The notes under the pieces: generated by a model
The model's database searches: none
The model's input: the letters and a program-made list of their open reading frames with translations, nothing else
What the model was told of the DNA's origin: nothing
Translations under genes and position numbers: made by a program
Shown: positions 1 to 24,000 of the stretch, in pieces
How positions within the stretch are numbered: position 1 is the first letter of the stretch
How the letters are laid out: each line of letters opens with the position of its first letter
Assembly: GCA_021829145.1 (NCBI GenBank)
Contig: JAJZOE010000040.1
Location: 8,098-32,097 of the forward strand
Length of the DNA: 24,000 nucleotides
Direction: 5' to 3'
Source: a bacterium
Lineage (GTDB): Bacteria > Patescibacteriota > Saccharimonadia > Saccharimonadales > UBA4665

Positions 1-51
1 AAGTTTAATATTAATTTTTATTATTTTTGTTAAAGCGGAAGGATAAACTAC

Positions 52-1143
52 ATGAAACTCCAAGTTACCCAGGAACACTTAAATCAAGCTTTATCTTCTG
101 TTGGTAGAGTAGCTAATAGCCGTAACACTCTCCCTATCCTATCCAATGTACTAATAAAAACCACTAATAATAGGTTGAGTTTGGTTGCTACTAACTTGGA
201 TATAGCTATCGTTCACTACATTGGTGCGAAAATAAACGAAGAAGGAGCTATAACCGTACCAGCCAGACTGATGCAAGAGTTTGTTTCTAGTCTACCAAGC
301 GGTGTTATTAACCTTGAATTAACAGACACTAAACTTAAAGTAACCACAGACCAGTATAAATCAGTTGTGAATGGAATTATTGCCGATGATTTCCCTGTTA
401 TGCCGATGATAGAAGATGGTGTTAACTGGAGTATACCAACCCAGATATTTAAAAAAGGATTACAACAAGTAGTTTTTGCCGCCAGTAGCGACGAAACCAG
501 ACAGGTATTAACCGGTGTGTATATGCATAGCAAGAAAGGAAAGTTATATATTGCTGCTACTGACAGTTACCGCTTAGCTGAAAAAGAACTAGGCATAAAT
601 AAGGAAGAGGTCTCTATTTTAGTACCAGCTACCGCCATGCAGGATCTGTTAAGAATCATGGGTGATTATGATGGTGATGTATCAGTTACACATGACGATC
701 AGCAAGTGTTGTTTAGAGTAGGAGATGTTGAATTAACTGCCCGGTTAGTCGAAGGAAATTATCCAGACTACCAAAAACTTATACCAAGCGACTTTACTTC
801 ATCTATAACCCTAAAGAGAGCCGATTTTGTTAACGTCACTAAAGTATCCAGCTTGTTTGCTAGAGAAAGTGCCGGCAGTGTGACTATTGAGTTAGATGAT
901 AATGATTCTACGCTAAGTATTAGATCAATAGCATCACAATTAGGAGAAAATACCGCTAAGGCCGAGGGGAAAGTTAAAGGTAGCGGCAGTATTACTCTTA
1001 ACTCTAGGTATTTACTTGATGCACTTGGAGTATTAGCCGGAGATGAAGTAATGTTCGGTTTCAATGGCAAACTAGAACCAACTATTATTAAAGATCCCAA
1101 AGAAGAGGGATATAAGCATATTATTATGCCCCTAAAGAGCTAA
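52..1143 (+). CDS. dnaN: DNA polymerase III beta subunit (sliding clamp)
   Basis: 363-aa ORF. The N-terminus MKLQVTQEHLNQALSSVGRVANSRNTLPILSNVLI and the overall length are typical of DnaN. A GGAAGGA Shine-Dalgarno at 37-43 lies 8 nt upstream of the ATG. recF follows in the canonical order. Confidence 0.95.
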   Translation: MKLQVTQEHLNQALSSVGRVANSRNTLPILSNVLIKTTNNRLSLVATNLDIAIVHYIGAKINEEGAITVPARLMQEFVSSLPSGVINLELTDTKLKVTTDQYKSVVNGIIADDFPVMPMIEDGVNWSIPTQIFKKGLQQVVFAASSDETRQVLTGVYMHSKKGKLYIAATDSYRLAEKELGINKEEVSILVPATAMQDLLRIMGDYDGDVSVTHDDQQVLFRVGDVELTARLVEGNYPDYQKLIPSDFTSSITLKRADFVNVTKVSSLFARESAGSVTIELDDNDSTLSIRSIASQLGENTAKAEGKVKGSGSITLNSRYLLDALGVLAGDEVMFGFNGKLEPTIIKDPKEEGYKHIIMPLKS

Positions 1144-1157
1144 ACGGCTAAAATAGA

Positions 1158-2195
1158 GTGATGATTGCCGATATACGGCTCCAGCAGTACCGCTCATACC
1201 TAGACAAAACCTTCAGTCTTTCACCGGGGTTAAATATTGTTGTTGGACCAAACGCCAGTGGAAAGACTAACCTATTGGAAGCAATAATGGTTATTAGTAG
1301 CGGCAAATCATACCGTGCTCCAGACAGTGATCTTATAATGCACAACAAGGACTGGGCTAGGATTGATGCTACAACCGAATCAGGTACAAGAGTATTAAAA
1401 CTAAGCAAGCAAAGGCAAGAAAAAGAATTTTTAATAAACGATAAAGCTTATAAAAGGCTAAACACCAACCAACAGATACCAATAGTACTGTTTGAACCAA
1501 ACCATCTTTTAATGCTGTCCGGATCACCTGAGCTCAGGAGAGGATACTTAGACGGGATACTAGACTTAATTAAACCGGGTTATAAGAAAACAAGGAACGC
1601 CTACATAAAGACTCTCAGACAACGTAATGCTCTCTTAAAAAGTGGTAGTTCATCTACAGCAGAGTTGTTTCCCTGGAACGTACGTCTGAGCCATTTAGGT
1701 GGGGTTATAGCAGCTTCAAGGCATGAACTAGTAAACGAGTTAAACTCTAACATTAATCAGGCTTATACTAATATTTCCAAAGGAAAAGAAAGTATAACTC
1801 TTAACTATAAGGCAACTGTAAGTCTGAATAATTATGAAAGTCAGTTACTTAATATATTAGATCAGACTATGGACTTAGATTTACTTCGGGGTTTTACTGC
1901 TAACGGTCCGCACCGGGAAGACGTTGAAATCTTAATTGATGATAAACCTCCGTCTTCGGTTGCCTCACGTGGCGAAGCCAGAACTATAACAATAGTATTA
2001 AAGACAGTGGAATCTGAAATAATAGAAGATATCCTAAATGTTAAGCCAGTTATACTACTTGATGATGTATTTAGTGAGTTGGATAAAAGCAGAACCAAGC
2101 AACTGGAAGCGTTTCTAATTAGATACCAGTCTATAATTACCACTACGGACACTCACCTATTTGTAGAATCAAAGCAGAATGTTATTAATACATAA
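1158..2195 (+). CDS. recF: DNA replication/repair protein RecF
   Basis: 345-aa ORF with Walker A GPNASGKT near the N-terminus and ILLDDVFSELD (Walker B/D-loop) near the C-terminus, located directly after dnaN. The start is either GTG 1158 or the adjacent ATG 1161. Confidence 0.93.
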   Translation: MMIADIRLQQYRSYLDKTFSLSPGLNIVVGPNASGKTNLLEAIMVISSGKSYRAPDSDLIMHNKDWARIDATTESGTRVLKLSKQRQEKEFLINDKAYKRLNTNQQIPIVLFEPNHLLMLSGSPELRRGYLDGILDLIKPGYKKTRNAYIKTLRQRNALLKSGSSSTAELFPWNVRLSHLGGVIAASRHELVNELNSNINQAYTNISKGKESITLNYKATVSLNNYESQLLNILDQTMDLDLLRGFTANGPHREDVEILIDDKPPSSVASRGEARTITIVLKTVESEIIEDILNVKPVILLDDVFSELDKSRTKQLEAFLIRYQSIITTTDTHLFVESKQNVINT

Positions 2196-2200
2196 ACTAA

Positions 2201-3664
2201 CTAGCCAGTAGCTAGCGGCTGATAAACAATATCCAACCCAGAGGTGTCAATACTAAATGCAGAAAGATATCTTTGTAAAGATGAAGCACAGTATTGCTGA
2301 CTTATATTTGATGGATAAGAAACATATAATATCGCACTGTTAAAGTTAACATAATTTACTGAGCATAAACCCTGTAATACATTTGGAAAAATAGCACTGA
2401 AGGAAGAAAATTGAAAGTTTTGAGCTGTTCTATTTAAACCTATACGGTAAAGTTGGTTACCTGATTGACTGGTATTGATTATCGGAGAATTGCTGACGGT
2501 GAAATAAACGAAACTACCTGAATAGTCAGGATATATATTGTCTATATATGATTGTCCGGCAGTTTGAGCTATTTGACCAGAATAGTTATTAGCAATCGAG
2601 TATTTCCAGAGGCTACCACCCGAGGAGTAATAGAGGGTATCTCCATTTCCCCAAGCCATATCGCTTATTGTGCCGTTACTCGTAGAGTTATCTACCAAAG
2701 ACATCGAGCTATTGTAAATATTGATCCCTCCGGTAGAAAGTGATGCTATATACTTTCCATCTGGAGAAACGGCAATATCCTGTGAAAATATATTTGTTTC
2801 TAAGTTCTTAGAACCATTTAGCAGGGTTATATTACCTTGCAAGTCGGGATTATTCTTATCAGGACTCAACAATAAAGCTATTGTTCCTGAATTAGAGGAC
2901 ATCCTAATTATTGAATTATTTGATTGGAAGATTTTATGAAAGTTACCAGATCCACTTCCCATATACAATTCTCCACCATTGCTTATATAGATGTACCCTT
3001 TATTATCTATGAAATAGTTTACAGATGATTTAGGTGTAAGTTTAAACGGAAGCTTAAGATTAGATATGCTGCCATTTTTGAATAGAAATATACCCATTGA
3101 ATTTCTAAGAAGACCTAGCCCAGAAGCATTCCAAGTGGCCGAGCTATATTTTATATTACCCAATACACTAACAATATTGTTTTGATTTATTGTTGTTAAT
3201 AGACCGGAGGAATCGAGGAAGGTTAAGGATGATGATCCGGGGTATAAATAGGATAAACTTGATCCATACACCCCTACCGGAGTAACTGAGAAACTATCCA
3301 AGTAAAGCTTATATGTTTTTTTAGATGATTCATTTATCGTTACAGTCTTAACTAGTCGATTAGAATTATTAAAAACACCCAACTGATACTCTCCATATCT
3401 TACCGAAATAGACAAGAAATGCTTTGCGGAAGTCATTTGGCTGACTAGAGGCAGTCCGTTTTTAACAGGAGTTATGGACACATAATTAGAGGGGTTGCTA
3501 CTTTCAACTATAATTGTAGTGGTGGTAAGTAATGTGTAAACCCATAATAGTATAAAAATAAATACAACAATAAATATTAATAGAAATAAAACCTTTCTTA
3601 TACTCTTAATCCCAAATATCGCTCTACTTATTACCATGATGGCCACCCTGATGGAATTGTGCAT
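2201..3664 (-). CDS. Hypothetical membrane-anchored, N/S-rich protein with beta-propeller-like (TolB/PD40-like) repeats; last gene of the T4SS-like operon
   Basis: 487-aa ORF with one N-terminal TM helix (VLFLLIFIVVFIFILLWVYTLL). Repeated motifs such as SPDGKYIASLSTGGINIYN and GDTLYYSSGGSLWKYS resemble propeller blades. An alternative start at ATG 3637 (MVISR...) overlaps the upstream stop as ATGGTAA, which would fit translational coupling. The domain call is tentative. Confidence 0.7.
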   Translation of the reverse strand: MHNSIRVAIMVISRAIFGIKSIRKVLFLLIFIVVFIFILLWVYTLLTTTTIIVESSNPSNYVSITPVKNGLPLVSQMTSAKHFLSISVRYGEYQLGVFNNSNRLVKTVTINESSKKTYKLYLDSFSVTPVGVYGSSLSYLYPGSSSLTFLDSSGLLTTINQNNIVSVLGNIKYSSATWNASGLGLLRNSMGIFLFKNGSISNLKLPFKLTPKSSVNYFIDNKGYIYISNGGELYMGSGSGNFHKIFQSNNSIIRMSSNSGTIALLLSPDKNNPDLQGNITLLNGSKNLETNIFSQDIAVSPDGKYIASLSTGGINIYNSSMSLVDNSTSNGTISDMAWGNGDTLYYSSGGSLWKYSIANNYSGQIAQTAGQSYIDNIYPDYSGSFVYFTVSNSPIINTSQSGNQLYRIGLNRTAQNFQFSSFSAIFPNVLQGLCSVNYVNFNSAILYVSYPSNISQQYCASSLQRYLSAFSIDTSGLDIVYQPLATG

Positions 3665-5541
3665 GGCGGGTTTGCTTCCTGGGAGATTCCACCAGGTCCT
3701 CCAAGGCTCTGCAGGAATTGTGAAAAATTAACGCCAAACGATGAAGAAACTTTATCCCAGCACGATACTGCCATTGAGTCGCCAAGGATGCTCGGGTTTC
3801 CCCAGCCAGTCTCTATGCCATTGCCACAGTTTACCATTTGTGCAATTACGGTGTTGGAATCGACAGTCTGTCCTTGTTGAACTTCAGGTGTAATACATTC
3901 AGCCACATAAACTTCCATTCCTTTGGCTGGTCCGTCATTTAGTGTATATGCCAAATAAGGTTCACCCTTATACCAGTTAGGAAATATGCCATTAATTGTT
4001 GCATCGCCAATTGCATATATTGGTCCTGTGCCTGAGAAGTCTACCCCTTGGTCTATTCTTTCTGGATTTAACTGGCTAATATCTCTAAATGGGTATTGAT
4101 ATCCAGAAGAGGCCCCAGATAAAGTTGTGGATGAGGATGTTGCAGGACCCTGCGATCCTGGATTAGGATTACAAGAGATTGAGGCAATAGAAACACCACT
4201 GGATAAGTCGTTTAGGATTTTTTCGGCGGTAGGTAGTCTTACAGCTACAAAACTACTATATTCATCTTTAGGTGCCTCAAATCCCGGATAAGACTGCCCG
4301 ACATTAGACGGAGAATACGATTGAGCCGTACCTGCCATATTACCTTGAAAAGCCAAGGTTGCCATAACCACGTTAGGTGCTGCTTTGATTTGCGCCATAA
4401 CGCTAGAGTATGAGCTATTTAATTCTCCTAAAATCATTTCAAGTTGAGTGCTTAGACTATCTATTGGAGATGTGAGCCCAAGTTGTTGGTAAACCGTATT
4501 AGCCTTATTTGAAGGAGTCCATTGAGCGATTCCCCAACCCGTTCCGGAAGGAGCGTTTGAATTACCTCCTCCTGCAATTTCAGTAGGTATTAGAGAAGAC
4601 TCTGCTACCAGGTTTCCTACAATACCCGCAGACTCTGTATCTGTGAATCCATTCTGTACAAAGAAATTGAACGCTTGTTGCTCAGCGTTGTTGCCTGTTA
4701 AAATAGCCGAACCCTCATTACAGCAAGCCAAGGTTTGATTAACCTGGGTTCCAGAAGCGTAAGCACTATTACTCGTGACAGAGTTTACAACTAAATTTAC
4801 AAGAGCATCTACACCTGCCGGAATTGTAGGATGAACATTTAACCCATCTGATTGATCGATGTAATTATTTGTATCCGTTTCATTGCCGGTCATTTGAATG
4901 GGGTTGCCATTAGGATCAACCGTCTTAAACCAGCTTATGACTGAATAGTGGTCTACGGAGGCTTGGCTATATATTGCTTGGTTTTGTGCTTGTATCAGTG
5001 CCGTATAATCGGGGCGATTAATAACAATAGTATCTACCCAATATATAGGTGCAGAAGAATTTATGACTCTTATTGCATTAATAGCTGCATTTATGCTTTG
5101 TACAGTATCGCCTCCATTAGTGCCTAAGGCTATAACTATTGCACTAGCTTGCTTTATACTTGATTGATCTGCAGTAATAGCTTGCATGCCTGTTGTTTGA
5201 GTCTGGTCCATCCCTGGAGTAGATAAGCTCCTTCCGTATTGACCATCGACTATCGCAGTAATTTGTAGTTTTTGAAAAGCAGAAACATAACTACTAGCAG
5301 CTCTTTCTGTAATTGAGTCTCCAAGTATATAAACACTTTGACCTGAAGATAATGTACCTTGGGTTGCAGAGTTGGTTGAGTTAATGGCTGACCCACATAA
5401 ACCACTTAGTGAGTTATTCCCTGTGTAATATTCACTATCTCCATATAGTCTTTGTAATTGAGCACCAGTTAGAGCATATACATTATGGCTTAATCCTAGA
5501 AGGAAAATTGATAATACCAGTATAAAAATAGGTCTTCTCAT
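3631..5541 (-). CDS. Secreted three-domain cell-wall hydrolase: SGNH/GDSL esterase + phage-tail-lysozyme-like domain + degenerate LytM/M23-like domain (functional analogue of VirB1/PrgK)
   Basis: 636-aa ORF with signal peptide MRRPIFILVLSIFLLGLSHNVYA. SGNH blocks are VYILGDSITERAA (GDS), IALGTNGG and DGLNVHP. The lysozyme-like signature is AGIVGNLVAESS...GWGIAQWTPS. The C-terminal IDQGVDFSGTGPIYAIGDATI...GQTVDSNTVIAQM...GNGIETGW is collinear with M23 motifs, but the metal-binding His residues are replaced. Confidence 0.85.
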   Translation of the reverse strand: MRRPIFILVLSIFLLGLSHNVYALTGAQLQRLYGDSEYYTGNNSLSGLCGSAINSTNSATQGTLSSGQSVYILGDSITERAASSYVSAFQKLQITAIVDGQYGRSLSTPGMDQTQTTGMQAITADQSSIKQASAIVIALGTNGGDTVQSINAAINAIRVINSSAPIYWVDTIVINRPDYTALIQAQNQAIYSQASVDHYSVISWFKTVDPNGNPIQMTGNETDTNNYIDQSDGLNVHPTIPAGVDALVNLVVNSVTSNSAYASGTQVNQTLACCNEGSAILTGNNAEQQAFNFFVQNGFTDTESAGIVGNLVAESSLIPTEIAGGGNSNAPSGTGWGIAQWTPSNKANTVYQQLGLTSPIDSLSTQLEMILGELNSSYSSVMAQIKAAPNVVMATLAFQGNMAGTAQSYSPSNVGQSYPGFEAPKDEYSSFVAVRLPTAEKILNDLSSGVSIASISCNPNPGSQGPATSSSTTLSGASSGYQYPFRDISQLNPERIDQGVDFSGTGPIYAIGDATINGIFPNWYKGEPYLAYTLNDGPAKGMEVYVAECITPEVQQGQTVDSNTVIAQMVNCGNGIETGWGNPSILGDSMAVSCWDKVSSSFGVNFSQFLQSLGGPGGISQEANPPCTIPSGWPSW

Positions 5542-8363
5542 TAGTTCGCCTGGGCTAGTGACAAATAGTTTGCCATTACCTGAGTGTCTAAAATGTACTG
5601 CTGATAACGAGCTAAGTCATTATTTATCTGACCATGTTTAAAAAGATAATTAGTGCAATTTAGCCTGTATTGGGGTGATTTAGGATTTGTTGATTTAAAA
5701 CCCATGTCTTCGCAATATATGTTTGCAACAGTATTGTTTGTCGGAGAGTATTGTTGGTTCATAGCTTGGGTTTGCGAGGAACCGCCTGATGATAAATTGC
5801 CCGATAACTGACCTAGGCCATAATACTCACCATTAACCTGTTGACCACAATGGGTGTCAGGTGTTGCATGCGGAAAATTTTTGTTAGTGTTAGCAGTACT
5901 AGAATTGGTTGTATTTGTCATCAGTAAATTAAAGCTAAGATTGAAGCAATGATACAAATCCTGGTAGTTAAAATCAGTGTTAGGTGTTATTGGTTTGCCG
6001 TTTATATCAGGATTGCCTAAAGCCTTGATCCTTTGAATAGTGTAGGTACTTCCGTTTTGCTTATATTTTACGTTGGTGAATAGATAGTCTTCATTTTGTA
6101 TTGGATCATAAGCTCCGGCCTGAGAGTTAGTCATCCCGTATTCTTGTGTTTGGTATGCTTGCCACGGCTGGCTATTAGTACTCGCAGATGTAGCTGATAT
6201 TTTACCAACGAATAAGCTAGAGAACACAGACCCAATTATCTTAGGGAAAGACAGTATAAAACTGCTTATACGACTGAATGTGCCTTCTAAACTTAAAGGT
6301 AAAGCCAGCGAAAGCCGAGAAAATAGAGAGTATGGATCATTAAAAGAGAACAACCTATAGGATAAAGGTTTGTTATTAAGATCGGCAACATAGTTAGAGT
6401 TAGCCTTGGTAGATAAAGAACTAGCTTCACTAGAGCTAATAGGCAATGCTCCCAAATGCCTAGAATAATCGTTATAGGATATATTAAGTCCAGCATCCAT
6501 ATTATTCAATTTATCAGGAGCGGTGGCTCCGATAATACCTACAGGGGTGAAGGCCTTAAGAACGTCAGGAAGTATATTGTGTTGTATTACGGATTGAGCC
6601 TTATAAATTGTTGCACCAATAGCCGCCTGCTCTGCGGCACCACCCGCACAATCTACGATAGTACTACATTGACCAATCTCGCTACCTAATTGAAATGCAC
6701 CTATTCCACCTTGAACAATGAAGCCCAACCAGCTGGTAAGGCCGCCGCAAACCCATCCAAATAAATTCATACCCGGAATATTGTTTATTTCATTAAGCAA
6801 TGAAGTGGCTGAATTTGGAGTAGGTGTTACCATAGGGTTAATATCCGGTGTGTAACCTTTATAATGATCGGTTGTACTAGTTATTGGAAGGTTGTTAGCA
6901 CGAAACCAAGCAGCTGATCTGCTGAATGGCAGAGCGGATACAGGTAATGTGCCATATTTGGTGCGCTTAGCAGCGGAGTTTCCCATAAAGCCTTTCATAA
7001 TCGTTGCTACCTGCGTGCTAGTAATATGTCCAGTTTTTAATTGATCAGCAAGTGTAGGCAGTAGATTCCCGTATCTCATAAGCATTGAAGCAATTTCTGG
7101 CAATCTTTGTAAAGCGGTTGACTGAATAGTGTCTTTGATTGTACAAGCTGTAGTAGCCAGAGATGAAAGAAGTAATGGATTAATCCCTCCAAATGCTTTT
7201 ACCCCCGCGTCTATAGCAGATGACGCACTTTCACCATTGGCTAAAGCCTGGTCGGTTGCAGAAATAGCCGATCCCGCTTCCCCCACGCCTCCTTTAGCAA
7301 AGTCGGCTTGTTGTTGAGCGGCAATCTTGGGATCGGAAGAAGGACTGTTCTCGGATATTCCATCTGAGGCTAGTGATTGGGTTGCAGATTCACCTTGAAT
7401 AGCCTCTTGATCAATAGTCTGCTCAGTTTGCTTGGCATCTTCACCCTCCGTTACCCCGGATTCGTTTACATTAGCGTCCTCCGCCATTGTCGGAGCATAG
7501 CTATTTATGGTGCCTACCTGTGTTTCTTTTAGTGCGGATACAAAACTATCGCCTAATGAACTAGAGTCAAGTTGTTCTGCTGTTACTGGTGCTCCGGTGC
7601 TTGAATCTATTATAATGCCGCCGTTTTTTACCTCAAAGCCATTATCTGCCAAAAGATTTTTAACTACAGGATCATCAAAACTGAATTTATTGATGTCTTC
7701 TGTTAAGCCCATGCCGCTTTCCTCTGTGGTATTAGCTGCATCTTCTGCAGCAGCACTATTATTACAAAGGTTAGAGTTAATAGGCAGCGCTTTACAAATT
7801 AAGTCAGTTGCAAGTGATTTTGCGGCTTTTCTCTCAAAACGTTGTTCAATCTTCGTCTCTTCTCTAAGCATAACCTTTTCAATGGTAACCAACGCATGTG
7901 TTGCTAAAAATGTGAACCCGCTTATAACAAGTAATGCTATACCGCCAATGGCGCCACCACCGATTAATGTTGCTTTTCTTCTCTTTTTGCTTCCACCAAA
8001 AAACTTACCTGCCTTTCCTAAGGCATTTAACAGAAGCTTTGCTTCACCTACACCGGCAAGGCCCATGCCGGCTGCAGCCAGGCCTTTTAGTCCCCTTCCT
8101 CTTACTTTAGGCTCGTCTTCTTCAGAAGGTGACTCTGAATCGTCTGGTGAATAAAATCCACCACCGTCATTACCACTTTCTGTGCTAAAAGATCGCTCCT
8201 GCTTAGCAATATCTTCGTCGGCACCCTTTTTTGCTTCCCTATCGTGAGCTTCTTCTTGTTCTTTATTTATGCCTGTCAGATGGCGAAGATCATCATCAGA
8301 GGGCAGGTACCCCTTACTGAATTCCTCATTATTGTCTTTATTTAATTTGGAAGAGTTGGCCAC
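5541..8363 (-). CDS. Large hypothetical membrane protein (T4SS-associated, no recognisable family)
   Basis: 940-aa ORF with a GTG start. It has an acidic/basic N-terminal region, a Gly-rich TM helix (ATLIGGGAIGGIALLVISGFTFLATHALV), a long S/T/N/A-rich region, and further hydrophobic segments (GMNLFGWVCGGLTSWLGFIVQGGIGAF; RISSFILSFPKIIGSVFSSLFVG). Its stop overlaps the next gene's start as TAATG at 5539-5543. Confidence 0.8.
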   Translation of the reverse strand: MANSSKLNKDNNEEFSKGYLPSDDDLRHLTGINKEQEEAHDREAKKGADEDIAKQERSFSTESGNDGGGFYSPDDSESPSEEDEPKVRGRGLKGLAAAGMGLAGVGEAKLLLNALGKAGKFFGGSKKRRKATLIGGGAIGGIALLVISGFTFLATHALVTIEKVMLREETKIEQRFERKAAKSLATDLICKALPINSNLCNNSAAAEDAANTTEESGMGLTEDINKFSFDDPVVKNLLADNGFEVKNGGIIIDSSTGAPVTAEQLDSSSLGDSFVSALKETQVGTINSYAPTMAEDANVNESGVTEGEDAKQTEQTIDQEAIQGESATQSLASDGISENSPSSDPKIAAQQQADFAKGGVGEAGSAISATDQALANGESASSAIDAGVKAFGGINPLLLSSLATTACTIKDTIQSTALQRLPEIASMLMRYGNLLPTLADQLKTGHITSTQVATIMKGFMGNSAAKRTKYGTLPVSALPFSRSAAWFRANNLPITSTTDHYKGYTPDINPMVTPTPNSATSLLNEINNIPGMNLFGWVCGGLTSWLGFIVQGGIGAFQLGSEIGQCSTIVDCAGGAAEQAAIGATIYKAQSVIQHNILPDVLKAFTPVGIIGATAPDKLNNMDAGLNISYNDYSRHLGALPISSSEASSLSTKANSNYVADLNNKPLSYRLFSFNDPYSLFSRLSLALPLSLEGTFSRISSFILSFPKIIGSVFSSLFVGKISATSASTNSQPWQAYQTQEYGMTNSQAGAYDPIQNEDYLFTNVKYKQNGSTYTIQRIKALGNPDINGKPITPNTDFNYQDLYHCFNLSFNLLMTNTTNSSTANTNKNFPHATPDTHCGQQVNGEYYGLGQLSGNLSSGGSSQTQAMNQQYSPTNNTVANIYCEDMGFKSTNPKSPQYRLNCTNYLFKHGQINNDLARYQQYILDTQVMANYLSLAQAN

Positions 8364-8442
8364 GGATATATAAGTTTTTTCTTAATGCTTCTGGCATTAT
8401 TATACTCCGTTGGCTACTATGTTTGCGGTTCTTTTACTGGGC

Positions 8443-9168
8443 CTACCTAGCTCGTCTTCTTATTCGCTTACCTCTGCGATCATAGCTTGATGCAACCTTA
8501 GCCAATTCTTCTGTACTCTTTTCGGCTTTTTGCTCCAGTTTACTTATTCGGTTAACTGCTTTTCTGGCTGCTTTTCGTTCTTTTCTAGTACGAGGTATAT
8601 TTGCATTAGTGATAGAGGAACCGTAATCCATACTAATAGCTCTTGCTTCCTGAGATAATTCGTTGCGCTCATCTATAAGATCATTTATTTTTCTAGCAGT
8701 TTTATGCTCTTTTCGCGAAGAAGGCCTTAGTGTATTAGGAACAGTACGAGGTCCGTCGTGAGTTTTTCTCATTAGCCATTCACCCATATGAGTAAAGTCA
8801 CCCTCGTATGTACCTGCCGGTAAGCTGCGGTCAACCACTTCTTCTTTCAAGTATCCTACCCACCCAATCTTTTCTTTCGGATTACCTGTTTGTCTCGGAT
8901 TCACTAACCTGTCGCCAACATATTGAGCAACTTCTATGTGTCTTTGTGCCTCCGCTTGTCTAGCCTCTCTGCCCTTTTCAGTAAATACCCTAAATAGGCC
9001 TTTTACAGCAGCTACAGACTCTGTTACAGCTCCTGGATACCCTTCGAACCCCGGTTCATGGATAATTGTCTCATTCGGGGGCTCGGGAGAACTAATAACG
9101 GGCCCGTTATCTCTTATGTGATTAATTAATTGTTGCAATTGATTTGGATCGTATGGATGGGATTCCAT
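8443..9168 (-). CDS. Hypothetical soluble protein with a highly basic C-terminal half
   Basis: 241-aa ORF with no TM helix or signal peptide. The C-terminus is rich in R/K (RTRKERKAARKAVNRISKLEQKAEKS...RRGKRIRRRAR). It sits within the operon between the VirB6-like and 940-aa genes. Confidence 0.7.
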   Translation of the reverse strand: MESHPYDPNQLQQLINHIRDNGPVISSPEPPNETIIHEPGFEGYPGAVTESVAAVKGLFRVFTEKGREARQAEAQRHIEVAQYVGDRLVNPRQTGNPKEKIGWVGYLKEEVVDRSLPAGTYEGDFTHMGEWLMRKTHDGPRTVPNTLRPSSRKEHKTARKINDLIDERNELSQEARAISMDYGSSITNANIPRTRKERKAARKAVNRISKLEQKAEKSTEELAKVASSYDRRGKRIRRRAR

Positions 9169-9174
9169 AAAATC

Positions 9175-9203
9175 AAACTACCATAAAATATGTAAACAGT
9201 CAA
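9175..9203 (-). promoter_or_regulatory. Candidate promoter for the 241-aa gene and downstream genes (-35 TTGACT, 17-nt spacer, -10 TAGTTT)
   Basis: Read on the minus strand: TTGACT (9203-9198), spacer 9197-9181, TAGTTT (9180-9175). The -10 ends only 6 nt before ATG 9168, implying a leaderless or very short leader. Motif-level evidence only. Confidence 0.3.
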
Positions 9204-9269
9204 TAGCATGTATCCGTCCATTTATCCTCCTCCCGAACATCTTGCACACTCTCACTAAACTAGAAAGGA

Positions 9270-9983
9270 GTGAAAGTGAGATACAGACGTATGAGCGAGA
9301 AGCAACTATTGGTATATGGGGCCAGGATTAGATTGGCCTGGTTTAGAAAAGCAGAGGAACTTGGGAGTGTTAGTGCTGCCTGTAAGTACTATGGCATACC
9401 TAGGCGAACATACTACTACTGGTACAAACGTTATGTTGACGGCCACAAACTGTTAACTAGCCTATATGACTTACCTAGGATCCCTAAGAGTCATAAACAG
9501 GACTTAAGCGAAGAGTTAGTTAGCCTCATTGTTCAGCTAAGACTAGGGCTCGGCTATGGAGAGAATGCCTTAACTCATGTTCTAGGCAGAGATTATGGCG
9601 TACGCCTATCCCATCATGCGGTTGGTAATGTACTGCGCAGAGCATCTTTAACCGAACCTAAGCCCCGTAAAAGGCGTACACAACGTCAACTTAATGACTA
9701 TCCTTACAAACCAGGTGAAGTAGGACAGATGGATGTTAAGCATTGGAAACGGGTGGCTTACCAGTACGATTTAATTGACTGCGCCACCAGGATTAAGTAC
9801 AAACGTTTGTATCCAGGTTACAGTCCAGCTGAAACCATAGACTTTCTAAAACACGCCATCAGGTTCTTTGACCCAGCTTTTAGCTTTAAGACTATTCAAA
9901 CAGACAATGGCCCAGAGTTTGTTTACGACACCAAGCCACAGATTAAATTAACTACCGTCTCACCAGTTACTAAGTGGCTAGAC
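9270..9983 (+). pseudogene. IS481-like (rve integrase-core) transposase, 5' fragment
   Basis: HTH-like N-terminus, then the DDE core start: GQMDVKHWKRVAYQYDLIDCATR...IQTDNGPEFV. The frame breaks at the nested IS. The 12 codons after 9983 in the ORF track (STYAKSVSSNW) are read from the inserted element. Confidence 0.8.
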
Positions 9984-9998
9984 TCGACTTACGCAAAA
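9984..9998. repeat. Left terminal inverted repeat of the nested IS (TCGACTTACGCAAAA)
   Basis: Exact reverse complement of 11106-11120, checked base by base. Confidence 0.9.
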
Positions 9999-11050
9999 TC
10001 AGTCAGCTCAAACTGGTAGGCAGGATTTCTCCAAAGCTGTTTCTGGTATTCCCGTAAGGGGATATGCTTAACCTCGTACATGGTGGTCTGCATTTGCTTG
10101 GCTAGTTCATTGAATTGATGCCAAACAACAAAAGCAATGCAGATATGGTTCCGCTGTTTTCTACCTTTCCTGGCTTGGCACTTGGCTACGCCAGTTAATT
10201 GTTTAACCTCTCTATGAAACTGTTCGATCTTCCAACGAAAGCCGCCAACCTGTTTGGCAGCCTCTGTGGTCTCGGTACTTACTTGGTTCGTCACCAAGTA
10301 TTCCACCCGGTGTTTAGCCGTGAGCTGGAATAGTTTCAACTTCTTATCTTTAGGCAGAAAATCTACGCAAACAAGCTTGCCATGTTCTTTAAGCTCGGGA
10401 TCTTCCCAGTCCAGATCACCAACATGCTTGTAGATAATCTGCATTTCGCCAGTCGTCTCGTTGGGGTACTCGTAGCTCACTATCCGGCTTTTAGGCATCA
10501 CGCCAAAGAAGTATTTATTGATGCGAATTACGTATTGCATGATCTGCTTGCAGGTGTAACCTGCGTCAATGAGAACTGTGGTAAATGGTGCACGGCTAGG
10601 GTGCAGTTCACCTATGGCTTGCCAGTACCGAATCATCTCTAGGGCATGAGCTGTTTTCTTCTTACCGTCAGTAGCTTTGTCATAAATCCGGTAGTCAAGT
10701 ATCCAGTATTTGTCTAGTTCAGGATTAATGTAGACCAGCGTGACAACACCAATGCCAGTGGTAATGCTATGCTTTTGTCCGGAGTACTGGGCGGAGGCTA
10801 CTTCAATCTGTTCGGACGATGCTTTATCCATGACCGTGTCATCCAGAGCCAAATAGCCGTTCTTACTGGGGATGATGAGCTCCAAGGCTTTTTCCCGTAC
10901 TACCTTGGGCGACAACTTAATGGTAGCGATTGATCTGCCTATGGTGTCATGGGACACTGTCCCGATGACTTCTGAGAAGTAAGTAGCCGTAAAGTTATCT
11001 ACCCCATTAAGTAACATCTGAGCATAGTCAGACGTCACGATTTTTGCCAT
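9989..11050 (-). CDS. DDE transposase, IS4 superfamily (IS701-like)
   Basis: 353-aa ORF. Candidate DDE residues lie in LALDDTVMD, VLIDAGYT and FRWKIEQFHREVKQLTG (R-x3-E-x6-K signature of IS4-type enzymes). An AAGGAGA SD lies 5 nt upstream of the ATG. The 3' end of the ORF runs into the terminal repeat. Confidence 0.85.
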   Translation of the reverse strand: MAKIVTSDYAQMLLNGVDNFTATYFSEVIGTVSHDTIGRSIATIKLSPKVVREKALELIIPSKNGYLALDDTVMDKASSEQIEVASAQYSGQKHSITTGIGVVTLVYINPELDKYWILDYRIYDKATDGKKKTAHALEMIRYWQAIGELHPSRAPFTTVLIDAGYTCKQIMQYVIRINKYFFGVMPKSRIVSYEYPNETTGEMQIIYKHVGDLDWEDPELKEHGKLVCVDFLPKDKKLKLFQLTAKHRVEYLVTNQVSTETTEAAKQVGGFRWKIEQFHREVKQLTGVAKCQARKGRKQRNHICIAFVVWHQFNELAKQMQTTMYEVKHIPLREYQKQLWRNPAYQFELTDFA

Positions 11051-11105
11051 ATATTCTCCTTGTATTTGTTTTTAGGTCACAAAGATATTTTAGGCTAGAT
11101 TAGGG

Positions 11106-11120
11106 TTTTGCGTAAGTCGA
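11106..11120. repeat. Right terminal inverted repeat of the nested IS (TTTTGCGTAAGTCGA)
   Basis: Exact reverse complement of 9984-9998. Confidence 0.9.
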
Positions 11121-11121
11121 A

Positions 11122-11456
11122 TAGAGAGCCATAGTATTGAGCATGGTTGCATACCGGTTCGTTCACCACATCTTAACGGTAGAATTGAACGATCTCATGG
11201 TGTAGATAAAGACCGTTACAAACGTCTAACGACAAACAGCCACGACAAAAGTGAATTGCAAGCCTTCCTCATTGATGACTGCCTAGACTACAACTTCTAC
11301 CGACCGCACAGTATGCTGAACATGATGACACCAATTGAGTACTTACAAAGTCTGCCTGGCTACGAGAACGCTAATATTGATACAAGTTGCTACTTGTTTA
11401 GGAGGGCGACCAGCAGCAAATTAACCAAGATCTATCATTTCTACACCAAGAGATGA
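11122..11456 (+). pseudogene. IS481-like transposase, 3' fragment
   Basis: Same frame as 9270-9983. It translates to ...HSIEHGCIPVRSPHLNGRIERSHGVDKDRY...FYRPHSMLNMMTPIEYLQ, which holds the catalytic E region and the rve C-terminal motif. The frame has no stop before the putative IS end and terminates at TGA 11454-11456, inside the convergent neighbouring gene. Confidence 0.75.
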
Positions 11457-14400
11457 GTAGTCAACCAAGTAGTATCCGCGATCATCAGTATAAACTGCCT
11501 CTGGATGTATAGCTATAATATCCTGAGCCATTACACCGATATAGCATTTCTCTTTTCCAATGTATTTAAAGGTGTACATGGGAACGTTATCATCTGTTGT
11601 ATAGAGGTACCTAACCTCTTGTTTTAACCTAATATCTGAAGGTGCTGGAGGACCTGGAGGGCCAATAGGAGGTCCTGCAGGCCCCGGAGGACCTGGTGGT
11701 GGCATATTTGCAGCGGCAGCTTCTTGATTGGTAGTCAATACTTTTTTATATTGTTGGAATTCTCTATCTGACTCAACGGCTGAAAGAACCTCGCCAAGAG
11801 TTCCTGCTCTTCTGGATACTTCAGCCCTTTCCATTACAGGCATATTGGTAGAAGTGTCTATGGCCGGGTTTCCGTCTTTATCCATTACCTGCCTCATACC
11901 ATACACTGGTACGGAAGTAACTGAAGTCAACGGAAGATTTTGTCCCATGACCGCTCCTACAATTGCGTTGTTTTCTGGACTTAACTGCGACGCTATGTCA
12001 AGAAACGAGGATGTATGTGCAAGTGTACGTTTAAGTTGACGTTCTGCATTTGCTATAGCTACCTGATTACCTGATTGTCTTGCTGTTTGAACATCTGCAA
12101 CTGCTCTTCCGAGCCTACGCTGCATTGCAGGTACCATAATTTGAAGAGAGTTATTTCTAGCACTACCAATTTCGCCTGCACTCTTGGTGTCCATAACCTC
12201 ATCGGTCATAATCTCGTTAACTGCAGCATCGTTCGTATTACCCGTATAGAGTTGAGACAATTGATCCATAGACGTGGCAACCCCAGCCCCGTATAGATCC
12301 ACACGCCTAGCTTGCTGCGCCTGCTGCCTGGCACTAATTAACATCCTGGCTGCTCTAGCCCTGTCTCTTCCAGCAACACGGTTGATTGTACGTAACATTT
12401 CTGCTGGACCTCCTCTATAACCAGTTCCTGTTCCTGCTAAGTTAGCAGCTGCAAAATCCTCAAACGCCTCAACTCCAACTTCTTTTCTGGCTCTAATAAT
12501 TGACGAAACATTTTGATCAAGCTCGGCACCAGTTTGCCCGATTCCCTCTAAGTAAGAGCGTATATCTTCTTCGGTTCTGTTACGGTATAAGGCTGCTCTA
12601 AGCAGATCATCATTACCTTTAATCATACTCACTGCAGCGCTTTTTTCTGCTTCTGATGAATGCACGCTTGTCATTTCAGATCTAACAGAATCTAGGTTGC
12701 CTCTAATTCTGGCAGGATTAAGTCCTGCTTTCCCCGATGCAATTAGGGAAGCGCTTTGGAGCCTTTGATTTAGCCTGTGTCTTAGGCTAGAAGGGTCCGC
12801 ATTCTTAAAGTGTTTACCTGCTAGAGTGTTATTGAAATTCTTTGCGGCTTGTTTTCTGGCCATACCCATCAGGGGTTTATTTACTCTAGATGTCATCTTG
12901 GATACAGCTCCGGATACACTCCCTATCACGCCACCTGACATTCTAAAAGCAAACGGTATTAGGAATAACGGGGCAACAACTGCAATAAGCGCCATACATT
13001 GGGCAAGAATTGTTGGTTTAATGGTCTGATCAAAATCACTCATAACCACACCGCTCACGTATGCCATTGCAAATACAGAAGTAACTATTGGGTATACGGT
13101 CAAAGTCTTGATTAGTAGTCCCCACCATTTCTTAAAATATTGTTCCGTATTAGGCAGAACATAAAGAGCAAAAGCTACAGGTGAAATTAAAAGAAGAAAA
13201 ACTAATAGCCCCTGTCGGACTATAACAGTTATAAATATGCCTAGAACTGCTACAAGTGCCATTATTACAACCAATAATAAGATGCCAATACTGCCTGCCG
13301 TAAGTACGCCAAAGGCTAAAGCACCAAGACCTAGAGATAAAGCACCTACGCCTAAAAGGCCGGTTCCTCCACCTATATTCATTCCTGGTAAGACGCTCTT
13401 ACTCCCACCCATAATCGACCCAGCCGCTGCTCTGAAAGGAGCCTCAATAATTGAGCTTATACCAGCACCAAGTATGTTGAAGATATCTTCAAGCCCGGCG
13501 ACGATGTAAATTGATAAATTAATTAAGATGGCCGCTACAAGGATCCGGGGCAATACTTTTCTAACGGTGTAAGCTTCAATCATGCCACCACCTGCAGCCT
13601 CCCCATATACGATTGCCAACATCGCAATCACCAGGATAATATCGCCATATAACCGGAAGTTTGACCAAACATGATACAATGCAGAACTAAAATTCGCTTC
13701 AGAGCTACAGGAGGACCCAGGCTTGTTAGAACAGCTCAGGCTGCTTGTAAAACTAATTGGCTTAGTTTGAAGCAGGTCTTGAACATATTTTTCAATACTC
13801 TGTTCGGCGCCGGTTACCGCATTTATAACAGGACATATAACCCAAGCTAGAGAGAAACCACTAGACTCACATTGTGACGGTCCACTAGAAGGCGTTTGCG
13901 CAGGGGTAGATGTTGACGATGCATTCGCTGGTACGAAACGTTGATTTTTTACTAAAATAATGGAAATTGGCTGTGACATACTTGCATTTAAATTTTTAAG
14001 CTTTTCTGACGACTCAACTTGATAATAAGGAGGATTGCCCAATGGTGATGGCGAATAGTTGATGACTACATCATATTTATTTGGCGTAACATTGTGTGCC
14101 TGAAACACGCCATCATTTACGGCCGTTAATGATTTATCACCATTTGAACAACTGGATGAATTTTTAGACGCTAATATTAAACAAAGCCCAACATATGTAC
14201 CATTTTTGGGAGCTTTCGTTGTATTACAGCTTGAATTGCAGGTACTATTTTGGGTATATCCAACATCGAAGGTAACCGTAGGAATAACCTTTGTTTTAGT
14301 AGTGGATAGTGTAATACTAGACGTTTTATATACTCCTAGCCACTGACTCACCTTGCCACACAGATTAATGAACGCAATAGCAGAAGAAGATCCTTTAGTG

Positions 14401-14807
14401 ACTTCTAAATTGACATTTGTGTTATTGTTTGCGTTTTGGCAGGCTTGTATGTTTTGGGTGGTGGCAACATTTTTAAAGTATGGGGAGAGAAAACAGTTAT
14501 TTGATGTATCGTAATTATAACTAGAATAAACTCCGCCATTTATTGAAAACTTATATCCCGTAGAGTTGGATTTATTACTTACACCGTTAATAGGAAAACA
14601 CAATTGTATTGAATCGGCTGCCCCAATTGTGTTTATTGGGGTTGAGCCGTCTATTATTGTTAGTTGCTGTGTATTATTTGAGGTAGATGAAGCGTGTGCT
14701 ATTTTAGAAGTCTTTATAACTAAAGACATAAAGACAGCAAAGAAAAGAATAAACAGAAGCCCAATTATTTTTATTTTTCTCATGTTAAATTTCTTATATC
14801 TTGTCAT
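11421..14807 (-). CDS. TrbL/VirB6-like polytopic membrane protein with a Cys-rich N-terminal ectodomain, a long helical C-terminal region, a collagen-like tract and a C-terminal Peptidase_S74 intramolecular-chaperone domain
   Basis: 1128-aa ORF. Signal/anchor is IIGLLFILFFAVFMSLVI. Residues about 35-380 are N/S/T-rich with 12 Cys. Residues about 385-635 hold about 7-8 TM helices, including the VirB6/TrbL-like RQGLLVFLLLISPVAFALYVLPNTEQYFKKWWGLLIK. The C-terminal features are listed separately. The alternative start is ATG 14783. Confidence 0.85.
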   Translation of the reverse strand: MTRYKKFNMRKIKIIGLLFILFFAVFMSLVIKTSKIAHASSTSNNTQQLTIIDGSTPINTIGAADSIQLCFPINGVSNKSNSTGYKFSINGGVYSSYNYDTSNNCFLSPYFKNVATTQNIQACQNANNNTNVNLEVTKGSSSAIAFINLCGKVSQWLGVYKTSSITLSTTKTKVIPTVTFDVGYTQNSTCNSSCNTTKAPKNGTYVGLCLILASKNSSSCSNGDKSLTAVNDGVFQAHNVTPNKYDVVINYSPSPLGNPPYYQVESSEKLKNLNASMSQPISIILVKNQRFVPANASSTSTPAQTPSSGPSQCESSGFSLAWVICPVINAVTGAEQSIEKYVQDLLQTKPISFTSSLSCSNKPGSSCSSEANFSSALYHVWSNFRLYGDIILVIAMLAIVYGEAAGGGMIEAYTVRKVLPRILVAAILINLSIYIVAGLEDIFNILGAGISSIIEAPFRAAAGSIMGGSKSVLPGMNIGGGTGLLGVGALSLGLGALAFGVLTAGSIGILLLVVIMALVAVLGIFITVIVRQGLLVFLLLISPVAFALYVLPNTEQYFKKWWGLLIKTLTVYPIVTSVFAMAYVSGVVMSDFDQTIKPTILAQCMALIAVVAPLFLIPFAFRMSGGVIGSVSGAVSKMTSRVNKPLMGMARKQAAKNFNNTLAGKHFKNADPSSLRHRLNQRLQSASLIASGKAGLNPARIRGNLDSVRSEMTSVHSSEAEKSAAVSMIKGNDDLLRAALYRNRTEEDIRSYLEGIGQTGAELDQNVSSIIRARKEVGVEAFEDFAAANLAGTGTGYRGGPAEMLRTINRVAGRDRARAARMLISARQQAQQARRVDLYGAGVATSMDQLSQLYTGNTNDAAVNEIMTDEVMDTKSAGEIGSARNNSLQIMVPAMQRRLGRAVADVQTARQSGNQVAIANAERQLKRTLAHTSSFLDIASQLSPENNAIVGAVMGQNLPLTSVTSVPVYGMRQVMDKDGNPAIDTSTNMPVMERAEVSRRAGTLGEVLSAVESDREFQQYKKVLTTNQEAAAANMPPPGPPGPAGPPIGPPGPPAPSDIRLKQEVRYLYTTDDNVPMYTFKYIGKEKCYIGVMAQDIIAIHPEAVYTDDRGYYLVDYSSLGVEMIDLG
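11424..11639 (-). other. Peptidase_S74-like intramolecular chaperone / autoproteolysis domain (C-terminal 72 aa of the VirB6-like protein)
   Basis: SDIRLKQEVRYLYTTDDNVPMYTFKYIGKEKCYIGVMAQDIIAIHPEAVYTDDRGYYLVDYSSLGVEMIDLG. It matches the family hallmarks S-D-x-R-x-K (Ser/Lys dyad with a 5-residue offset), hIGhhAQ-h...P-hV and h-V-D-Y-s-x-L. Confidence 0.75.
11640..11705 (-). repeat. Collagen-like Gly-Pro-rich tract (PPPGPPGPAGPPIGPPGPPAP) immediately before the S74 cleavage serine
   Basis: The plus strand reads ggtgctggaggacctggagggccaataggaggtcctgcaggccccggaggacctggtggtgg. The protein shows G-P-P/G-P-A triplets with one interruption. Confidence 0.85.
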
Positions 14808-14859
14808 TTTAACTAATAAATACTACAAAATTCATTCACTTTTTCCATTTTCATCTAGA

Positions 14860-14888
14860 ATTATAAACAAAAGCATTAAAAAAATCAG
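14860..14888 (-). promoter_or_regulatory. Weak candidate internal promoter upstream of the VirB6-like gene (-35 CTGATT, 17 nt, -10 TATAAT)
   Basis: Located in the 102-nt AT-rich gap between the VirB4 stop and the VirB6-like start. The -10 is perfect and the -35 is poor. Motif evidence only. Confidence 0.25.
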
Positions 14889-14909
14889 TTATTTGGCTAA
14901 ACCACTGCA

Positions 14910-16841
14910 TTACACGCCTGGACTTAGGTGGTTTGTTAAATCAATCGTTCCGCCAATAGGAGTGTTACTATTTTGTAGATTTACACTAGCATTCCTATTC
15001 TCTATCTGATTAACCTCTTGAGGATTTGTGGTAATTAGGGATGTTTCTGTTGGACTGGCAATTACTTGAATATGAACATGGTTTTGCCCGGCGAAGAATA
15101 GACCTTGGCCAACTGGAAACTGACTTAATCTTTTTTTCTCTTCGGTGGTTAACTTAAATACATCACTTAGCATGTCTACTGCAGATGGAGATTGCTTTAA
15201 TAGGAACTGCATGGAAGCGTTGGCAACAATTGCTCTTCCCATGCGGCTACCCATAAAATCTTCGACATCTTGGGTGACCGTTGTTATCCCCAAGTTATAC
15301 TTCCGGGCTCTCTTAGCCACGCTAAACAAGAAGTTGGCCGAATCCTCGTACTTCATCAGCTGCCAGGCTTCATCTACTATTAGAATCCTTCTCTTCTTAT
15401 CTGTTTTTGTACGATTCCAGATATAGTTTAAAACTATATACATAGCTACCGGTCTAAGCTCGTCTTCAAGATCTCTTACGTTAAACACGACCATCTGGTT
15501 ATTTATATCGATGTTAGACTGTTGGCTAAATATCCCGGCAAAGGTTCCGCTGGTATATTTTCTCAAACGTTGGGCTAGTTGTGGCCCAAAACCACCCATA
15601 TGCAGCAAAGTGTCATAAAGATCATTTATTGTCGGCGGCTTACTGCTATGAGTAAGCGGATCATTGGTAATCCCCGCTCTGGCATAAGTGTCTATAAGCG
15701 CCGCGTCAAGATCTGCTTCTTCTGAAGGTGTTAGTGCTGGCATTAAGGTGGCGTTGCCACCAACCAGCTGAGCCTGAGCCCCACCCATCATTAGTCTTAA
15801 AAGCCCATGCAGGGTAATAAGGTTAGACCTTAAGGCGTTGTCGGCTTCTTCTTCATCAACCACTCTAGGCAAATCAAACGGGTTAACGCGCGTTGAACTG
15901 CTAAGACTTAACCTTACATAAGCTCCGCCTACCGCATCACAGAGCCTTTGGTATTCGTTTTCCGGGTCAATAATAATTATCTCGGTACCGAACATCATCG
16001 ATCTCAGGGCTTCAAGTTTTACGGTAAATGACTTACCGGCTCCAGACTTAGCGAATACAACCGAGTTACCGTTTTCCAGACTGAAGCGGTCAAAGATGAC
16101 CAGGCCGGAGTTATGCATATTTATCCCGTAGAGAATGCCATTATCCTGGCTAAGATCGGCAGAGGTAAAAGGAAAACTGGTACTCAGAGCGCCGGTACTC
16201 ATGTTACGGCGAATTTGCAATTGATCGGAAAGTTGAGGAACGGTAGAGTTTAAACCCTGTTCTTGTTGGGCTGTAGCCGGTTTACTATAGACCAGTTGTT
16301 CGCCAAGCATAGACTCTACTTTGTGTGTTACGAAATCTAACTCGTCTTTTGATTCAGCATAAATAGTGAAGTAAAAACCAAAACGGAAGAATCTTTCCTC
16401 TCCTACCTGCAGTTTATCTCTAATTTCTTCGGCATCTTGGATGGCGGCTTGTTTGCCCGGGTCTCGGACTTTGCCCTTCTCCATGTCTATCTGAATACCA
16501 GCCTCTAACTGGGTGACCTTTTTTCGCAGGTTTTCTAATACAACCTGACTTTCAACTGGATAGATATAGAGGCTAATATCCATAACCTCGTCCAAGTTAA
16601 CCATGCCGCTCAGCCAGCCGGTATATAGTTGCCTCGGATAGCCGTAGACATAAAAAGTGCGGGCAAACCTGGTTCCTATCTGGAAGAAAGAACTGTTAAA
16701 CTCGATTGAACTTGGGGCAATAAAATCTCTAAGGGCAGCAACGCCTTTTTGAAAGGCTTCTTGTACTTCTCTTTTTTCCTGCTCTCTTTGGTTTTGGGCA
16801 AGGGTAATAGGATCCACCGATTGTTTCTTACCAAAGGCCAT
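14910..16841 (-). CDS. virB4: VirB4/TrbE/PrgJ-family T4SS ATPase (C-terminal two-thirds of a typical VirB4)
   Basis: Walker A AKSGAGKS is encoded at 16029-16052 (verified codon by codon). Walker B is RRILIVDEAWQLM. The N-terminal IAPSSIEFNSSFFQIGTRFARTFYVYGYPRQLYTGWLSGM block is typical of Gram-positive VirB4. The start is taken as ATG 16841. The ORF track's TTG at 16850 would overlap the upstream stop. Confidence 0.93.
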   Translation of the reverse strand: MAFGKKQSVDPITLAQNQREQEKREVQEAFQKGVAALRDFIAPSSIEFNSSFFQIGTRFARTFYVYGYPRQLYTGWLSGMVNLDEVMDISLYIYPVESQVVLENLRKKVTQLEAGIQIDMEKGKVRDPGKQAAIQDAEEIRDKLQVGEERFFRFGFYFTIYAESKDELDFVTHKVESMLGEQLVYSKPATAQQEQGLNSTVPQLSDQLQIRRNMSTGALSTSFPFTSADLSQDNGILYGINMHNSGLVIFDRFSLENGNSVVFAKSGAGKSFTVKLEALRSMMFGTEIIIIDPENEYQRLCDAVGGAYVRLSLSSSTRVNPFDLPRVVDEEEADNALRSNLITLHGLLRLMMGGAQAQLVGGNATLMPALTPSEEADLDAALIDTYARAGITNDPLTHSSKPPTINDLYDTLLHMGGFGPQLAQRLRKYTSGTFAGIFSQQSNIDINNQMVVFNVRDLEDELRPVAMYIVLNYIWNRTKTDKKRRILIVDEAWQLMKYEDSANFLFSVAKRARKYNLGITTVTQDVEDFMGSRMGRAIVANASMQFLLKQSPSAVDMLSDVFKLTTEEKKRLSQFPVGQGLFFAGQNHVHIQVIASPTETSLITTNPQEVNQIENRNASVNLQNSNTPIGGTIDLTNHLSPGV

Positions 16842-16842
16842 A

Positions 16843-17694
16843 CTAACCAAGCTCCCTTTGCAAATGCGGCTGTGCCGCTACGCCTTGTCCTTTGGTTATT
16901 ACGTCGGCTGTCAGGTCATTTATATCTTGAAGTTGCTGGCGGGTGGCAGTGTCCGGGTTATAGGTATCATAGTAAAGCTCAATCAGTTCCTGGGTGTCTA
17001 GAGGAAGGCCTTGAATATTGGCCTGCATAAGGCCTCCTAACACGGCCTGGACCCGGTTCCTTAACTCAGTTTTAGCCGCCTCCAACTTAGCTTCATTAAT
17101 TACAATATGAGGCTCTTTCTTATTAAAAAGGTCGACTACTCCTGTAAGAAAGTTTTTGCTCTGGGCCATAGTCTTTACTTCGTCTACGACCGGGAAGTAT
17201 GGGATAACTACATAAAACTTTTTATCCATGATATTGGTTTGCTGACTTAACAGCTCCATGTAGTTGATATAGTCATCCATCAGCATGGCGAGCAGCATGT
17301 TATCGTGCTCCGAGCGGATCTTATCTAGTTTTTCTAGATACGGCTGCATGTCTATCCGCTGAGTGCGAATACAGATTTGAATCGGAAAATCTAAAGAATT
17401 AAGAAATCCTTGATAGGCGTATTCGACGCTCTCTTGTTCCTGCGGGCTCATTAAATCAAAGTTAATACTCTTAACCATAATTACGCTGCGGAAACTACCG
17501 TCGTTCATAATGACGATACCATCTCTTATTTCGGCAATTTGTAGCGTATTTTGAGTACTGTTAGGATTTATTATTTTCGTTGGCTTAGTTGAAGTGTCAT
17601 GAACTATAGGTCCTTGAGGCGGCTGAGTTATAATCGGACTTGGGATCTGGCCGGGTATTTGTGTTGGTTGTTGGTTATTGAGCGGTGGATTCAT
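16843..17694 (-). CDS. VirB4 N-terminal-domain-like protein (separate ORF) with a Pro/Gln-rich N-terminus
   Basis: 283-aa ORF with no TM helix. IAEIRDGIVIMNDGSFRSVIMVKSINFDLMSPQEQESVEYAYQGFLNSLDFPIQI resembles, from memory, the extreme N-terminal block of Firmicute conjugative VirB4 proteins. Its stop TAG (16845-16843) is separated by 1 nt from the VirB4 ATG. Confidence 0.7.
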   Translation of the reverse strand: MNPPLNNQQPTQIPGQIPSPIITQPPQGPIVHDTSTKPTKIINPNSTQNTLQIAEIRDGIVIMNDGSFRSVIMVKSINFDLMSPQEQESVEYAYQGFLNSLDFPIQICIRTQRIDMQPYLEKLDKIRSEHDNMLLAMLMDDYINYMELLSQQTNIMDKKFYVVIPYFPVVDEVKTMAQSKNFLTGVVDLFNKKEPHIVINEAKLEAAKTELRNRVQAVLGGLMQANIQGLPLDTQELIELYYDTYNPDTATRQQLQDINDLTADVITKGQGVAAQPHLQRELG

Positions 17695-17704
17695 TGGTTT
17701 GCAA

Positions 17705-18784
17705 TTAATGTAAATTAATAACTACTTCGTCGTCCGGCATTGATTTCTGCGCCTCGTGGTCAAGTGTGGCAACGCTCAAGTAGCTGTTATTGGCAAGATT
17801 CAGTATAACAGGGTCGATTGGATTTGGCTTCGGGTTTTGGGCAGTCTGTGGTGCCTGAACTTGAGGAGTGTAAGCTGTTTGTTCCTCTATTTGCCTGTCG
17901 GCTGGTCGAGTCTGCTCCGGTGCCGGATAAGCAGGTATTATTAAGTCTGCCTGAACCACGCTATCTTGAGAAGTTGCCTGAGCTGTAGACTGAGGCGAAT
18001 TACTTTGTGACGAGTGGATGGCCATGTGAGTAATCGGTACTTGCGGCACTTCAAAAGTATTCCTGGCCCTAAGTTCGGCACTTAGGATGCCCTCGTCGGT
18101 AATATCCAATATAGGGTTGCTATCCGGATGGCTTACTCTGCCATTAAGTGAATCAATTATTCTTTGACGGTGAGCTTGGGCAGACAGGTTTATACGGTTA
18201 TCCATCGACTGAGCTAACGGGTTATGCTGTTCATCTAAAATGTCATCCTCCGGAGTAACGTCATAATCGGGTACGGGTTTTGGTATCGAACCGATATCTA
18301 TTAACCGGTCGTTGCTGGCCGGGCGGATTACTCTGCTATCGTCAGGAACCGAAGGCATGTTTTTAATAGCCCAACCACGACTGTCAATCATAAGTGTTAA
18401 TGCTTGCAAACGGTTGTTGACCTCTGCTTGTGACAGCCCGTTGGTTAAAGGTCTTTCAGTTTTCTTAGGTACGGTAATAGTAACTAGTTCCTTTACGCCG
18501 CTCTGGTTCCATAACCTCTTTCTCGGCTTGAATAAAAACCTTAGCCGGGCCAGGGCCCAAACTTCAGTTGGTTGATCCCTACGGAAAGGAAAGGCAAAAA
18601 ACCCGCTTAGCAGGCCCGGTGGCAACAAGATAATCAACATAAATAGAGCATGCTTTGATAAAGCAAGAAAACACAGGTACAGGAAGAATATAGTAGACAG
18701 GCTATATATAAACTGTCTGAGTGTCAGAGGACCGAGAATATGGTCTTCCGCTTCAATATCCTGAATCACTTTATACGTTGCCAT
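17705..18784 (-). CDS. PrgI/VirB3-like T4SS membrane protein with a long Pro/Gln-rich C-terminal extension
   Basis: 359-aa ORF. N-terminus MATYKVIQDIEAEDHILGPLTLRQFIY is followed by two TM helices (SLSTIFFLYLCFLAL; LFMLIILLPPGLLSGFFAF), which is the PrgI-family pattern. It is the first gene of the minus-strand operon. Confidence 0.8.
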   Translation of the reverse strand: MATYKVIQDIEAEDHILGPLTLRQFIYSLSTIFFLYLCFLALSKHALFMLIILLPPGLLSGFFAFPFRRDQPTEVWALARLRFLFKPRKRLWNQSGVKELVTITVPKKTERPLTNGLSQAEVNNRLQALTLMIDSRGWAIKNMPSVPDDSRVIRPASNDRLIDIGSIPKPVPDYDVTPEDDILDEQHNPLAQSMDNRINLSAQAHRQRIIDSLNGRVSHPDSNPILDITDEGILSAELRARNTFEVPQVPITHMAIHSSQSNSPQSTAQATSQDSVVQADLIIPAYPAPEQTRPADRQIEEQTAYTPQVQAPQTAQNPKPNPIDPVILNLANNSYLSVATLDHEAQKSMPDDEVVINLH

Positions 18785-18792
18785 TTTATCTT

Positions 18793-18822
18793 AGTATAAC
18801 ACCTTAAAAAGCATTAGCTGAA
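18793..18822 (-). promoter_or_regulatory. Candidate operon promoter with an extended -10 (TGTTATACT) and weak -35 TTCAGC
   Basis: On the minus strand, TATACT is 18798-18793, preceded by TGT. Only 8 nt separate the -10 from ATG 18784, implying a leaderless or near-leaderless mRNA. Motif evidence only. Confidence 0.4.
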
Positions 18823-18901
18823 TGTCTGTCATATGTAATAAAATCTATAGTTTGCCTGGGTATAGCTATTGAAGAGATATCTACCCGTATGCCCGTATAC
18901 C

Positions 18902-18930
18902 TTGAAGGAGTTAGTGTTTCATATTATAGT
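18902..18930 (+). promoter_or_regulatory. Candidate promoter of the pilin array (-35 TTGAAG, 17 nt, -10 TATAGT)
   Basis: TTGAAG at 18902-18907 and TATAGT at 18925-18930, followed by TAAGG SD (18936-18940) and ATG 18949. This supports the internal start for pilin 1. Confidence 0.4.
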
Positions 18931-18948
18931 AGTTCTAAGGTTCAGCAG

Positions 18949-19431
18949 ATGATAAAAAGCAAAAAGCATACCAGGAGAACGCTAACGGTAATTTTTACGG
19001 TTCTAGCTTTACTATTTCCATTAACTGCAACCGTCAGCGCTGTTTCTGTTAACCCCGCTTCAGCTCCCTTGTCGCAGTTTGCTTTATCGCAGTGTGGCAG
19101 TAAAAGCGAAGCGGTCCCAACCAGTATTAACTTCGGTTGTACTGGGGCTCAGTGTATCAGCAACCCCAATAGCGCATACTGCCAAACCCCTCACAGTGGA
19201 ATAGTCGACCTAACTTTTGCAATTATTCGTTTTTTGACTGACGGCGTAGGCCTGGTTTTGATAGCTTCCCTGGTTATAGCAGGTATTCAATATACAACCT
19301 CAAGAGGCGAACCCCAAGCTATGAGTAGTGCTTCAAAGAGAATCCAGAGCACTCTTACAGCACTATTTGTTTATTTGTTTATTTATGCAATTCTAAATTA
19401 TGTAGTTCCCAGTAAACTATTCGGACAATAA
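18949..19431 (+). CDS. VirB2/TrbC-like T4SS pilin paralog 1
   Basis: Signal peptide MIKSKKHTRRTLTVIFTVLALLFPLTATVSA, a 4-Cys variable region, then a two-TM core IAGIQYTTSRGEPQAMSSASKRIQSTLTALFV. The track ORF begins at 18889, but ATG 18949 has an SD and yields a canonical signal peptide. Confidence 0.8.
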   Translation: MIKSKKHTRRTLTVIFTVLALLFPLTATVSAVSVNPASAPLSQFALSQCGSKSEAVPTSINFGCTGAQCISNPNSAYCQTPHSGIVDLTFAIIRFLTDGVGLVLIASLVIAGIQYTTSRGEPQAMSSASKRIQSTLTALFVYLFIYAILNYVVPSKLFGQ

Positions 19432-19433
19432 AG

Positions 19434-19823
19434 ATGATAACCAGACTTTTTCAACAATTTGCCTCATCTTGCACTCCCAGCGGAGGCAGCTTTTTTGGAA
19501 TACCCAAATGGTATGCCTATCTACCAGGCCGGTCAGATCCAGTTACCGGAGTATGCACGCCTAACTTTACTAGTATTGGTGACTTTTGGCTGATTGTAGC
19601 TGCAGTAATCGAAATGCTGCTCAGGCTTGGGGCAATTGTTGCAGTTTTCATGGTTATTTACGGTGGTGTTACTTTCGCAACTAGTCAGGGCAACCCGGAA
19701 GATACCAAGAAGGCCAGAAGTACCATAATCTATGCTCTAGTGGGCTTGCTGGTATCTATCACGGCCTCGTTTATTATTACCTTTGTTGCTAAGAGTGTGA
19801 TGACAAGGAGCGTAACGGCTTAA
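19434..19823 (+). CDS. VirB2/TrbC-like T4SS pilin paralog 2 (no obvious signal peptide)
   Basis: 129 aa. Cys pair (SSCTPS...GVCTPN), then core IYGGVTFATSQGNPEDTKKARSTIIYALVGLLV. The start is 2 nt after the stop of paralog 1. Confidence 0.8.
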   Translation: MITRLFQQFASSCTPSGGSFFGIPKWYAYLPGRSDPVTGVCTPNFTSIGDFWLIVAAVIEMLLRLGAIVAVFMVIYGGVTFATSQGNPEDTKKARSTIIYALVGLLVSITASFIITFVAKSVMTRSVTA

Positions 19824-19827
19824 GCTT

Positions 19828-20166
19828 ATGTTAAACCTATTGCACGTTATCGCCAGCACCTGTACGGGAAGCCAATACAGCCTTCATGTTGATGGTAGGG
19901 GTACCTGTTACAACACTGGAATACCGACCGTTCAATCCGGCAGTCATGAACTTCAATTTATTTTGCAATTATTCTTTGCCATACTGGCGGCTATCTCGGT
20001 ATTGTTTGTAGTCATCGGAGGTATGCGATATACCATTTCCGGGGGCGACCCGGAAGATATGTCTAAGGCCAAGAACACGATTATCTACGCCCTGGTAGGT
20101 TTAGTTGTTGCCTTATTTGCTGAAGCAATCGTTAGCTTTGCCTTAGGGTATATACAAGGTCTATAG
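19828..20166 (+). CDS. VirB2/TrbC-like T4SS pilin paralog 3 (no obvious signal peptide)
   Basis: 112 aa. Cys pair (STCTGS...GTCYNT), then core IGGMRYTISGGDPEDMSKAKNTIIYALVGLVV. Confidence 0.8.
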   Translation: MLNLLHVIASTCTGSQYSLHVDGRGTCYNTGIPTVQSGSHELQFILQLFFAILAAISVLFVVIGGMRYTISGGDPEDMSKAKNTIIYALVGLVVALFAEAIVSFALGYIQGL

Positions 20167-20168
20167 AA

Positions 20169-20573
20169 GTGAGGAAGCTAATATACTCAATTATTACCGG
20201 CATTATTATTTCCCTGTCGGCCTTTCTGCCGGTATCTGCAGCCAGTAGCAGCAGTGGAGCTATATCCAGTAGTAATTTCATTCCTGTCTGTAGTGGCATA
20301 GCTAAACCTACCATACCCTGCCAGGACTCAAACGCCCAGTCAGGGAATACCATTATTAAGATCATTAAAGATGTTATAGATATTATTTCCTTTATCGTCG
20401 GCGTTGCTGCCGTATTTATAATTATCGTCAGTGGTATGAAAATGGTGGTAGCTAGCGGAGATTCAAAAGCTCTATCAGAAGCAAAGACCGGCATAGTTGG
20501 AGCTATTATAGGAATATTAGTAGTTGTTCTGGCTCAAGGATTCGTAGTATTTGTATTAGATAGGATAAAATAA
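20169..20573 (+). CDS. VirB2/TrbC-like T4SS pilin paralog 4
   Basis: 134 aa with a GTG start. Signal peptide ...IIISLSAFLPVSAAS, Cys pair (PVCSG...IPCQD), core VSGMKMVVASGDSKALSEAKTGIVGAIIGILV. Confidence 0.8.
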   Translation: MRKLIYSIITGIIISLSAFLPVSAASSSSGAISSSNFIPVCSGIAKPTIPCQDSNAQSGNTIIKIIKDVIDIISFIVGVAAVFIIIVSGMKMVVASGDSKALSEAKTGIVGAIIGILVVVLAQGFVVFVLDRIK

Positions 20574-20574
20574 A

Positions 20575-21048
20575 ATGAAGTTATTAATGAACAGAACCAT
20601 TCGTATCATTGCAATAATCGTTTTTGGGATCAGTCCTTTCATTATTAGCCAATCGGTATCTGCCCAGTCGGCTGCCTATTCCAGTGCTTGTCAGGGGATA
20701 AGTGAGTTAGGTGCTGGTCAAGGCTGTAGCAGTGGTCCTTCCACCTTTGATAATCTAATCAAGACCGCAGTTGATATCTTAAGTTATATAGTGGGAATTG
20801 CTGCCGTCATTATGATTATTGTGAGCGGATTAAGGTTCGTGATGGCTGGTGGTGAAAGCCAGGCAGTTTCTGGAGCTAAAAACTCGCTTATCTGGGCTAT
20901 TGTTGGTATTGCTGTGGTTGCGCTTGCCCAAGTTATCGTCCACATGACCCTAAACACGTCAGTTAATATTGCAAAAAACAGTCCTACTTCATCATCTCAA
21001 CAGGCTAAGCAACCGACTAAAACTACTAACCAACCGACGCCACACTAG
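20575..21048 (+). CDS. VirB2/TrbC-like T4SS pilin paralog 5 (polar S/T/Q/P tail)
   Basis: 157 aa. Signal peptide ...IFGISPFIISQSVSAQS, Cys pair (SACQG...QGCSS), core VSGLRFVMAGGESQAVSGAKNSLIWAIVGIAV. It shares LNTSVNI with paralog 6. Confidence 0.82.
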   Translation: MKLLMNRTIRIIAIIVFGISPFIISQSVSAQSAAYSSACQGISELGAGQGCSSGPSTFDNLIKTAVDILSYIVGIAAVIMIIVSGLRFVMAGGESQAVSGAKNSLIWAIVGIAVVALAQVIVHMTLNTSVNIAKNSPTSSSQQAKQPTKTTNQPTPH

Positions 21049-21058
21049 TGTTACTTTA

Positions 21059-21086
21059 TTGATTTTCTTCTTATCAGTGCTATTAT
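21059..21086 (+). promoter_or_regulatory. Candidate internal promoter for pilin paralog 6 (-35 TTGATT, 16 nt, -10 TATTAT)
   Basis: Lies in the only sizeable gap (74 nt) of the pilin array and is followed by AGGAAAGG SD and ATG 21123. Motif evidence only. Confidence 0.35.
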
Positions 21087-21122
21087 ATTTCTGATATAAG
21101 CCAAGGAAAGGTAAAAAATAGA

Positions 21123-21623
21123 ATGATTCAAAAATTTAAAAAACAATTAATGATTGCTGTAGCGGCACTGTCATTGCTGGTACCGGTAGCCGTACCAGCG
21201 GTAGCTTTTGCCAATTCGCCACCCGGCTCAACAGGCTGTACGAGCAATAATATCGCTAGTCAGGTGGGTAATGGTATAGCATCAGCCACAAACCAAACAA
21301 CCAATTCCTGTGGTACTGGCTCTGACATTACAAACGGTGTTAAGAAGATTGCAATAAATGTAGTTGATATCCTGTCGGTTGTTGTAGGTATTGTTGCTGT
21401 TATTATGATCATCTACGCAGGACTAAGATATGTAACCTCTGGGGGCGAGAGTGGCGGTGTTACTAGCGCAAAAAACAGCTTGCTTTATGCGATCGTAGGA
21501 TTAGTATTAGTAGCTCTAGCTCAGTTTATAGTCAGATGGGTGCTCAACACTTCAGTTAATATTGGTACAACAAGCCCACAAGTAGTCAATTTTATTAACC
21601 TTATTCACTTAATAAGGTGGTAA
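21123..21623 (+). CDS. VirB2/TrbC-like T4SS pilin paralog 6
   Basis: 166 aa. Signal peptide ...LLVPVAVPAVAFANS, Cys pair (TGCTSN...NSCGTG), core YAGLRYVTSGGESGGVTSAKNSLLYAIVGLVL. It is the paralog most similar to paralog 5. Confidence 0.82.
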   Translation: MIQKFKKQLMIAVAALSLLVPVAVPAVAFANSPPGSTGCTSNNIASQVGNGIASATNQTTNSCGTGSDITNGVKKIAINVVDILSVVVGIVAVIMIIYAGLRYVTSGGESGGVTSAKNSLLYAIVGLVLVALAQFIVRWVLNTSVNIGTTSPQVVNFINLIHLIRW

Positions 21624-21654
21624 GGTTTTAGGCTTAAGCTAATTTTCTTGGCAT

Positions 21655-21690
21655 AAAAATACTCCCTCAATTGAGGGAGTATTATTTTTG
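21655..21690. terminator. Bidirectional rho-independent terminator between the convergent pilin-6 and hsp20 genes
   Basis: Perfect palindrome AATACTCCCTCAATTGAGGGAGTATT (21658-21683, 11-bp stem including GC-rich CTCCCTC/GAGGGAG). An A-run precedes it and TTTTT (21685-21689) follows it. Confidence 0.75.
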
Positions 21691-21701
21691 GTTTTACTTT
21701 A

Positions 21702-22199
21702 TTAAAGGACTTGGATCTTTTTAACAGTATCCTGCTTTACCTTGCCGAAGCTTATGGTAAGTACACCGTCCTTTAATACTGCTTCAATTTCTTCTTCCTT
21801 GACTGGGACTGGAAGAGCAATGGTCCTTGAGAATTCACCCCAATAGCATTCCTGCAGGAAGTAATTCTCAACATCATCTTCTGTGCCGGCGTTCAGAGTA
21901 CCGCGGATTGTCAGCTGATTGTCAGAAATACTGACATCAAGCTCGTTCTTGTTCACGCCAGCAGTTCTGGCCTTTACAACAAGCTTCTCCTTAGTTTCAT
22001 AAACATCCACCGCCAGCTGACCGGGGACAGCTTCATCTTCGTCCCATTGGTCGTCAGCTGGATTTGCCATTTGCTGTTGTTGTTCTTGAGGAATTTGTTC
22101 TGCTACGGCTGTAGTTGCATCTTCGTCACCCAAAAAAGCTGCAGTTAACTCATCCTCTTCTTCTAATAATAAATCATCGTCACGATTACGTCGTGCCAT
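21702..22199 (-). CDS. hsp20: Small heat-shock protein, Hsp20/alpha-crystallin family
   Basis: 165 aa with an acidic N-terminus. The alpha-crystallin core is LAVDVYETKEKLVVKARTAGVNKNELDVSISDNQLTIRG...GEFSRTIALPVPVKEEEIEAVLKDGVLTISFGK. A GGAGGG SD lies 10 nt upstream. Confidence 0.92.
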   Translation of the reverse strand: MARRNRDDDLLLEEEDELTAAFLGDEDATTAVAEQIPQEQQQQMANPADDQWDEDEAVPGQLAVDVYETKEKLVVKARTAGVNKNELDVSISDNQLTIRGTLNAGTEDDVENYFLQECYWGEFSRTIALPVPVKEEEIEAVLKDGVLTISFGKVKQDTVKKIQVL

Positions 22200-22261
22200 A
22201 AATTTGGTTACCCTCCGTTAGAGTTTGCTTTTGGGCTCTCTTGCCTTTTTGTGTTACTTGC

Positions 22262-22291
22262 AGTATAGCTTAGATCTTTTTAGATGTGCAA
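22262..22291 (-). promoter_or_regulatory. Candidate hsp20 promoter (-35 TTGCAC, 18 nt, -10 TATACT)
   Basis: Read on the minus strand: TTGCAC is 22291-22286 and TATACT is 22267-22262. Motif evidence only. Confidence 0.4.
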
Positions 22292-22340
22292 TGTCTTTAC
22301 CTCATATTTACAACACAATAATGACAACAATATAAAAATT

Positions 22341-22370
22341 TTTAACTTTAACCCCTGTTGCTGGTATAAT
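22341..22370 (+). promoter_or_regulatory. Candidate tRNA-Ser promoter with an extended -10 (TGGTATAAT)
   Basis: TATAAT at 22365-22370 is preceded by TGg. The -35 around 22341-22347 is weak. The tRNA 5' end lies 19 nt downstream. Confidence 0.45.
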
Positions 22371-22388
22371 TCAGTCCATCGCAGTTAA

Positions 22389-22478
22389 GGAAGGGTGTCC
22401 GAGCGGTTTAAGGAAACGGTCTTGAAAACCGTCGTACCGGCAACGGTACCGTGGGTTCGAATCCCACCCCTTCCGCCA
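22389..22478 (+). tRNA. tRNA-Ser (anticodon UGA), type II with a long variable arm and encoded CCA
   Basis: Hand-folded cloverleaf: acceptor GGAAGGG/CCCTTCC; 3-bp D stem TCC/GGA; anticodon stem ACGGT/ACCGT with loop CTTGAAA; variable arm GTACCG-GCAA-CGGTAC; T arm GTGGG-TTCGAAT-CCCAC; discriminator G; CCA. Confidence 0.93.
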
Positions 22479-22729
22479 GATAAATTGTGGAACTTTTTCA
22501 TAACGCAAAATGCCTCAACAGAGGTGACAAGGGCTTGACAGCATCGCTAGTCTTGTATCATAAAACTACTTTTTAGCTGATACCACTCGGGTCTGCTACT
22601 GCGTGAATACTACTTAAGTCCCCTAAACTATGGAACCTTTGCTCAAATAGTTTTTATACTATTACAGTTCAATTGACTTTGGAGTCAGTACAGAAAAGTT
22701 AATCGGTGAGATTGTCTGTAGGGGCTGAG

Positions 22730-23635
<906 letters not shown>

Positions 23636-23658
23636 TTCTTCTGCCAAATAAACCAGGA

Positions 23659-24000
23659 ATGTTAAAAACCATGCCTATCAAGTCGGAGCCATTAACAGTA
23701 GACGGTAAACGCATTTCCGTAATGAGCCGACATACAAAGAGTGATGGGCAGATGCCTGACCCGGAGATATCCCCGGAACATTATCATGAATGGTGGACGG
23801 AGTTGTCCCCACCTGCCTCATTGGTGGTCGCTTATTTCAAAAGAGGATCAGCTTGGCTAGAGTTTACTTAAAAGTATATGTCTTTTCTGGATCAACCGGT
23901 TGTTGTTGCAAAAATTGCTCAACTTATAGACTTGGCAAAGACCGGAGTTGTGACAATTAAATGCGTTGACGATTTCCTGAACTCTGTCACTATCGTTTAA
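23659..24000 (+). pseudogene. DUF488 (YeaO-like) gene with an in-frame TAA at codon 71
   Basis: A 113-codon frame ends at TAA 23998-24000. ...DGKRISVMSRHTK...HEWWTELSPPASLVVAYFKRGSAWLEFT*KYMSFLDQPVVVAKIAQLIDLAKTGVVTIKC... matches the family's W-x-ELAPS...W-x-EF...Y...L layout across the stop at 23869-23871. The family call is from memory. Confidence 0.6.

What the first reader, a model, noticed from the sequence alone, without database searches (positions are those of the whole stretch)
2201..21623. Chromosomal Gram-positive/CPR-type T4SS-like locus with no coupling protein, relaxase or integrase, sitting beside dnaN-recF
Seen: a compact minus-strand operon encodes a PrgI/VirB3-like protein, a split VirB4 (Walker A AKSGAGKS, Walker B ILIVDEAW), a TrbL/VirB6-like protein, a multi-domain cell-wall hydrolase and three large proteins of no recognisable family. 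A divergent array of six VirB2/TrbC-like pilins accompanies it. None of the following appears in the 24 kb: a VirD4/TraG-type ATPase, VirB11, a relaxase, an integrase, or a direct repeat of the tRNA-Ser 3' end. Established: minimal Gram-positive T4SSs use VirB1/B3/B4/B6/B8-like parts plus VirD4 and a relaxase for conjugation. VirB-type systems without these (for example ComB of Helicobacter pylori) serve DNA uptake, and other systems translocate effectors. Inference: this is a non-conjugative apparatus, plausibly used by an ultra-small episymbiont for host contact, effector delivery or DNA acquisition. T4SS-like clusters have been noted in Saccharibacteria-type genomes, but to my knowledge their substrates, function and most of the accessory proteins seen here are uncharacterised.
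Basis: partly seen in the sequence, partly recalled or inferred. Interest (0 to 1): 0.75.

Follow-up and report, generated by a model that had tools for sequence, protein, structure and literature searches.

The report
Known Saccharibacteria type IV secretion locus
This is the origin-proximal type IV secretion and pilin gene cluster typical of Saccharibacteria, an apparatus already published as essential for their growth on host bacteria, so the finding is real but not new.

Summary
Window 2201-21623 encodes PrgI/VirB3, a TrsD-like protein plus VirB4, an extended polytopic VirB6-like protein, a three-module cell-wall hydrolase and six divergent VirB2-type pilins, next to dnaN-recF.

- The "split VirB4" is a conserved two-gene state (79 of 80 related loci), not a broken gene.
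- A nested insertion-sequence pair was missed: IS701-family inside IS481-family, about 9227-11406. It carries an rve "integrase core" transposase.
- The VirB6 call is not supported by any held HMM. It rests on topology, synteny and published structure-based annotation.

No coupling protein, relaxase, recombinase or tRNA-Ser att repeat lies within 10 kb upstream or 8 kb downstream.

The locus is syntenic, gene for gene, with SEML1_0002-0020 of Southlakia epibionticum, shown by Tn-seq to be largely essential for epibiotic growth (Wang 2023). Its features (no relaxase, TrsD, pilin arrays, dnaA/dnaN proximity) were surveyed phylum-wide (Quinonero-Coronel 2025).

Verdict: a new member of a known kind. 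The substrate remains unknown.

Minor additions:
- The 940-aa protein belongs to a scaffold family whose longer members carry swappable C-terminal lytic or nuclease-like domains.
- The 487-aa protein is an anchored TolB-like propeller.
- The VirB6-like protein ends in a rare phage-type S74 autoprocessing domain.

The parts
2201..3664 (-). 487-aa protein (called as 478 aa from a later ATG). It has an N-terminal membrane anchor, a beta-sandwich and a TolB-like beta-propeller ectodomain. It is the last gene of the operon and abuts recF.
   Evidence: TM segment at 15-54. A profile of 9 syntenic homologues hits TolB 6pnv at E 9.8e-4. Members hit PD40 and CarboxypepD_reg. Nine of 80 related loci carry a detectable homologue, seven of them directly before recF in the printed gene orders.
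3631..5541 (-). 636-aa secreted three-module cell-wall hydrolase, the VirB1 functional equivalent: an SGNH/GDSL-like esterase, a phage-tail-type lysozyme and an M23-like domain.
   Evidence: Phage_lysozyme2 2.6e-20, with weak GDSL and M23 hits. phi29 gp13 3csr E 3.3e-5. PHROG tape-measure and endolysin lysozyme modules. Signal-anchor-like segment at 3-25. Its start overlaps the stop of the 940-aa gene.
5541..8363 (-). 940-aa bitopic protein with a disordered N-terminus, a TM helix near residue 130-162 and a large all-alpha ectodomain with conserved cysteines. It belongs to a scaffold family found next to virB4 in related Saccharimonadales loci (the library search itself carries no taxonomy or context); longer members carry C-terminal lytic or nuclease-like modules.
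   Evidence: 175 family representatives. Fused domains in relatives: Exo_endo_phos with CHAP or M23, GH26, GH5, VanY. AF2 model pTM 0.78 with no PDB or BFVD neighbour. It has the same position as SEML1_0007.
8443..9168 (-). 241-aa basic, TM-less (probably cytoplasmic) protein of unknown role. It evolves fast, but its position after the VirB6-like gene is conserved.
   Evidence: No family hit. Homologue in L050 (32% identity by tblastn, 39% in the alignment), also directly after a VirB6-like gene. Compositionally similar 284-290-aa proteins sit at the same position in L029 and L012.
9227..11406 (.). Remnant of an IS481-family insertion sequence (outer ends approximate), lying in the intergenic gap between the VirB6-like gene and the 241-aa gene. 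Its transposase gene (9270-9983 plus 11121-11456) is split by the inner IS.
   Evidence: rve and HTH domains. Excising 9984-11120 in silico restores a 349-aa ORF that matches IS481 transposase over model positions 2-283 of 284, E 1.4e-50. Absent from 80 of 80 related loci.
9984..11120 (-). IS701-family insertion sequence with an intact 353-aa transposase and 15-bp perfect terminal inverted repeats (TCGACTTACGCAAAA). It is nested inside the IS481-family element.
   Evidence: NF049921 IS701 E 2.6e-70. Inverted repeat I1. Sequence read directly.
11421..14807 (-). 1128-aa extended VirB6-like polytopic membrane protein. Domains in order: signal anchor, beta-rich Cys-containing ectodomain (about 50-290), conserved TM core (about 370-640), alpha-solenoid (about 650-955), collagen-like GPP run (1036-1056) and a Peptidase_S74 autoprocessing domain (1057-1119).
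   Evidence: TM scan. AF2 model. 125 homologues, many with precomputed PF19590. The Foldseek hits with the highest probability are R388 TrwI/VirB6, but they are not significant. S74: Pfam 1.2e-5 and phrog_6121 4e-15. The orthologues SEML1_0011 and SEML1_0013 are annotated VirB6-like by structure.
14910..16841 (-). VirB4 ATPase of the CD1110/MPF-FATA type, 643 aa.
   Evidence: The start codon was verified. 81-87% identical in the 80 related Saccharimonadales loci kept (those most similar in VirB4).
16843..17694 (-). TrsD/TraC-like protein (283 aa), homologous to the N-terminal domain of VirB4 and encoded as a separate gene.
   Evidence: NF041427 TrsD 8.5e-8, and the N-terminus of the VirB4 models. 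PF26593 precomputed. Present in 79 of 80 loci.
17705..18784 (-). PrgI/VirB3-like membrane protein (359 aa) with a long Pro/Gln-rich C-terminal extension.
   Evidence: PF12666 2.8e-11. TM hairpin at 24-67.
18785..18888 (.). Divergent intergenic region between prgI and the first pilin gene. It is the presumed site of promoters for both units (inference only).
   Evidence: Sequence read. The promoter scan gave nothing above chance.
18889..21623 (+). Array of six divergent VirB2/TrbC-type pilin genes: 18889-19431, 19434-19823, 19828-20166, 20169-20573, 20575-21048 and 21123-21623.
   Evidence: PF18895 hits. Hydrophobic hairpin architecture. 19-24% identity to the first copy. All six copies were detected in most related loci (43-46 of 80).
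21658..21683 (+). Strong hairpin terminator between the pilin array and the convergent hsp20 gene.
   Evidence: 11-bp stem with 5 G-C pairs and a T-run.

Best explanation
Identity. The locus is the chromosomal, replication-origin-proximal type IV secretion system of a Saccharimonadales (Saccharibacteria/TM7) bacterium. It belongs to the Patescibacteria clade of monoderm (MPF-FATA-related) T4SSs and is orthologous to SEML1_0004-0019 of Southlakia epibionticum.

Proposed mechanism (inferred from family knowledge):
- VirB4 and its separately encoded N-terminal-domain homologue TrsD dock on the membrane through PrgI/VirB3 and the extended VirB6-like protein. Together they form the cytoplasmic-membrane translocon.
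- VirB4 energises extraction and polymerisation of the six VirB2-like pilins into a pilus or tube.
- The secreted esterase-lysozyme-M23-like enzyme, the 940-aa membrane-anchored scaffold and the anchored TolB-like propeller open and organise the cell wall, either the bacterium's own or the host's, at the contact site.

Function. No coupling ATPase or relaxase lies with the genes, so the machine does not conjugate DNA. Most likely it is a contact-dependent conduit to the host bacterium for protein export or uptake of host material, and is needed for epibiotic growth.

Status of each step. Shown here: gene content, homology, synteny, conservation pattern, and the absence of conjugation genes within the 42 kb seen. 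Shown by others in an orthologous locus: essentiality. Inferred: pilus formation, direction of transport and substrate.
For: Component homology.

Source and surroundings:
- The source contig and its flanks read ABC/GT genes, yidC, rnpA, dnaA, dnaN, recF, T4SS, pilins, hsp20, tRNA-Ser.
- Precomputed Pfam hits show no VirD4, relaxase or recombinase in the 10 kb upstream or the 8.2 kb downstream.
- No repeat of the tRNA-Ser of 14 nt or more was found.

Synteny. Their order is hsp20 | six pilins | VirB6 | PrgI | TrsD | VirB4 | ... | hydrolase | recF | dnaN.

Conservation in the same genome pairs:
- VirB4 has a median identity of 83% and TrsD 71%, against dnaN at 68%. This fits strong purifying selection on the motor.
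- Pilins (37-46%), the VirB6-like protein (30%), p940 (29%) and p487 (25%) diverge fast, as expected for host-facing parts.

Relatives of p940 carry C-terminal CHAP, M23, VanY, GH26, GH5 and EEP modules.

Literature:
- The same gene order runs from SEML1_0001 to SEML1_0020, and most of those genes were Tn-seq-essential.
- The phylum-wide survey reports TrsD, pilin arrays of 2-11 genes, rare relaxases and dnaA/dnaN proximity.
- The FEMS review gives the same reading.
- Tubular structures, possibly T4SS pili, were seen at a parasite-host interface.
Against: - The VirB6 assignment is not supported by Pfam, NCBIfam, a profile search of PDB sequences or hhalign against pCF10 PrgH. Foldseek matches to TrwI are not significant.
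- No VirB8-like protein was recognised in the window.
- A nested IS pair separates the VirB6-like gene from four downstream genes and could be polar. No replacement promoter was detected.
- Only 42 kb of a 74.8-kb contig was visible, so a coupling protein or relaxase elsewhere in the genome is not excluded. T4CP homologues are common elsewhere in Patescibacteria genomes.
- No substrate, pilus or direction of transport has been demonstrated for any member of this clade.
Confidence: 0.8

Rival explanations
1. It is the mating-pair-formation module of an ordinary conjugative element. The coupling protein, relaxase and oriT would be encoded elsewhere in the genome, so the machine would transfer DNA.
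For: VirB4 is of the CD1110 conjugative family. pCF10 has the same core order PrgH-PrgI-PrgJ-PrgK. T4CP homologues often lie far from virB4 in Patescibacteria.
Against: - No T4CP, relaxase, recombinase or att repeat in the 42 kb seen.
- The locus sits at a fixed chromosomal site between recF and hsp20 in most of the related genomes, which is vertical rather than mobile behaviour.
- Only 109 relaxases were found phylum-wide, and the ML1 T4CP homologue is non-essential.
- VirB4 is more conserved than dnaN.
Confidence: 0.04
2. It is a DNA-uptake machine, ComB-like or Ced-like, that supplies nucleotides or genes from the host.
For: These bacteria lack nucleotide synthesis. VirB4 gives weak hits to the CedB and CedD models. 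A relaxase is not needed for import.
Against: - The CedB and CedD scores (55.8 and 24.5 bits) lie far below their cut-offs of 700 and 600.
- No VirB7, VirB9 or VirB10 ComB-type core was found.
- In the model organism, competence depends on comEC, and a comEC deletion is viable while the T4SS stays essential.
Confidence: 0.08
3. The small-protein array encodes secreted toxin or effector subunits exported by the apparatus, as with Bordetella Ptx/Ptl, and not pilins.
For: This was the original proposal for TM7x, based on signal peptides and gene arrangement. Four of the six have N-terminal hydrophobic leaders.
Against: All six match the T4SS_pilin family, and two also match TrbC/VirB2. All have the two-helix hydrophobic hairpin of VirB2. 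Similarity to pertussis toxin S1 was only 11% in the original report.
Confidence: 0.05
4. In this particular genome the locus is decaying. The nested IS insertion is polar on the four downstream genes, and the apparatus no longer works.
For: The IS pair lies inside the operon and is unique among the loci compared. No promoter-like site was detected on the minus strand between the IS pair and the 241-aa gene.
Against: - All T4SS ORFs are full length and intact.
- The insertion is intergenic.
- The inner transposase has the same orientation as the operon, so read-through is possible.
- The outer IS was itself hit by a second insertion, so its own insertion is not the most recent event, yet the genes downstream of it are still intact.
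- Orthologues of most of the downstream genes are essential in ML1.
Confidence: 0.06

Closest known systems
T4SS of Candidatus Southlakia epibionticum ML1 (SEML1_0004-0019; Wang et al. 2023, PMC10633639)
   Same: Same neighbourhood and content: dnaA-dnaN-recF, small exported proteins, multi-domain lysozyme, roughly 1000-aa hypothetical protein, VirB4, TrsD-like, PrgI, extended VirB6-like, six pilins, hsp20. No adjacent T4CP or relaxase.
   Different: - Here the single VirB6-like gene follows VirB4 instead of preceding PrgI. ML1 has two VirB6-like genes and an NTF2-like gene between them.
- The hydrolase has SGNH and M23-like flanks in place of glucosaminidase and a Cys-peptidase.
- The 940-aa protein lacks the DD-peptidase end of SEML1_0007.
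- The VirB6-like protein carries an S74 tail.
- A nested IS pair is inserted.
Patescibacteria-clade T4SS as surveyed by Quinonero-Coronel et al. 2025 (PMC12102498)
   Same: MPF-FATA-related VirB4, separate TrsD, PrgI-type VirB3, VirB2 arrays of 2-11 divergent genes, rare relaxases, and proximity to dnaA/dnaN.
   Different: Nothing qualitative. This window is one more Saccharimonadia example, with a minority gene order.
Prg/Pcf T4SS of Enterococcus faecalis pCF10, and the CD1110 family of Clostridioides CTn2 (conjugative MPF-FATA)
   Same: Core order VirB6-like, PrgI, VirB4, large lysozyme-containing hydrolase. VirB4 reaches the CD1110 equivalog cut-off.
   Different: - pCF10 has a T4CP (PcfC), a relaxase (PcfG), LPXTG adhesins and a VirB8-like PrgL, but no pilins. 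Its VirB4 is one polypeptide.
- hhalign found no similarity between the VirB6-like family and PrgH, or between the p940 family and PrgK.
Trs system of Staphylococcus pGO1 (TrsD)
   Same: A separate small protein homologous to the N-terminus of VirB4 (NF041427 hit).
   Different: pGO1 is a conjugative plasmid with a relaxase and T4CP and without pilins. The TrsD match is below the family cut-off (32.3 against 200 bits).
T4CP-less effector systems (Bordetella Ptl, Brucella VirB)
   Same: They work without a coupling protein encoded in the locus, and they use VirB2.
   Different: These are diderm systems with a VirB7/9/10 outer-membrane core. None of those parts is found here.

Membership tests
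Patescibacteria-clade (MPF-FATA-related) T4SS | VirB4 ATPase of the monoderm CD1110/MPF-FATA type | tested here: met
   NF045971 371.7 bits against cut-off 325. 4AG5 E 6.5e-50. No phylogeny was made.
Patescibacteria-clade (MPF-FATA-related) T4SS | Separate TrsD-like gene (VirB4 N-terminal-domain homologue) next to virB4 | tested here: met
   Present in 79 of 80 related loci. The TrsD model score is below its curated cut-off.
Patescibacteria-clade (MPF-FATA-related) T4SS | PrgI-type VirB3 | tested here: met
   PF12666 44.2 bits against cut-off 27.
Patescibacteria-clade (MPF-FATA-related) T4SS | Array of divergent VirB2-like pilins near virB4 | tested here: met
   Six PF18895 matches, five above the gathering score. 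19-24% identity to the first copy.
Patescibacteria-clade (MPF-FATA-related) T4SS | VirB6-like polytopic membrane protein | tested here: inconclusive
   - For: polytopic core and an 'extended' architecture. Relatives carry precomputed PF19590, which I recall as TrbL_3 but could not verify. The TrwI Foldseek hits have the highest probability (0.51) but E 0.87.
- Against: no Pfam, NCBIfam, PDB-profile or PrgH hhalign support.
Patescibacteria-clade (MPF-FATA-related) T4SS | No relaxase or coupling protein with the cluster; chromosomal position near dnaA/dnaN | tested here: met
   dnaA-dnaN-recF lie immediately upstream. No relaxase or coupling protein in 42 kb. The rest of the genome was not visible.
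Patescibacteria-clade (MPF-FATA-related) T4SS | Required for epibiotic growth | not testable with these tools
   Shown only for the ML1 orthologues.
Conjugative T4SS / ICE | VirD4/TcpA-type coupling protein, relaxase and oriT; integrase and att sites for an ICE | tested here: not met
   None within 10 kb upstream or 8.2 kb downstream. No tRNA-Ser repeat of 14 nt or more. The only DDE or rve genes are IS transposases. oriT cannot be searched without a relaxase family.
ComB / diderm VirB-type systems | VirB7/VirB9/VirB10 core complex and VirB8 | tested here: not met
   No such Pfam or NCBIfam hits on any ORF of the cluster.
Ptx/Ptl-like toxin export | The small-gene array encodes toxin subunits | tested here: not met
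   All six are T4SS_pilin or TrbC-like.

The most novel reading that the evidence does not exclude
The accessory genes, not the VirB core, hold the new biology. On this reading, the p940 family is an unrecognised class of T4SS-linked, membrane-anchored all-alpha scaffolds with no solved structural neighbour. These scaffolds would present interchangeable host-envelope-degrading or nuclease-like heads (CHAP, M23, VanY, GH26, GH5, EEP), either fused or encoded by the next gene. Together with the fast-evolving pilins, they would set host range and open the host wall for feeding. In addition, the cytoplasmic alpha-solenoid of the extended VirB6-like protein, here ending in a phage-type S74 trimerising and autocleaving module, would replace the missing coupling protein as the substrate dock.
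Probability: 0.2. Interest if true: 0.6.

Novelty: new member of a known kind. Interest (0 to 1): 0.3.

Why it matters
This T4SS is one of the few molecular handles on how ultra-small, metabolically dependent Patescibacteria exploit their host bacteria. It is essential in the one genetically tractable species, it is the only monoderm T4SS with VirB2-type pilins, and its substrate is unknown. This window adds no new principle. It does show three things:
- The cluster sits at a fixed site next to the replication origin.
- The motor (VirB4 and TrsD) is more conserved than the sliding clamp, while the surface parts diverge fast.
- The accessory proteins are modular.

These patterns point to the pilins, the p940-family scaffold and its hydrolase partners as candidates for host-specificity and wall-breaching functions.

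Tried and rejected
- Looked up the VirB4 ORF with its TTG start and found nothing on record. The true start is the ATG at 16841.
- Tested the VirB6 assignment with Pfam at E up to 1 on the protein and five relatives, NCBIfam, phmmer and a 69-sequence profile against PDB sequences, and hhalign against pCF10 PrgH. All were negative.
- The first structure job, with a 69-row alignment, failed.
- For p940, the word-indexed search gave only four proteins, the PDB profile search gave one chance-level hit, Foldseek against PDB and BFVD gave nothing, hhalign against PrgK gave nothing, and PHROGs gave nothing.
- For p487, the word-indexed search returned nothing. I built a profile from syntenic ORFs instead.
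- For p241, BLASTP against the syntenic L029 protein was not significant.
- Searched for a tRNA-Ser att repeat and found none of 14 nt or more.
- The Rfam scan found only the tRNA.
- The promoter scan was no better than shuffled sequence.
- A literature search for PF19590 found nothing.
- Considered a frameshifted VirB4 pseudogene. Rejected because the split is conserved and the second gene has its own SD and ATG.
- Considered the IS pair as evidence of a mobile island. Rejected because both are simple IS elements absent from all related loci.

Full report
**What is in the window**

ORF listing and family scans give the following map.

- dnaN lies at 52-1143 and recF at 1158-2195, both on the plus strand.
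- A minus-strand operon follows:
  - 2201-3664: 487-aa protein.
  - 3631-5541: 636-aa hydrolase. It has Phage_lysozyme2 at 2.6e-20, flanked by weak GDSL and M23 matches. Its lysozyme module resembles phi29 gp13.
  - 5541-8363: 940-aa protein with no family hit.
  - 8443-9168: 241-aa protein with no family hit.
  - 11421-14807: 1128-aa protein.
  - 14910-16841: VirB4.
  - 16843-17694: 283-aa protein.
  - 17705-18784: PrgI (PF12666, above the gathering score).
- Six plus-strand genes at 18889-21623 all match T4SS_pilin PF18895. Five are above the gathering score, and two also hit TrbC/VirB2.
- A strong terminator lies at 21658-21683.
- hsp20 is convergent at 21702-22199, and tRNA-Ser(UGA) lies at 22389-22478.

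VirB4 reaches the curated cut-off of the CD1110 conjugal ATPase family (371.7 against 325 bits). It matches the solved Thermoanaerobacter VirB4 domain at E 6.5e-50.

**Corrections to the observation**

*The "split VirB4".*
- The 283-aa protein matches TrsD and positions 2-99 of the VirB4 models. The 643-aa protein matches positions 174-734.
- The two genes are in different frames, one base apart (TAG at 16845-16843, ATG at 16841). The second gene has its own Shine-Dalgarno sequence.
- The pair occurs in 79 of 80 related loci. This is the conserved TrsD plus VirB4 state described for Patescibacteria, not a frameshift.

*Missed insertion sequences.*
- An IS701-family element lies at 9984-11120. 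It has 15-bp perfect terminal inverted repeats and an intact 353-aa transposase (NF049921, E 2.6e-70).
- It sits inside the transposase gene of an IS481-family element.
- Removing it in silico restores a 349-aa ORF. That ORF matches the IS481 model over positions 2-283 of 284 at E 1.4e-50.
- The outer transposase carries the rve "integrase core" domain, so "no integrase" is imprecise. It is a transposase, however, not a site-specific recombinase.
- Neither IS occurs in any of the 80 related loci.

*The VirB6 call.*
- The call gets no support from the Pfam copy held here, NCBIfam, a profile search of PDB sequences or hhalign against pCF10 PrgH.
- Several things do speak for it:
  - It has a polytopic core of five to seven hydrophobic helices between residues 370 and 640.
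  - In 56 of 59 related loci its gene sits directly upstream of prgI, where prgH sits in pCF10.
  - Many relatives carry precomputed PF19590 hits. I recall that family as TrbL_3 but could not verify it.
  - R388 TrwI/VirB6 chains are the highest-probability Foldseek hits, though not significant (probability 0.51, E 0.87).
  - The ML1 orthologues have a published structure-based VirB6 annotation.
- I rate membership as inconclusive but probable.

**Where it comes from and what surrounds it**

- The window is part of a 74.8-kb metagenome contig, ENA ERZ27237454 k141_928508.
- Ten kb upstream lie an ABC exporter, glycosyltransferases, epimerases, an R3H/KH-domain protein gene, yidC, rnpA and dnaA, followed by dnaN. 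This is the replication-origin region.
- The 8.2 kb downstream holds small ORFs, a polytopic membrane protein, NUDIX and two toxin-antitoxin pairs.
- Neither flank contains a VirD4/TcpA ATPase, VirB11, a relaxase or a recombinase.
- No repeat of the tRNA-Ser of 14 nt or more exists.
- The rest of the genome could not be read.

**Relatives**

The best 80 are nearly all titled Saccharimonadales or Saccharibacteria MAGs (a few carry only generic titles), 81-87% identical in VirB4.
- The neighbourhood is highly conserved. The order is hsp20, six pilins (divergent), VirB6-like, PrgI, TrsD, VirB4, variable large proteins, hydrolase, sometimes the p487 homologue, then recF and dnaN.
- The window shares a minority order, with the VirB6-like gene after VirB4, with L004, L012 and L029.
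- Across the same genome pairs the median identities are:

| Protein | Median identity |
|---|---|
| VirB4 | 83% |
| TrsD | 71% |
| dnaN | 68% |
| recF | 47% |
| Pilins | 37-46% |
| VirB6-like | 30% |
| p940 | 29% |
| p487 | 25% |

- One caveat applies: the 80 loci were picked for VirB4 similarity.
- The pattern is a strongly constrained motor with rapidly diversifying exposed parts. A fixed chromosomal site argues for vertical inheritance rather than a mobile element.

**The proteins of no recognisable family**

*p940.*
- An exhaustive HMMER search finds 175 cluster representatives.
- Longer members (1200-1320 aa) add C-terminal Exo_endo_phos plus CHAP, or Exo_endo_phos plus M23. Others carry GH26, GH5 or VanY.
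- In the window these enzymatic heads are absent from p940. The next gene, whose start overlaps the p940 stop, encodes the esterase-lysozyme-M23-like enzyme.
- The AF2 model is confident (pTM 0.78). It shows a disordered N-terminus, one long TM helix and a large all-alpha ectodomain with conserved cysteines.
- The model has no neighbour in PDB or BFVD.

*p487.*
- A profile of nine syntenic homologues hits TolB (E 9.8e-4).
- Members hit PD40 and CarboxypepD_reg-type models.
- It is therefore a membrane-anchored beta-sandwich plus TolB-like propeller. It occupies the position of the small exported PEGA and prealbumin-like proteins SEML1_0004 and SEML1_0005.

*p241.*
- It is basic, has no TM segment and has no family.
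- A homologue follows the VirB6-like gene in L050 (32% identity by tblastn, 39% in the alignment).
- Compositionally similar proteins occupy the same slot in L029 and L012.
- It is therefore more likely a fast-evolving cluster component than IS cargo.

*The VirB6-like protein.* The model (mean pLDDT 69) shows these domains in order:
- a signal anchor;
- a beta-rich, Cys-containing ectodomain;
- the TM core;
- a well-predicted alpha-solenoid at about 650-955;
- a GPP-rich run;
- a Peptidase_S74 intramolecular-chaperone domain (Pfam 1.2e-5; phrog_6121 4e-15).

The S74 domain carries an S1057-D-I-R-L-K1062 motif. I recall S-D-x-R-x-K as the catalytic Ser/Lys autocleavage motif of S74 domains, but I did not check this with a tool. 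The tail occurs in only three of about 200 relatives. The distribution of charges around the helices suggests that the C-terminal half is cytoplasmic; this is my inference.

**Comparison with what is known**

- McLean 2020 described the TM7x T4SS region with VirB4, VirB6, VirB2 and an array of four to six small secreted proteins.
- Wang 2023 showed by Tn-seq that SEML1_0006-0019 is essential for epibiotic growth. They noted the pilin series and the lack of recognisable coupling and relaxase proteins.
- Their tables list dnaA, dnaN, recF, two small exported proteins, a triple hydrolase, a 1113-aa protein, VirB4, a TrsD-like protein, PrgI, two VirB6-like proteins, six pilins and Hsp20. This is the same order as here.
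- Quinonero-Coronel 2025 surveyed 2,474 virB4 genes in Patescibacteria. They report:
  - MPF-FATA ancestry;
  - TrsD (2,272 homologues);
  - PrgI;
  - 441 pilin arrays of 2-11 genes averaging 25% identity;
  - only 109 relaxases;
  - T4CP homologues mostly far from virB4;
  - frequent proximity to dnaA/dnaN.
- A 2025 review presents these systems as the one monoderm exception with VirB2. It speculates about a pilus conduit for signals or uptake.
- A 2026 preprint shows tubular structures, possibly T4SS pili, at a parasite-host interface.

**Most likely mechanism**

- VirB4 with TrsD, anchored by PrgI and the extended VirB6-like protein, forms the membrane translocon. It powers assembly of the VirB2-like pilins into a filament or tube.
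- The hydrolase, the p940 scaffold and the anchored propeller remodel the wall at the contact site.
- The machine serves contact-dependent exchange with the host, not conjugation.
- I put about 0.9 on the identity, about 0.8 on "non-conjugative host-interface machine", and no more than even odds on any particular substrate or direction.
- Rivals are:
  - conjugation with distant partners (0.04);
  - DNA uptake (0.08);
  - a toxin-subunit array (0.05);
  - an IS-inactivated locus (0.06).

**Verdict**

This window is a new member of a known kind. The modest additions are the modular p940 family, the propeller assignment of p487, the sporadic S74 tail on the VirB6-like protein, the minority gene order, and a nested IS pair tolerated inside an operon most of whose orthologues are essential.

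Noticed in passing
window 11421-11750 (residues 1036-1128 of the 1128-aa protein): The VirB6-like protein ends in a collagen-like GPP run followed by a phage-type Peptidase_S74 intramolecular-chaperone domain. The domain carries the motif S1057-D-I-R-L-K1062, which I recall as the catalytic Ser/Lys autocleavage motif of S74 domains (not checked with a tool). Among about 200 relatives, only P0003 and a gene in L017 share it. Charge distribution suggests it is cytoplasmic. Its role is unexplained.
   Followed up: partly
window 9227-11406: Nested insertion sequences: an intact IS701-family element (9984-11120) lies inside the transposase gene of an IS481-family element. Both sit in the intergenic gap of an operon most of whose orthologues are essential in S. 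epibionticum. Both are absent from 80 related loci.
   Followed up: yes
window 5541-8363 and relatives P0123, P0207, P0226, P0230, P0233, P0196: The 940-aa protein family has a confident all-alpha predicted fold with no PDB or BFVD neighbour. Longer members carry C-terminal Exo_endo_phos plus CHAP or M23, GH26, GH5 or VanY modules. In the window, the enzymatic modules are in the translationally overlapping next gene instead.
   Followed up: partly
window 14910-17694 compared with 52-1143, across loci L001-L080: VirB4 (median 83% identity) and TrsD (71%) are more conserved than the DNA polymerase sliding clamp (68%) and recF (47%) in the same genome pairs. Pilins, the VirB6-like protein, p940 and p487 are at 25-46%. 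The loci were selected on VirB4 similarity, so the contrast is somewhat inflated.
   Followed up: partly
window 11421-14807; loci L004, L012, L029 against 56 others: The VirB6-like gene lies downstream of virB4 in the window and in three relatives. In 56 other Saccharimonadales loci it lies upstream of prgI. This is a lineage-specific rearrangement inside the cluster.
   Followed up: yes
window 8443-9168; L050 2173-3192; L029 15159-16013; L012 15204-16076: A basic, TM-less protein of 240-340 aa follows the VirB6-like gene in different gene orders. It has almost no sequence conservation (32% by tblastn / 39% in the alignment to one locus, about 20% to the other two) and no family assignment.
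   Followed up: partly
window 22730-23011 (-) and 23659-23871 (+; minus strand of L085 8329-8541): Short ORFs after tRNA-Ser look, by eye, like C-terminal fragments of larger genes, one resembling a DUF4143-type ATPase and one a DUF488-like protein. This would suggest gene remnants in the region. It was not checked with profile searches.
   Followed up: no
L085 400-1750 (about 6.5-7.8 kb beyond the window end) and L085 about 6620-6640: Two toxin-antitoxin pairs (a 78-aa protein with no Pfam hit plus PemK, and DUF6364 plus PIN) lie downstream of the window. A 13-nt match to the tRNA-Ser T-arm (GGGTTCGAATCCC) at window coordinate about 25570 probably marks another tRNA gene.
   Followed up: no
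window 18889-19431: The first pilin paralogue is atypical. It is longer (180 aa), has a Cys-rich insertion between the leader and the hairpin, and scores below the PF18895 gathering threshold (21.4 against 26.6 bits). A copy is detected in 44 of 80 loci.
   Followed up: no

What the first reader, a model, noticed from the sequence alone, without database searches (positions are those of the whole stretch)
11424..11705. VirB6-like T4SS channel protein ends in a collagen-like tract plus a phage tail-fibre-type (Peptidase_S74) self-cleaving chaperone domain
Seen: the last about 95 residues of the 1128-aa TrbL/VirB6-like ORF read ...NMPPPGPPGPAGPPIGPPGPPAP | SDIRLKQEVRYLYTTDDNVPMYTFKYIGKEKCYIGVMAQDIIAIHPEAVYTDDRGYYLVDYSSLGVEMIDLG. 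Established: the S-D-x-R-x-K start (Ser nucleophile, Lys general base five residues later), the hIGhhAQ-h...P motif and the VDY-x-x-L motif define the intramolecular chaperone autoprocessing domain. That domain occurs in phage endosialidases, tail spikes and tail fibres, and in eukaryotic MYRF. It drives trimerisation of the preceding triple-helical or beta-helical segment and then cleaves itself off at the Ser. Inference: the C-terminal region of this T4SS membrane protein is probably assembled as a trimer, with the Gly-Pro-Pro triplets forming a short collagen-like stalk, and is then autoproteolytically matured. I am not aware of such a module being described on a VirB6-family protein. It suggests a fibre or spike-like appendage, or a trimer-locked cytoplasmic tail, borrowed from phage tail machinery.
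Basis: partly seen in the sequence, partly recalled or inferred. Interest (0 to 1): 0.85.

Follow-up and report, generated by a model that had tools for sequence, protein, structure and literature searches.

The report
Phage self-cleaving chaperone domain on VirB6
A membrane protein of the type IV secretion machine of a Saccharibacteria (CPR) bacterium ends in the small self-cleaving "chaperone" domain that phages use to assemble tail fibres; at least 50 distinct relatives share this fusion, which appears not to have been described.

Summary
ORF 11421-14807 (-) encodes 1128 aa ending ...PPPGPPGPAGPPIGPPGPPAP|SDIRLK...LG. Residues 1057-1128 match Pfam Peptidase_S74 above its gathering score. 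A confident model of them matches phage intramolecular-chaperone domains (TM 0.67-0.78). The same protein occurs in three independent assemblies, so the fusion is not a chimera.

An exhaustive search found at least 50 distinct (50%-identity) family members with the same C-terminal domain. Those with names come from Saccharibacteria. S, D, R and K of S-D-x-R-h-K are invariant in all of them.

The host protein is an extended VirB6/TrbL-like protein by gene context, hydrophobic core and weak TrbL hits in relatives. It has no TrbL hit itself.

The collagen-like reading is not supported. The tract has 3+2 interrupted triplets. The equivalent linker is variable low-complexity sequence in other fusions, and domain-less relatives simply end in such a tail.

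The domain is patchy in the family (1 of 73 sampled loci). Relatives without it end about where cleavage at Ser1057 would cut.

Best reading: a transient, self-removing oligomerisation module on the C-terminal alpha-helical domain, which is probably cytoplasmic. Cleavage, trimer formation and topology are all untested. VirB6 proteins are otherwise pentameric.

The parts
11421..14807 (-). Whole gene: 1128-aa extended VirB6/TrbL-like T4SS membrane protein with a C-terminal S74 domain (stop codon 11421-11423)
   Evidence: ORF list and translation. Identical protein in three independent assemblies. 126 homologues, mostly Saccharimonadales.
14691..14807 (-). Residues 1-39: N-terminal hydrophobic signal/anchor segment (12-31) followed by AHA|SS
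   Evidence: Hydropathy peak 2.71 at residues 12-30. Helix 2-33 in the model. The cleavage site is inferred from the A-x-A motif only.
13668..14690 (-). Residues 40-380: variable N-terminal ectodomain, mostly beta, rich in Cys and Ser/Thr/Asn
   Evidence: 12 Cys, 1 Arg against 19 Lys, 37% S/T/N. Only 16% identity to family members. Low-confidence beta strands.
12933..13667 (-). Residues 381-625: conserved hydrophobic core of about seven long helices (TrbL/VirB6-like), with invariant R531, the P552-N-T554 motif and W561
   Evidence: Hydropathy. 52% mean identity to family members. Invariant columns. 16 of 34 relatives hit Pfam TrbL PF04610, best E 1.3e-5. PNTEQYFKKWW aligns with TrwI 190-214, but at only 7% probability.
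11703..12932 (-). Residues 626-1035: K/R-rich juxtamembrane segment plus an all-alpha hydrophilic domain (the 'extended VirB6' C-domain), ending in the family motif (D/N)xEFxQ(Y/M)(K/R)(K/R)
   Evidence: AlphaFold2 pLDDT above 90 for about 700-1000, with many short helices. No significant PDB fold match. 0 Cys, 36 Arg. 11.3 K/R against 2.8 D/E per sequence in residues 621-680 across the family.
11640..11702 (-). Residues 1036-1056: Pro/Gly-rich low-complexity linker PPPGPPGPAGPPIGPPGPPAP. This is not a collagen domain.
   Evidence: Sequence. pLDDT below 50. No Collagen Pfam hit. Linkers are variable in the 51 fusions. The tail is present in domain-less relatives.
11622..11639 (-). Residues 1057-1062 SDIRLK: predicted autocleavage site (before Ser1057) with the Ser1057/Lys1062 dyad
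   Evidence: S, D, R and K are invariant in 49 of 49 aligned fusions and 50 of 50 by motif. The motif aligns with the SDxRxK start of GA-1 neck appendage 3gud, tail fibres 8jov and 6f45, and MYRF 7dc3.
11424..11639 (-). Residues 1057-1128: Peptidase_S74 / intramolecular chaperone auto-processing domain, short form (8.4 kDa if released)
   Evidence: Pfam PF13884 above the gathering score. Model pLDDT 85. 21 BFVD matches at E<=1e-3, TM 0.55-0.78. 72 aa is the median Ser-to-end length in viral contigs. Mass.
14910..18784 (-). Upstream T4SS genes in the same orientation: PrgI/VirB3-like (17705-18784), TraC-like (16843-17694), VirB4 ATPase (14910-16850)
   Evidence: Pfam hits, precomputed domains and synteny in 44-62 of 81 family loci.
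18889..21623 (+). Six tandem T4SS pilin (VirB2-like) paralogues, divergent from the operon
   Evidence: Pfam T4SS_pilin/TrbC hits.
2201..9168 (-). Downstream part of the T4SS cluster: 241-aa, 940-aa, 636-aa cell-wall hydrolase (Phage_lysozyme2, weak M23/GDSL) and 487-aa proteins
   Evidence: Pfam. The 636-aa and 940-aa proteins recur in 12 and 10 family loci respectively.
9270..11050 (.). Two transposase ORFs (rve/HTH on +, DDE_Tnp_1 on -) inserted between the VirB6-S74 gene and the rest of the cluster. They are not part of the fusion.
   Evidence: Pfam. Short assemblies break 330-440 bp after the stop codon, at this repeat.

Best explanation
The gene encodes an 'extended' VirB6/TrbL-like membrane subunit of the Saccharibacteria (Patescibacteria) type IV secretion system. 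Its parts, in order, are a signal peptide, a variable ectodomain, a conserved hydrophobic core of about seven helices, an alpha-helical hydrophilic C-domain of about 400 aa, and a low-complexity Pro/Gly tail. A complete short-form Peptidase_S74 intramolecular-chaperone/autoprotease domain has been added to that tail. By analogy with phage tail fibres and spikes, the S74 domains of neighbouring subunits most likely associate after translation. In all characterised cases they form a trimer. That association brings the C-terminal regions together during assembly of the machine. The Ser1057/Lys1062 dyad then cuts the chain before Ser1057 and releases an 8.4-kDa fragment. The mature subunit would end in ...GPPGPPAP, the same kind of end that S74-less relatives have. 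The C-domain and the S74 module are more likely cytoplasmic (about 65%) than external. Shown here: domain identity, conservation of the catalytic motif, recurrence of the fusion, T4SS context, and the non-collagen nature of the linker. Inferred: oligomerisation, self-cleavage, topology and an assembly role.
For: S74 identity: the Pfam hit is above the gathering score. A profile of 87 relatives hits only four PDB sequences, all S74/ICA proteins, each aligned at the SDxRxK start. The pLDDT-85 model matches 21 phage 'intramolecular chaperone auto-processing domain' models at E<=1e-3, TM 0.55-0.78, with rmsd mostly 1-2 A. Selection on catalysis: S, D, R and K are invariant in 49-51 fusions. Their S74 domains average 49% identity, against 36% for the hydrophobic core. 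Recurrence: 50 of the best 150 hits in an exhaustive search of 1.84 billion representatives are family members with the domain at the C-terminus. One more, L012, sits in a canonical VirB6-PrgI-TraC-like-VirB4 locus. T4SS membership: and PMC12102498. Consistency with self-removal: S74-less relatives end in the low-complexity tail at alignment positions 1039-1062, around the predicted cut, with no S74 remnant nearby. Cytoplasmic location: across the family, residues 621-680 carry 11.3 K/R against 2.8 D/E, and loop charges fit a seven-helix, C-terminus-in topology. The C-domain has 0 Cys and 36 Arg, against 12 Cys and 1 Arg in the known ectodomain.
Against: No cleavage, trimer or topology data exist for any member. 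Foldseek against solved PDB structures gave no S74 match, and the PDB sequence-profile hits are weak (E 0.05-0.9). What precedes the domain is a flexible linker and a bundle of short helices. It is not the triple beta-helix or coiled coil that S74 domains are known to fold. VirB6 is pentameric in R388 and Dot/Icm and is predicted to be pentameric in Gram-positive systems (PMC9259494, PMC12857230), which does not fit a trimerising module. In R388 only two of the hydrophobic VirB6 helices cross the membrane (PMC9259494), so hydropathy-based topology may mislead and the C-domain could be external. The module is dispensable: 72 of 73 sampled family loci lack it. The window's copy is the shortest of 51 and has Gly where 46 of 49 have Trp.
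Confidence: 0.6

Rival explanations
1. External fibre or spike. The C-domain and S74 lie outside the cell, following the R388 picture in which most of VirB6 projects beyond the membrane. S74 then assembles a trimeric host-contact structure at the tip of the epibiont's T4SS, functionally in place of VirB5.
For: In R388 only helices alpha1 and alpha2 of VirB6 cross the membrane, and the bulk is periplasmic (PMC9259494). The CPR protein also starts outside and has about seven long helices. All known S74 passengers are external fibres or spikes. Extended VirB6 C-domains have no assigned function (PMC12857230).
Against: The segment after the last hydrophobic helix is strongly K/R-rich, and loop charges fit C-terminus-in. 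The C-domain's composition (0 Cys, 36 Arg) is the opposite of the proven ectodomain's (12 Cys, 1 Arg). The C-domain is modelled as a bundle of short alpha-helices, not a fibre. Most family members lack S74.
Confidence: 0.2
2. Permanent oligomerisation or docking domain. The S74 fold is kept on the mature protein as a stable hub, for example to contact the VirB4 hexamer, and does not cleave.
For: The passenger is not a fibre that needs a folding chaperone. Flexible linkers would suit a tethered hub.
Against: The Ser and Lys of the dyad, and the adjacent Asp and Arg, are invariant in all 49-51 fusions. That is unexpected if catalysis were irrelevant. S74-less relatives function with nothing beyond the tail.
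Confidence: 0.12
3. Collagen-like trimeric stalk. The Gly-Pro-Pro triplets form a short triple helix nucleated by S74.
For: The local sequence is GPP-GPA-GPP-I-GPP-GPP, next to a domain that forms trimers in known cases.
Against: There are only 3+2 triplets with a register break, and no Collagen Pfam hit. The tract is modelled as disordered. 50 of 51 fusions have at most 2 consecutive G-X-Y triplets, with poly-G, poly-A or poly-Q linkers or none. The closest S74-bearing homologue has PPPGTPPGGGPPAP.
Confidence: 0.04
4. Artefact: an assembly chimera, a frameshift joining two genes, or a junction created by the neighbouring insertion sequences.
For: Two transposase ORFs lie directly downstream. 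The locus of homologue P0003 also has a transposase downstream.
Against: Three independent assemblies give the identical protein, and contigs break 330-440 bp after the stop. P0003 is collinear through the linker and S74 at 41% identity. There are 50 further independent fusions. The two transposases are unrelated.
Confidence: 0.01

Closest known systems
Phage C-terminal intramolecular chaperone domains (Peptidase_S74 / CIMCD): K1F endosialidase, GA-1 and phi29 neck appendage (3gud), T5 L-shaped tail fibre, S16 gp37 (6f45)
   Same: C-terminal position, S-D-x-R-x-K start, hVGVhAQ and GYY-V-Y-x-x-LG motifs, and predicted fold. At 72 aa it matches the median Ser-to-end length in viral contigs.
   Different: The passenger is a polytopic secretion-system membrane protein with an alpha-helical domain and a flexible linker. 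It is not a trimeric beta-helical or coiled-coil fibre. No virion context is present. The module is optional within the family.
Eukaryotic MYRF (7dc3), the only well-known non-viral use of the domain
   Same: The domain sits on a membrane protein, and its trimerisation is coupled to self-cleavage at the Ser-Lys dyad (established knowledge; alignment).
   Different: In MYRF the membrane anchor lies C-terminal to the cut, so cleavage frees a transcription-factor trimer. Here the anchor lies N-terminal to the cut, so only the 8.4-kDa chaperone piece would be released.
Extended VirB6 proteins (F TraG, Rickettsia RvhB6, MPF_FA VirB6 homologues) and the Patescibacteria VirB6
   Same: A hydrophobic multi-helix core plus a large C-proximal hydrophilic domain. 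The gene lies beside VirB3/VirB4 and near the replication origin (PMC12857230, PMC12102498).
   Different: I found no report of an autoproteolytic or phage-derived domain on any VirB6. Known VirB6 assemblies are pentamers (PMC9259494).
Orphan short S74 proteins of bacterial chromosomes (90-240 aa, 'tail fiber domain-containing protein')
   Same: These are the closest S74 sequences outside the fusions, at up to 146 bits. They often have a Pro-rich stretch right before the Ser.
   Different: They are stand-alone or tandem, and two sampled examples sit among ordinary chromosomal genes, with no VirB6 part.

Membership tests
Peptidase_S74 / intramolecular chaperone auto-processing (ICA) domain | Match to the family profile above its curated threshold | tested here: met
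   PF13884, residues 1057-1106, model positions 1-58 of 58, 25.9 bits against a cut-off of 22. Homologue P0003 scores 24.6 bits.
Peptidase_S74 / intramolecular chaperone auto-processing (ICA) domain | Ser nucleophile and Lys base five residues apart at the domain start (S-D-x-R-x-K), conserved in orthologues | tested here: met
   SDIRLK at 1057-1062. S, D, R and K are invariant in 49-51 fusions. The motif aligns with the same motif in 3gud, 8jov, 6f45 and 7dc3.
Peptidase_S74 / intramolecular chaperone auto-processing (ICA) domain | Fold like known ICA domains | tested here: met
Peptidase_S74 / intramolecular chaperone auto-processing (ICA) domain | Follows a trimeric fibrous passenger (triple beta-helix, beta-helix or coiled coil) that it helps fold | tested here: not met
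   It is preceded by a disordered 21-aa Pro/Gly linker and a bundle of short alpha-helices. Linkers vary across the fusions.
Peptidase_S74 / intramolecular chaperone auto-processing (ICA) domain | Trimerisation and autocatalytic cleavage at the Ser | not testable with these tools
   Only monomer prediction was available. Testing needs multimer modelling and expression of wild type against S1057A and K1062A.
TrbL/VirB6 family | Match to the TrbL/VirB6 profile | tested here: inconclusive
   The protein itself has no hit. 16 of 34 relatives hit PF04610, best E 1.3e-5, and many carry precomputed PF19590. hhalign against R388 TrwI gave 7% probability. tblastn against plasmids found nothing. A profile against PDB sequences found no VirB6.
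TrbL/VirB6 family | Polytopic protein with five or more long hydrophobic helices | tested here: met
   About seven hydrophobic helices between residues 386 and 622.
TrbL/VirB6 family | Encoded in a T4SS cluster beside VirB3/VirB4 | tested here: met
   The window has PrgI, a TraC-like gene, VirB4, pilins and a hydrolase. PrgI is present in 62 of 81 family loci and VirB4 in 44 of 81. This agrees with PMC12102498.
TrbL/VirB6 family | Fold like solved VirB6 (R388 TrwI) | tested here: inconclusive
   The only T4SS hit was 8rtd_L at rank 43, E 1.5, probability 0.41, TM (target) 0.35.
TrbL/VirB6 family | Pentameric assembly | not testable with these tools
   No multimer prediction was available. Pentamers are reported for R388 and Dot/Icm (PMC9259494, PMC12857230).
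Collagen-like triple helix | Long uninterrupted Gly-X-Y repeat, or a Collagen profile match | tested here: not met
   3+2 triplets broken by Ile1048. No PF01391 hit at E<=1.
Collagen-like triple helix | Repeat conserved in orthologues | tested here: not met
   The maximum G-X-Y run is 1 in 40 fusions, 2 in 10, and 3 only in this protein.

The most novel reading that the evidence does not exclude
Saccharibacteria have taken over a phage tail-fibre assembly module to control assembly of their essential type IV secretion machine. The S74 domain would impose a transient three-fold (or otherwise non-pentameric) association on VirB6 subunits and then cut itself off as an irreversible maturation step. 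This would be the first autoproteolytic assembly checkpoint in any T4SS. It would also be the first S74 domain acting on a non-fibrous, membrane-embedded passenger, and it could mean that the CPR VirB6 stoichiometry differs from the canonical pentamer.
Probability: 0.3. Interest if true: 0.8.

Novelty: new variant of a known kind. Interest (0 to 1): 0.62.

Why it matters
The Patescibacteria T4SS is required for epibiotic growth of the one species tested, including its virB6 gene (PMC12102498, PMC12857230). The function of the large C-domains of 'extended' VirB6 proteins is an acknowledged unknown (PMC12857230).

A self-cleaving, oligomerising phage module with an invariant catalytic motif, recurring on these C-domains, gives a concrete and cheap experimental handle on how this part of the machine is assembled. 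The test is a single Ser-to-Ala mutation and a gel shift.

The fusion also extends the known range of the S74 chaperone beyond fibres, spikes and MYRF. It raises a stoichiometry puzzle, trimer against pentamer.

It has a practical annotation consequence as well. NCBI and JGI pipelines currently name these T4SS subunits 'tail fiber domain-containing protein' or 'endosialidase-like protein'. That could mislead prophage and T4SS surveys of CPR genomes.

Tried and rejected
- Searching the 5.8-billion-protein index with the last 104 aa returned nothing, not even the protein itself. The short query probably defeats the word index. A 25-sequence S74 profile returned only short orphan S74 proteins. 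These were useful as an alignment for modelling but not for finding fusions.
- The genome-contig scan with the two-sequence S74 alignment gave 4 unrelated loci, because the patterns were too strict.
- phmmer of the C-terminus against PDB hit only Pro-rich junk such as synaptobrevin.
- Foldseek of the full-length model and of the S74 model against PDB gave nothing significant.
- tblastn of the hydrophobic core against 72,556 plasmids found no match. hhalign against R388 TrwI was not significant.
- I considered that the S74 segment travels with the adjacent transposase and rejected it. The transposases next to the two closest fusions are unrelated, and S74-less loci carry no S74 remnants.
- I considered that S74-less relatives have a split gene with a separate S74 ORF and rejected it.
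- I considered that the 72-aa domain is a truncated, dead copy and rejected it as a default. 72 aa is the median viral length and the catalytic motif is intact. The W1084G substitution is noted.
- I did not use conservation as an argument for a cytoplasmic C-domain, because its identity to relatives (18.5%) is as low as that of the ectodomain (16%).
Full report
**1. The observation**

The window holds an ORF at 11421-14807 on the minus strand, 1128 aa long. Ser1057 is encoded at 11637-11639 and Lys1062 at 11622-11624.

Pfam Peptidase_S74 (PF13884, 'chaperone of endosialidase') matches residues 1057-1106 over the whole model, at 25.9 bits against a curated cut-off of 22. On the last 99 residues alone it scores 30.9 bits. 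An S74 profile finds no other copy in any frame of the window.

**2. It is not an artefact**

The identical 1128-aa protein is encoded on five contigs from three independent assemblies, two ENA metagenome assemblies and one Logan assembly. The short contigs end 330-440 bp after the stop codon, where two transposase ORFs begin. The break therefore lies downstream of the gene, not at the junction with the S74 part.

A homologue from another Saccharimonadales genome, P0003 (963 aa), is collinear from residue 278 to 1125 at 41% identity, including the linker and the S74 domain. P0003 passes the Pfam threshold itself. The transposases next to the two genes are unrelated.

**3. The host protein**

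The neighbourhood is a Patescibacteria-type T4SS cluster beside dnaN and recF:
- PrgI/VirB3-like, a TraC-like protein and the VirB4 ATPase lie upstream on the same strand.
- Six T4SS pilin paralogues lie divergently.
- A Phage_lysozyme2/M23-type hydrolase and large unknown proteins lie downstream.

This matches the published description of these systems as origin-proximal, with VirB6 usually encoded next to virB4 and essential in Southlakia epibionticum (PMC12102498).

The protein has the following parts:
- an N-terminal signal or anchor segment;
- a 340-aa ectodomain rich in Cys and Ser/Thr/Asn;
- about seven long hydrophobic helices between residues 386 and 622;
- a hydrophilic tail of about 500 aa.

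It has no TrbL/VirB6 hit of its own in Pfam or NCBIfam. However, 16 of 34 relatives hit Pfam TrbL (best E 1.3e-5). Of 81 family loci, 62 carry PrgI and 44 carry VirB4.

Direct comparisons with solved VirB6 are not significant:
- Foldseek ranks R388 chain 8rtd_L 43rd, at probability 0.41.
- hhalign against TrwI aligns only PNTEQYFKKWW with QPTHRFFDQW, at 7% probability.
- A tblastn search against plasmids found nothing.

I therefore call it an extended VirB6/TrbL-like protein. That rests on context, architecture and transitive weak homology, not on a direct match.

**4. The S74 domain**

A profile of 87 relatives searched against all PDB sequences returns only four hits. All four are bona fide S74/ICA proteins: tail fibre 8jov, GA-1 neck appendage chaperone 3gud, MYRF 7dc3 and phage S16 gp37 6f45. 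Each is aligned at the S-D-x-R-x-K start, though the E-values are weak at 0.05-0.9.

The domain is short, at 72 aa. That is also the median distance from the Ser to the protein end in 87 copies on IMG/VR viral contigs, which share 35-53% identity with it.

**5. The fusion is recurrent and under selection**

An exhaustive HMMER search of 1.84 billion representative proteins with the S74 profile gave 9711 hits at E<=1e-3. Of the best 150, 50 are members of the VirB6-like family, counting the query and P0003, and all carry the domain at the C-terminus. Family membership was tested with phmmer using residues 300-1040, giving E from 1e-162 down to 1e-16. Since the library holds one representative per 50%-identity cluster, these are at least 50 distinct lineages. 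The true number is probably larger, because only 150 hits were listed.

Those that carry names come from Candidatus Saccharimonadales or Saccharibacteria. They are labelled 'tail fiber domain-containing protein' or 'endosialidase-like protein'.

In an alignment of 49 fusions, thirteen positions are invariant: S1057, D1058, R1060, K1062, Y1078, Y1082, G1091, V1092, A1094, Q1095, V1115, Y1117 and L1120. The S74 domains average 49% pairwise identity, against 36% for the hydrophobic core of the same proteins. Core and S74 distances correlate weakly but significantly (r=0.18; 4 of 2000 permutations reach it). This is consistent with partial co-inheritance.

**6. The fusion is patchy**

I sampled the family in metagenomes through core motifs. 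Of 73 loci with a complete 3' end, only one (L012) has S74. L012 has the canonical order VirB6-PrgI-TraC-like-VirB4.

S74-less loci hold no S74 remnant or separate S74 ORF. By core identity, 35 of 49 S74-bearing proteins have an S74-bearing nearest neighbour, so S74-positive clades exist. The window protein, P0003, P0218 and others have S74-less nearest neighbours. Those pairs are only about 44-53% identical overall, so the gains or losses need not be recent.

**7. The 'collagen-like' tract**

The 21 residues before the Ser read GPP-GPA-GPP-I-GPP-GPP-AP after a PPP lead-in, which is three plus two triplets with a register break. They have no Collagen Pfam match and are modelled as disordered.

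Among 51 fusions this is the only one with three consecutive G-X-Y triplets; 40 have one and 10 have two. The equivalent segment elsewhere is poly-Gly, poly-Ala, poly-Gln or mixed P/G/A. In a few proteins (P0145, P0147, P0156, P0180) it is absent.

S74-less relatives commonly end in the same kind of Pro/Gly tail. In the family alignment many of them stop at positions 1039-1062 of the window protein, close to the predicted cut. The last conserved element in both kinds of protein is (D/N)xEFxQ(Y/M)(K/R)(K/R).

The tract is therefore an ancestral low-complexity tail that serves as a linker, not a conserved collagen stalk.

**8. What S74 is attached to, and where**

The 400 aa before the linker are modelled with high confidence (pLDDT above 90 for about 700-1000) as many short alpha-helices. 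They have no significant PDB analogue and show none of the fibre features that S74 domains normally serve.

Across the family, the loops after helices 1 and 5, and above all the 60 residues after the last helix (11.3 K/R against 2.8 D/E), are positively charged. This fits a seven-helix topology with the C-terminus in the cytoplasm. The C-domain has no Cys and 36 Arg. The undoubted ectodomain has 12 Cys and a single Arg.

Against this, the R388 structure shows that only two of the hydrophobic VirB6 helices cross the membrane and that the rest project outward (PMC9259494). Topology from hydropathy is therefore not safe for this family. I put the cytoplasmic location at about 65%.

**9. Mechanism**

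Established knowledge of S74/ICA domains in endosialidases, tail spikes, tail fibres and MYRF says they associate as trimers. That association positions the Ser-Lys dyad, which then cuts the chain at the Ser.

Applied here, S74 would bring together the C-terminal regions of neighbouring VirB6-like subunits and then remove itself. It would be released as an 8.4-kDa acidic fragment. The mature subunit left behind would resemble the S74-less relatives.

Unlike MYRF, the membrane anchor is N-terminal to the cut, so nothing but the chaperone is released. The invariant catalytic motif argues that cleavage matters. The patchy distribution argues that the module is an accessory to assembly and not part of the working machine.

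The unresolved difficulty is symmetry. VirB6 is pentameric in R388 and Dot/Icm and is predicted to be pentameric in Gram-positive systems (PMC9259494, PMC12857230). A flexible linker and self-removal could reconcile a transient three-fold contact with a five-fold end state. Alternatively the contact may relate to the six-fold VirB4 layer. Both ideas are speculation.

**10. Novelty**

Both parts are known families, and public pipelines already detect the S74 domain on these proteins. Full-text searches found no paper linking S74 or intramolecular chaperone domains to VirB6 or to T4SS. The dedicated survey of Patescibacteria T4SS mentions neither S74, tail fibre nor chaperone.

I rate it a new variant of a known kind. 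It is a recurrent, selected domain fusion that places a phage assembly module on a non-fibrous membrane subunit of an essential secretion machine.

Interest is moderate to high at 0.62. The architecture is solid and surprising to both fields, and it is testable with one point mutation. Function, topology and oligomeric state remain inferred.

Noticed in passing
window 9270-11050: Two transposase ORFs, rve/HTH on + (9270-10019) and DDE_Tnp_1 on - (9989-11050), overlap by 31 bp. They are inserted between the VirB6-S74 gene and the rest of the T4SS cluster, and short assemblies of the same organism break here. The other close fusion (L004) also has a DDE transposase right after its stop, but the two are unrelated.
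   Followed up: partly
window 11421-18784 versus loci L012, L026, L047: Gene order here is PrgI, TraC-like, VirB4, VirB6. Most family loci have pilins | VirB6, PrgI, TraC-like, VirB4. The VirB6 gene has therefore moved to the other side of VirB4 in this lineage. In L004 the S74-bearing VirB6-like gene is not next to VirB4 or PrgI at all.
   Followed up: partly
window 18889-21623 (+): Six consecutive T4SS pilin (VirB2-like) paralogues of 112-180 aa lie divergent from the T4SS operon.
   Followed up: no
window 14910-16850 versus 11421-14807: VirB4 is 79-84% identical to its counterparts in loci whose VirB6-like proteins are only 30-45% identical overall. The VirB6-like protein evolves much faster, especially its ectodomain (16% identity) and C-domain (18.5%).
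   Followed up: partly
window 13668-14690 versus 11703-12932: There is a sharp compositional contrast within one protein. The ectodomain has 12 Cys, 1 Arg, 19 Lys and 37% S/T/N. The C-domain has 0 Cys, 36 Arg and 14 Lys.
   Followed up: yes
window 11556-11558 (Gly1084) and the 3' end of the gene: The window's S74 copy has Gly where 46 of 49 fusions have Trp (the Y-I-W motif). It also lacks the T-x-EEW tail most fusions carry, and it is the shortest of 51.
   Followed up: partly
proteins P0121-P0125, P0269-P0380; loci L089, L090: There is a large family of orphan short S74 proteins (about 90-240 aa). Some have two tandem S74 domains, and some have a poly-Pro stretch just before the Ser. The two loci sampled have ordinary, non-phage, non-CPR-looking chromosomal neighbourhoods (phasin, DMSO-reductase-type genes, GGDEF). 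L090 has two adjacent copies. Their function is unknown.
   Followed up: partly
proteins P0129, P0133, P0142, P0143, P0150, P0154, P0161, P0163: These are proteins of 756-1822 aa that begin MGGK(T/S)(S/T)T(T/S) and contain two internal S74 domains about 220-260 residues apart. If both cleave, each protein would be cut into three pieces.
   Followed up: no
window 3631-5541 (-): A 636-aa T4SS-associated cell-wall hydrolase combines a Phage_lysozyme2 domain with weak M23 peptidase and GDSL-lipase-like matches. It is another phage-type module in the same cluster.
   Followed up: no
window 52-2195 (+): dnaN and recF lie directly beside the T4SS cluster. This is consistent with the reported origin-proximal placement of Patescibacteria T4SS loci.
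   Followed up: no

What the first reader, a model, noticed from the sequence alone, without database searches (positions are those of the whole stretch)
14910..18784. VirB3-like, VirB4 N-terminal piece and VirB4 ATPase encoded as three abutting ORFs, collinear with a single VirB3-VirB4 fusion
Seen: the PrgI/VirB3-like ORF ends in a long Pro/Gln-rich tail. Ten nt later, the 283-aa ORF begins with another Pro/Gln-rich stretch (NPPLNNQQPTQIPGQIPSPIITQPPQGP), then a block (IAEIRDGIVIMNDGSFRSVIMVKSINFDLMSPQEQESVEYAYQGFLNSL...) that I recognise as resembling the extreme N-terminus of Firmicute VirB4 proteins. Its TAG stop is followed after a single nt by the ATG of the 643-aa ATPase. That ATPase starts at the second conserved VirB4 N-domain block (IAPSSIEF...YPRQLYTGWL). 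Together, 283 + 643 aa roughly equal one VirB4 plus a linker. Established: VirB4 is normally one polypeptide of about 800 aa, and VirB3-VirB4 fusions exist in some systems. Inference: the gene may be genuinely split, with the parts expressed by translational coupling. Alternatively it may carry a recent nonsense mutation or a sequencing or assembly error. A conserved split would be an unusual architecture for the most conserved T4SS component.
Basis: partly seen in the sequence, partly recalled or inferred. Interest (0 to 1): 0.6.

Follow-up and report, generated by a model that had tools for sequence, protein, structure and literature searches.

The report
Two-gene VirB4 (TrsD plus ATPase)
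The motor ATPase of this tiny bacterium's type IV secretion machine really is encoded as two adjacent genes, but this split is the normal, conserved and already published (TrsD + VirB4) arrangement in its whole phylum, not an error or a new oddity.

Summary
Three abutting minus-strand genes encode a PrgI/VirB3-like protein (359 aa), a 283-aa protein and a 643-aa VirB4 ATPase. The spacers are 10 nt and 1 nt (TAGTATG).

The 283-aa protein matches the first ~100-170 positions of three VirB4 profiles. The ATPase starts at position ~174. Both map collinearly onto an unsplit 831-aa Bacillus VirB4 and onto a natural 898-aa fusion. The predicted fold of the 283-aa protein significantly matches only TrwK/VirB4 of R388.

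The split is not an error or a pseudogene:
- 39 of 41 relatives and 143 of 151 genomes sampled across the phylum (Patescibacteria) carry the piece as a separate 206-408-aa frame.
- In 12 orthologous loci a stop (TAA, TAG or TGA) precedes the ATPase ATG by -1 to +9 nt, in varying frame relations.
- Two paralogous PrgI-TrsD-VirB4 sets lie in the same genome.
- Firmicute plasmids have the same pair.

It is, however, published. The small protein is the TrsD-type protein, reported as remotely homologous to the VirB4 N-terminus. It is the most abundant T4SS component in Patescibacteria, usually lies next to virB4, and is essential in Southlakia epibionticum (PMC12102498).

Verdict: a real, conserved, translationally coupled two-chain VirB4. 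Already known, low interest.

The parts
17705..18784 (-). PrgI/VirB3-like membrane protein, 359 aa. PrgI domain at residues 5-91, followed by a long low-complexity Pro/Gln-rich C-terminal extension.
   Evidence: ORF. Pfam PF12666 PrgI E 2.8e-11, 44.2 bits against a cut-off of 27. Orthologues lie upstream of the TrsD-like gene in 10 related loci.
17695..17704 (-). 10-nt spacer between the PrgI-like stop (TAA 17705-17707) and the ATG (17692-17694) of the TrsD-like gene.
   Evidence: Sequence read directly.
16843..17694 (-). TrsD-like protein, 283 aa: the detached first sub-domain of the VirB4 N-terminal domain. Variable Pro/Gln-rich head (residues 1-42); conserved core (residues ~43-283) ending in the conserved motif HLQREL.
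   Evidence: NCBIfam matches TrsD/TraD NF041427 (E 8.5e-8) and the N-termini of three VirB4 profiles. BLASTP to residues 26-170 of an unsplit 831-aa VirB4, E 1e-12. 40% identity to residues 13-228 of a fused 898-aa protein. The AF2 model's top 14 PDB fold hits are all TrwK/VirB4. More than 7,880 homologues of 260-365 aa. Invariant columns listed.
16839..16845 (-). Junction TAGTATG: TrsD-like stop TAG (16843-16845), 1 nt, then the VirB4 start ATG (16839-16841). A purine-rich AGGGAG lies 10 nt upstream of the ATG, inside the conserved ...QRE... codons.
   Evidence: Sequence. In 12 orthologous loci the stop-to-ATG spacing is -1 to +9 nt, with TAA, TAG or TGA as the stop and all three frame relations.
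14910..16841 (-). N-terminally short VirB4 ATPase, 643 aa: second half of the VirB4 N-domain (residues ~1-227) plus the C-terminal ATPase domain.
   Evidence: NCBIfam NF045971 CD1110-family VirB4, 371.7 bits against a cut-off of 325, profile positions 174-734 of 752. Pfam P-loop_TraG, AAA_10 and DUF87. PDB 4AG5 VirB4 C-terminal domain, E 6.5e-50, aligned to residues 228-604. Matches residues 234-822 of an unsplit 831-aa VirB4.

Best explanation
The 283-aa gene is a TrsD-type gene. It encodes, as a separate polypeptide, the first ~170-200 residues' worth of the VirB4 N-terminal domain. The 643-aa gene encodes the rest of VirB4: the second half of the N-domain plus the ATPase domain.

The three genes prgI/virB3-like, trsD-like and virB4 form the head of an origin-proximal chromosomal T4SS operon of a Saccharimonadia-type patescibacterium. 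They are most likely translated in a coupled way (spacers of 10 nt and 1 nt). The two chains then most likely associate non-covalently into a VirB4-like protomer. In that protomer the TrsD piece occupies the membrane-proximal place where, in R388, the VirB4 N-domain meets VirB3.

Shown here: the gene layout, the homology and complementarity, the conservation, and the existence of fused forms. Inferred: translational coupling, physical assembly of the two chains, and contact with PrgI.

The split is ancient. It is shared by essentially the whole phylum, by paralogous element-borne systems in the same genome, and by Firmicute plasmids of the pGO1/TrsD type.
For: 1. Complementary mapping. p283 covers the N-terminal positions of three VirB4 profiles, and p643 begins at positions 174, 278 and 219 of the same profiles. 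The paralogous pair on contig C5 of the same genome covers CD1110 profile positions 12-171 and 200-732. Against an unsplit 831-aa Bacillus mycoides plasmid VirB4, p283 residues 46-197 match its 26-170 (E 1e-12) and p643 residues 28-613 match its 234-822 (E 4e-74).
2. Natural fusion. P0198 (898 aa) consists of a TrsD-like part (residues 13-228, 40% identity), a Pro-rich linker, and a VirB4 part (residues 310-898, 49% identity).
3. Fold. The AF2 model (core pLDDT ~70-90) has PDB hits with E below 2e-3 that are exclusively TrwK/VirB4 chains of R388 (14 chains, probability 1.0).
4. Conservation of the split. 39 of 41 relatives across 17 families have a separate open frame of 280-367 aa. 143 of 151 genomes sampled across the phylum have open frames of 206-408 aa, none fused. 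In 12 orthologous junctions the stop codon, spacing (-1 to +9 nt) and frame vary while the flanking protein ends stay conserved.
5. The same PrgI-TrsD-VirB4 set occurs with 4-nt overlaps on contigs C5 and C18 of this genome. It also occurs on Pontibacillus and Planococcus plasmids; the Planococcus gene is annotated TrsD.
6. An Embleya plasmid protein fuses PrgI (residues 14-101) to a TrsD-like segment (residues 145-210, hhalign probability 93.9%), which links TrsD to VirB3/PrgI.
7. Literature. TrsD is remotely homologous to the VirB4 N-terminus. It is the most abundant T4SS component in Patescibacteria; 1,664 of 2,272 homologues lie next to virB4; it is essential in Southlakia epibionticum ML1 (PMC12102498). 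That T4SS locus is essential (PMC10633639).
Against: No direct evidence here that the two chains bind each other or PrgI. A complex could not be predicted with the tools.

The AF2 model is only moderate overall (mean pLDDT 62.6, pTM 0.50). Foldseek TM-scores are modest (0.35-0.42 normalised to the query), and the output does not say which TrwK residues are aligned.

The sequence matches of p283 to VirB4 profiles are weak individually (E 1e-4 to 1e-7). The match to NCBIfam's TrsD model (32 bits) is far below its curated cut-off of 200 bits.

The C-terminal ~85 residues of p283 and the first ~25 of p643 have no clear counterpart in the unsplit Bacillus protein, whose corresponding gap is only ~63 residues.
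Confidence: 0.88

Rival explanations
1. The stop at 16843-16845 is a recent nonsense or frameshift mutation, or a sequencing or assembly error, in a normally continuous ~900-aa virB4 gene.
For: A single window shows only a stop, one nucleotide, and then an ATG in another frame. That is what a 1-nt indel could produce. One fused 898-aa relative exists.
Against: All 12 orthologous loci examined have a stop followed by an ATG, with different stop codons, spacings and frames. 143 of 151 genomes across the phylum have a separate 206-408-aa frame. More than 7,880 database homologues are all 260-365 aa. Both protein ends at the junction are conserved...HLQRELx, then stop, then MxxxKK..DP.
Confidence: 0.01
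2. A single fused chain is made from the two ORFs by programmed recoding (a +1 frameshift or stop-codon read-through).
For: The ORFs abut within a few nucleotides. In 3 of 12 loci they are in the same frame, separated only by a stop and 1-3 codons.
Against: The frame relation is 0, +1 or +2 in different close relatives. All three stop codons are used. No slippery or otherwise conserved nucleotide motif is shared. Each downstream ORF has its own ATG. Paralogues use ATGA-type 4-nt overlaps.
Confidence: 0.02
3. TrsD is an independent accessory protein that arose by duplication of the VirB4 N-terminus. It has its own role, such as regulator, assembly chaperone or substrate adaptor, and is not the missing piece of its partner ATPase.
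For: The literature assigns no function to TrsD (PMC12102498). About a quarter of patescibacterial TrsD homologues are not next to virB4, notably in Gracilibacteria. p283 carries extra sequence (a Pro/Gln-rich head and a ~85-residue tail) with no counterpart in unsplit VirB4.
Against: The partner ATPases lack precisely the segment that TrsD matches. Their profile coverage starts at ~172-202 in four independent systems: the window, contig C5, Pontibacillus and Embleya. So this is complementation, not duplication. A fused TrsD-VirB4 exists in the collinear order. p283 and p643 show no similarity to each other, as judged from their non-overlapping profile ranges.
Confidence: 0.08

Closest known systems
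TrsD + VirB4 of the patescibacterial chromosomal T4SS (Quinonero-Coronel et al. 2025, PMC12102498; Southlakia epibionticum ML1 locus SEML1_0006-0019, Wang et al. 2023, PMC10633639)
   Same: Same phylum-level system. It is an origin-proximal locus: dnaN and recF lie at the start of the window. It has PrgI/VirB3, TrsD, VirB4, a large membrane protein, a cell-wall hydrolase and an array of six VirB2-like pilin genes. TrsD lies directly upstream of virB4. Orthologues are 56-78% identical across the order.
   Different: Nothing substantive; this is another genome's copy. The published work calls TrsD a remote homologue of the VirB4 N-terminus with no assigned function. It does not spell out that the partner VirB4 lacks that segment. 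The complementary mapping shown here is a small refinement.
TrsD/TraD + TrsE/TraE of pGO1/pSK41/pIP501-type Firmicute conjugative plasmids (MPF_FATA subclass pGO1; NCBIfam NF041427)
   Same: A stand-alone ~200-aa protein homologous to the VirB4 N-terminus, encoded immediately upstream of a ~620-670-aa VirB4. p283 matches NF041427 at E 8.5e-8. The paralogue on contig C5 matches it over profile positions 8-200 of 201. Planococcus and Pontibacillus plasmids show the same gene pair.
   Different: p283 scores 32 bits against a curated cut-off of 200, so it is not a member of the narrowly defined staphylococcal/enterococcal subfamily. It is longer (283 aa against ~200 aa), with a Pro/Gln-rich head and an extra C-terminal region. 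The host system is chromosomal, has pilins, and has no relaxase or coupling protein in the locus (literature). It is thought not to be conjugative.
Canonical single-chain VirB4 (TrwK of R388, PDB 7O41/8RTB; CD1110-family VirB4 of Firmicutes; the 831-aa B. mycoides plasmid protein)
   Same: p283 and p643 together are collinear with it. The p283 model has TrwK as its only significant fold match. The p643 C-domain matches PDB 4AG5 at E 6.5e-50.
   Different: Two polypeptides instead of one. The break lies inside the N-terminal domain, at about profile positions 171-200 of 752, not at the boundary between the N-domain and the ATPase domain.
VirB3-VirB4 fusion proteins of some conjugative systems (cited in PMC12102498)
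   Same: Same gene order: VirB3, then VirB4 N-terminus, then ATPase. An Embleya plasmid protein fuses PrgI to a TrsD-like segment.
   Different: In the window all three modules are separate genes. The 2025 survey found no VirB3-VirB4 fusions in Patescibacteria.

Membership tests
TrsD-type protein in the broad sense (stand-alone VirB4 N-terminal homologue, as used for Patescibacteria in PMC12102498) | Detectable homology to the N-terminal portion of VirB4 | tested here: met
   Three NCBIfam VirB4 profiles match at their N-termini. BLASTP E 1e-12 to residues 26-170 of an unsplit VirB4. Fold hits are TrwK only.
TrsD-type protein in the broad sense (stand-alone VirB4 N-terminal homologue, as used for Patescibacteria in PMC12102498) | Separate small ORF encoded next to (upstream of) a virB4 gene | tested here: met
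   283-aa ORF ending 1 nt before the virB4 ATG. The same holds in 12 orthologous loci.
TrsD-type protein in the broad sense (stand-alone VirB4 N-terminal homologue, as used for Patescibacteria in PMC12102498) | Hit by the CONJScan/MPF_FATA TrsD HMM used in the published survey | not testable with these tools
   That profile is not in any library offered here. The closest proxy is NCBIfam NF041427 (E 8.5e-8).
NCBIfam NF041427 TrsD/TraD subfamily (staphylococcal/enterococcal plasmids) | Score at or above the curated cut-off (200 bits) | tested here: not met
   32.3 bits over profile positions 20-145 of 201. p283 is a remote relative, not a member of this narrow subfamily.
VirB4 ATPase (CD1110-type, NF045971) for the 643-aa protein | Score at or above the curated cut-off, and a P-loop ATPase C-domain | tested here: met
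   371.7 bits against a cut-off of 325. Pfam P-loop_TraG, AAA_10 and DUF87. PDB 4AG5 E 6.5e-50. Walker A (AKSGAGKS) and Walker B-like (ILIVDEAW) motifs are visible in the translation.
VirB4 ATPase (CD1110-type, NF045971) for the 643-aa protein | Full-length single-chain architecture including the first ~170 profile positions | tested here: not met
   Profile coverage starts at position 174 of 752. The missing part is supplied by the upstream ORF.
PrgI/VirB3 family (PF12666) for the 359-aa protein | Score at or above the Pfam gathering threshold over the whole domain | tested here: met
   44.2 bits against a threshold of 27, profile positions 1-90 of 91.
Patescibacterial origin-proximal T4SS locus (Southlakia type) | VirB3, TrsD, VirB4 and a multi-gene VirB2-like pilin array near dnaA/dnaN | tested here: met
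   dnaN and recF at 52-2195. Six T4SS_pilin ORFs at 18889-21623.
Patescibacterial origin-proximal T4SS locus (Southlakia type) | Essentiality for epibiotic growth | not testable with these tools
   Reported only for S. epibionticum ML1 (PMC10633639; PMC12102498).

The most novel reading that the evidence does not exclude
The break inside the VirB4 N-domain may be functional rather than neutral. TrsD, tethered to PrgI/VirB3 in the membrane, would act as a fixed docking adaptor that the soluble short-VirB4 hexamer can bind and leave. Alternatively it could bind at a stoichiometry other than 1:1. Either would give these pilus-bearing, non-conjugative T4SSs a regulated assembly step that single-chain VirB4 systems lack. 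The modules PrgI, TrsD and ATPase occur separately (the window), as PrgI+TrsD (Embleya), as TrsD+ATPase (P0198 and canonical VirB4) and as all three fused (published VirB3-VirB4 fusions). This permutation fits autonomous modules but does not show regulation.
Probability: 0.15. Interest if true: 0.5.

Novelty: already known. Interest (0 to 1): 0.18.

Why it matters
It settles an annotation question. In patescibacterial and pGO1-type T4SS loci, a 'hypothetical protein' of 200-350 aa in front of a short virB4 is the detached VirB4 N-terminal sub-domain (TrsD). It should not be flagged as a broken gene, and the short VirB4 should not be called truncated.

The T4SS concerned is essential for the epibiotic life of cultured Saccharibacteria, so knowing that its motor is a two-chain protein is useful for anyone modelling or purifying it. 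The fact itself is already in the literature, so this window adds only one more example. It also adds a slightly sharper statement of complementarity: break point at about CD1110 profile positions 171-200, collinear fused and unsplit relatives, and a PrgI-TrsD fusion in an actinomycete.

Tried and rejected
- Sequence search of p283, and of its 45-sequence profile, against PDB sequences found no VirB4. The only hits were a chance-level stomatin match at E 0.1. Only the fold comparison found TrwK.
- The local Pfam-A gave no family for p283. The precomputed accession PF26593 attached to all homologues is not in the local library, so its name could not be read.
Cross-genome conservation replaces it.
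- I considered folding the natural fusion P0198, or a concatenation of the two ORFs, to model the interface.
- I considered a VirB4 tree to decide between one ancient fission and several. I did not build it, because the handful of sequences held (7) would not support a conclusion.
- Rejected readings: pseudogene or error, programmed recoding, alternative genetic code (all three stops are used at the junction in relatives), and an independent duplicated accessory protein (the partner lacks the segment).


Full report
**Observation**

The three ORFs exist as described, all on the minus strand.
- 17705-18784: 359 aa. Pfam PrgI, 44.2 bits against a cut-off of 27, residues 5-91.
- 16843-17694: 283 aa (p283).
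- 14910-16841: 643 aa from the ATG (p643); an upstream TTG would give 646 aa.

The first junction is TAA + 10 nt + ATG. The second reads GGT TAG T ATG GCC, so the ATPase lies in a different frame from the 283-aa ORF.

The window begins with dnaN and recF. It also holds a cell-wall hydrolase, a 1128-aa membrane protein and six VirB2-like pilin genes on the opposite strand. This is the origin-proximal chromosomal T4SS locus typical of Saccharibacteria.

**Is the 283-aa protein a VirB4 N-terminal piece?**

Yes.
- NCBIfam places p283 residues 48-145 on positions 2-99 of the CD1110-family VirB4 profile. It places residues 43-164 on positions 100-233 of the Mbov_0397 VirB4 profile, and residues 57-175 on positions 19-128 of TIGR00929. 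It also matches the TrsD/TraD family model (E 8.5e-8).
- The 643-aa protein begins at positions 174, 278 and 219 of the same three VirB4 profiles. It exceeds the curated cut-off of the CD1110 family, 371.7 against 325 bits.
- Against an unsplit 831-aa VirB4 of a Bacillus mycoides plasmid, p283 residues 46-197 align to its residues 26-170 (E 1e-12). p643 residues 28-613 align to its residues 234-822 (E 4e-74).
- A representative-library search found one natural fusion, P0198 (898 aa). Residues 13-228 are 40% identical to p283 residues 46-266. A Pro-rich linker follows. Residues 310-898 are 49% identical to p643 residues 16-619.
- An AlphaFold2 model of p283 from a 45-sequence alignment has a mean pLDDT of 62.6. 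The head, one internal loop (residues 171-196) and most of the last ~40 residues are disordered; the core scores 70-90. Its 14 best PDB fold matches are all TrwK/VirB4 chains of plasmid R388 (E 2.8e-5 to 1.4e-3, probability 1.0). Nothing else scores below E 0.1.
- The C-domain of p643 matches the VirB4 C-terminal-domain crystal structure 4AG5 over residues 228-604 (E 6.5e-50). Residues 1-227 of p643 are therefore the remainder of the N-domain, and the break lies inside the N-domain.

**Is the split real?**

Yes, and it is ancient.
- In 41 related genomes (one order, 17 families, 0.4-1.2 Mb each), 39 have a match. The orthologues all sit in separate open frames of 280-367 aa that end at query position ~282.
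- I examined the junction in 12 orthologous loci. Each has a stop codon (TAA, TAG or TGA) followed by the ATPase's ATG at -1 to +9 nt. All three frame relations occur. The protein ends on both sides are conserved (...HLQRELx, then MxxxKK..DP...).
- Across 151 genomes sampled evenly from the phylum, 143 have a homologue. All are in open frames of 206-408 aa and none is fused.
- The large protein collection holds more than 7,880 homologues, all 260-365 aa among those listed.
- The same genome has two further paralogous sets on other contigs. On contig C5 these are PrgI-like (163 aa), TrsD-like (207 aa) and VirB4 (569 aa), with 4-nt overlaps. The C5 pair covers CD1110 profile positions 12-171 and 200-732.
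- Firmicute plasmids carry the same pair. Pontibacillus has 116-aa PrgI-like, 274-aa and 621-aa CD1110-family VirB4 genes that overlap one another. In Planococcus the upstream gene is annotated TrsD.
- The break point falls at about profile positions 171-202 in all four systems tested. This fits one old fission, or a favoured domain boundary.

These results exclude a nonsense mutation, an assembly error, an alternative genetic code and conserved programmed recoding.

**How it most likely works**

Shown: three tightly spaced co-oriented genes, complementary homology, purifying conservation of both pieces, and collinear fused relatives.

Inferred:
- The genes are translationally coupled, which would give near-equimolar products.
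- TrsD and the short VirB4 associate non-covalently to rebuild a VirB4-like protomer.
- The TrsD piece occupies the membrane-proximal position that contacts VirB3 in the R388 inner-membrane complex. This draws on my knowledge of the structures listed.

A link between TrsD and PrgI/VirB3 is supported by an Embleya linear-plasmid protein. It has a PrgI domain (residues 14-101) followed by a TrsD-like segment (residues 145-210, hhalign probability 93.9%), and lies upstream of a separate 643-aa VirB4 that starts at profile position 202.

The three modules thus occur in every adjacent combination: all separate, PrgI+TrsD, TrsD+ATPase, and (from the literature) VirB3+VirB4.

**Comparison with what is known**

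[quoted passage not shown] It is otherwise known only from the pGO1 subclass of MPF_FATA. [quoted passage not shown]
- The same survey reports that the homologue in Southlakia epibionticum ML1 is essential, and it found no VirB3-VirB4 fusions in the phylum.
- Wang et al. 2023 (PMC10633639) showed the T4SS locus to be essential. It carries pilins and lacks a recognisable relaxase or coupling protein.
- A 2025 review repeats this picture (PMC12857230).

The finding is therefore the published TrsD-VirB4 pair in one more genome. By NCBIfam's curated threshold p283 is not a member of the narrow staphylococcal/enterococcal TrsD/TraD subfamily (32 against 200 bits). It is a TrsD-type protein in the broader sense used by the survey.

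The only increments here are:
- an explicit demonstration that the partner VirB4 lacks exactly the segment TrsD provides;
- the position of the break inside the N-domain;
- the two Rosetta-stone fusions (P0198 and Embleya).

**Verdict**

Its 'unusual architecture' framing is not, because the arrangement is the norm and already described. Novelty: already known. Interest: low (about 0.18).

Earlier notes of this scan on the same window describe the locus, the coupling overlaps and the six-pilin array in the same way. They did not change my reading.

Noticed in passing
G000 contig C5 (L014:328-3126) and contig C18 (L015:3-2213): Two further paralogous PrgI-like, TrsD-like and short-VirB4 gene sets in the same ~0.9-Mb genome. 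Each uses 4-nt start/stop overlaps and is only 30-38% identical to the window's set. They are probably element-borne T4SSs.
   Followed up: partly
P0198 (898-aa protein): A natural TrsD-linker-VirB4 fusion. It is closer to the window's ATPase (49% identity) than the same-genome paralogues are (36-38%), so it looks like a secondary re-fusion within the split clade. Its source organism and contig could not be looked up with the permitted tools.
   Followed up: partly
L019:3569-4618 (Embleya sp. linear plasmid NZ_CP108778.1): A 349-aa protein annotated 'PrgI family protein' combines a PrgI domain (residues 14-101) with a TrsD-like segment (residues 145-210). Next come an XF1762-family gene and a separate 643-aa VirB4, then a coupling protein.
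   Followed up: partly
One search, hits H8 and others (Haloglomus and Haloplanus plasmids): Haloarchaeal plasmids also encode stand-alone homologues covering p283 residues ~34-246. The split form therefore reaches Archaea.
   Followed up: no
window 11421-14807 (-): The 1128-aa polytopic membrane protein downstream of virB4 ends in a Peptidase_S74 (endosialidase chaperone) domain (Pfam E 1.2e-5, residues 1057-1106), preceded by a Pro/Gly-rich tract. An earlier follow-up of this scan already treats it.
   Followed up: no
window 18889-21623 (+): Six tandem T4SS_pilin (VirB2-like) paralogues divergently transcribed from the prgI-trsD-virB4 operon. They match the six-pilin array described for Southlakia.
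   Followed up: no
window 9270-11050: Transposase genes (an HTH + rve fragment on the + strand, a DDE_Tnp_1 on the - strand) lie between the VirB6-like gene and the downstream apparatus genes (241 aa, 940 aa, 636-aa hydrolase with Phage_lysozyme2, 487 aa). They interrupt the operon.
   Followed up: no
window 16850-16870 (-), codons for ...LQRELG: The conserved C-terminal motif HLQREL of TrsD is encoded by purine-rich codons (AGGGAG in the window) about 10 nt upstream of the virB4 ATG. They could double as its Shine-Dalgarno. In some relatives the codons are AGAGAA, so this is not universal.
   Followed up: partly
Pontibacillus VirB4 (L017:5731-7596): The N-domain remainder of a short VirB4 (residues 51-197) matches the C-terminal part (positions 327-475 of 477) of the actinomycete 'SCO6880 family protein' model. 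This hints that yet another stand-alone or fused VirB4 N-domain protein family exists in Streptomyces-type systems.
   Followed up: no

Follow-up and report, generated by a model that had tools for sequence, protein, structure and literature searches.

A tandem array of six VirB2-like pilin genes in a chromosomal T4SS locus of Saccharimonadales

Why would a T4SS locus carry six pilin-like genes in tandem, and do they encode separate parts of one structure or interchangeable versions of a single part? We addressed this question in a window, meaning the whole 24,000-nucleotide stretch of DNA analysed, from an environmental Saccharimonadales chromosome with dnaN and recF at 52-2195. An ORF check of the window found the six genes (P1-P6) intact, in tandem, and on the + strand at 18949-21623, as an earlier note on this DNA had described, and the six core peptides quoted there were present verbatim. 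The T4SS context proposed in that note also held, since the array adjoins genes for PrgI/VirB3-, TraC-like, VirB4-, and VirB6-like proteins (Table 1). The VirB4 was 81-87% identical to the VirB4 of >500 Saccharimonadales loci, with the closest reference at 87%, and transposase genes were inserted in this T4SS cluster.

Table 1 Features of the pilin array and its neighbourhood, in window coordinates.
Feature	Coordinates	Strand	Description and basis
Cell-wall hydrolase, functional analogue of VirB1	3631-5541	-	PF18013 Phage_lysozyme2 73.5 bits; weak M23 and GDSL matches
Large polytopic VirB6-like protein	11421-14807	-	C-terminal Peptidase_S74 (PF13884 25.9 bits); orthologous SEML1_0013 annotated TrbL/VirB6-like
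VirB4-type ATPase	14910-16850	-	PF19044 TraG P-loop 99.9 bits, and AAA_10
TraC-like (TrsD-type) T4SS protein	16843-17694	-	PF26593, precomputed annotation of identical contig
PrgI/VirB3-like T4SS gene	17705-18784	-	PF12666 44.2 bits; divergent from array
Promoter-like site, P1-P5 operon	18902-18930	+	TTGAAG-17 nt-TATAGT; consensus scan
P1	18949-19431 (longer ORF from 18889)	+	160-aa pilin-like; signal peptide (…TATVSA); four-Cys ectodomain; two-helix core
P2	19434-19823	+	129-aa pilin; no signal peptide; Cys pair 13/41; two-helix core
P3	19828-20166	+	112-aa pilin; no signal peptide; Cys pair 12/27; two-helix core
P4	20169-20573	+	134-aa pilin; GTG start; signal peptide (…PVSA); Cys pair 41/51; two-helix core
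P5	20575-21048	+	157-aa pilin; signal peptide (…SVSA); Cys pair 39/51; two-helix core
Predicted separate P6 promoter	21059-21086	+	TTGATT-16 nt-TG-n-TATTAT; scan with TG extension
P6 Shine-Dalgarno	21103-21111	+	AAGGAAAGG; scan
P6	21123-21623	+	166-aa pilin; signal peptide (…AFA); Cys pair 39/63; two-helix core
Intrinsic terminator hairpin	21658-21693	+	11-bp stem then T-run; common to array and convergent Hsp20 gene
Hsp20	21702-22199	-	Convergent, downstream of array

The intergenic gaps from P1 to P6 were 2, 4, 2, 1, and 74 nt. The 1-4 nt spacing given in the earlier note thus joins five genes, and the longer spacer precedes P6. For P1 we discarded the start at 18889 and kept that at 18949, also the earlier choice, because the promoter-like site lies inside the longer ORF, AAGG precedes 18949, and the orthologues begin there. 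We took the antisense ORFs within the array on the - strand (20132-20494, 20784-20957, and 21260-21412) to be shadows that the hydrophobic coding strand produces. Many of the related loci had a TATAGT-type box just 7-8 nt upstream of the P1 ATG. The architecture of a P6 promoter plus a strong Shine-Dalgarno was present between P5 and P6 in 32/34 arrays vs 1-2% of random stretches. P6 has its own conserved predicted promoter, separate from that of P1-P5, in a two-promoter layout.

Membership in the pilin families was evaluated against the gathering cutoffs of PF18895 T4SS_pilin (26.6 bits) and PF04956 TrbC/VirB2 (27.9 bits), and the T4SS pilin assignment of the earlier note was confirmed. Five of the six proteins scored above the PF18895 cutoff (P2 32.9, P3 56.0, P4 33.5, P5 47.6, and P6 47.2 bits), with E-values ranging from 4e-15 to 7e-8. 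P1 fell under it at 21.4 bits (E = 2.6e-4) and scored 72 bits against a family-built HMM made in this analysis; by these scores P1 is a divergent relative and the most divergent of the six. No window protein reached the PF04956 gathering score in the Pfam HMM search (0/6 of the array), where P6 scored 25.1 bits (E = 2.1e-5), P5 21.1 bits, and P3 15.3 bits. Of the P6-family relatives, 46/55 matched PF04956 at E <= 1e-3 (2.2e-8 at best), and these below-cutoff matches point to remote homology and not strict membership. An hhalign comparison of the P6-family alignment with four Agrobacterium-type VirB2/TrbC proteins from plasmids found no similarity (probability 0.3%), and a P6-family profile search of PDB sequences found no pilin, the sole match being cytochrome bd subunit II (E = 7.8). 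T4P pilin families were absent from the Pfam and NCBIfam results for the window proteins, signals were Sec-type or none, and the combination of a class III prepilin signal (G/FxxxE) and a single N-terminal helix that marks T4P pilins was not found.

The pattern of two hydrophobic helices with a short polar loop aligned in all six cores. An AF2 model of the P6 core was a hairpin with helices at 3-42 and 47-86 of 87 residues (pLDDT 84); the full-length P6 model had a pLDDT of 71.5. Foldseek searches of the PDB with the full-length and core-only P6 models matched nothing beyond helical hairpins of a generic kind (E > 1). The hairpin fold is too simple to discriminate. Signal peptides were present in 4/6 proteins, with AxA-type cleavage motifs in P1, P4, and P5 (VSA) and P6 (AFA), and were missing from P2 and P3. 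An N-terminal hydrophobic segment occurred in 9/34 P2 orthologues and 1/34 P3 orthologues. The C-tail of P5 was rich in Ser/Thr/Gln/Pro.

Each of 33 related genomes contained exactly six genes in the layout of the window. The best match of every position in any other genome was the same position (34/34 per position, P1 and P4 included), and there was no gain, loss, or shuffling of paralogues among the 34 genomes. By sequence comparison, each of the six paralogues forms its own orthogroup, fixed long ago, and the order of the six is constant, which is new in this analysis. Given the PF18895 E-values and the recurrence of the array in the 33 related genomes, the six-gene observation is not a matter of chance.

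All six proteins carried the unrelated Cys-bounded N-terminal segments that the earlier note had pointed out, including four Cys in P1 (69/84/89/98, numbered on the 180-aa ORF from 18889). Every Cys of the six paralogues was upstream of the core and zero were inside it. Exactly two Cys preceded the core in 188/269 family pilins, and Cys content was 4.3% in the 50 aa before the core vs 0.69% in the background and 0.09% in the core plus tail. The Cys pair is common to the family as a whole. Among orthologues, the P1 ectodomain was 61-229 aa long with 2-10 Cys, and half of the P3 proteins had no Cys at all. From the conservation of the pair we infer a disulfide between the two Cys. Between paralogues, core identity was 62% for P5/P6, the closest pair as previously noted, and 15-49% for other pairs, while the N-segments were effectively unalignable (12-28%). 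Pairwise identities among orthologues confirmed that the two regions are unequal in variability (N-segment 21-35% vs core 42-67%), with the P6 core at the top of the six (0.67).

These N-segments bear on whether the six genes are a variant repertoire, in which interchangeable pilins would have exposed disulfide loops diversified for host strains or evasion. A variation role has been put forward for the VirB2 paralogues of Bartonella and Anaplasma (cited in PMC12102498), and the same published survey suggested adaptation to host strains (PMC12102498). N-segments wholly different between paralogues fit such a repertoire, as do their evolution at non-synonymous sites, 2-18 times faster than that of the cores and with indels, and the lineage-dependence of the fastest paralogue (P1 in L034/L045; P5 and P6 in L012/L029). 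Short gene-conversion tracts among P4, P5, and P6 could be read likewise, but they sit in the transmembrane helix 2 region, outside the variable loops. Species-representative dN/dS was unusable because synonymous sites were saturated (median dS ~2; pS 0.5-0.8 even in the closest pair), leaving only pN comparisons. In the comparison of orthologous arrays, the cores were under purifying selection (pN 0.007-0.04 vs pS 0.5-0.8 in the closest pair), pN was below pS in all N-segments, and the P6 N-segment was 100% conserved in the closest species pair. The array was identical in two population samples despite 4 synonymous SNPs in VirB4, although two assemblies are a very small sample. Neither pN/pS nor these two assemblies pointed to diversifying selection or to variation within populations, including in the Cys loops, where the earlier note had proposed to look for it. 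The term hypervariable used in that note therefore stands in the sense of N-segments that evolve faster than cores, and not in the sense of diversification or immune evasion. All six genes were intact, co-oriented, and tightly packed, and the gene turnover, silent or decayed copies, and within-population loop variation expected of an antigenic or phase-variable repertoire were not found in the comparison of the 34 arrays and two population assemblies. With six fixed orthogroups and the orthologues of all six essential by Tn-seq in S. epibionticum, the evidence favours six non-redundant subunits, and we consider an interchangeable repertoire quite unlikely.

A membrane or cell-wall channel is an unlikely explanation as well, though one with several points for it. 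Here the two-helix proteins would be translocon subunits of a monoderm T4SS and form no extended filament. Mycoplasma ICEs encode small pilin-like proteins that are comparable to such subunits. Gram-positive-type T4SSs are generally without pili (PMC12102498), no pilus has been reported on these organisms, the rest of the locus is monoderm-type (PrgI, TraC-like/TrsD, and a large cell-wall hydrolase), and the 'Mbov_0395 pilin-like conjugal transfer protein' family of Mycoplasma ICEs gave matches below threshold (E = 2e-7 to 4e-4). However, homology to the TrbC/VirB2 pilin family speaks for a pilus, a conserved Cys pair with variable exposed N-segments is easier to explain for a surface-displayed structure, and the strong promoter that serves one subunit separately points to a polymer in which one subunit predominates. 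That the genes encode Sec-secreted effectors, small proteins delivered to the host bacterium, is highly improbable. The TM7x literature labels the six genes 'putative effector genes' and finds them differentially expressed between infection stages, and signal peptides occur in 4/6, but P2 and P3 have none, all six contain two long hydrophobic helices and match pilin HMMs, and soluble effectors would not keep a membrane hairpin as their sole conserved part.

We thus return to six non-redundant parts of one structure, encoded by an orthologue of the SEML1_0014-0019 array in the origin-proximal chromosomal T4SS, a reading that we hold to be probable, if with real reservations. The results new here, namely the fixed orthogroups, the family-wide Cys pair, P2 and P3 without signal peptides, the P6 promoter, and gene conversion in helix 2, together favour a single multi-subunit structure. 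P1-P5 would be expressed from one tightly packed operon, probably with translational coupling, and P6 from its own conserved promoter. Each protein would enter the membrane as a hairpin of two helices, its N-terminus facing outward, P1, P4, P5, and P6 by way of a cleavable Sec signal peptide and P2 and P3 by translocation of a short N-tail, and a disulfide would staple the exposed N-terminal segment. The neighbouring VirB4/VirB3/VirB6 machine may then draw the subunits out into a single pilus-like or conduit structure that epibiotic growth on the host bacterium requires. The promoter and conservation arguments make P6 the likely major subunit, with P1-P5 as putative accessory or minor subunits and not interchangeable variants. 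The earlier suggestion of a heteromeric pilus fits the six fixed orthogroups and the Tn-seq essentiality of the S. epibionticum orthologues, and co-assembly of the six into one pilus is its conjectural part. A more specific version is tentative and on balance doubtful: an obligately heteromeric, disulfide-stapled pilus of six fixed VirB2-like subunits, with P6 as the separately transcribed major subunit, P2/P3 inserted without a signal peptide, and gene conversion keeping the assembly helix of P4/P5/P6 compatible while the N-segments diverge to fit the host surface. If this version proved true, it would be the first conjugative-type pilus with multiple subunits, and also the first from a monoderm. 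The T4SS of the array is so far the only one reported to be essential to the growth of its bearer, and among monoderm T4SSs that of Saccharibacteria alone has VirB2-like pilins. The comparative results make P6 and the Cys pairs the first targets for experiments.

The novelty implied by the earlier note did not survive comparison with the literature (McLean 2018, Wang 2023, Quiñonero-Coronel 2025), as the six-pilin array is already published and the window holds another copy of it and no new kind of system. In the cultured strain Southlakia epibionticum ML1, SEML1_0014-0019 are six pilins followed by a convergent Hsp20, and all were scored essential by Tn-seq (Wang et al. 2023, PMC10633639), although essentiality of the upstream array genes could be a polar effect on downstream genes. 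Both arrays have six tandem PF18895 genes (103-185 aa in ML1) near the origin, with the T4SS core genes on the other strand. In the shared 5+1 layout, a spacer of 74 nt in the window and 83 nt in ML1 separates the last gene from the first five, and the array is followed by a convergent Hsp20. They differ in the upstream-side neighbour (PrgI here, a VirB6-like gene in ML1), in the transposase genes inserted here, and in source, as ours is an environmental Saccharimonadales and the essentiality data come from ML1 only. McLean et al. 2018 (10.1101/258137) reported 4-6 small VirB2-like proteins and, in TM7x, an 'array of small signal-peptide proteins'; all members had signal peptides there, and 2/6 lack them here. 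Quiñonero-Coronel et al. 2025 (PMC12102498) described 441 such arrays in Patescibacteria, with 2-11 tandem divergent VirB2-like genes near virB4 and within-array identities of ~25% on average and 54% at most. Core identities here were 15-62%, and in contrast to the variable size of the published arrays, the Saccharimonadales relatives keep six fixed orthogroups. Bartonella and Anaplasma VirB2 families (cited in PMC12102498) also have several tandem divergent VirB2 genes per T4SS locus and are read as antigenic or host-range variation, whereas the set here is fixed, orthologous, and identical in two samples. Like the TrbC/VirB2 pilins of Gram-negatives, the proteins are small two-helix hairpins with a short polar loop and a signal peptide, encoded next to VirB3/VirB4; unlike them, they number six paralogues and not one, belong to a monoderm host, carry an N-segment with a Cys pair, and score below the gathering cutoff. 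VirB2-type pilins polymerise to form an extracellular T4SS pilus; signal peptidase processes them, and some systems also cyclise them. T4P and type II secretion pseudopili have an unrelated fold and machinery, with a class III prepilin signal and a single N-terminal helix plus globular head instead of a two-helix hairpin. As an analogy only, they too combine non-redundant paralogous subunits with a common hydrophobic core and exposed parts that diverge and often contain a disulfide loop, and consist of one abundant subunit and several low-abundance ones.

All six plus-strand ORFs of the VirB2-like pilin array (P1-P6, numbered 5' to 3') were found where the earlier note placed them, with intergenic spacers of 2, 4, 2, 1, and 74 nt, and each of the six core peptides it quoted was recovered verbatim. 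In a six-protein alignment, an unalignable N-terminal part precedes a helix, a polar loop with the consensus SGG[DE][PS]xxxxxAK, and a second helix. Paralogue identities range from 15-62% in this helix-loop-helix core, by which P5 and P6 are indeed the closest pair, and from 12-28% in the segment upstream of it (the N-segment). No cysteine falls outside the region preceding the core, which contains a pair in each of P2-P6 and four in P1, as the earlier note reported.

Features of the pilin array and neighbouring genes (window coordinates).
Feature	Position	Strand	Remarks
940-aa ORF	5541-8363	-	T4SS cluster; no Pfam match
241-aa ORF	8443-9168	-	T4SS cluster; no Pfam match
Transposase ORF, 249 aa		+	HTH_23 and truncated rve integrase core
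Transposase ORF, 353 aa		-	DDE_Tnp_1
VirB6-like polytopic protein, 1128 aa	11421-14807	-	orthologous to S. epibionticum VirB6-like protein
PrgI/VirB3-like gene		-	flanks array
TraC-like protein		-	flanks array
VirB4-type ATPase		-	flanks array
Large cell-wall hydrolase		-	flanking gene in T4SS cluster
Promoter-like site before P1	18902-18930		TTGAAG-17-TATAGT
P1	18949-19431	+	longer ORF from 18889 possible, unlikely
P2	19434-19823	+	
P3	19828-20166	+	
P4	20169-20573	+	GTG start
P5	20575-21048	+	
Near-identical P5/P6 stretches	20953-20971 and 21546-21564		
Predicted P6 promoter, extended -10	21059-21086		P5-P6 spacer (21049-21122)
Predicted P6 Shine-Dalgarno	21103-21111		P5-P6 spacer
P6	21123-21623	+	
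Terminator-like 11-bp hairpin and T-run	21658-21693		end of array
Hsp20 gene	21702-22199	-	convergent with pilin array
AAA_14 and DUF4143 ORF fragments	22730-23363	-	two halves of one ATPase family

The assignment to a T4SS pilin family was right: P2-P6 exceeded the gathering score of PF18895 (Pfam T4SS_pilin; 32.9-56 bits), with P1 below it (21.4 bits, E = 2.6e-4). PF04956 (TrbC/VirB2) matched P6, P5, and P3 below threshold (best E = 2e-5) and 46/55 members of the P6 family (best E = 2e-8). NCBIfam gave only sub-threshold matches, to the Mycoplasma ICE 'Mbov_0395 pilin-like conjugal transfer protein' family. For full-length P6 with 55 relatives, AF2 (pLDDT 71.5) predicted the signal peptide as a helix, an N-segment of low confidence, and a pair of long helices; modelled by itself, the core formed a clean hairpin (helices 3-42 and 47-86, pLDDT 84). 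Further searches by structure and sequence were uninformative: Foldseek of the P6 models against the PDB returned generic hairpins only, a PDB profile search had no pilin among its matches, and hhalign against Agrobacterium-type VirB2 was negative. The TrbC/VirB2 link thus rests on the Pfam model.

A VirB4 search returned > 500 related loci. The best 80 shared 81-87% identity and were nearly all labelled Saccharimonadales/Saccharibacteria MAGs, and dnaN and recF occupy the window's start. From these relatives and the gene context, the window is the chromosomal, origin-proximal T4SS locus of an environmental saccharibacterium. At its C-terminal end the VirB6-like protein combines a collagen-like PPGPPGPAGPPIGPPGPP run with an intramolecular-chaperone domain (Peptidase_S74) of a type known from phage tail spikes; this C-terminus occurred in 1/~55 homologous ORFs in related loci (L017 only). 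Between the VirB6-like gene and the 241-aa ORF downstream of it, the minus-strand T4SS cluster contains two overlapping transposase ORFs (9270-11050), which may cut off the distal genes (241-, 940-, 636-, and 487-aa ORFs) from the promoter of the operon. In the 940-aa protein, hydrophobic segments occur together with a long N-terminal region rich in acidic residues and Ser. The AAA_14/DUF4143 fragments appear to be a disrupted gene.

An HMM built from the six cores and searched against all ORFs of the window and these 80 loci found 269 pilin ORFs, and 33 loci share the 5+1 layout of the window with precisely six pilin genes each. Among the resulting 34 arrays, a pilin's top match in any other genome came from the same array position in 34/34 cases at all six positions. 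The array therefore consists of six old orthogroups in fixed order and is not a churning family. The pilins evolve fast, with ~41-52% identity to the window vs 81-87% for VirB4, and pairwise orthologue identity was 42-67% in cores and 21-35% in N-segments, whose lengths vary widely (61-229 aa in P1). Of the 50 residues preceding the core, 4.3% were cysteine, compared with 0.69% for background ORFs and 0.09% for the core and tail combined; 188/269 pilins had exactly two there, and C63 of P6 was invariant in 55 relatives. The natural reading is a predicted disulfide that is conserved and extracytoplasmic. Signal-peptide-like hydrophobic N-termini occurred in P1, P4, P5, and P6 orthologues in 33-34/34 genomes but in only 9/34 for P2 and 1/34 for P3, so for P2 and P3 synthesis without a signal peptide is the norm.

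The P5-P6 spacer carried TTGnnn-13-16 nt-T[AG]nTAT[AT]A and then a GAAAGG-type Shine-Dalgarno in 32/34 arrays (rates of the two motifs in random stretches, 1.2% and 2.4%). P1-P5 are thus predicted to form one tightly packed operon and P6 a separately promoted transcription unit. With its own promoter and the most conserved core of the six (0.67), P6 is the strongest candidate major subunit. In eight related loci (L001, L022, L026, L056, L057, L060, L071, and L079) the P1 ATG is preceded at a distance of only 7-8 nt by a TATAGT-type -10 box, which suggests a leaderless or short-leader P1-P5 transcript in many relatives.

The N-segments had been called hypervariable loops. They are more variable than the core, but the data do not point to diversifying selection. 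Between species representatives, synonymous sites were saturated (median dS ~2). In the closest pair (L034/L045), pS was 0.5-0.83 and core pN 0.007-0.04, while N-segment pN ran from 0.000 in P6 (100% identical) to 0.31 in P1, with indels; in L012/L029 the greatest N-segment divergence was in P5 and P6. This spread across paralogues and pairs shows that N-segments are clearly less constrained and that their change is specific to lineage and paralogue. At no point did pN exceed pS in the N-segments of the compared species pairs. An identical P6 protein was present on five read contigs, the window being one. A second metagenome sample (L082) differed from window positions 14632-22046 by four SNPs over 7.4 kb, all synonymous and all in VirB4 codons 479-559, leaving no population-level variation in the array between the two.

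The near-identical P5/P6 stretch AACAC[G/T]TCAGTTAATATTG singled out in the earlier note reflects, within the window, something more widespread. Exact 17-76-nt matches between P4/P5 or P5/P6 occurred within single genomes in at least 13 genomes (among them L021, with 76 nt, L043, with 61 nt, and L041, with 41 nt, as well as L058 and L012), where the background longest exact match was 9-11 nt. These matches indicate short-tract gene conversion among P4/P5 and P5/P6. Overlapping ORF calls produced artefactual matches at gene junctions, which were left out. All tracts lay in the helix-2 and proximal C-tail region, so that it is the assembly helix that conversion homogenises and not the variable loops. 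Such a pattern suits subunits obliged to pack into a common lattice and is the opposite of the expectation for a cassette-based variation system.

We consider it probable, with some reservation, that the six pilins contribute non-redundant subunits to a single surface-exposed structure assembled by the T4SS. The membrane/assembly hairpin would be common to all six, their disulfide-stapled N-segments would face the host, and P6 would be the abundant subunit. We are far surer of the orthology to the VirB2-like T4SS array in print than of co-assembly. That the pilins instead form an interchangeable variant repertoire seems improbable: their orthology is fixed, all six are reported to be essential, and no population variation was seen. 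Channel parts embedded in the membrane without a pilus would agree with the fact that no pilus has been observed to date, and we regard this as a minor possibility. Secreted effectors would be very hard to reconcile with the conserved membrane hairpin.

The pilin array is already published (McLean et al., 10.1101/258137) and the phenomenon is known. In the tables for Southlakia epibionticum ML1, SEML1_0014-0019 are six PF18895 genes, all scored essential, with an 83-nt gap before the last pilin gene and then a convergent Hsp20 (Wang et al., PMC10633639). Hsp20 converges on the array in both the window and ML1, an adjacency kept over a large evolutionary distance, and SEML1_0020 is likewise scored essential. 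Quiñonero-Coronel et al. 2025 (PMC12102498) described 441 VirB2 arrays of 2-11 genes with mean identity ~25% and drew an analogy with Bartonella and Anaplasma to suggest adaptation to host strains. TM7x transcriptome papers named the same six genes 'putative effector genes' with differential expression. Since the array and both interpretations in the earlier note (heteromeric pilus or surface-loop repertoire) are in print, its discovery is not new. Our incremental findings on orthogroups, cysteines, signal peptides, promoters, N-segments, and conversion are useful for experimental design and leave that category unchanged. One difference concerns export: McLean 2018 (10.1101/258137) reported signal peptides for all array members, whereas P2 and P3 of the window are without.
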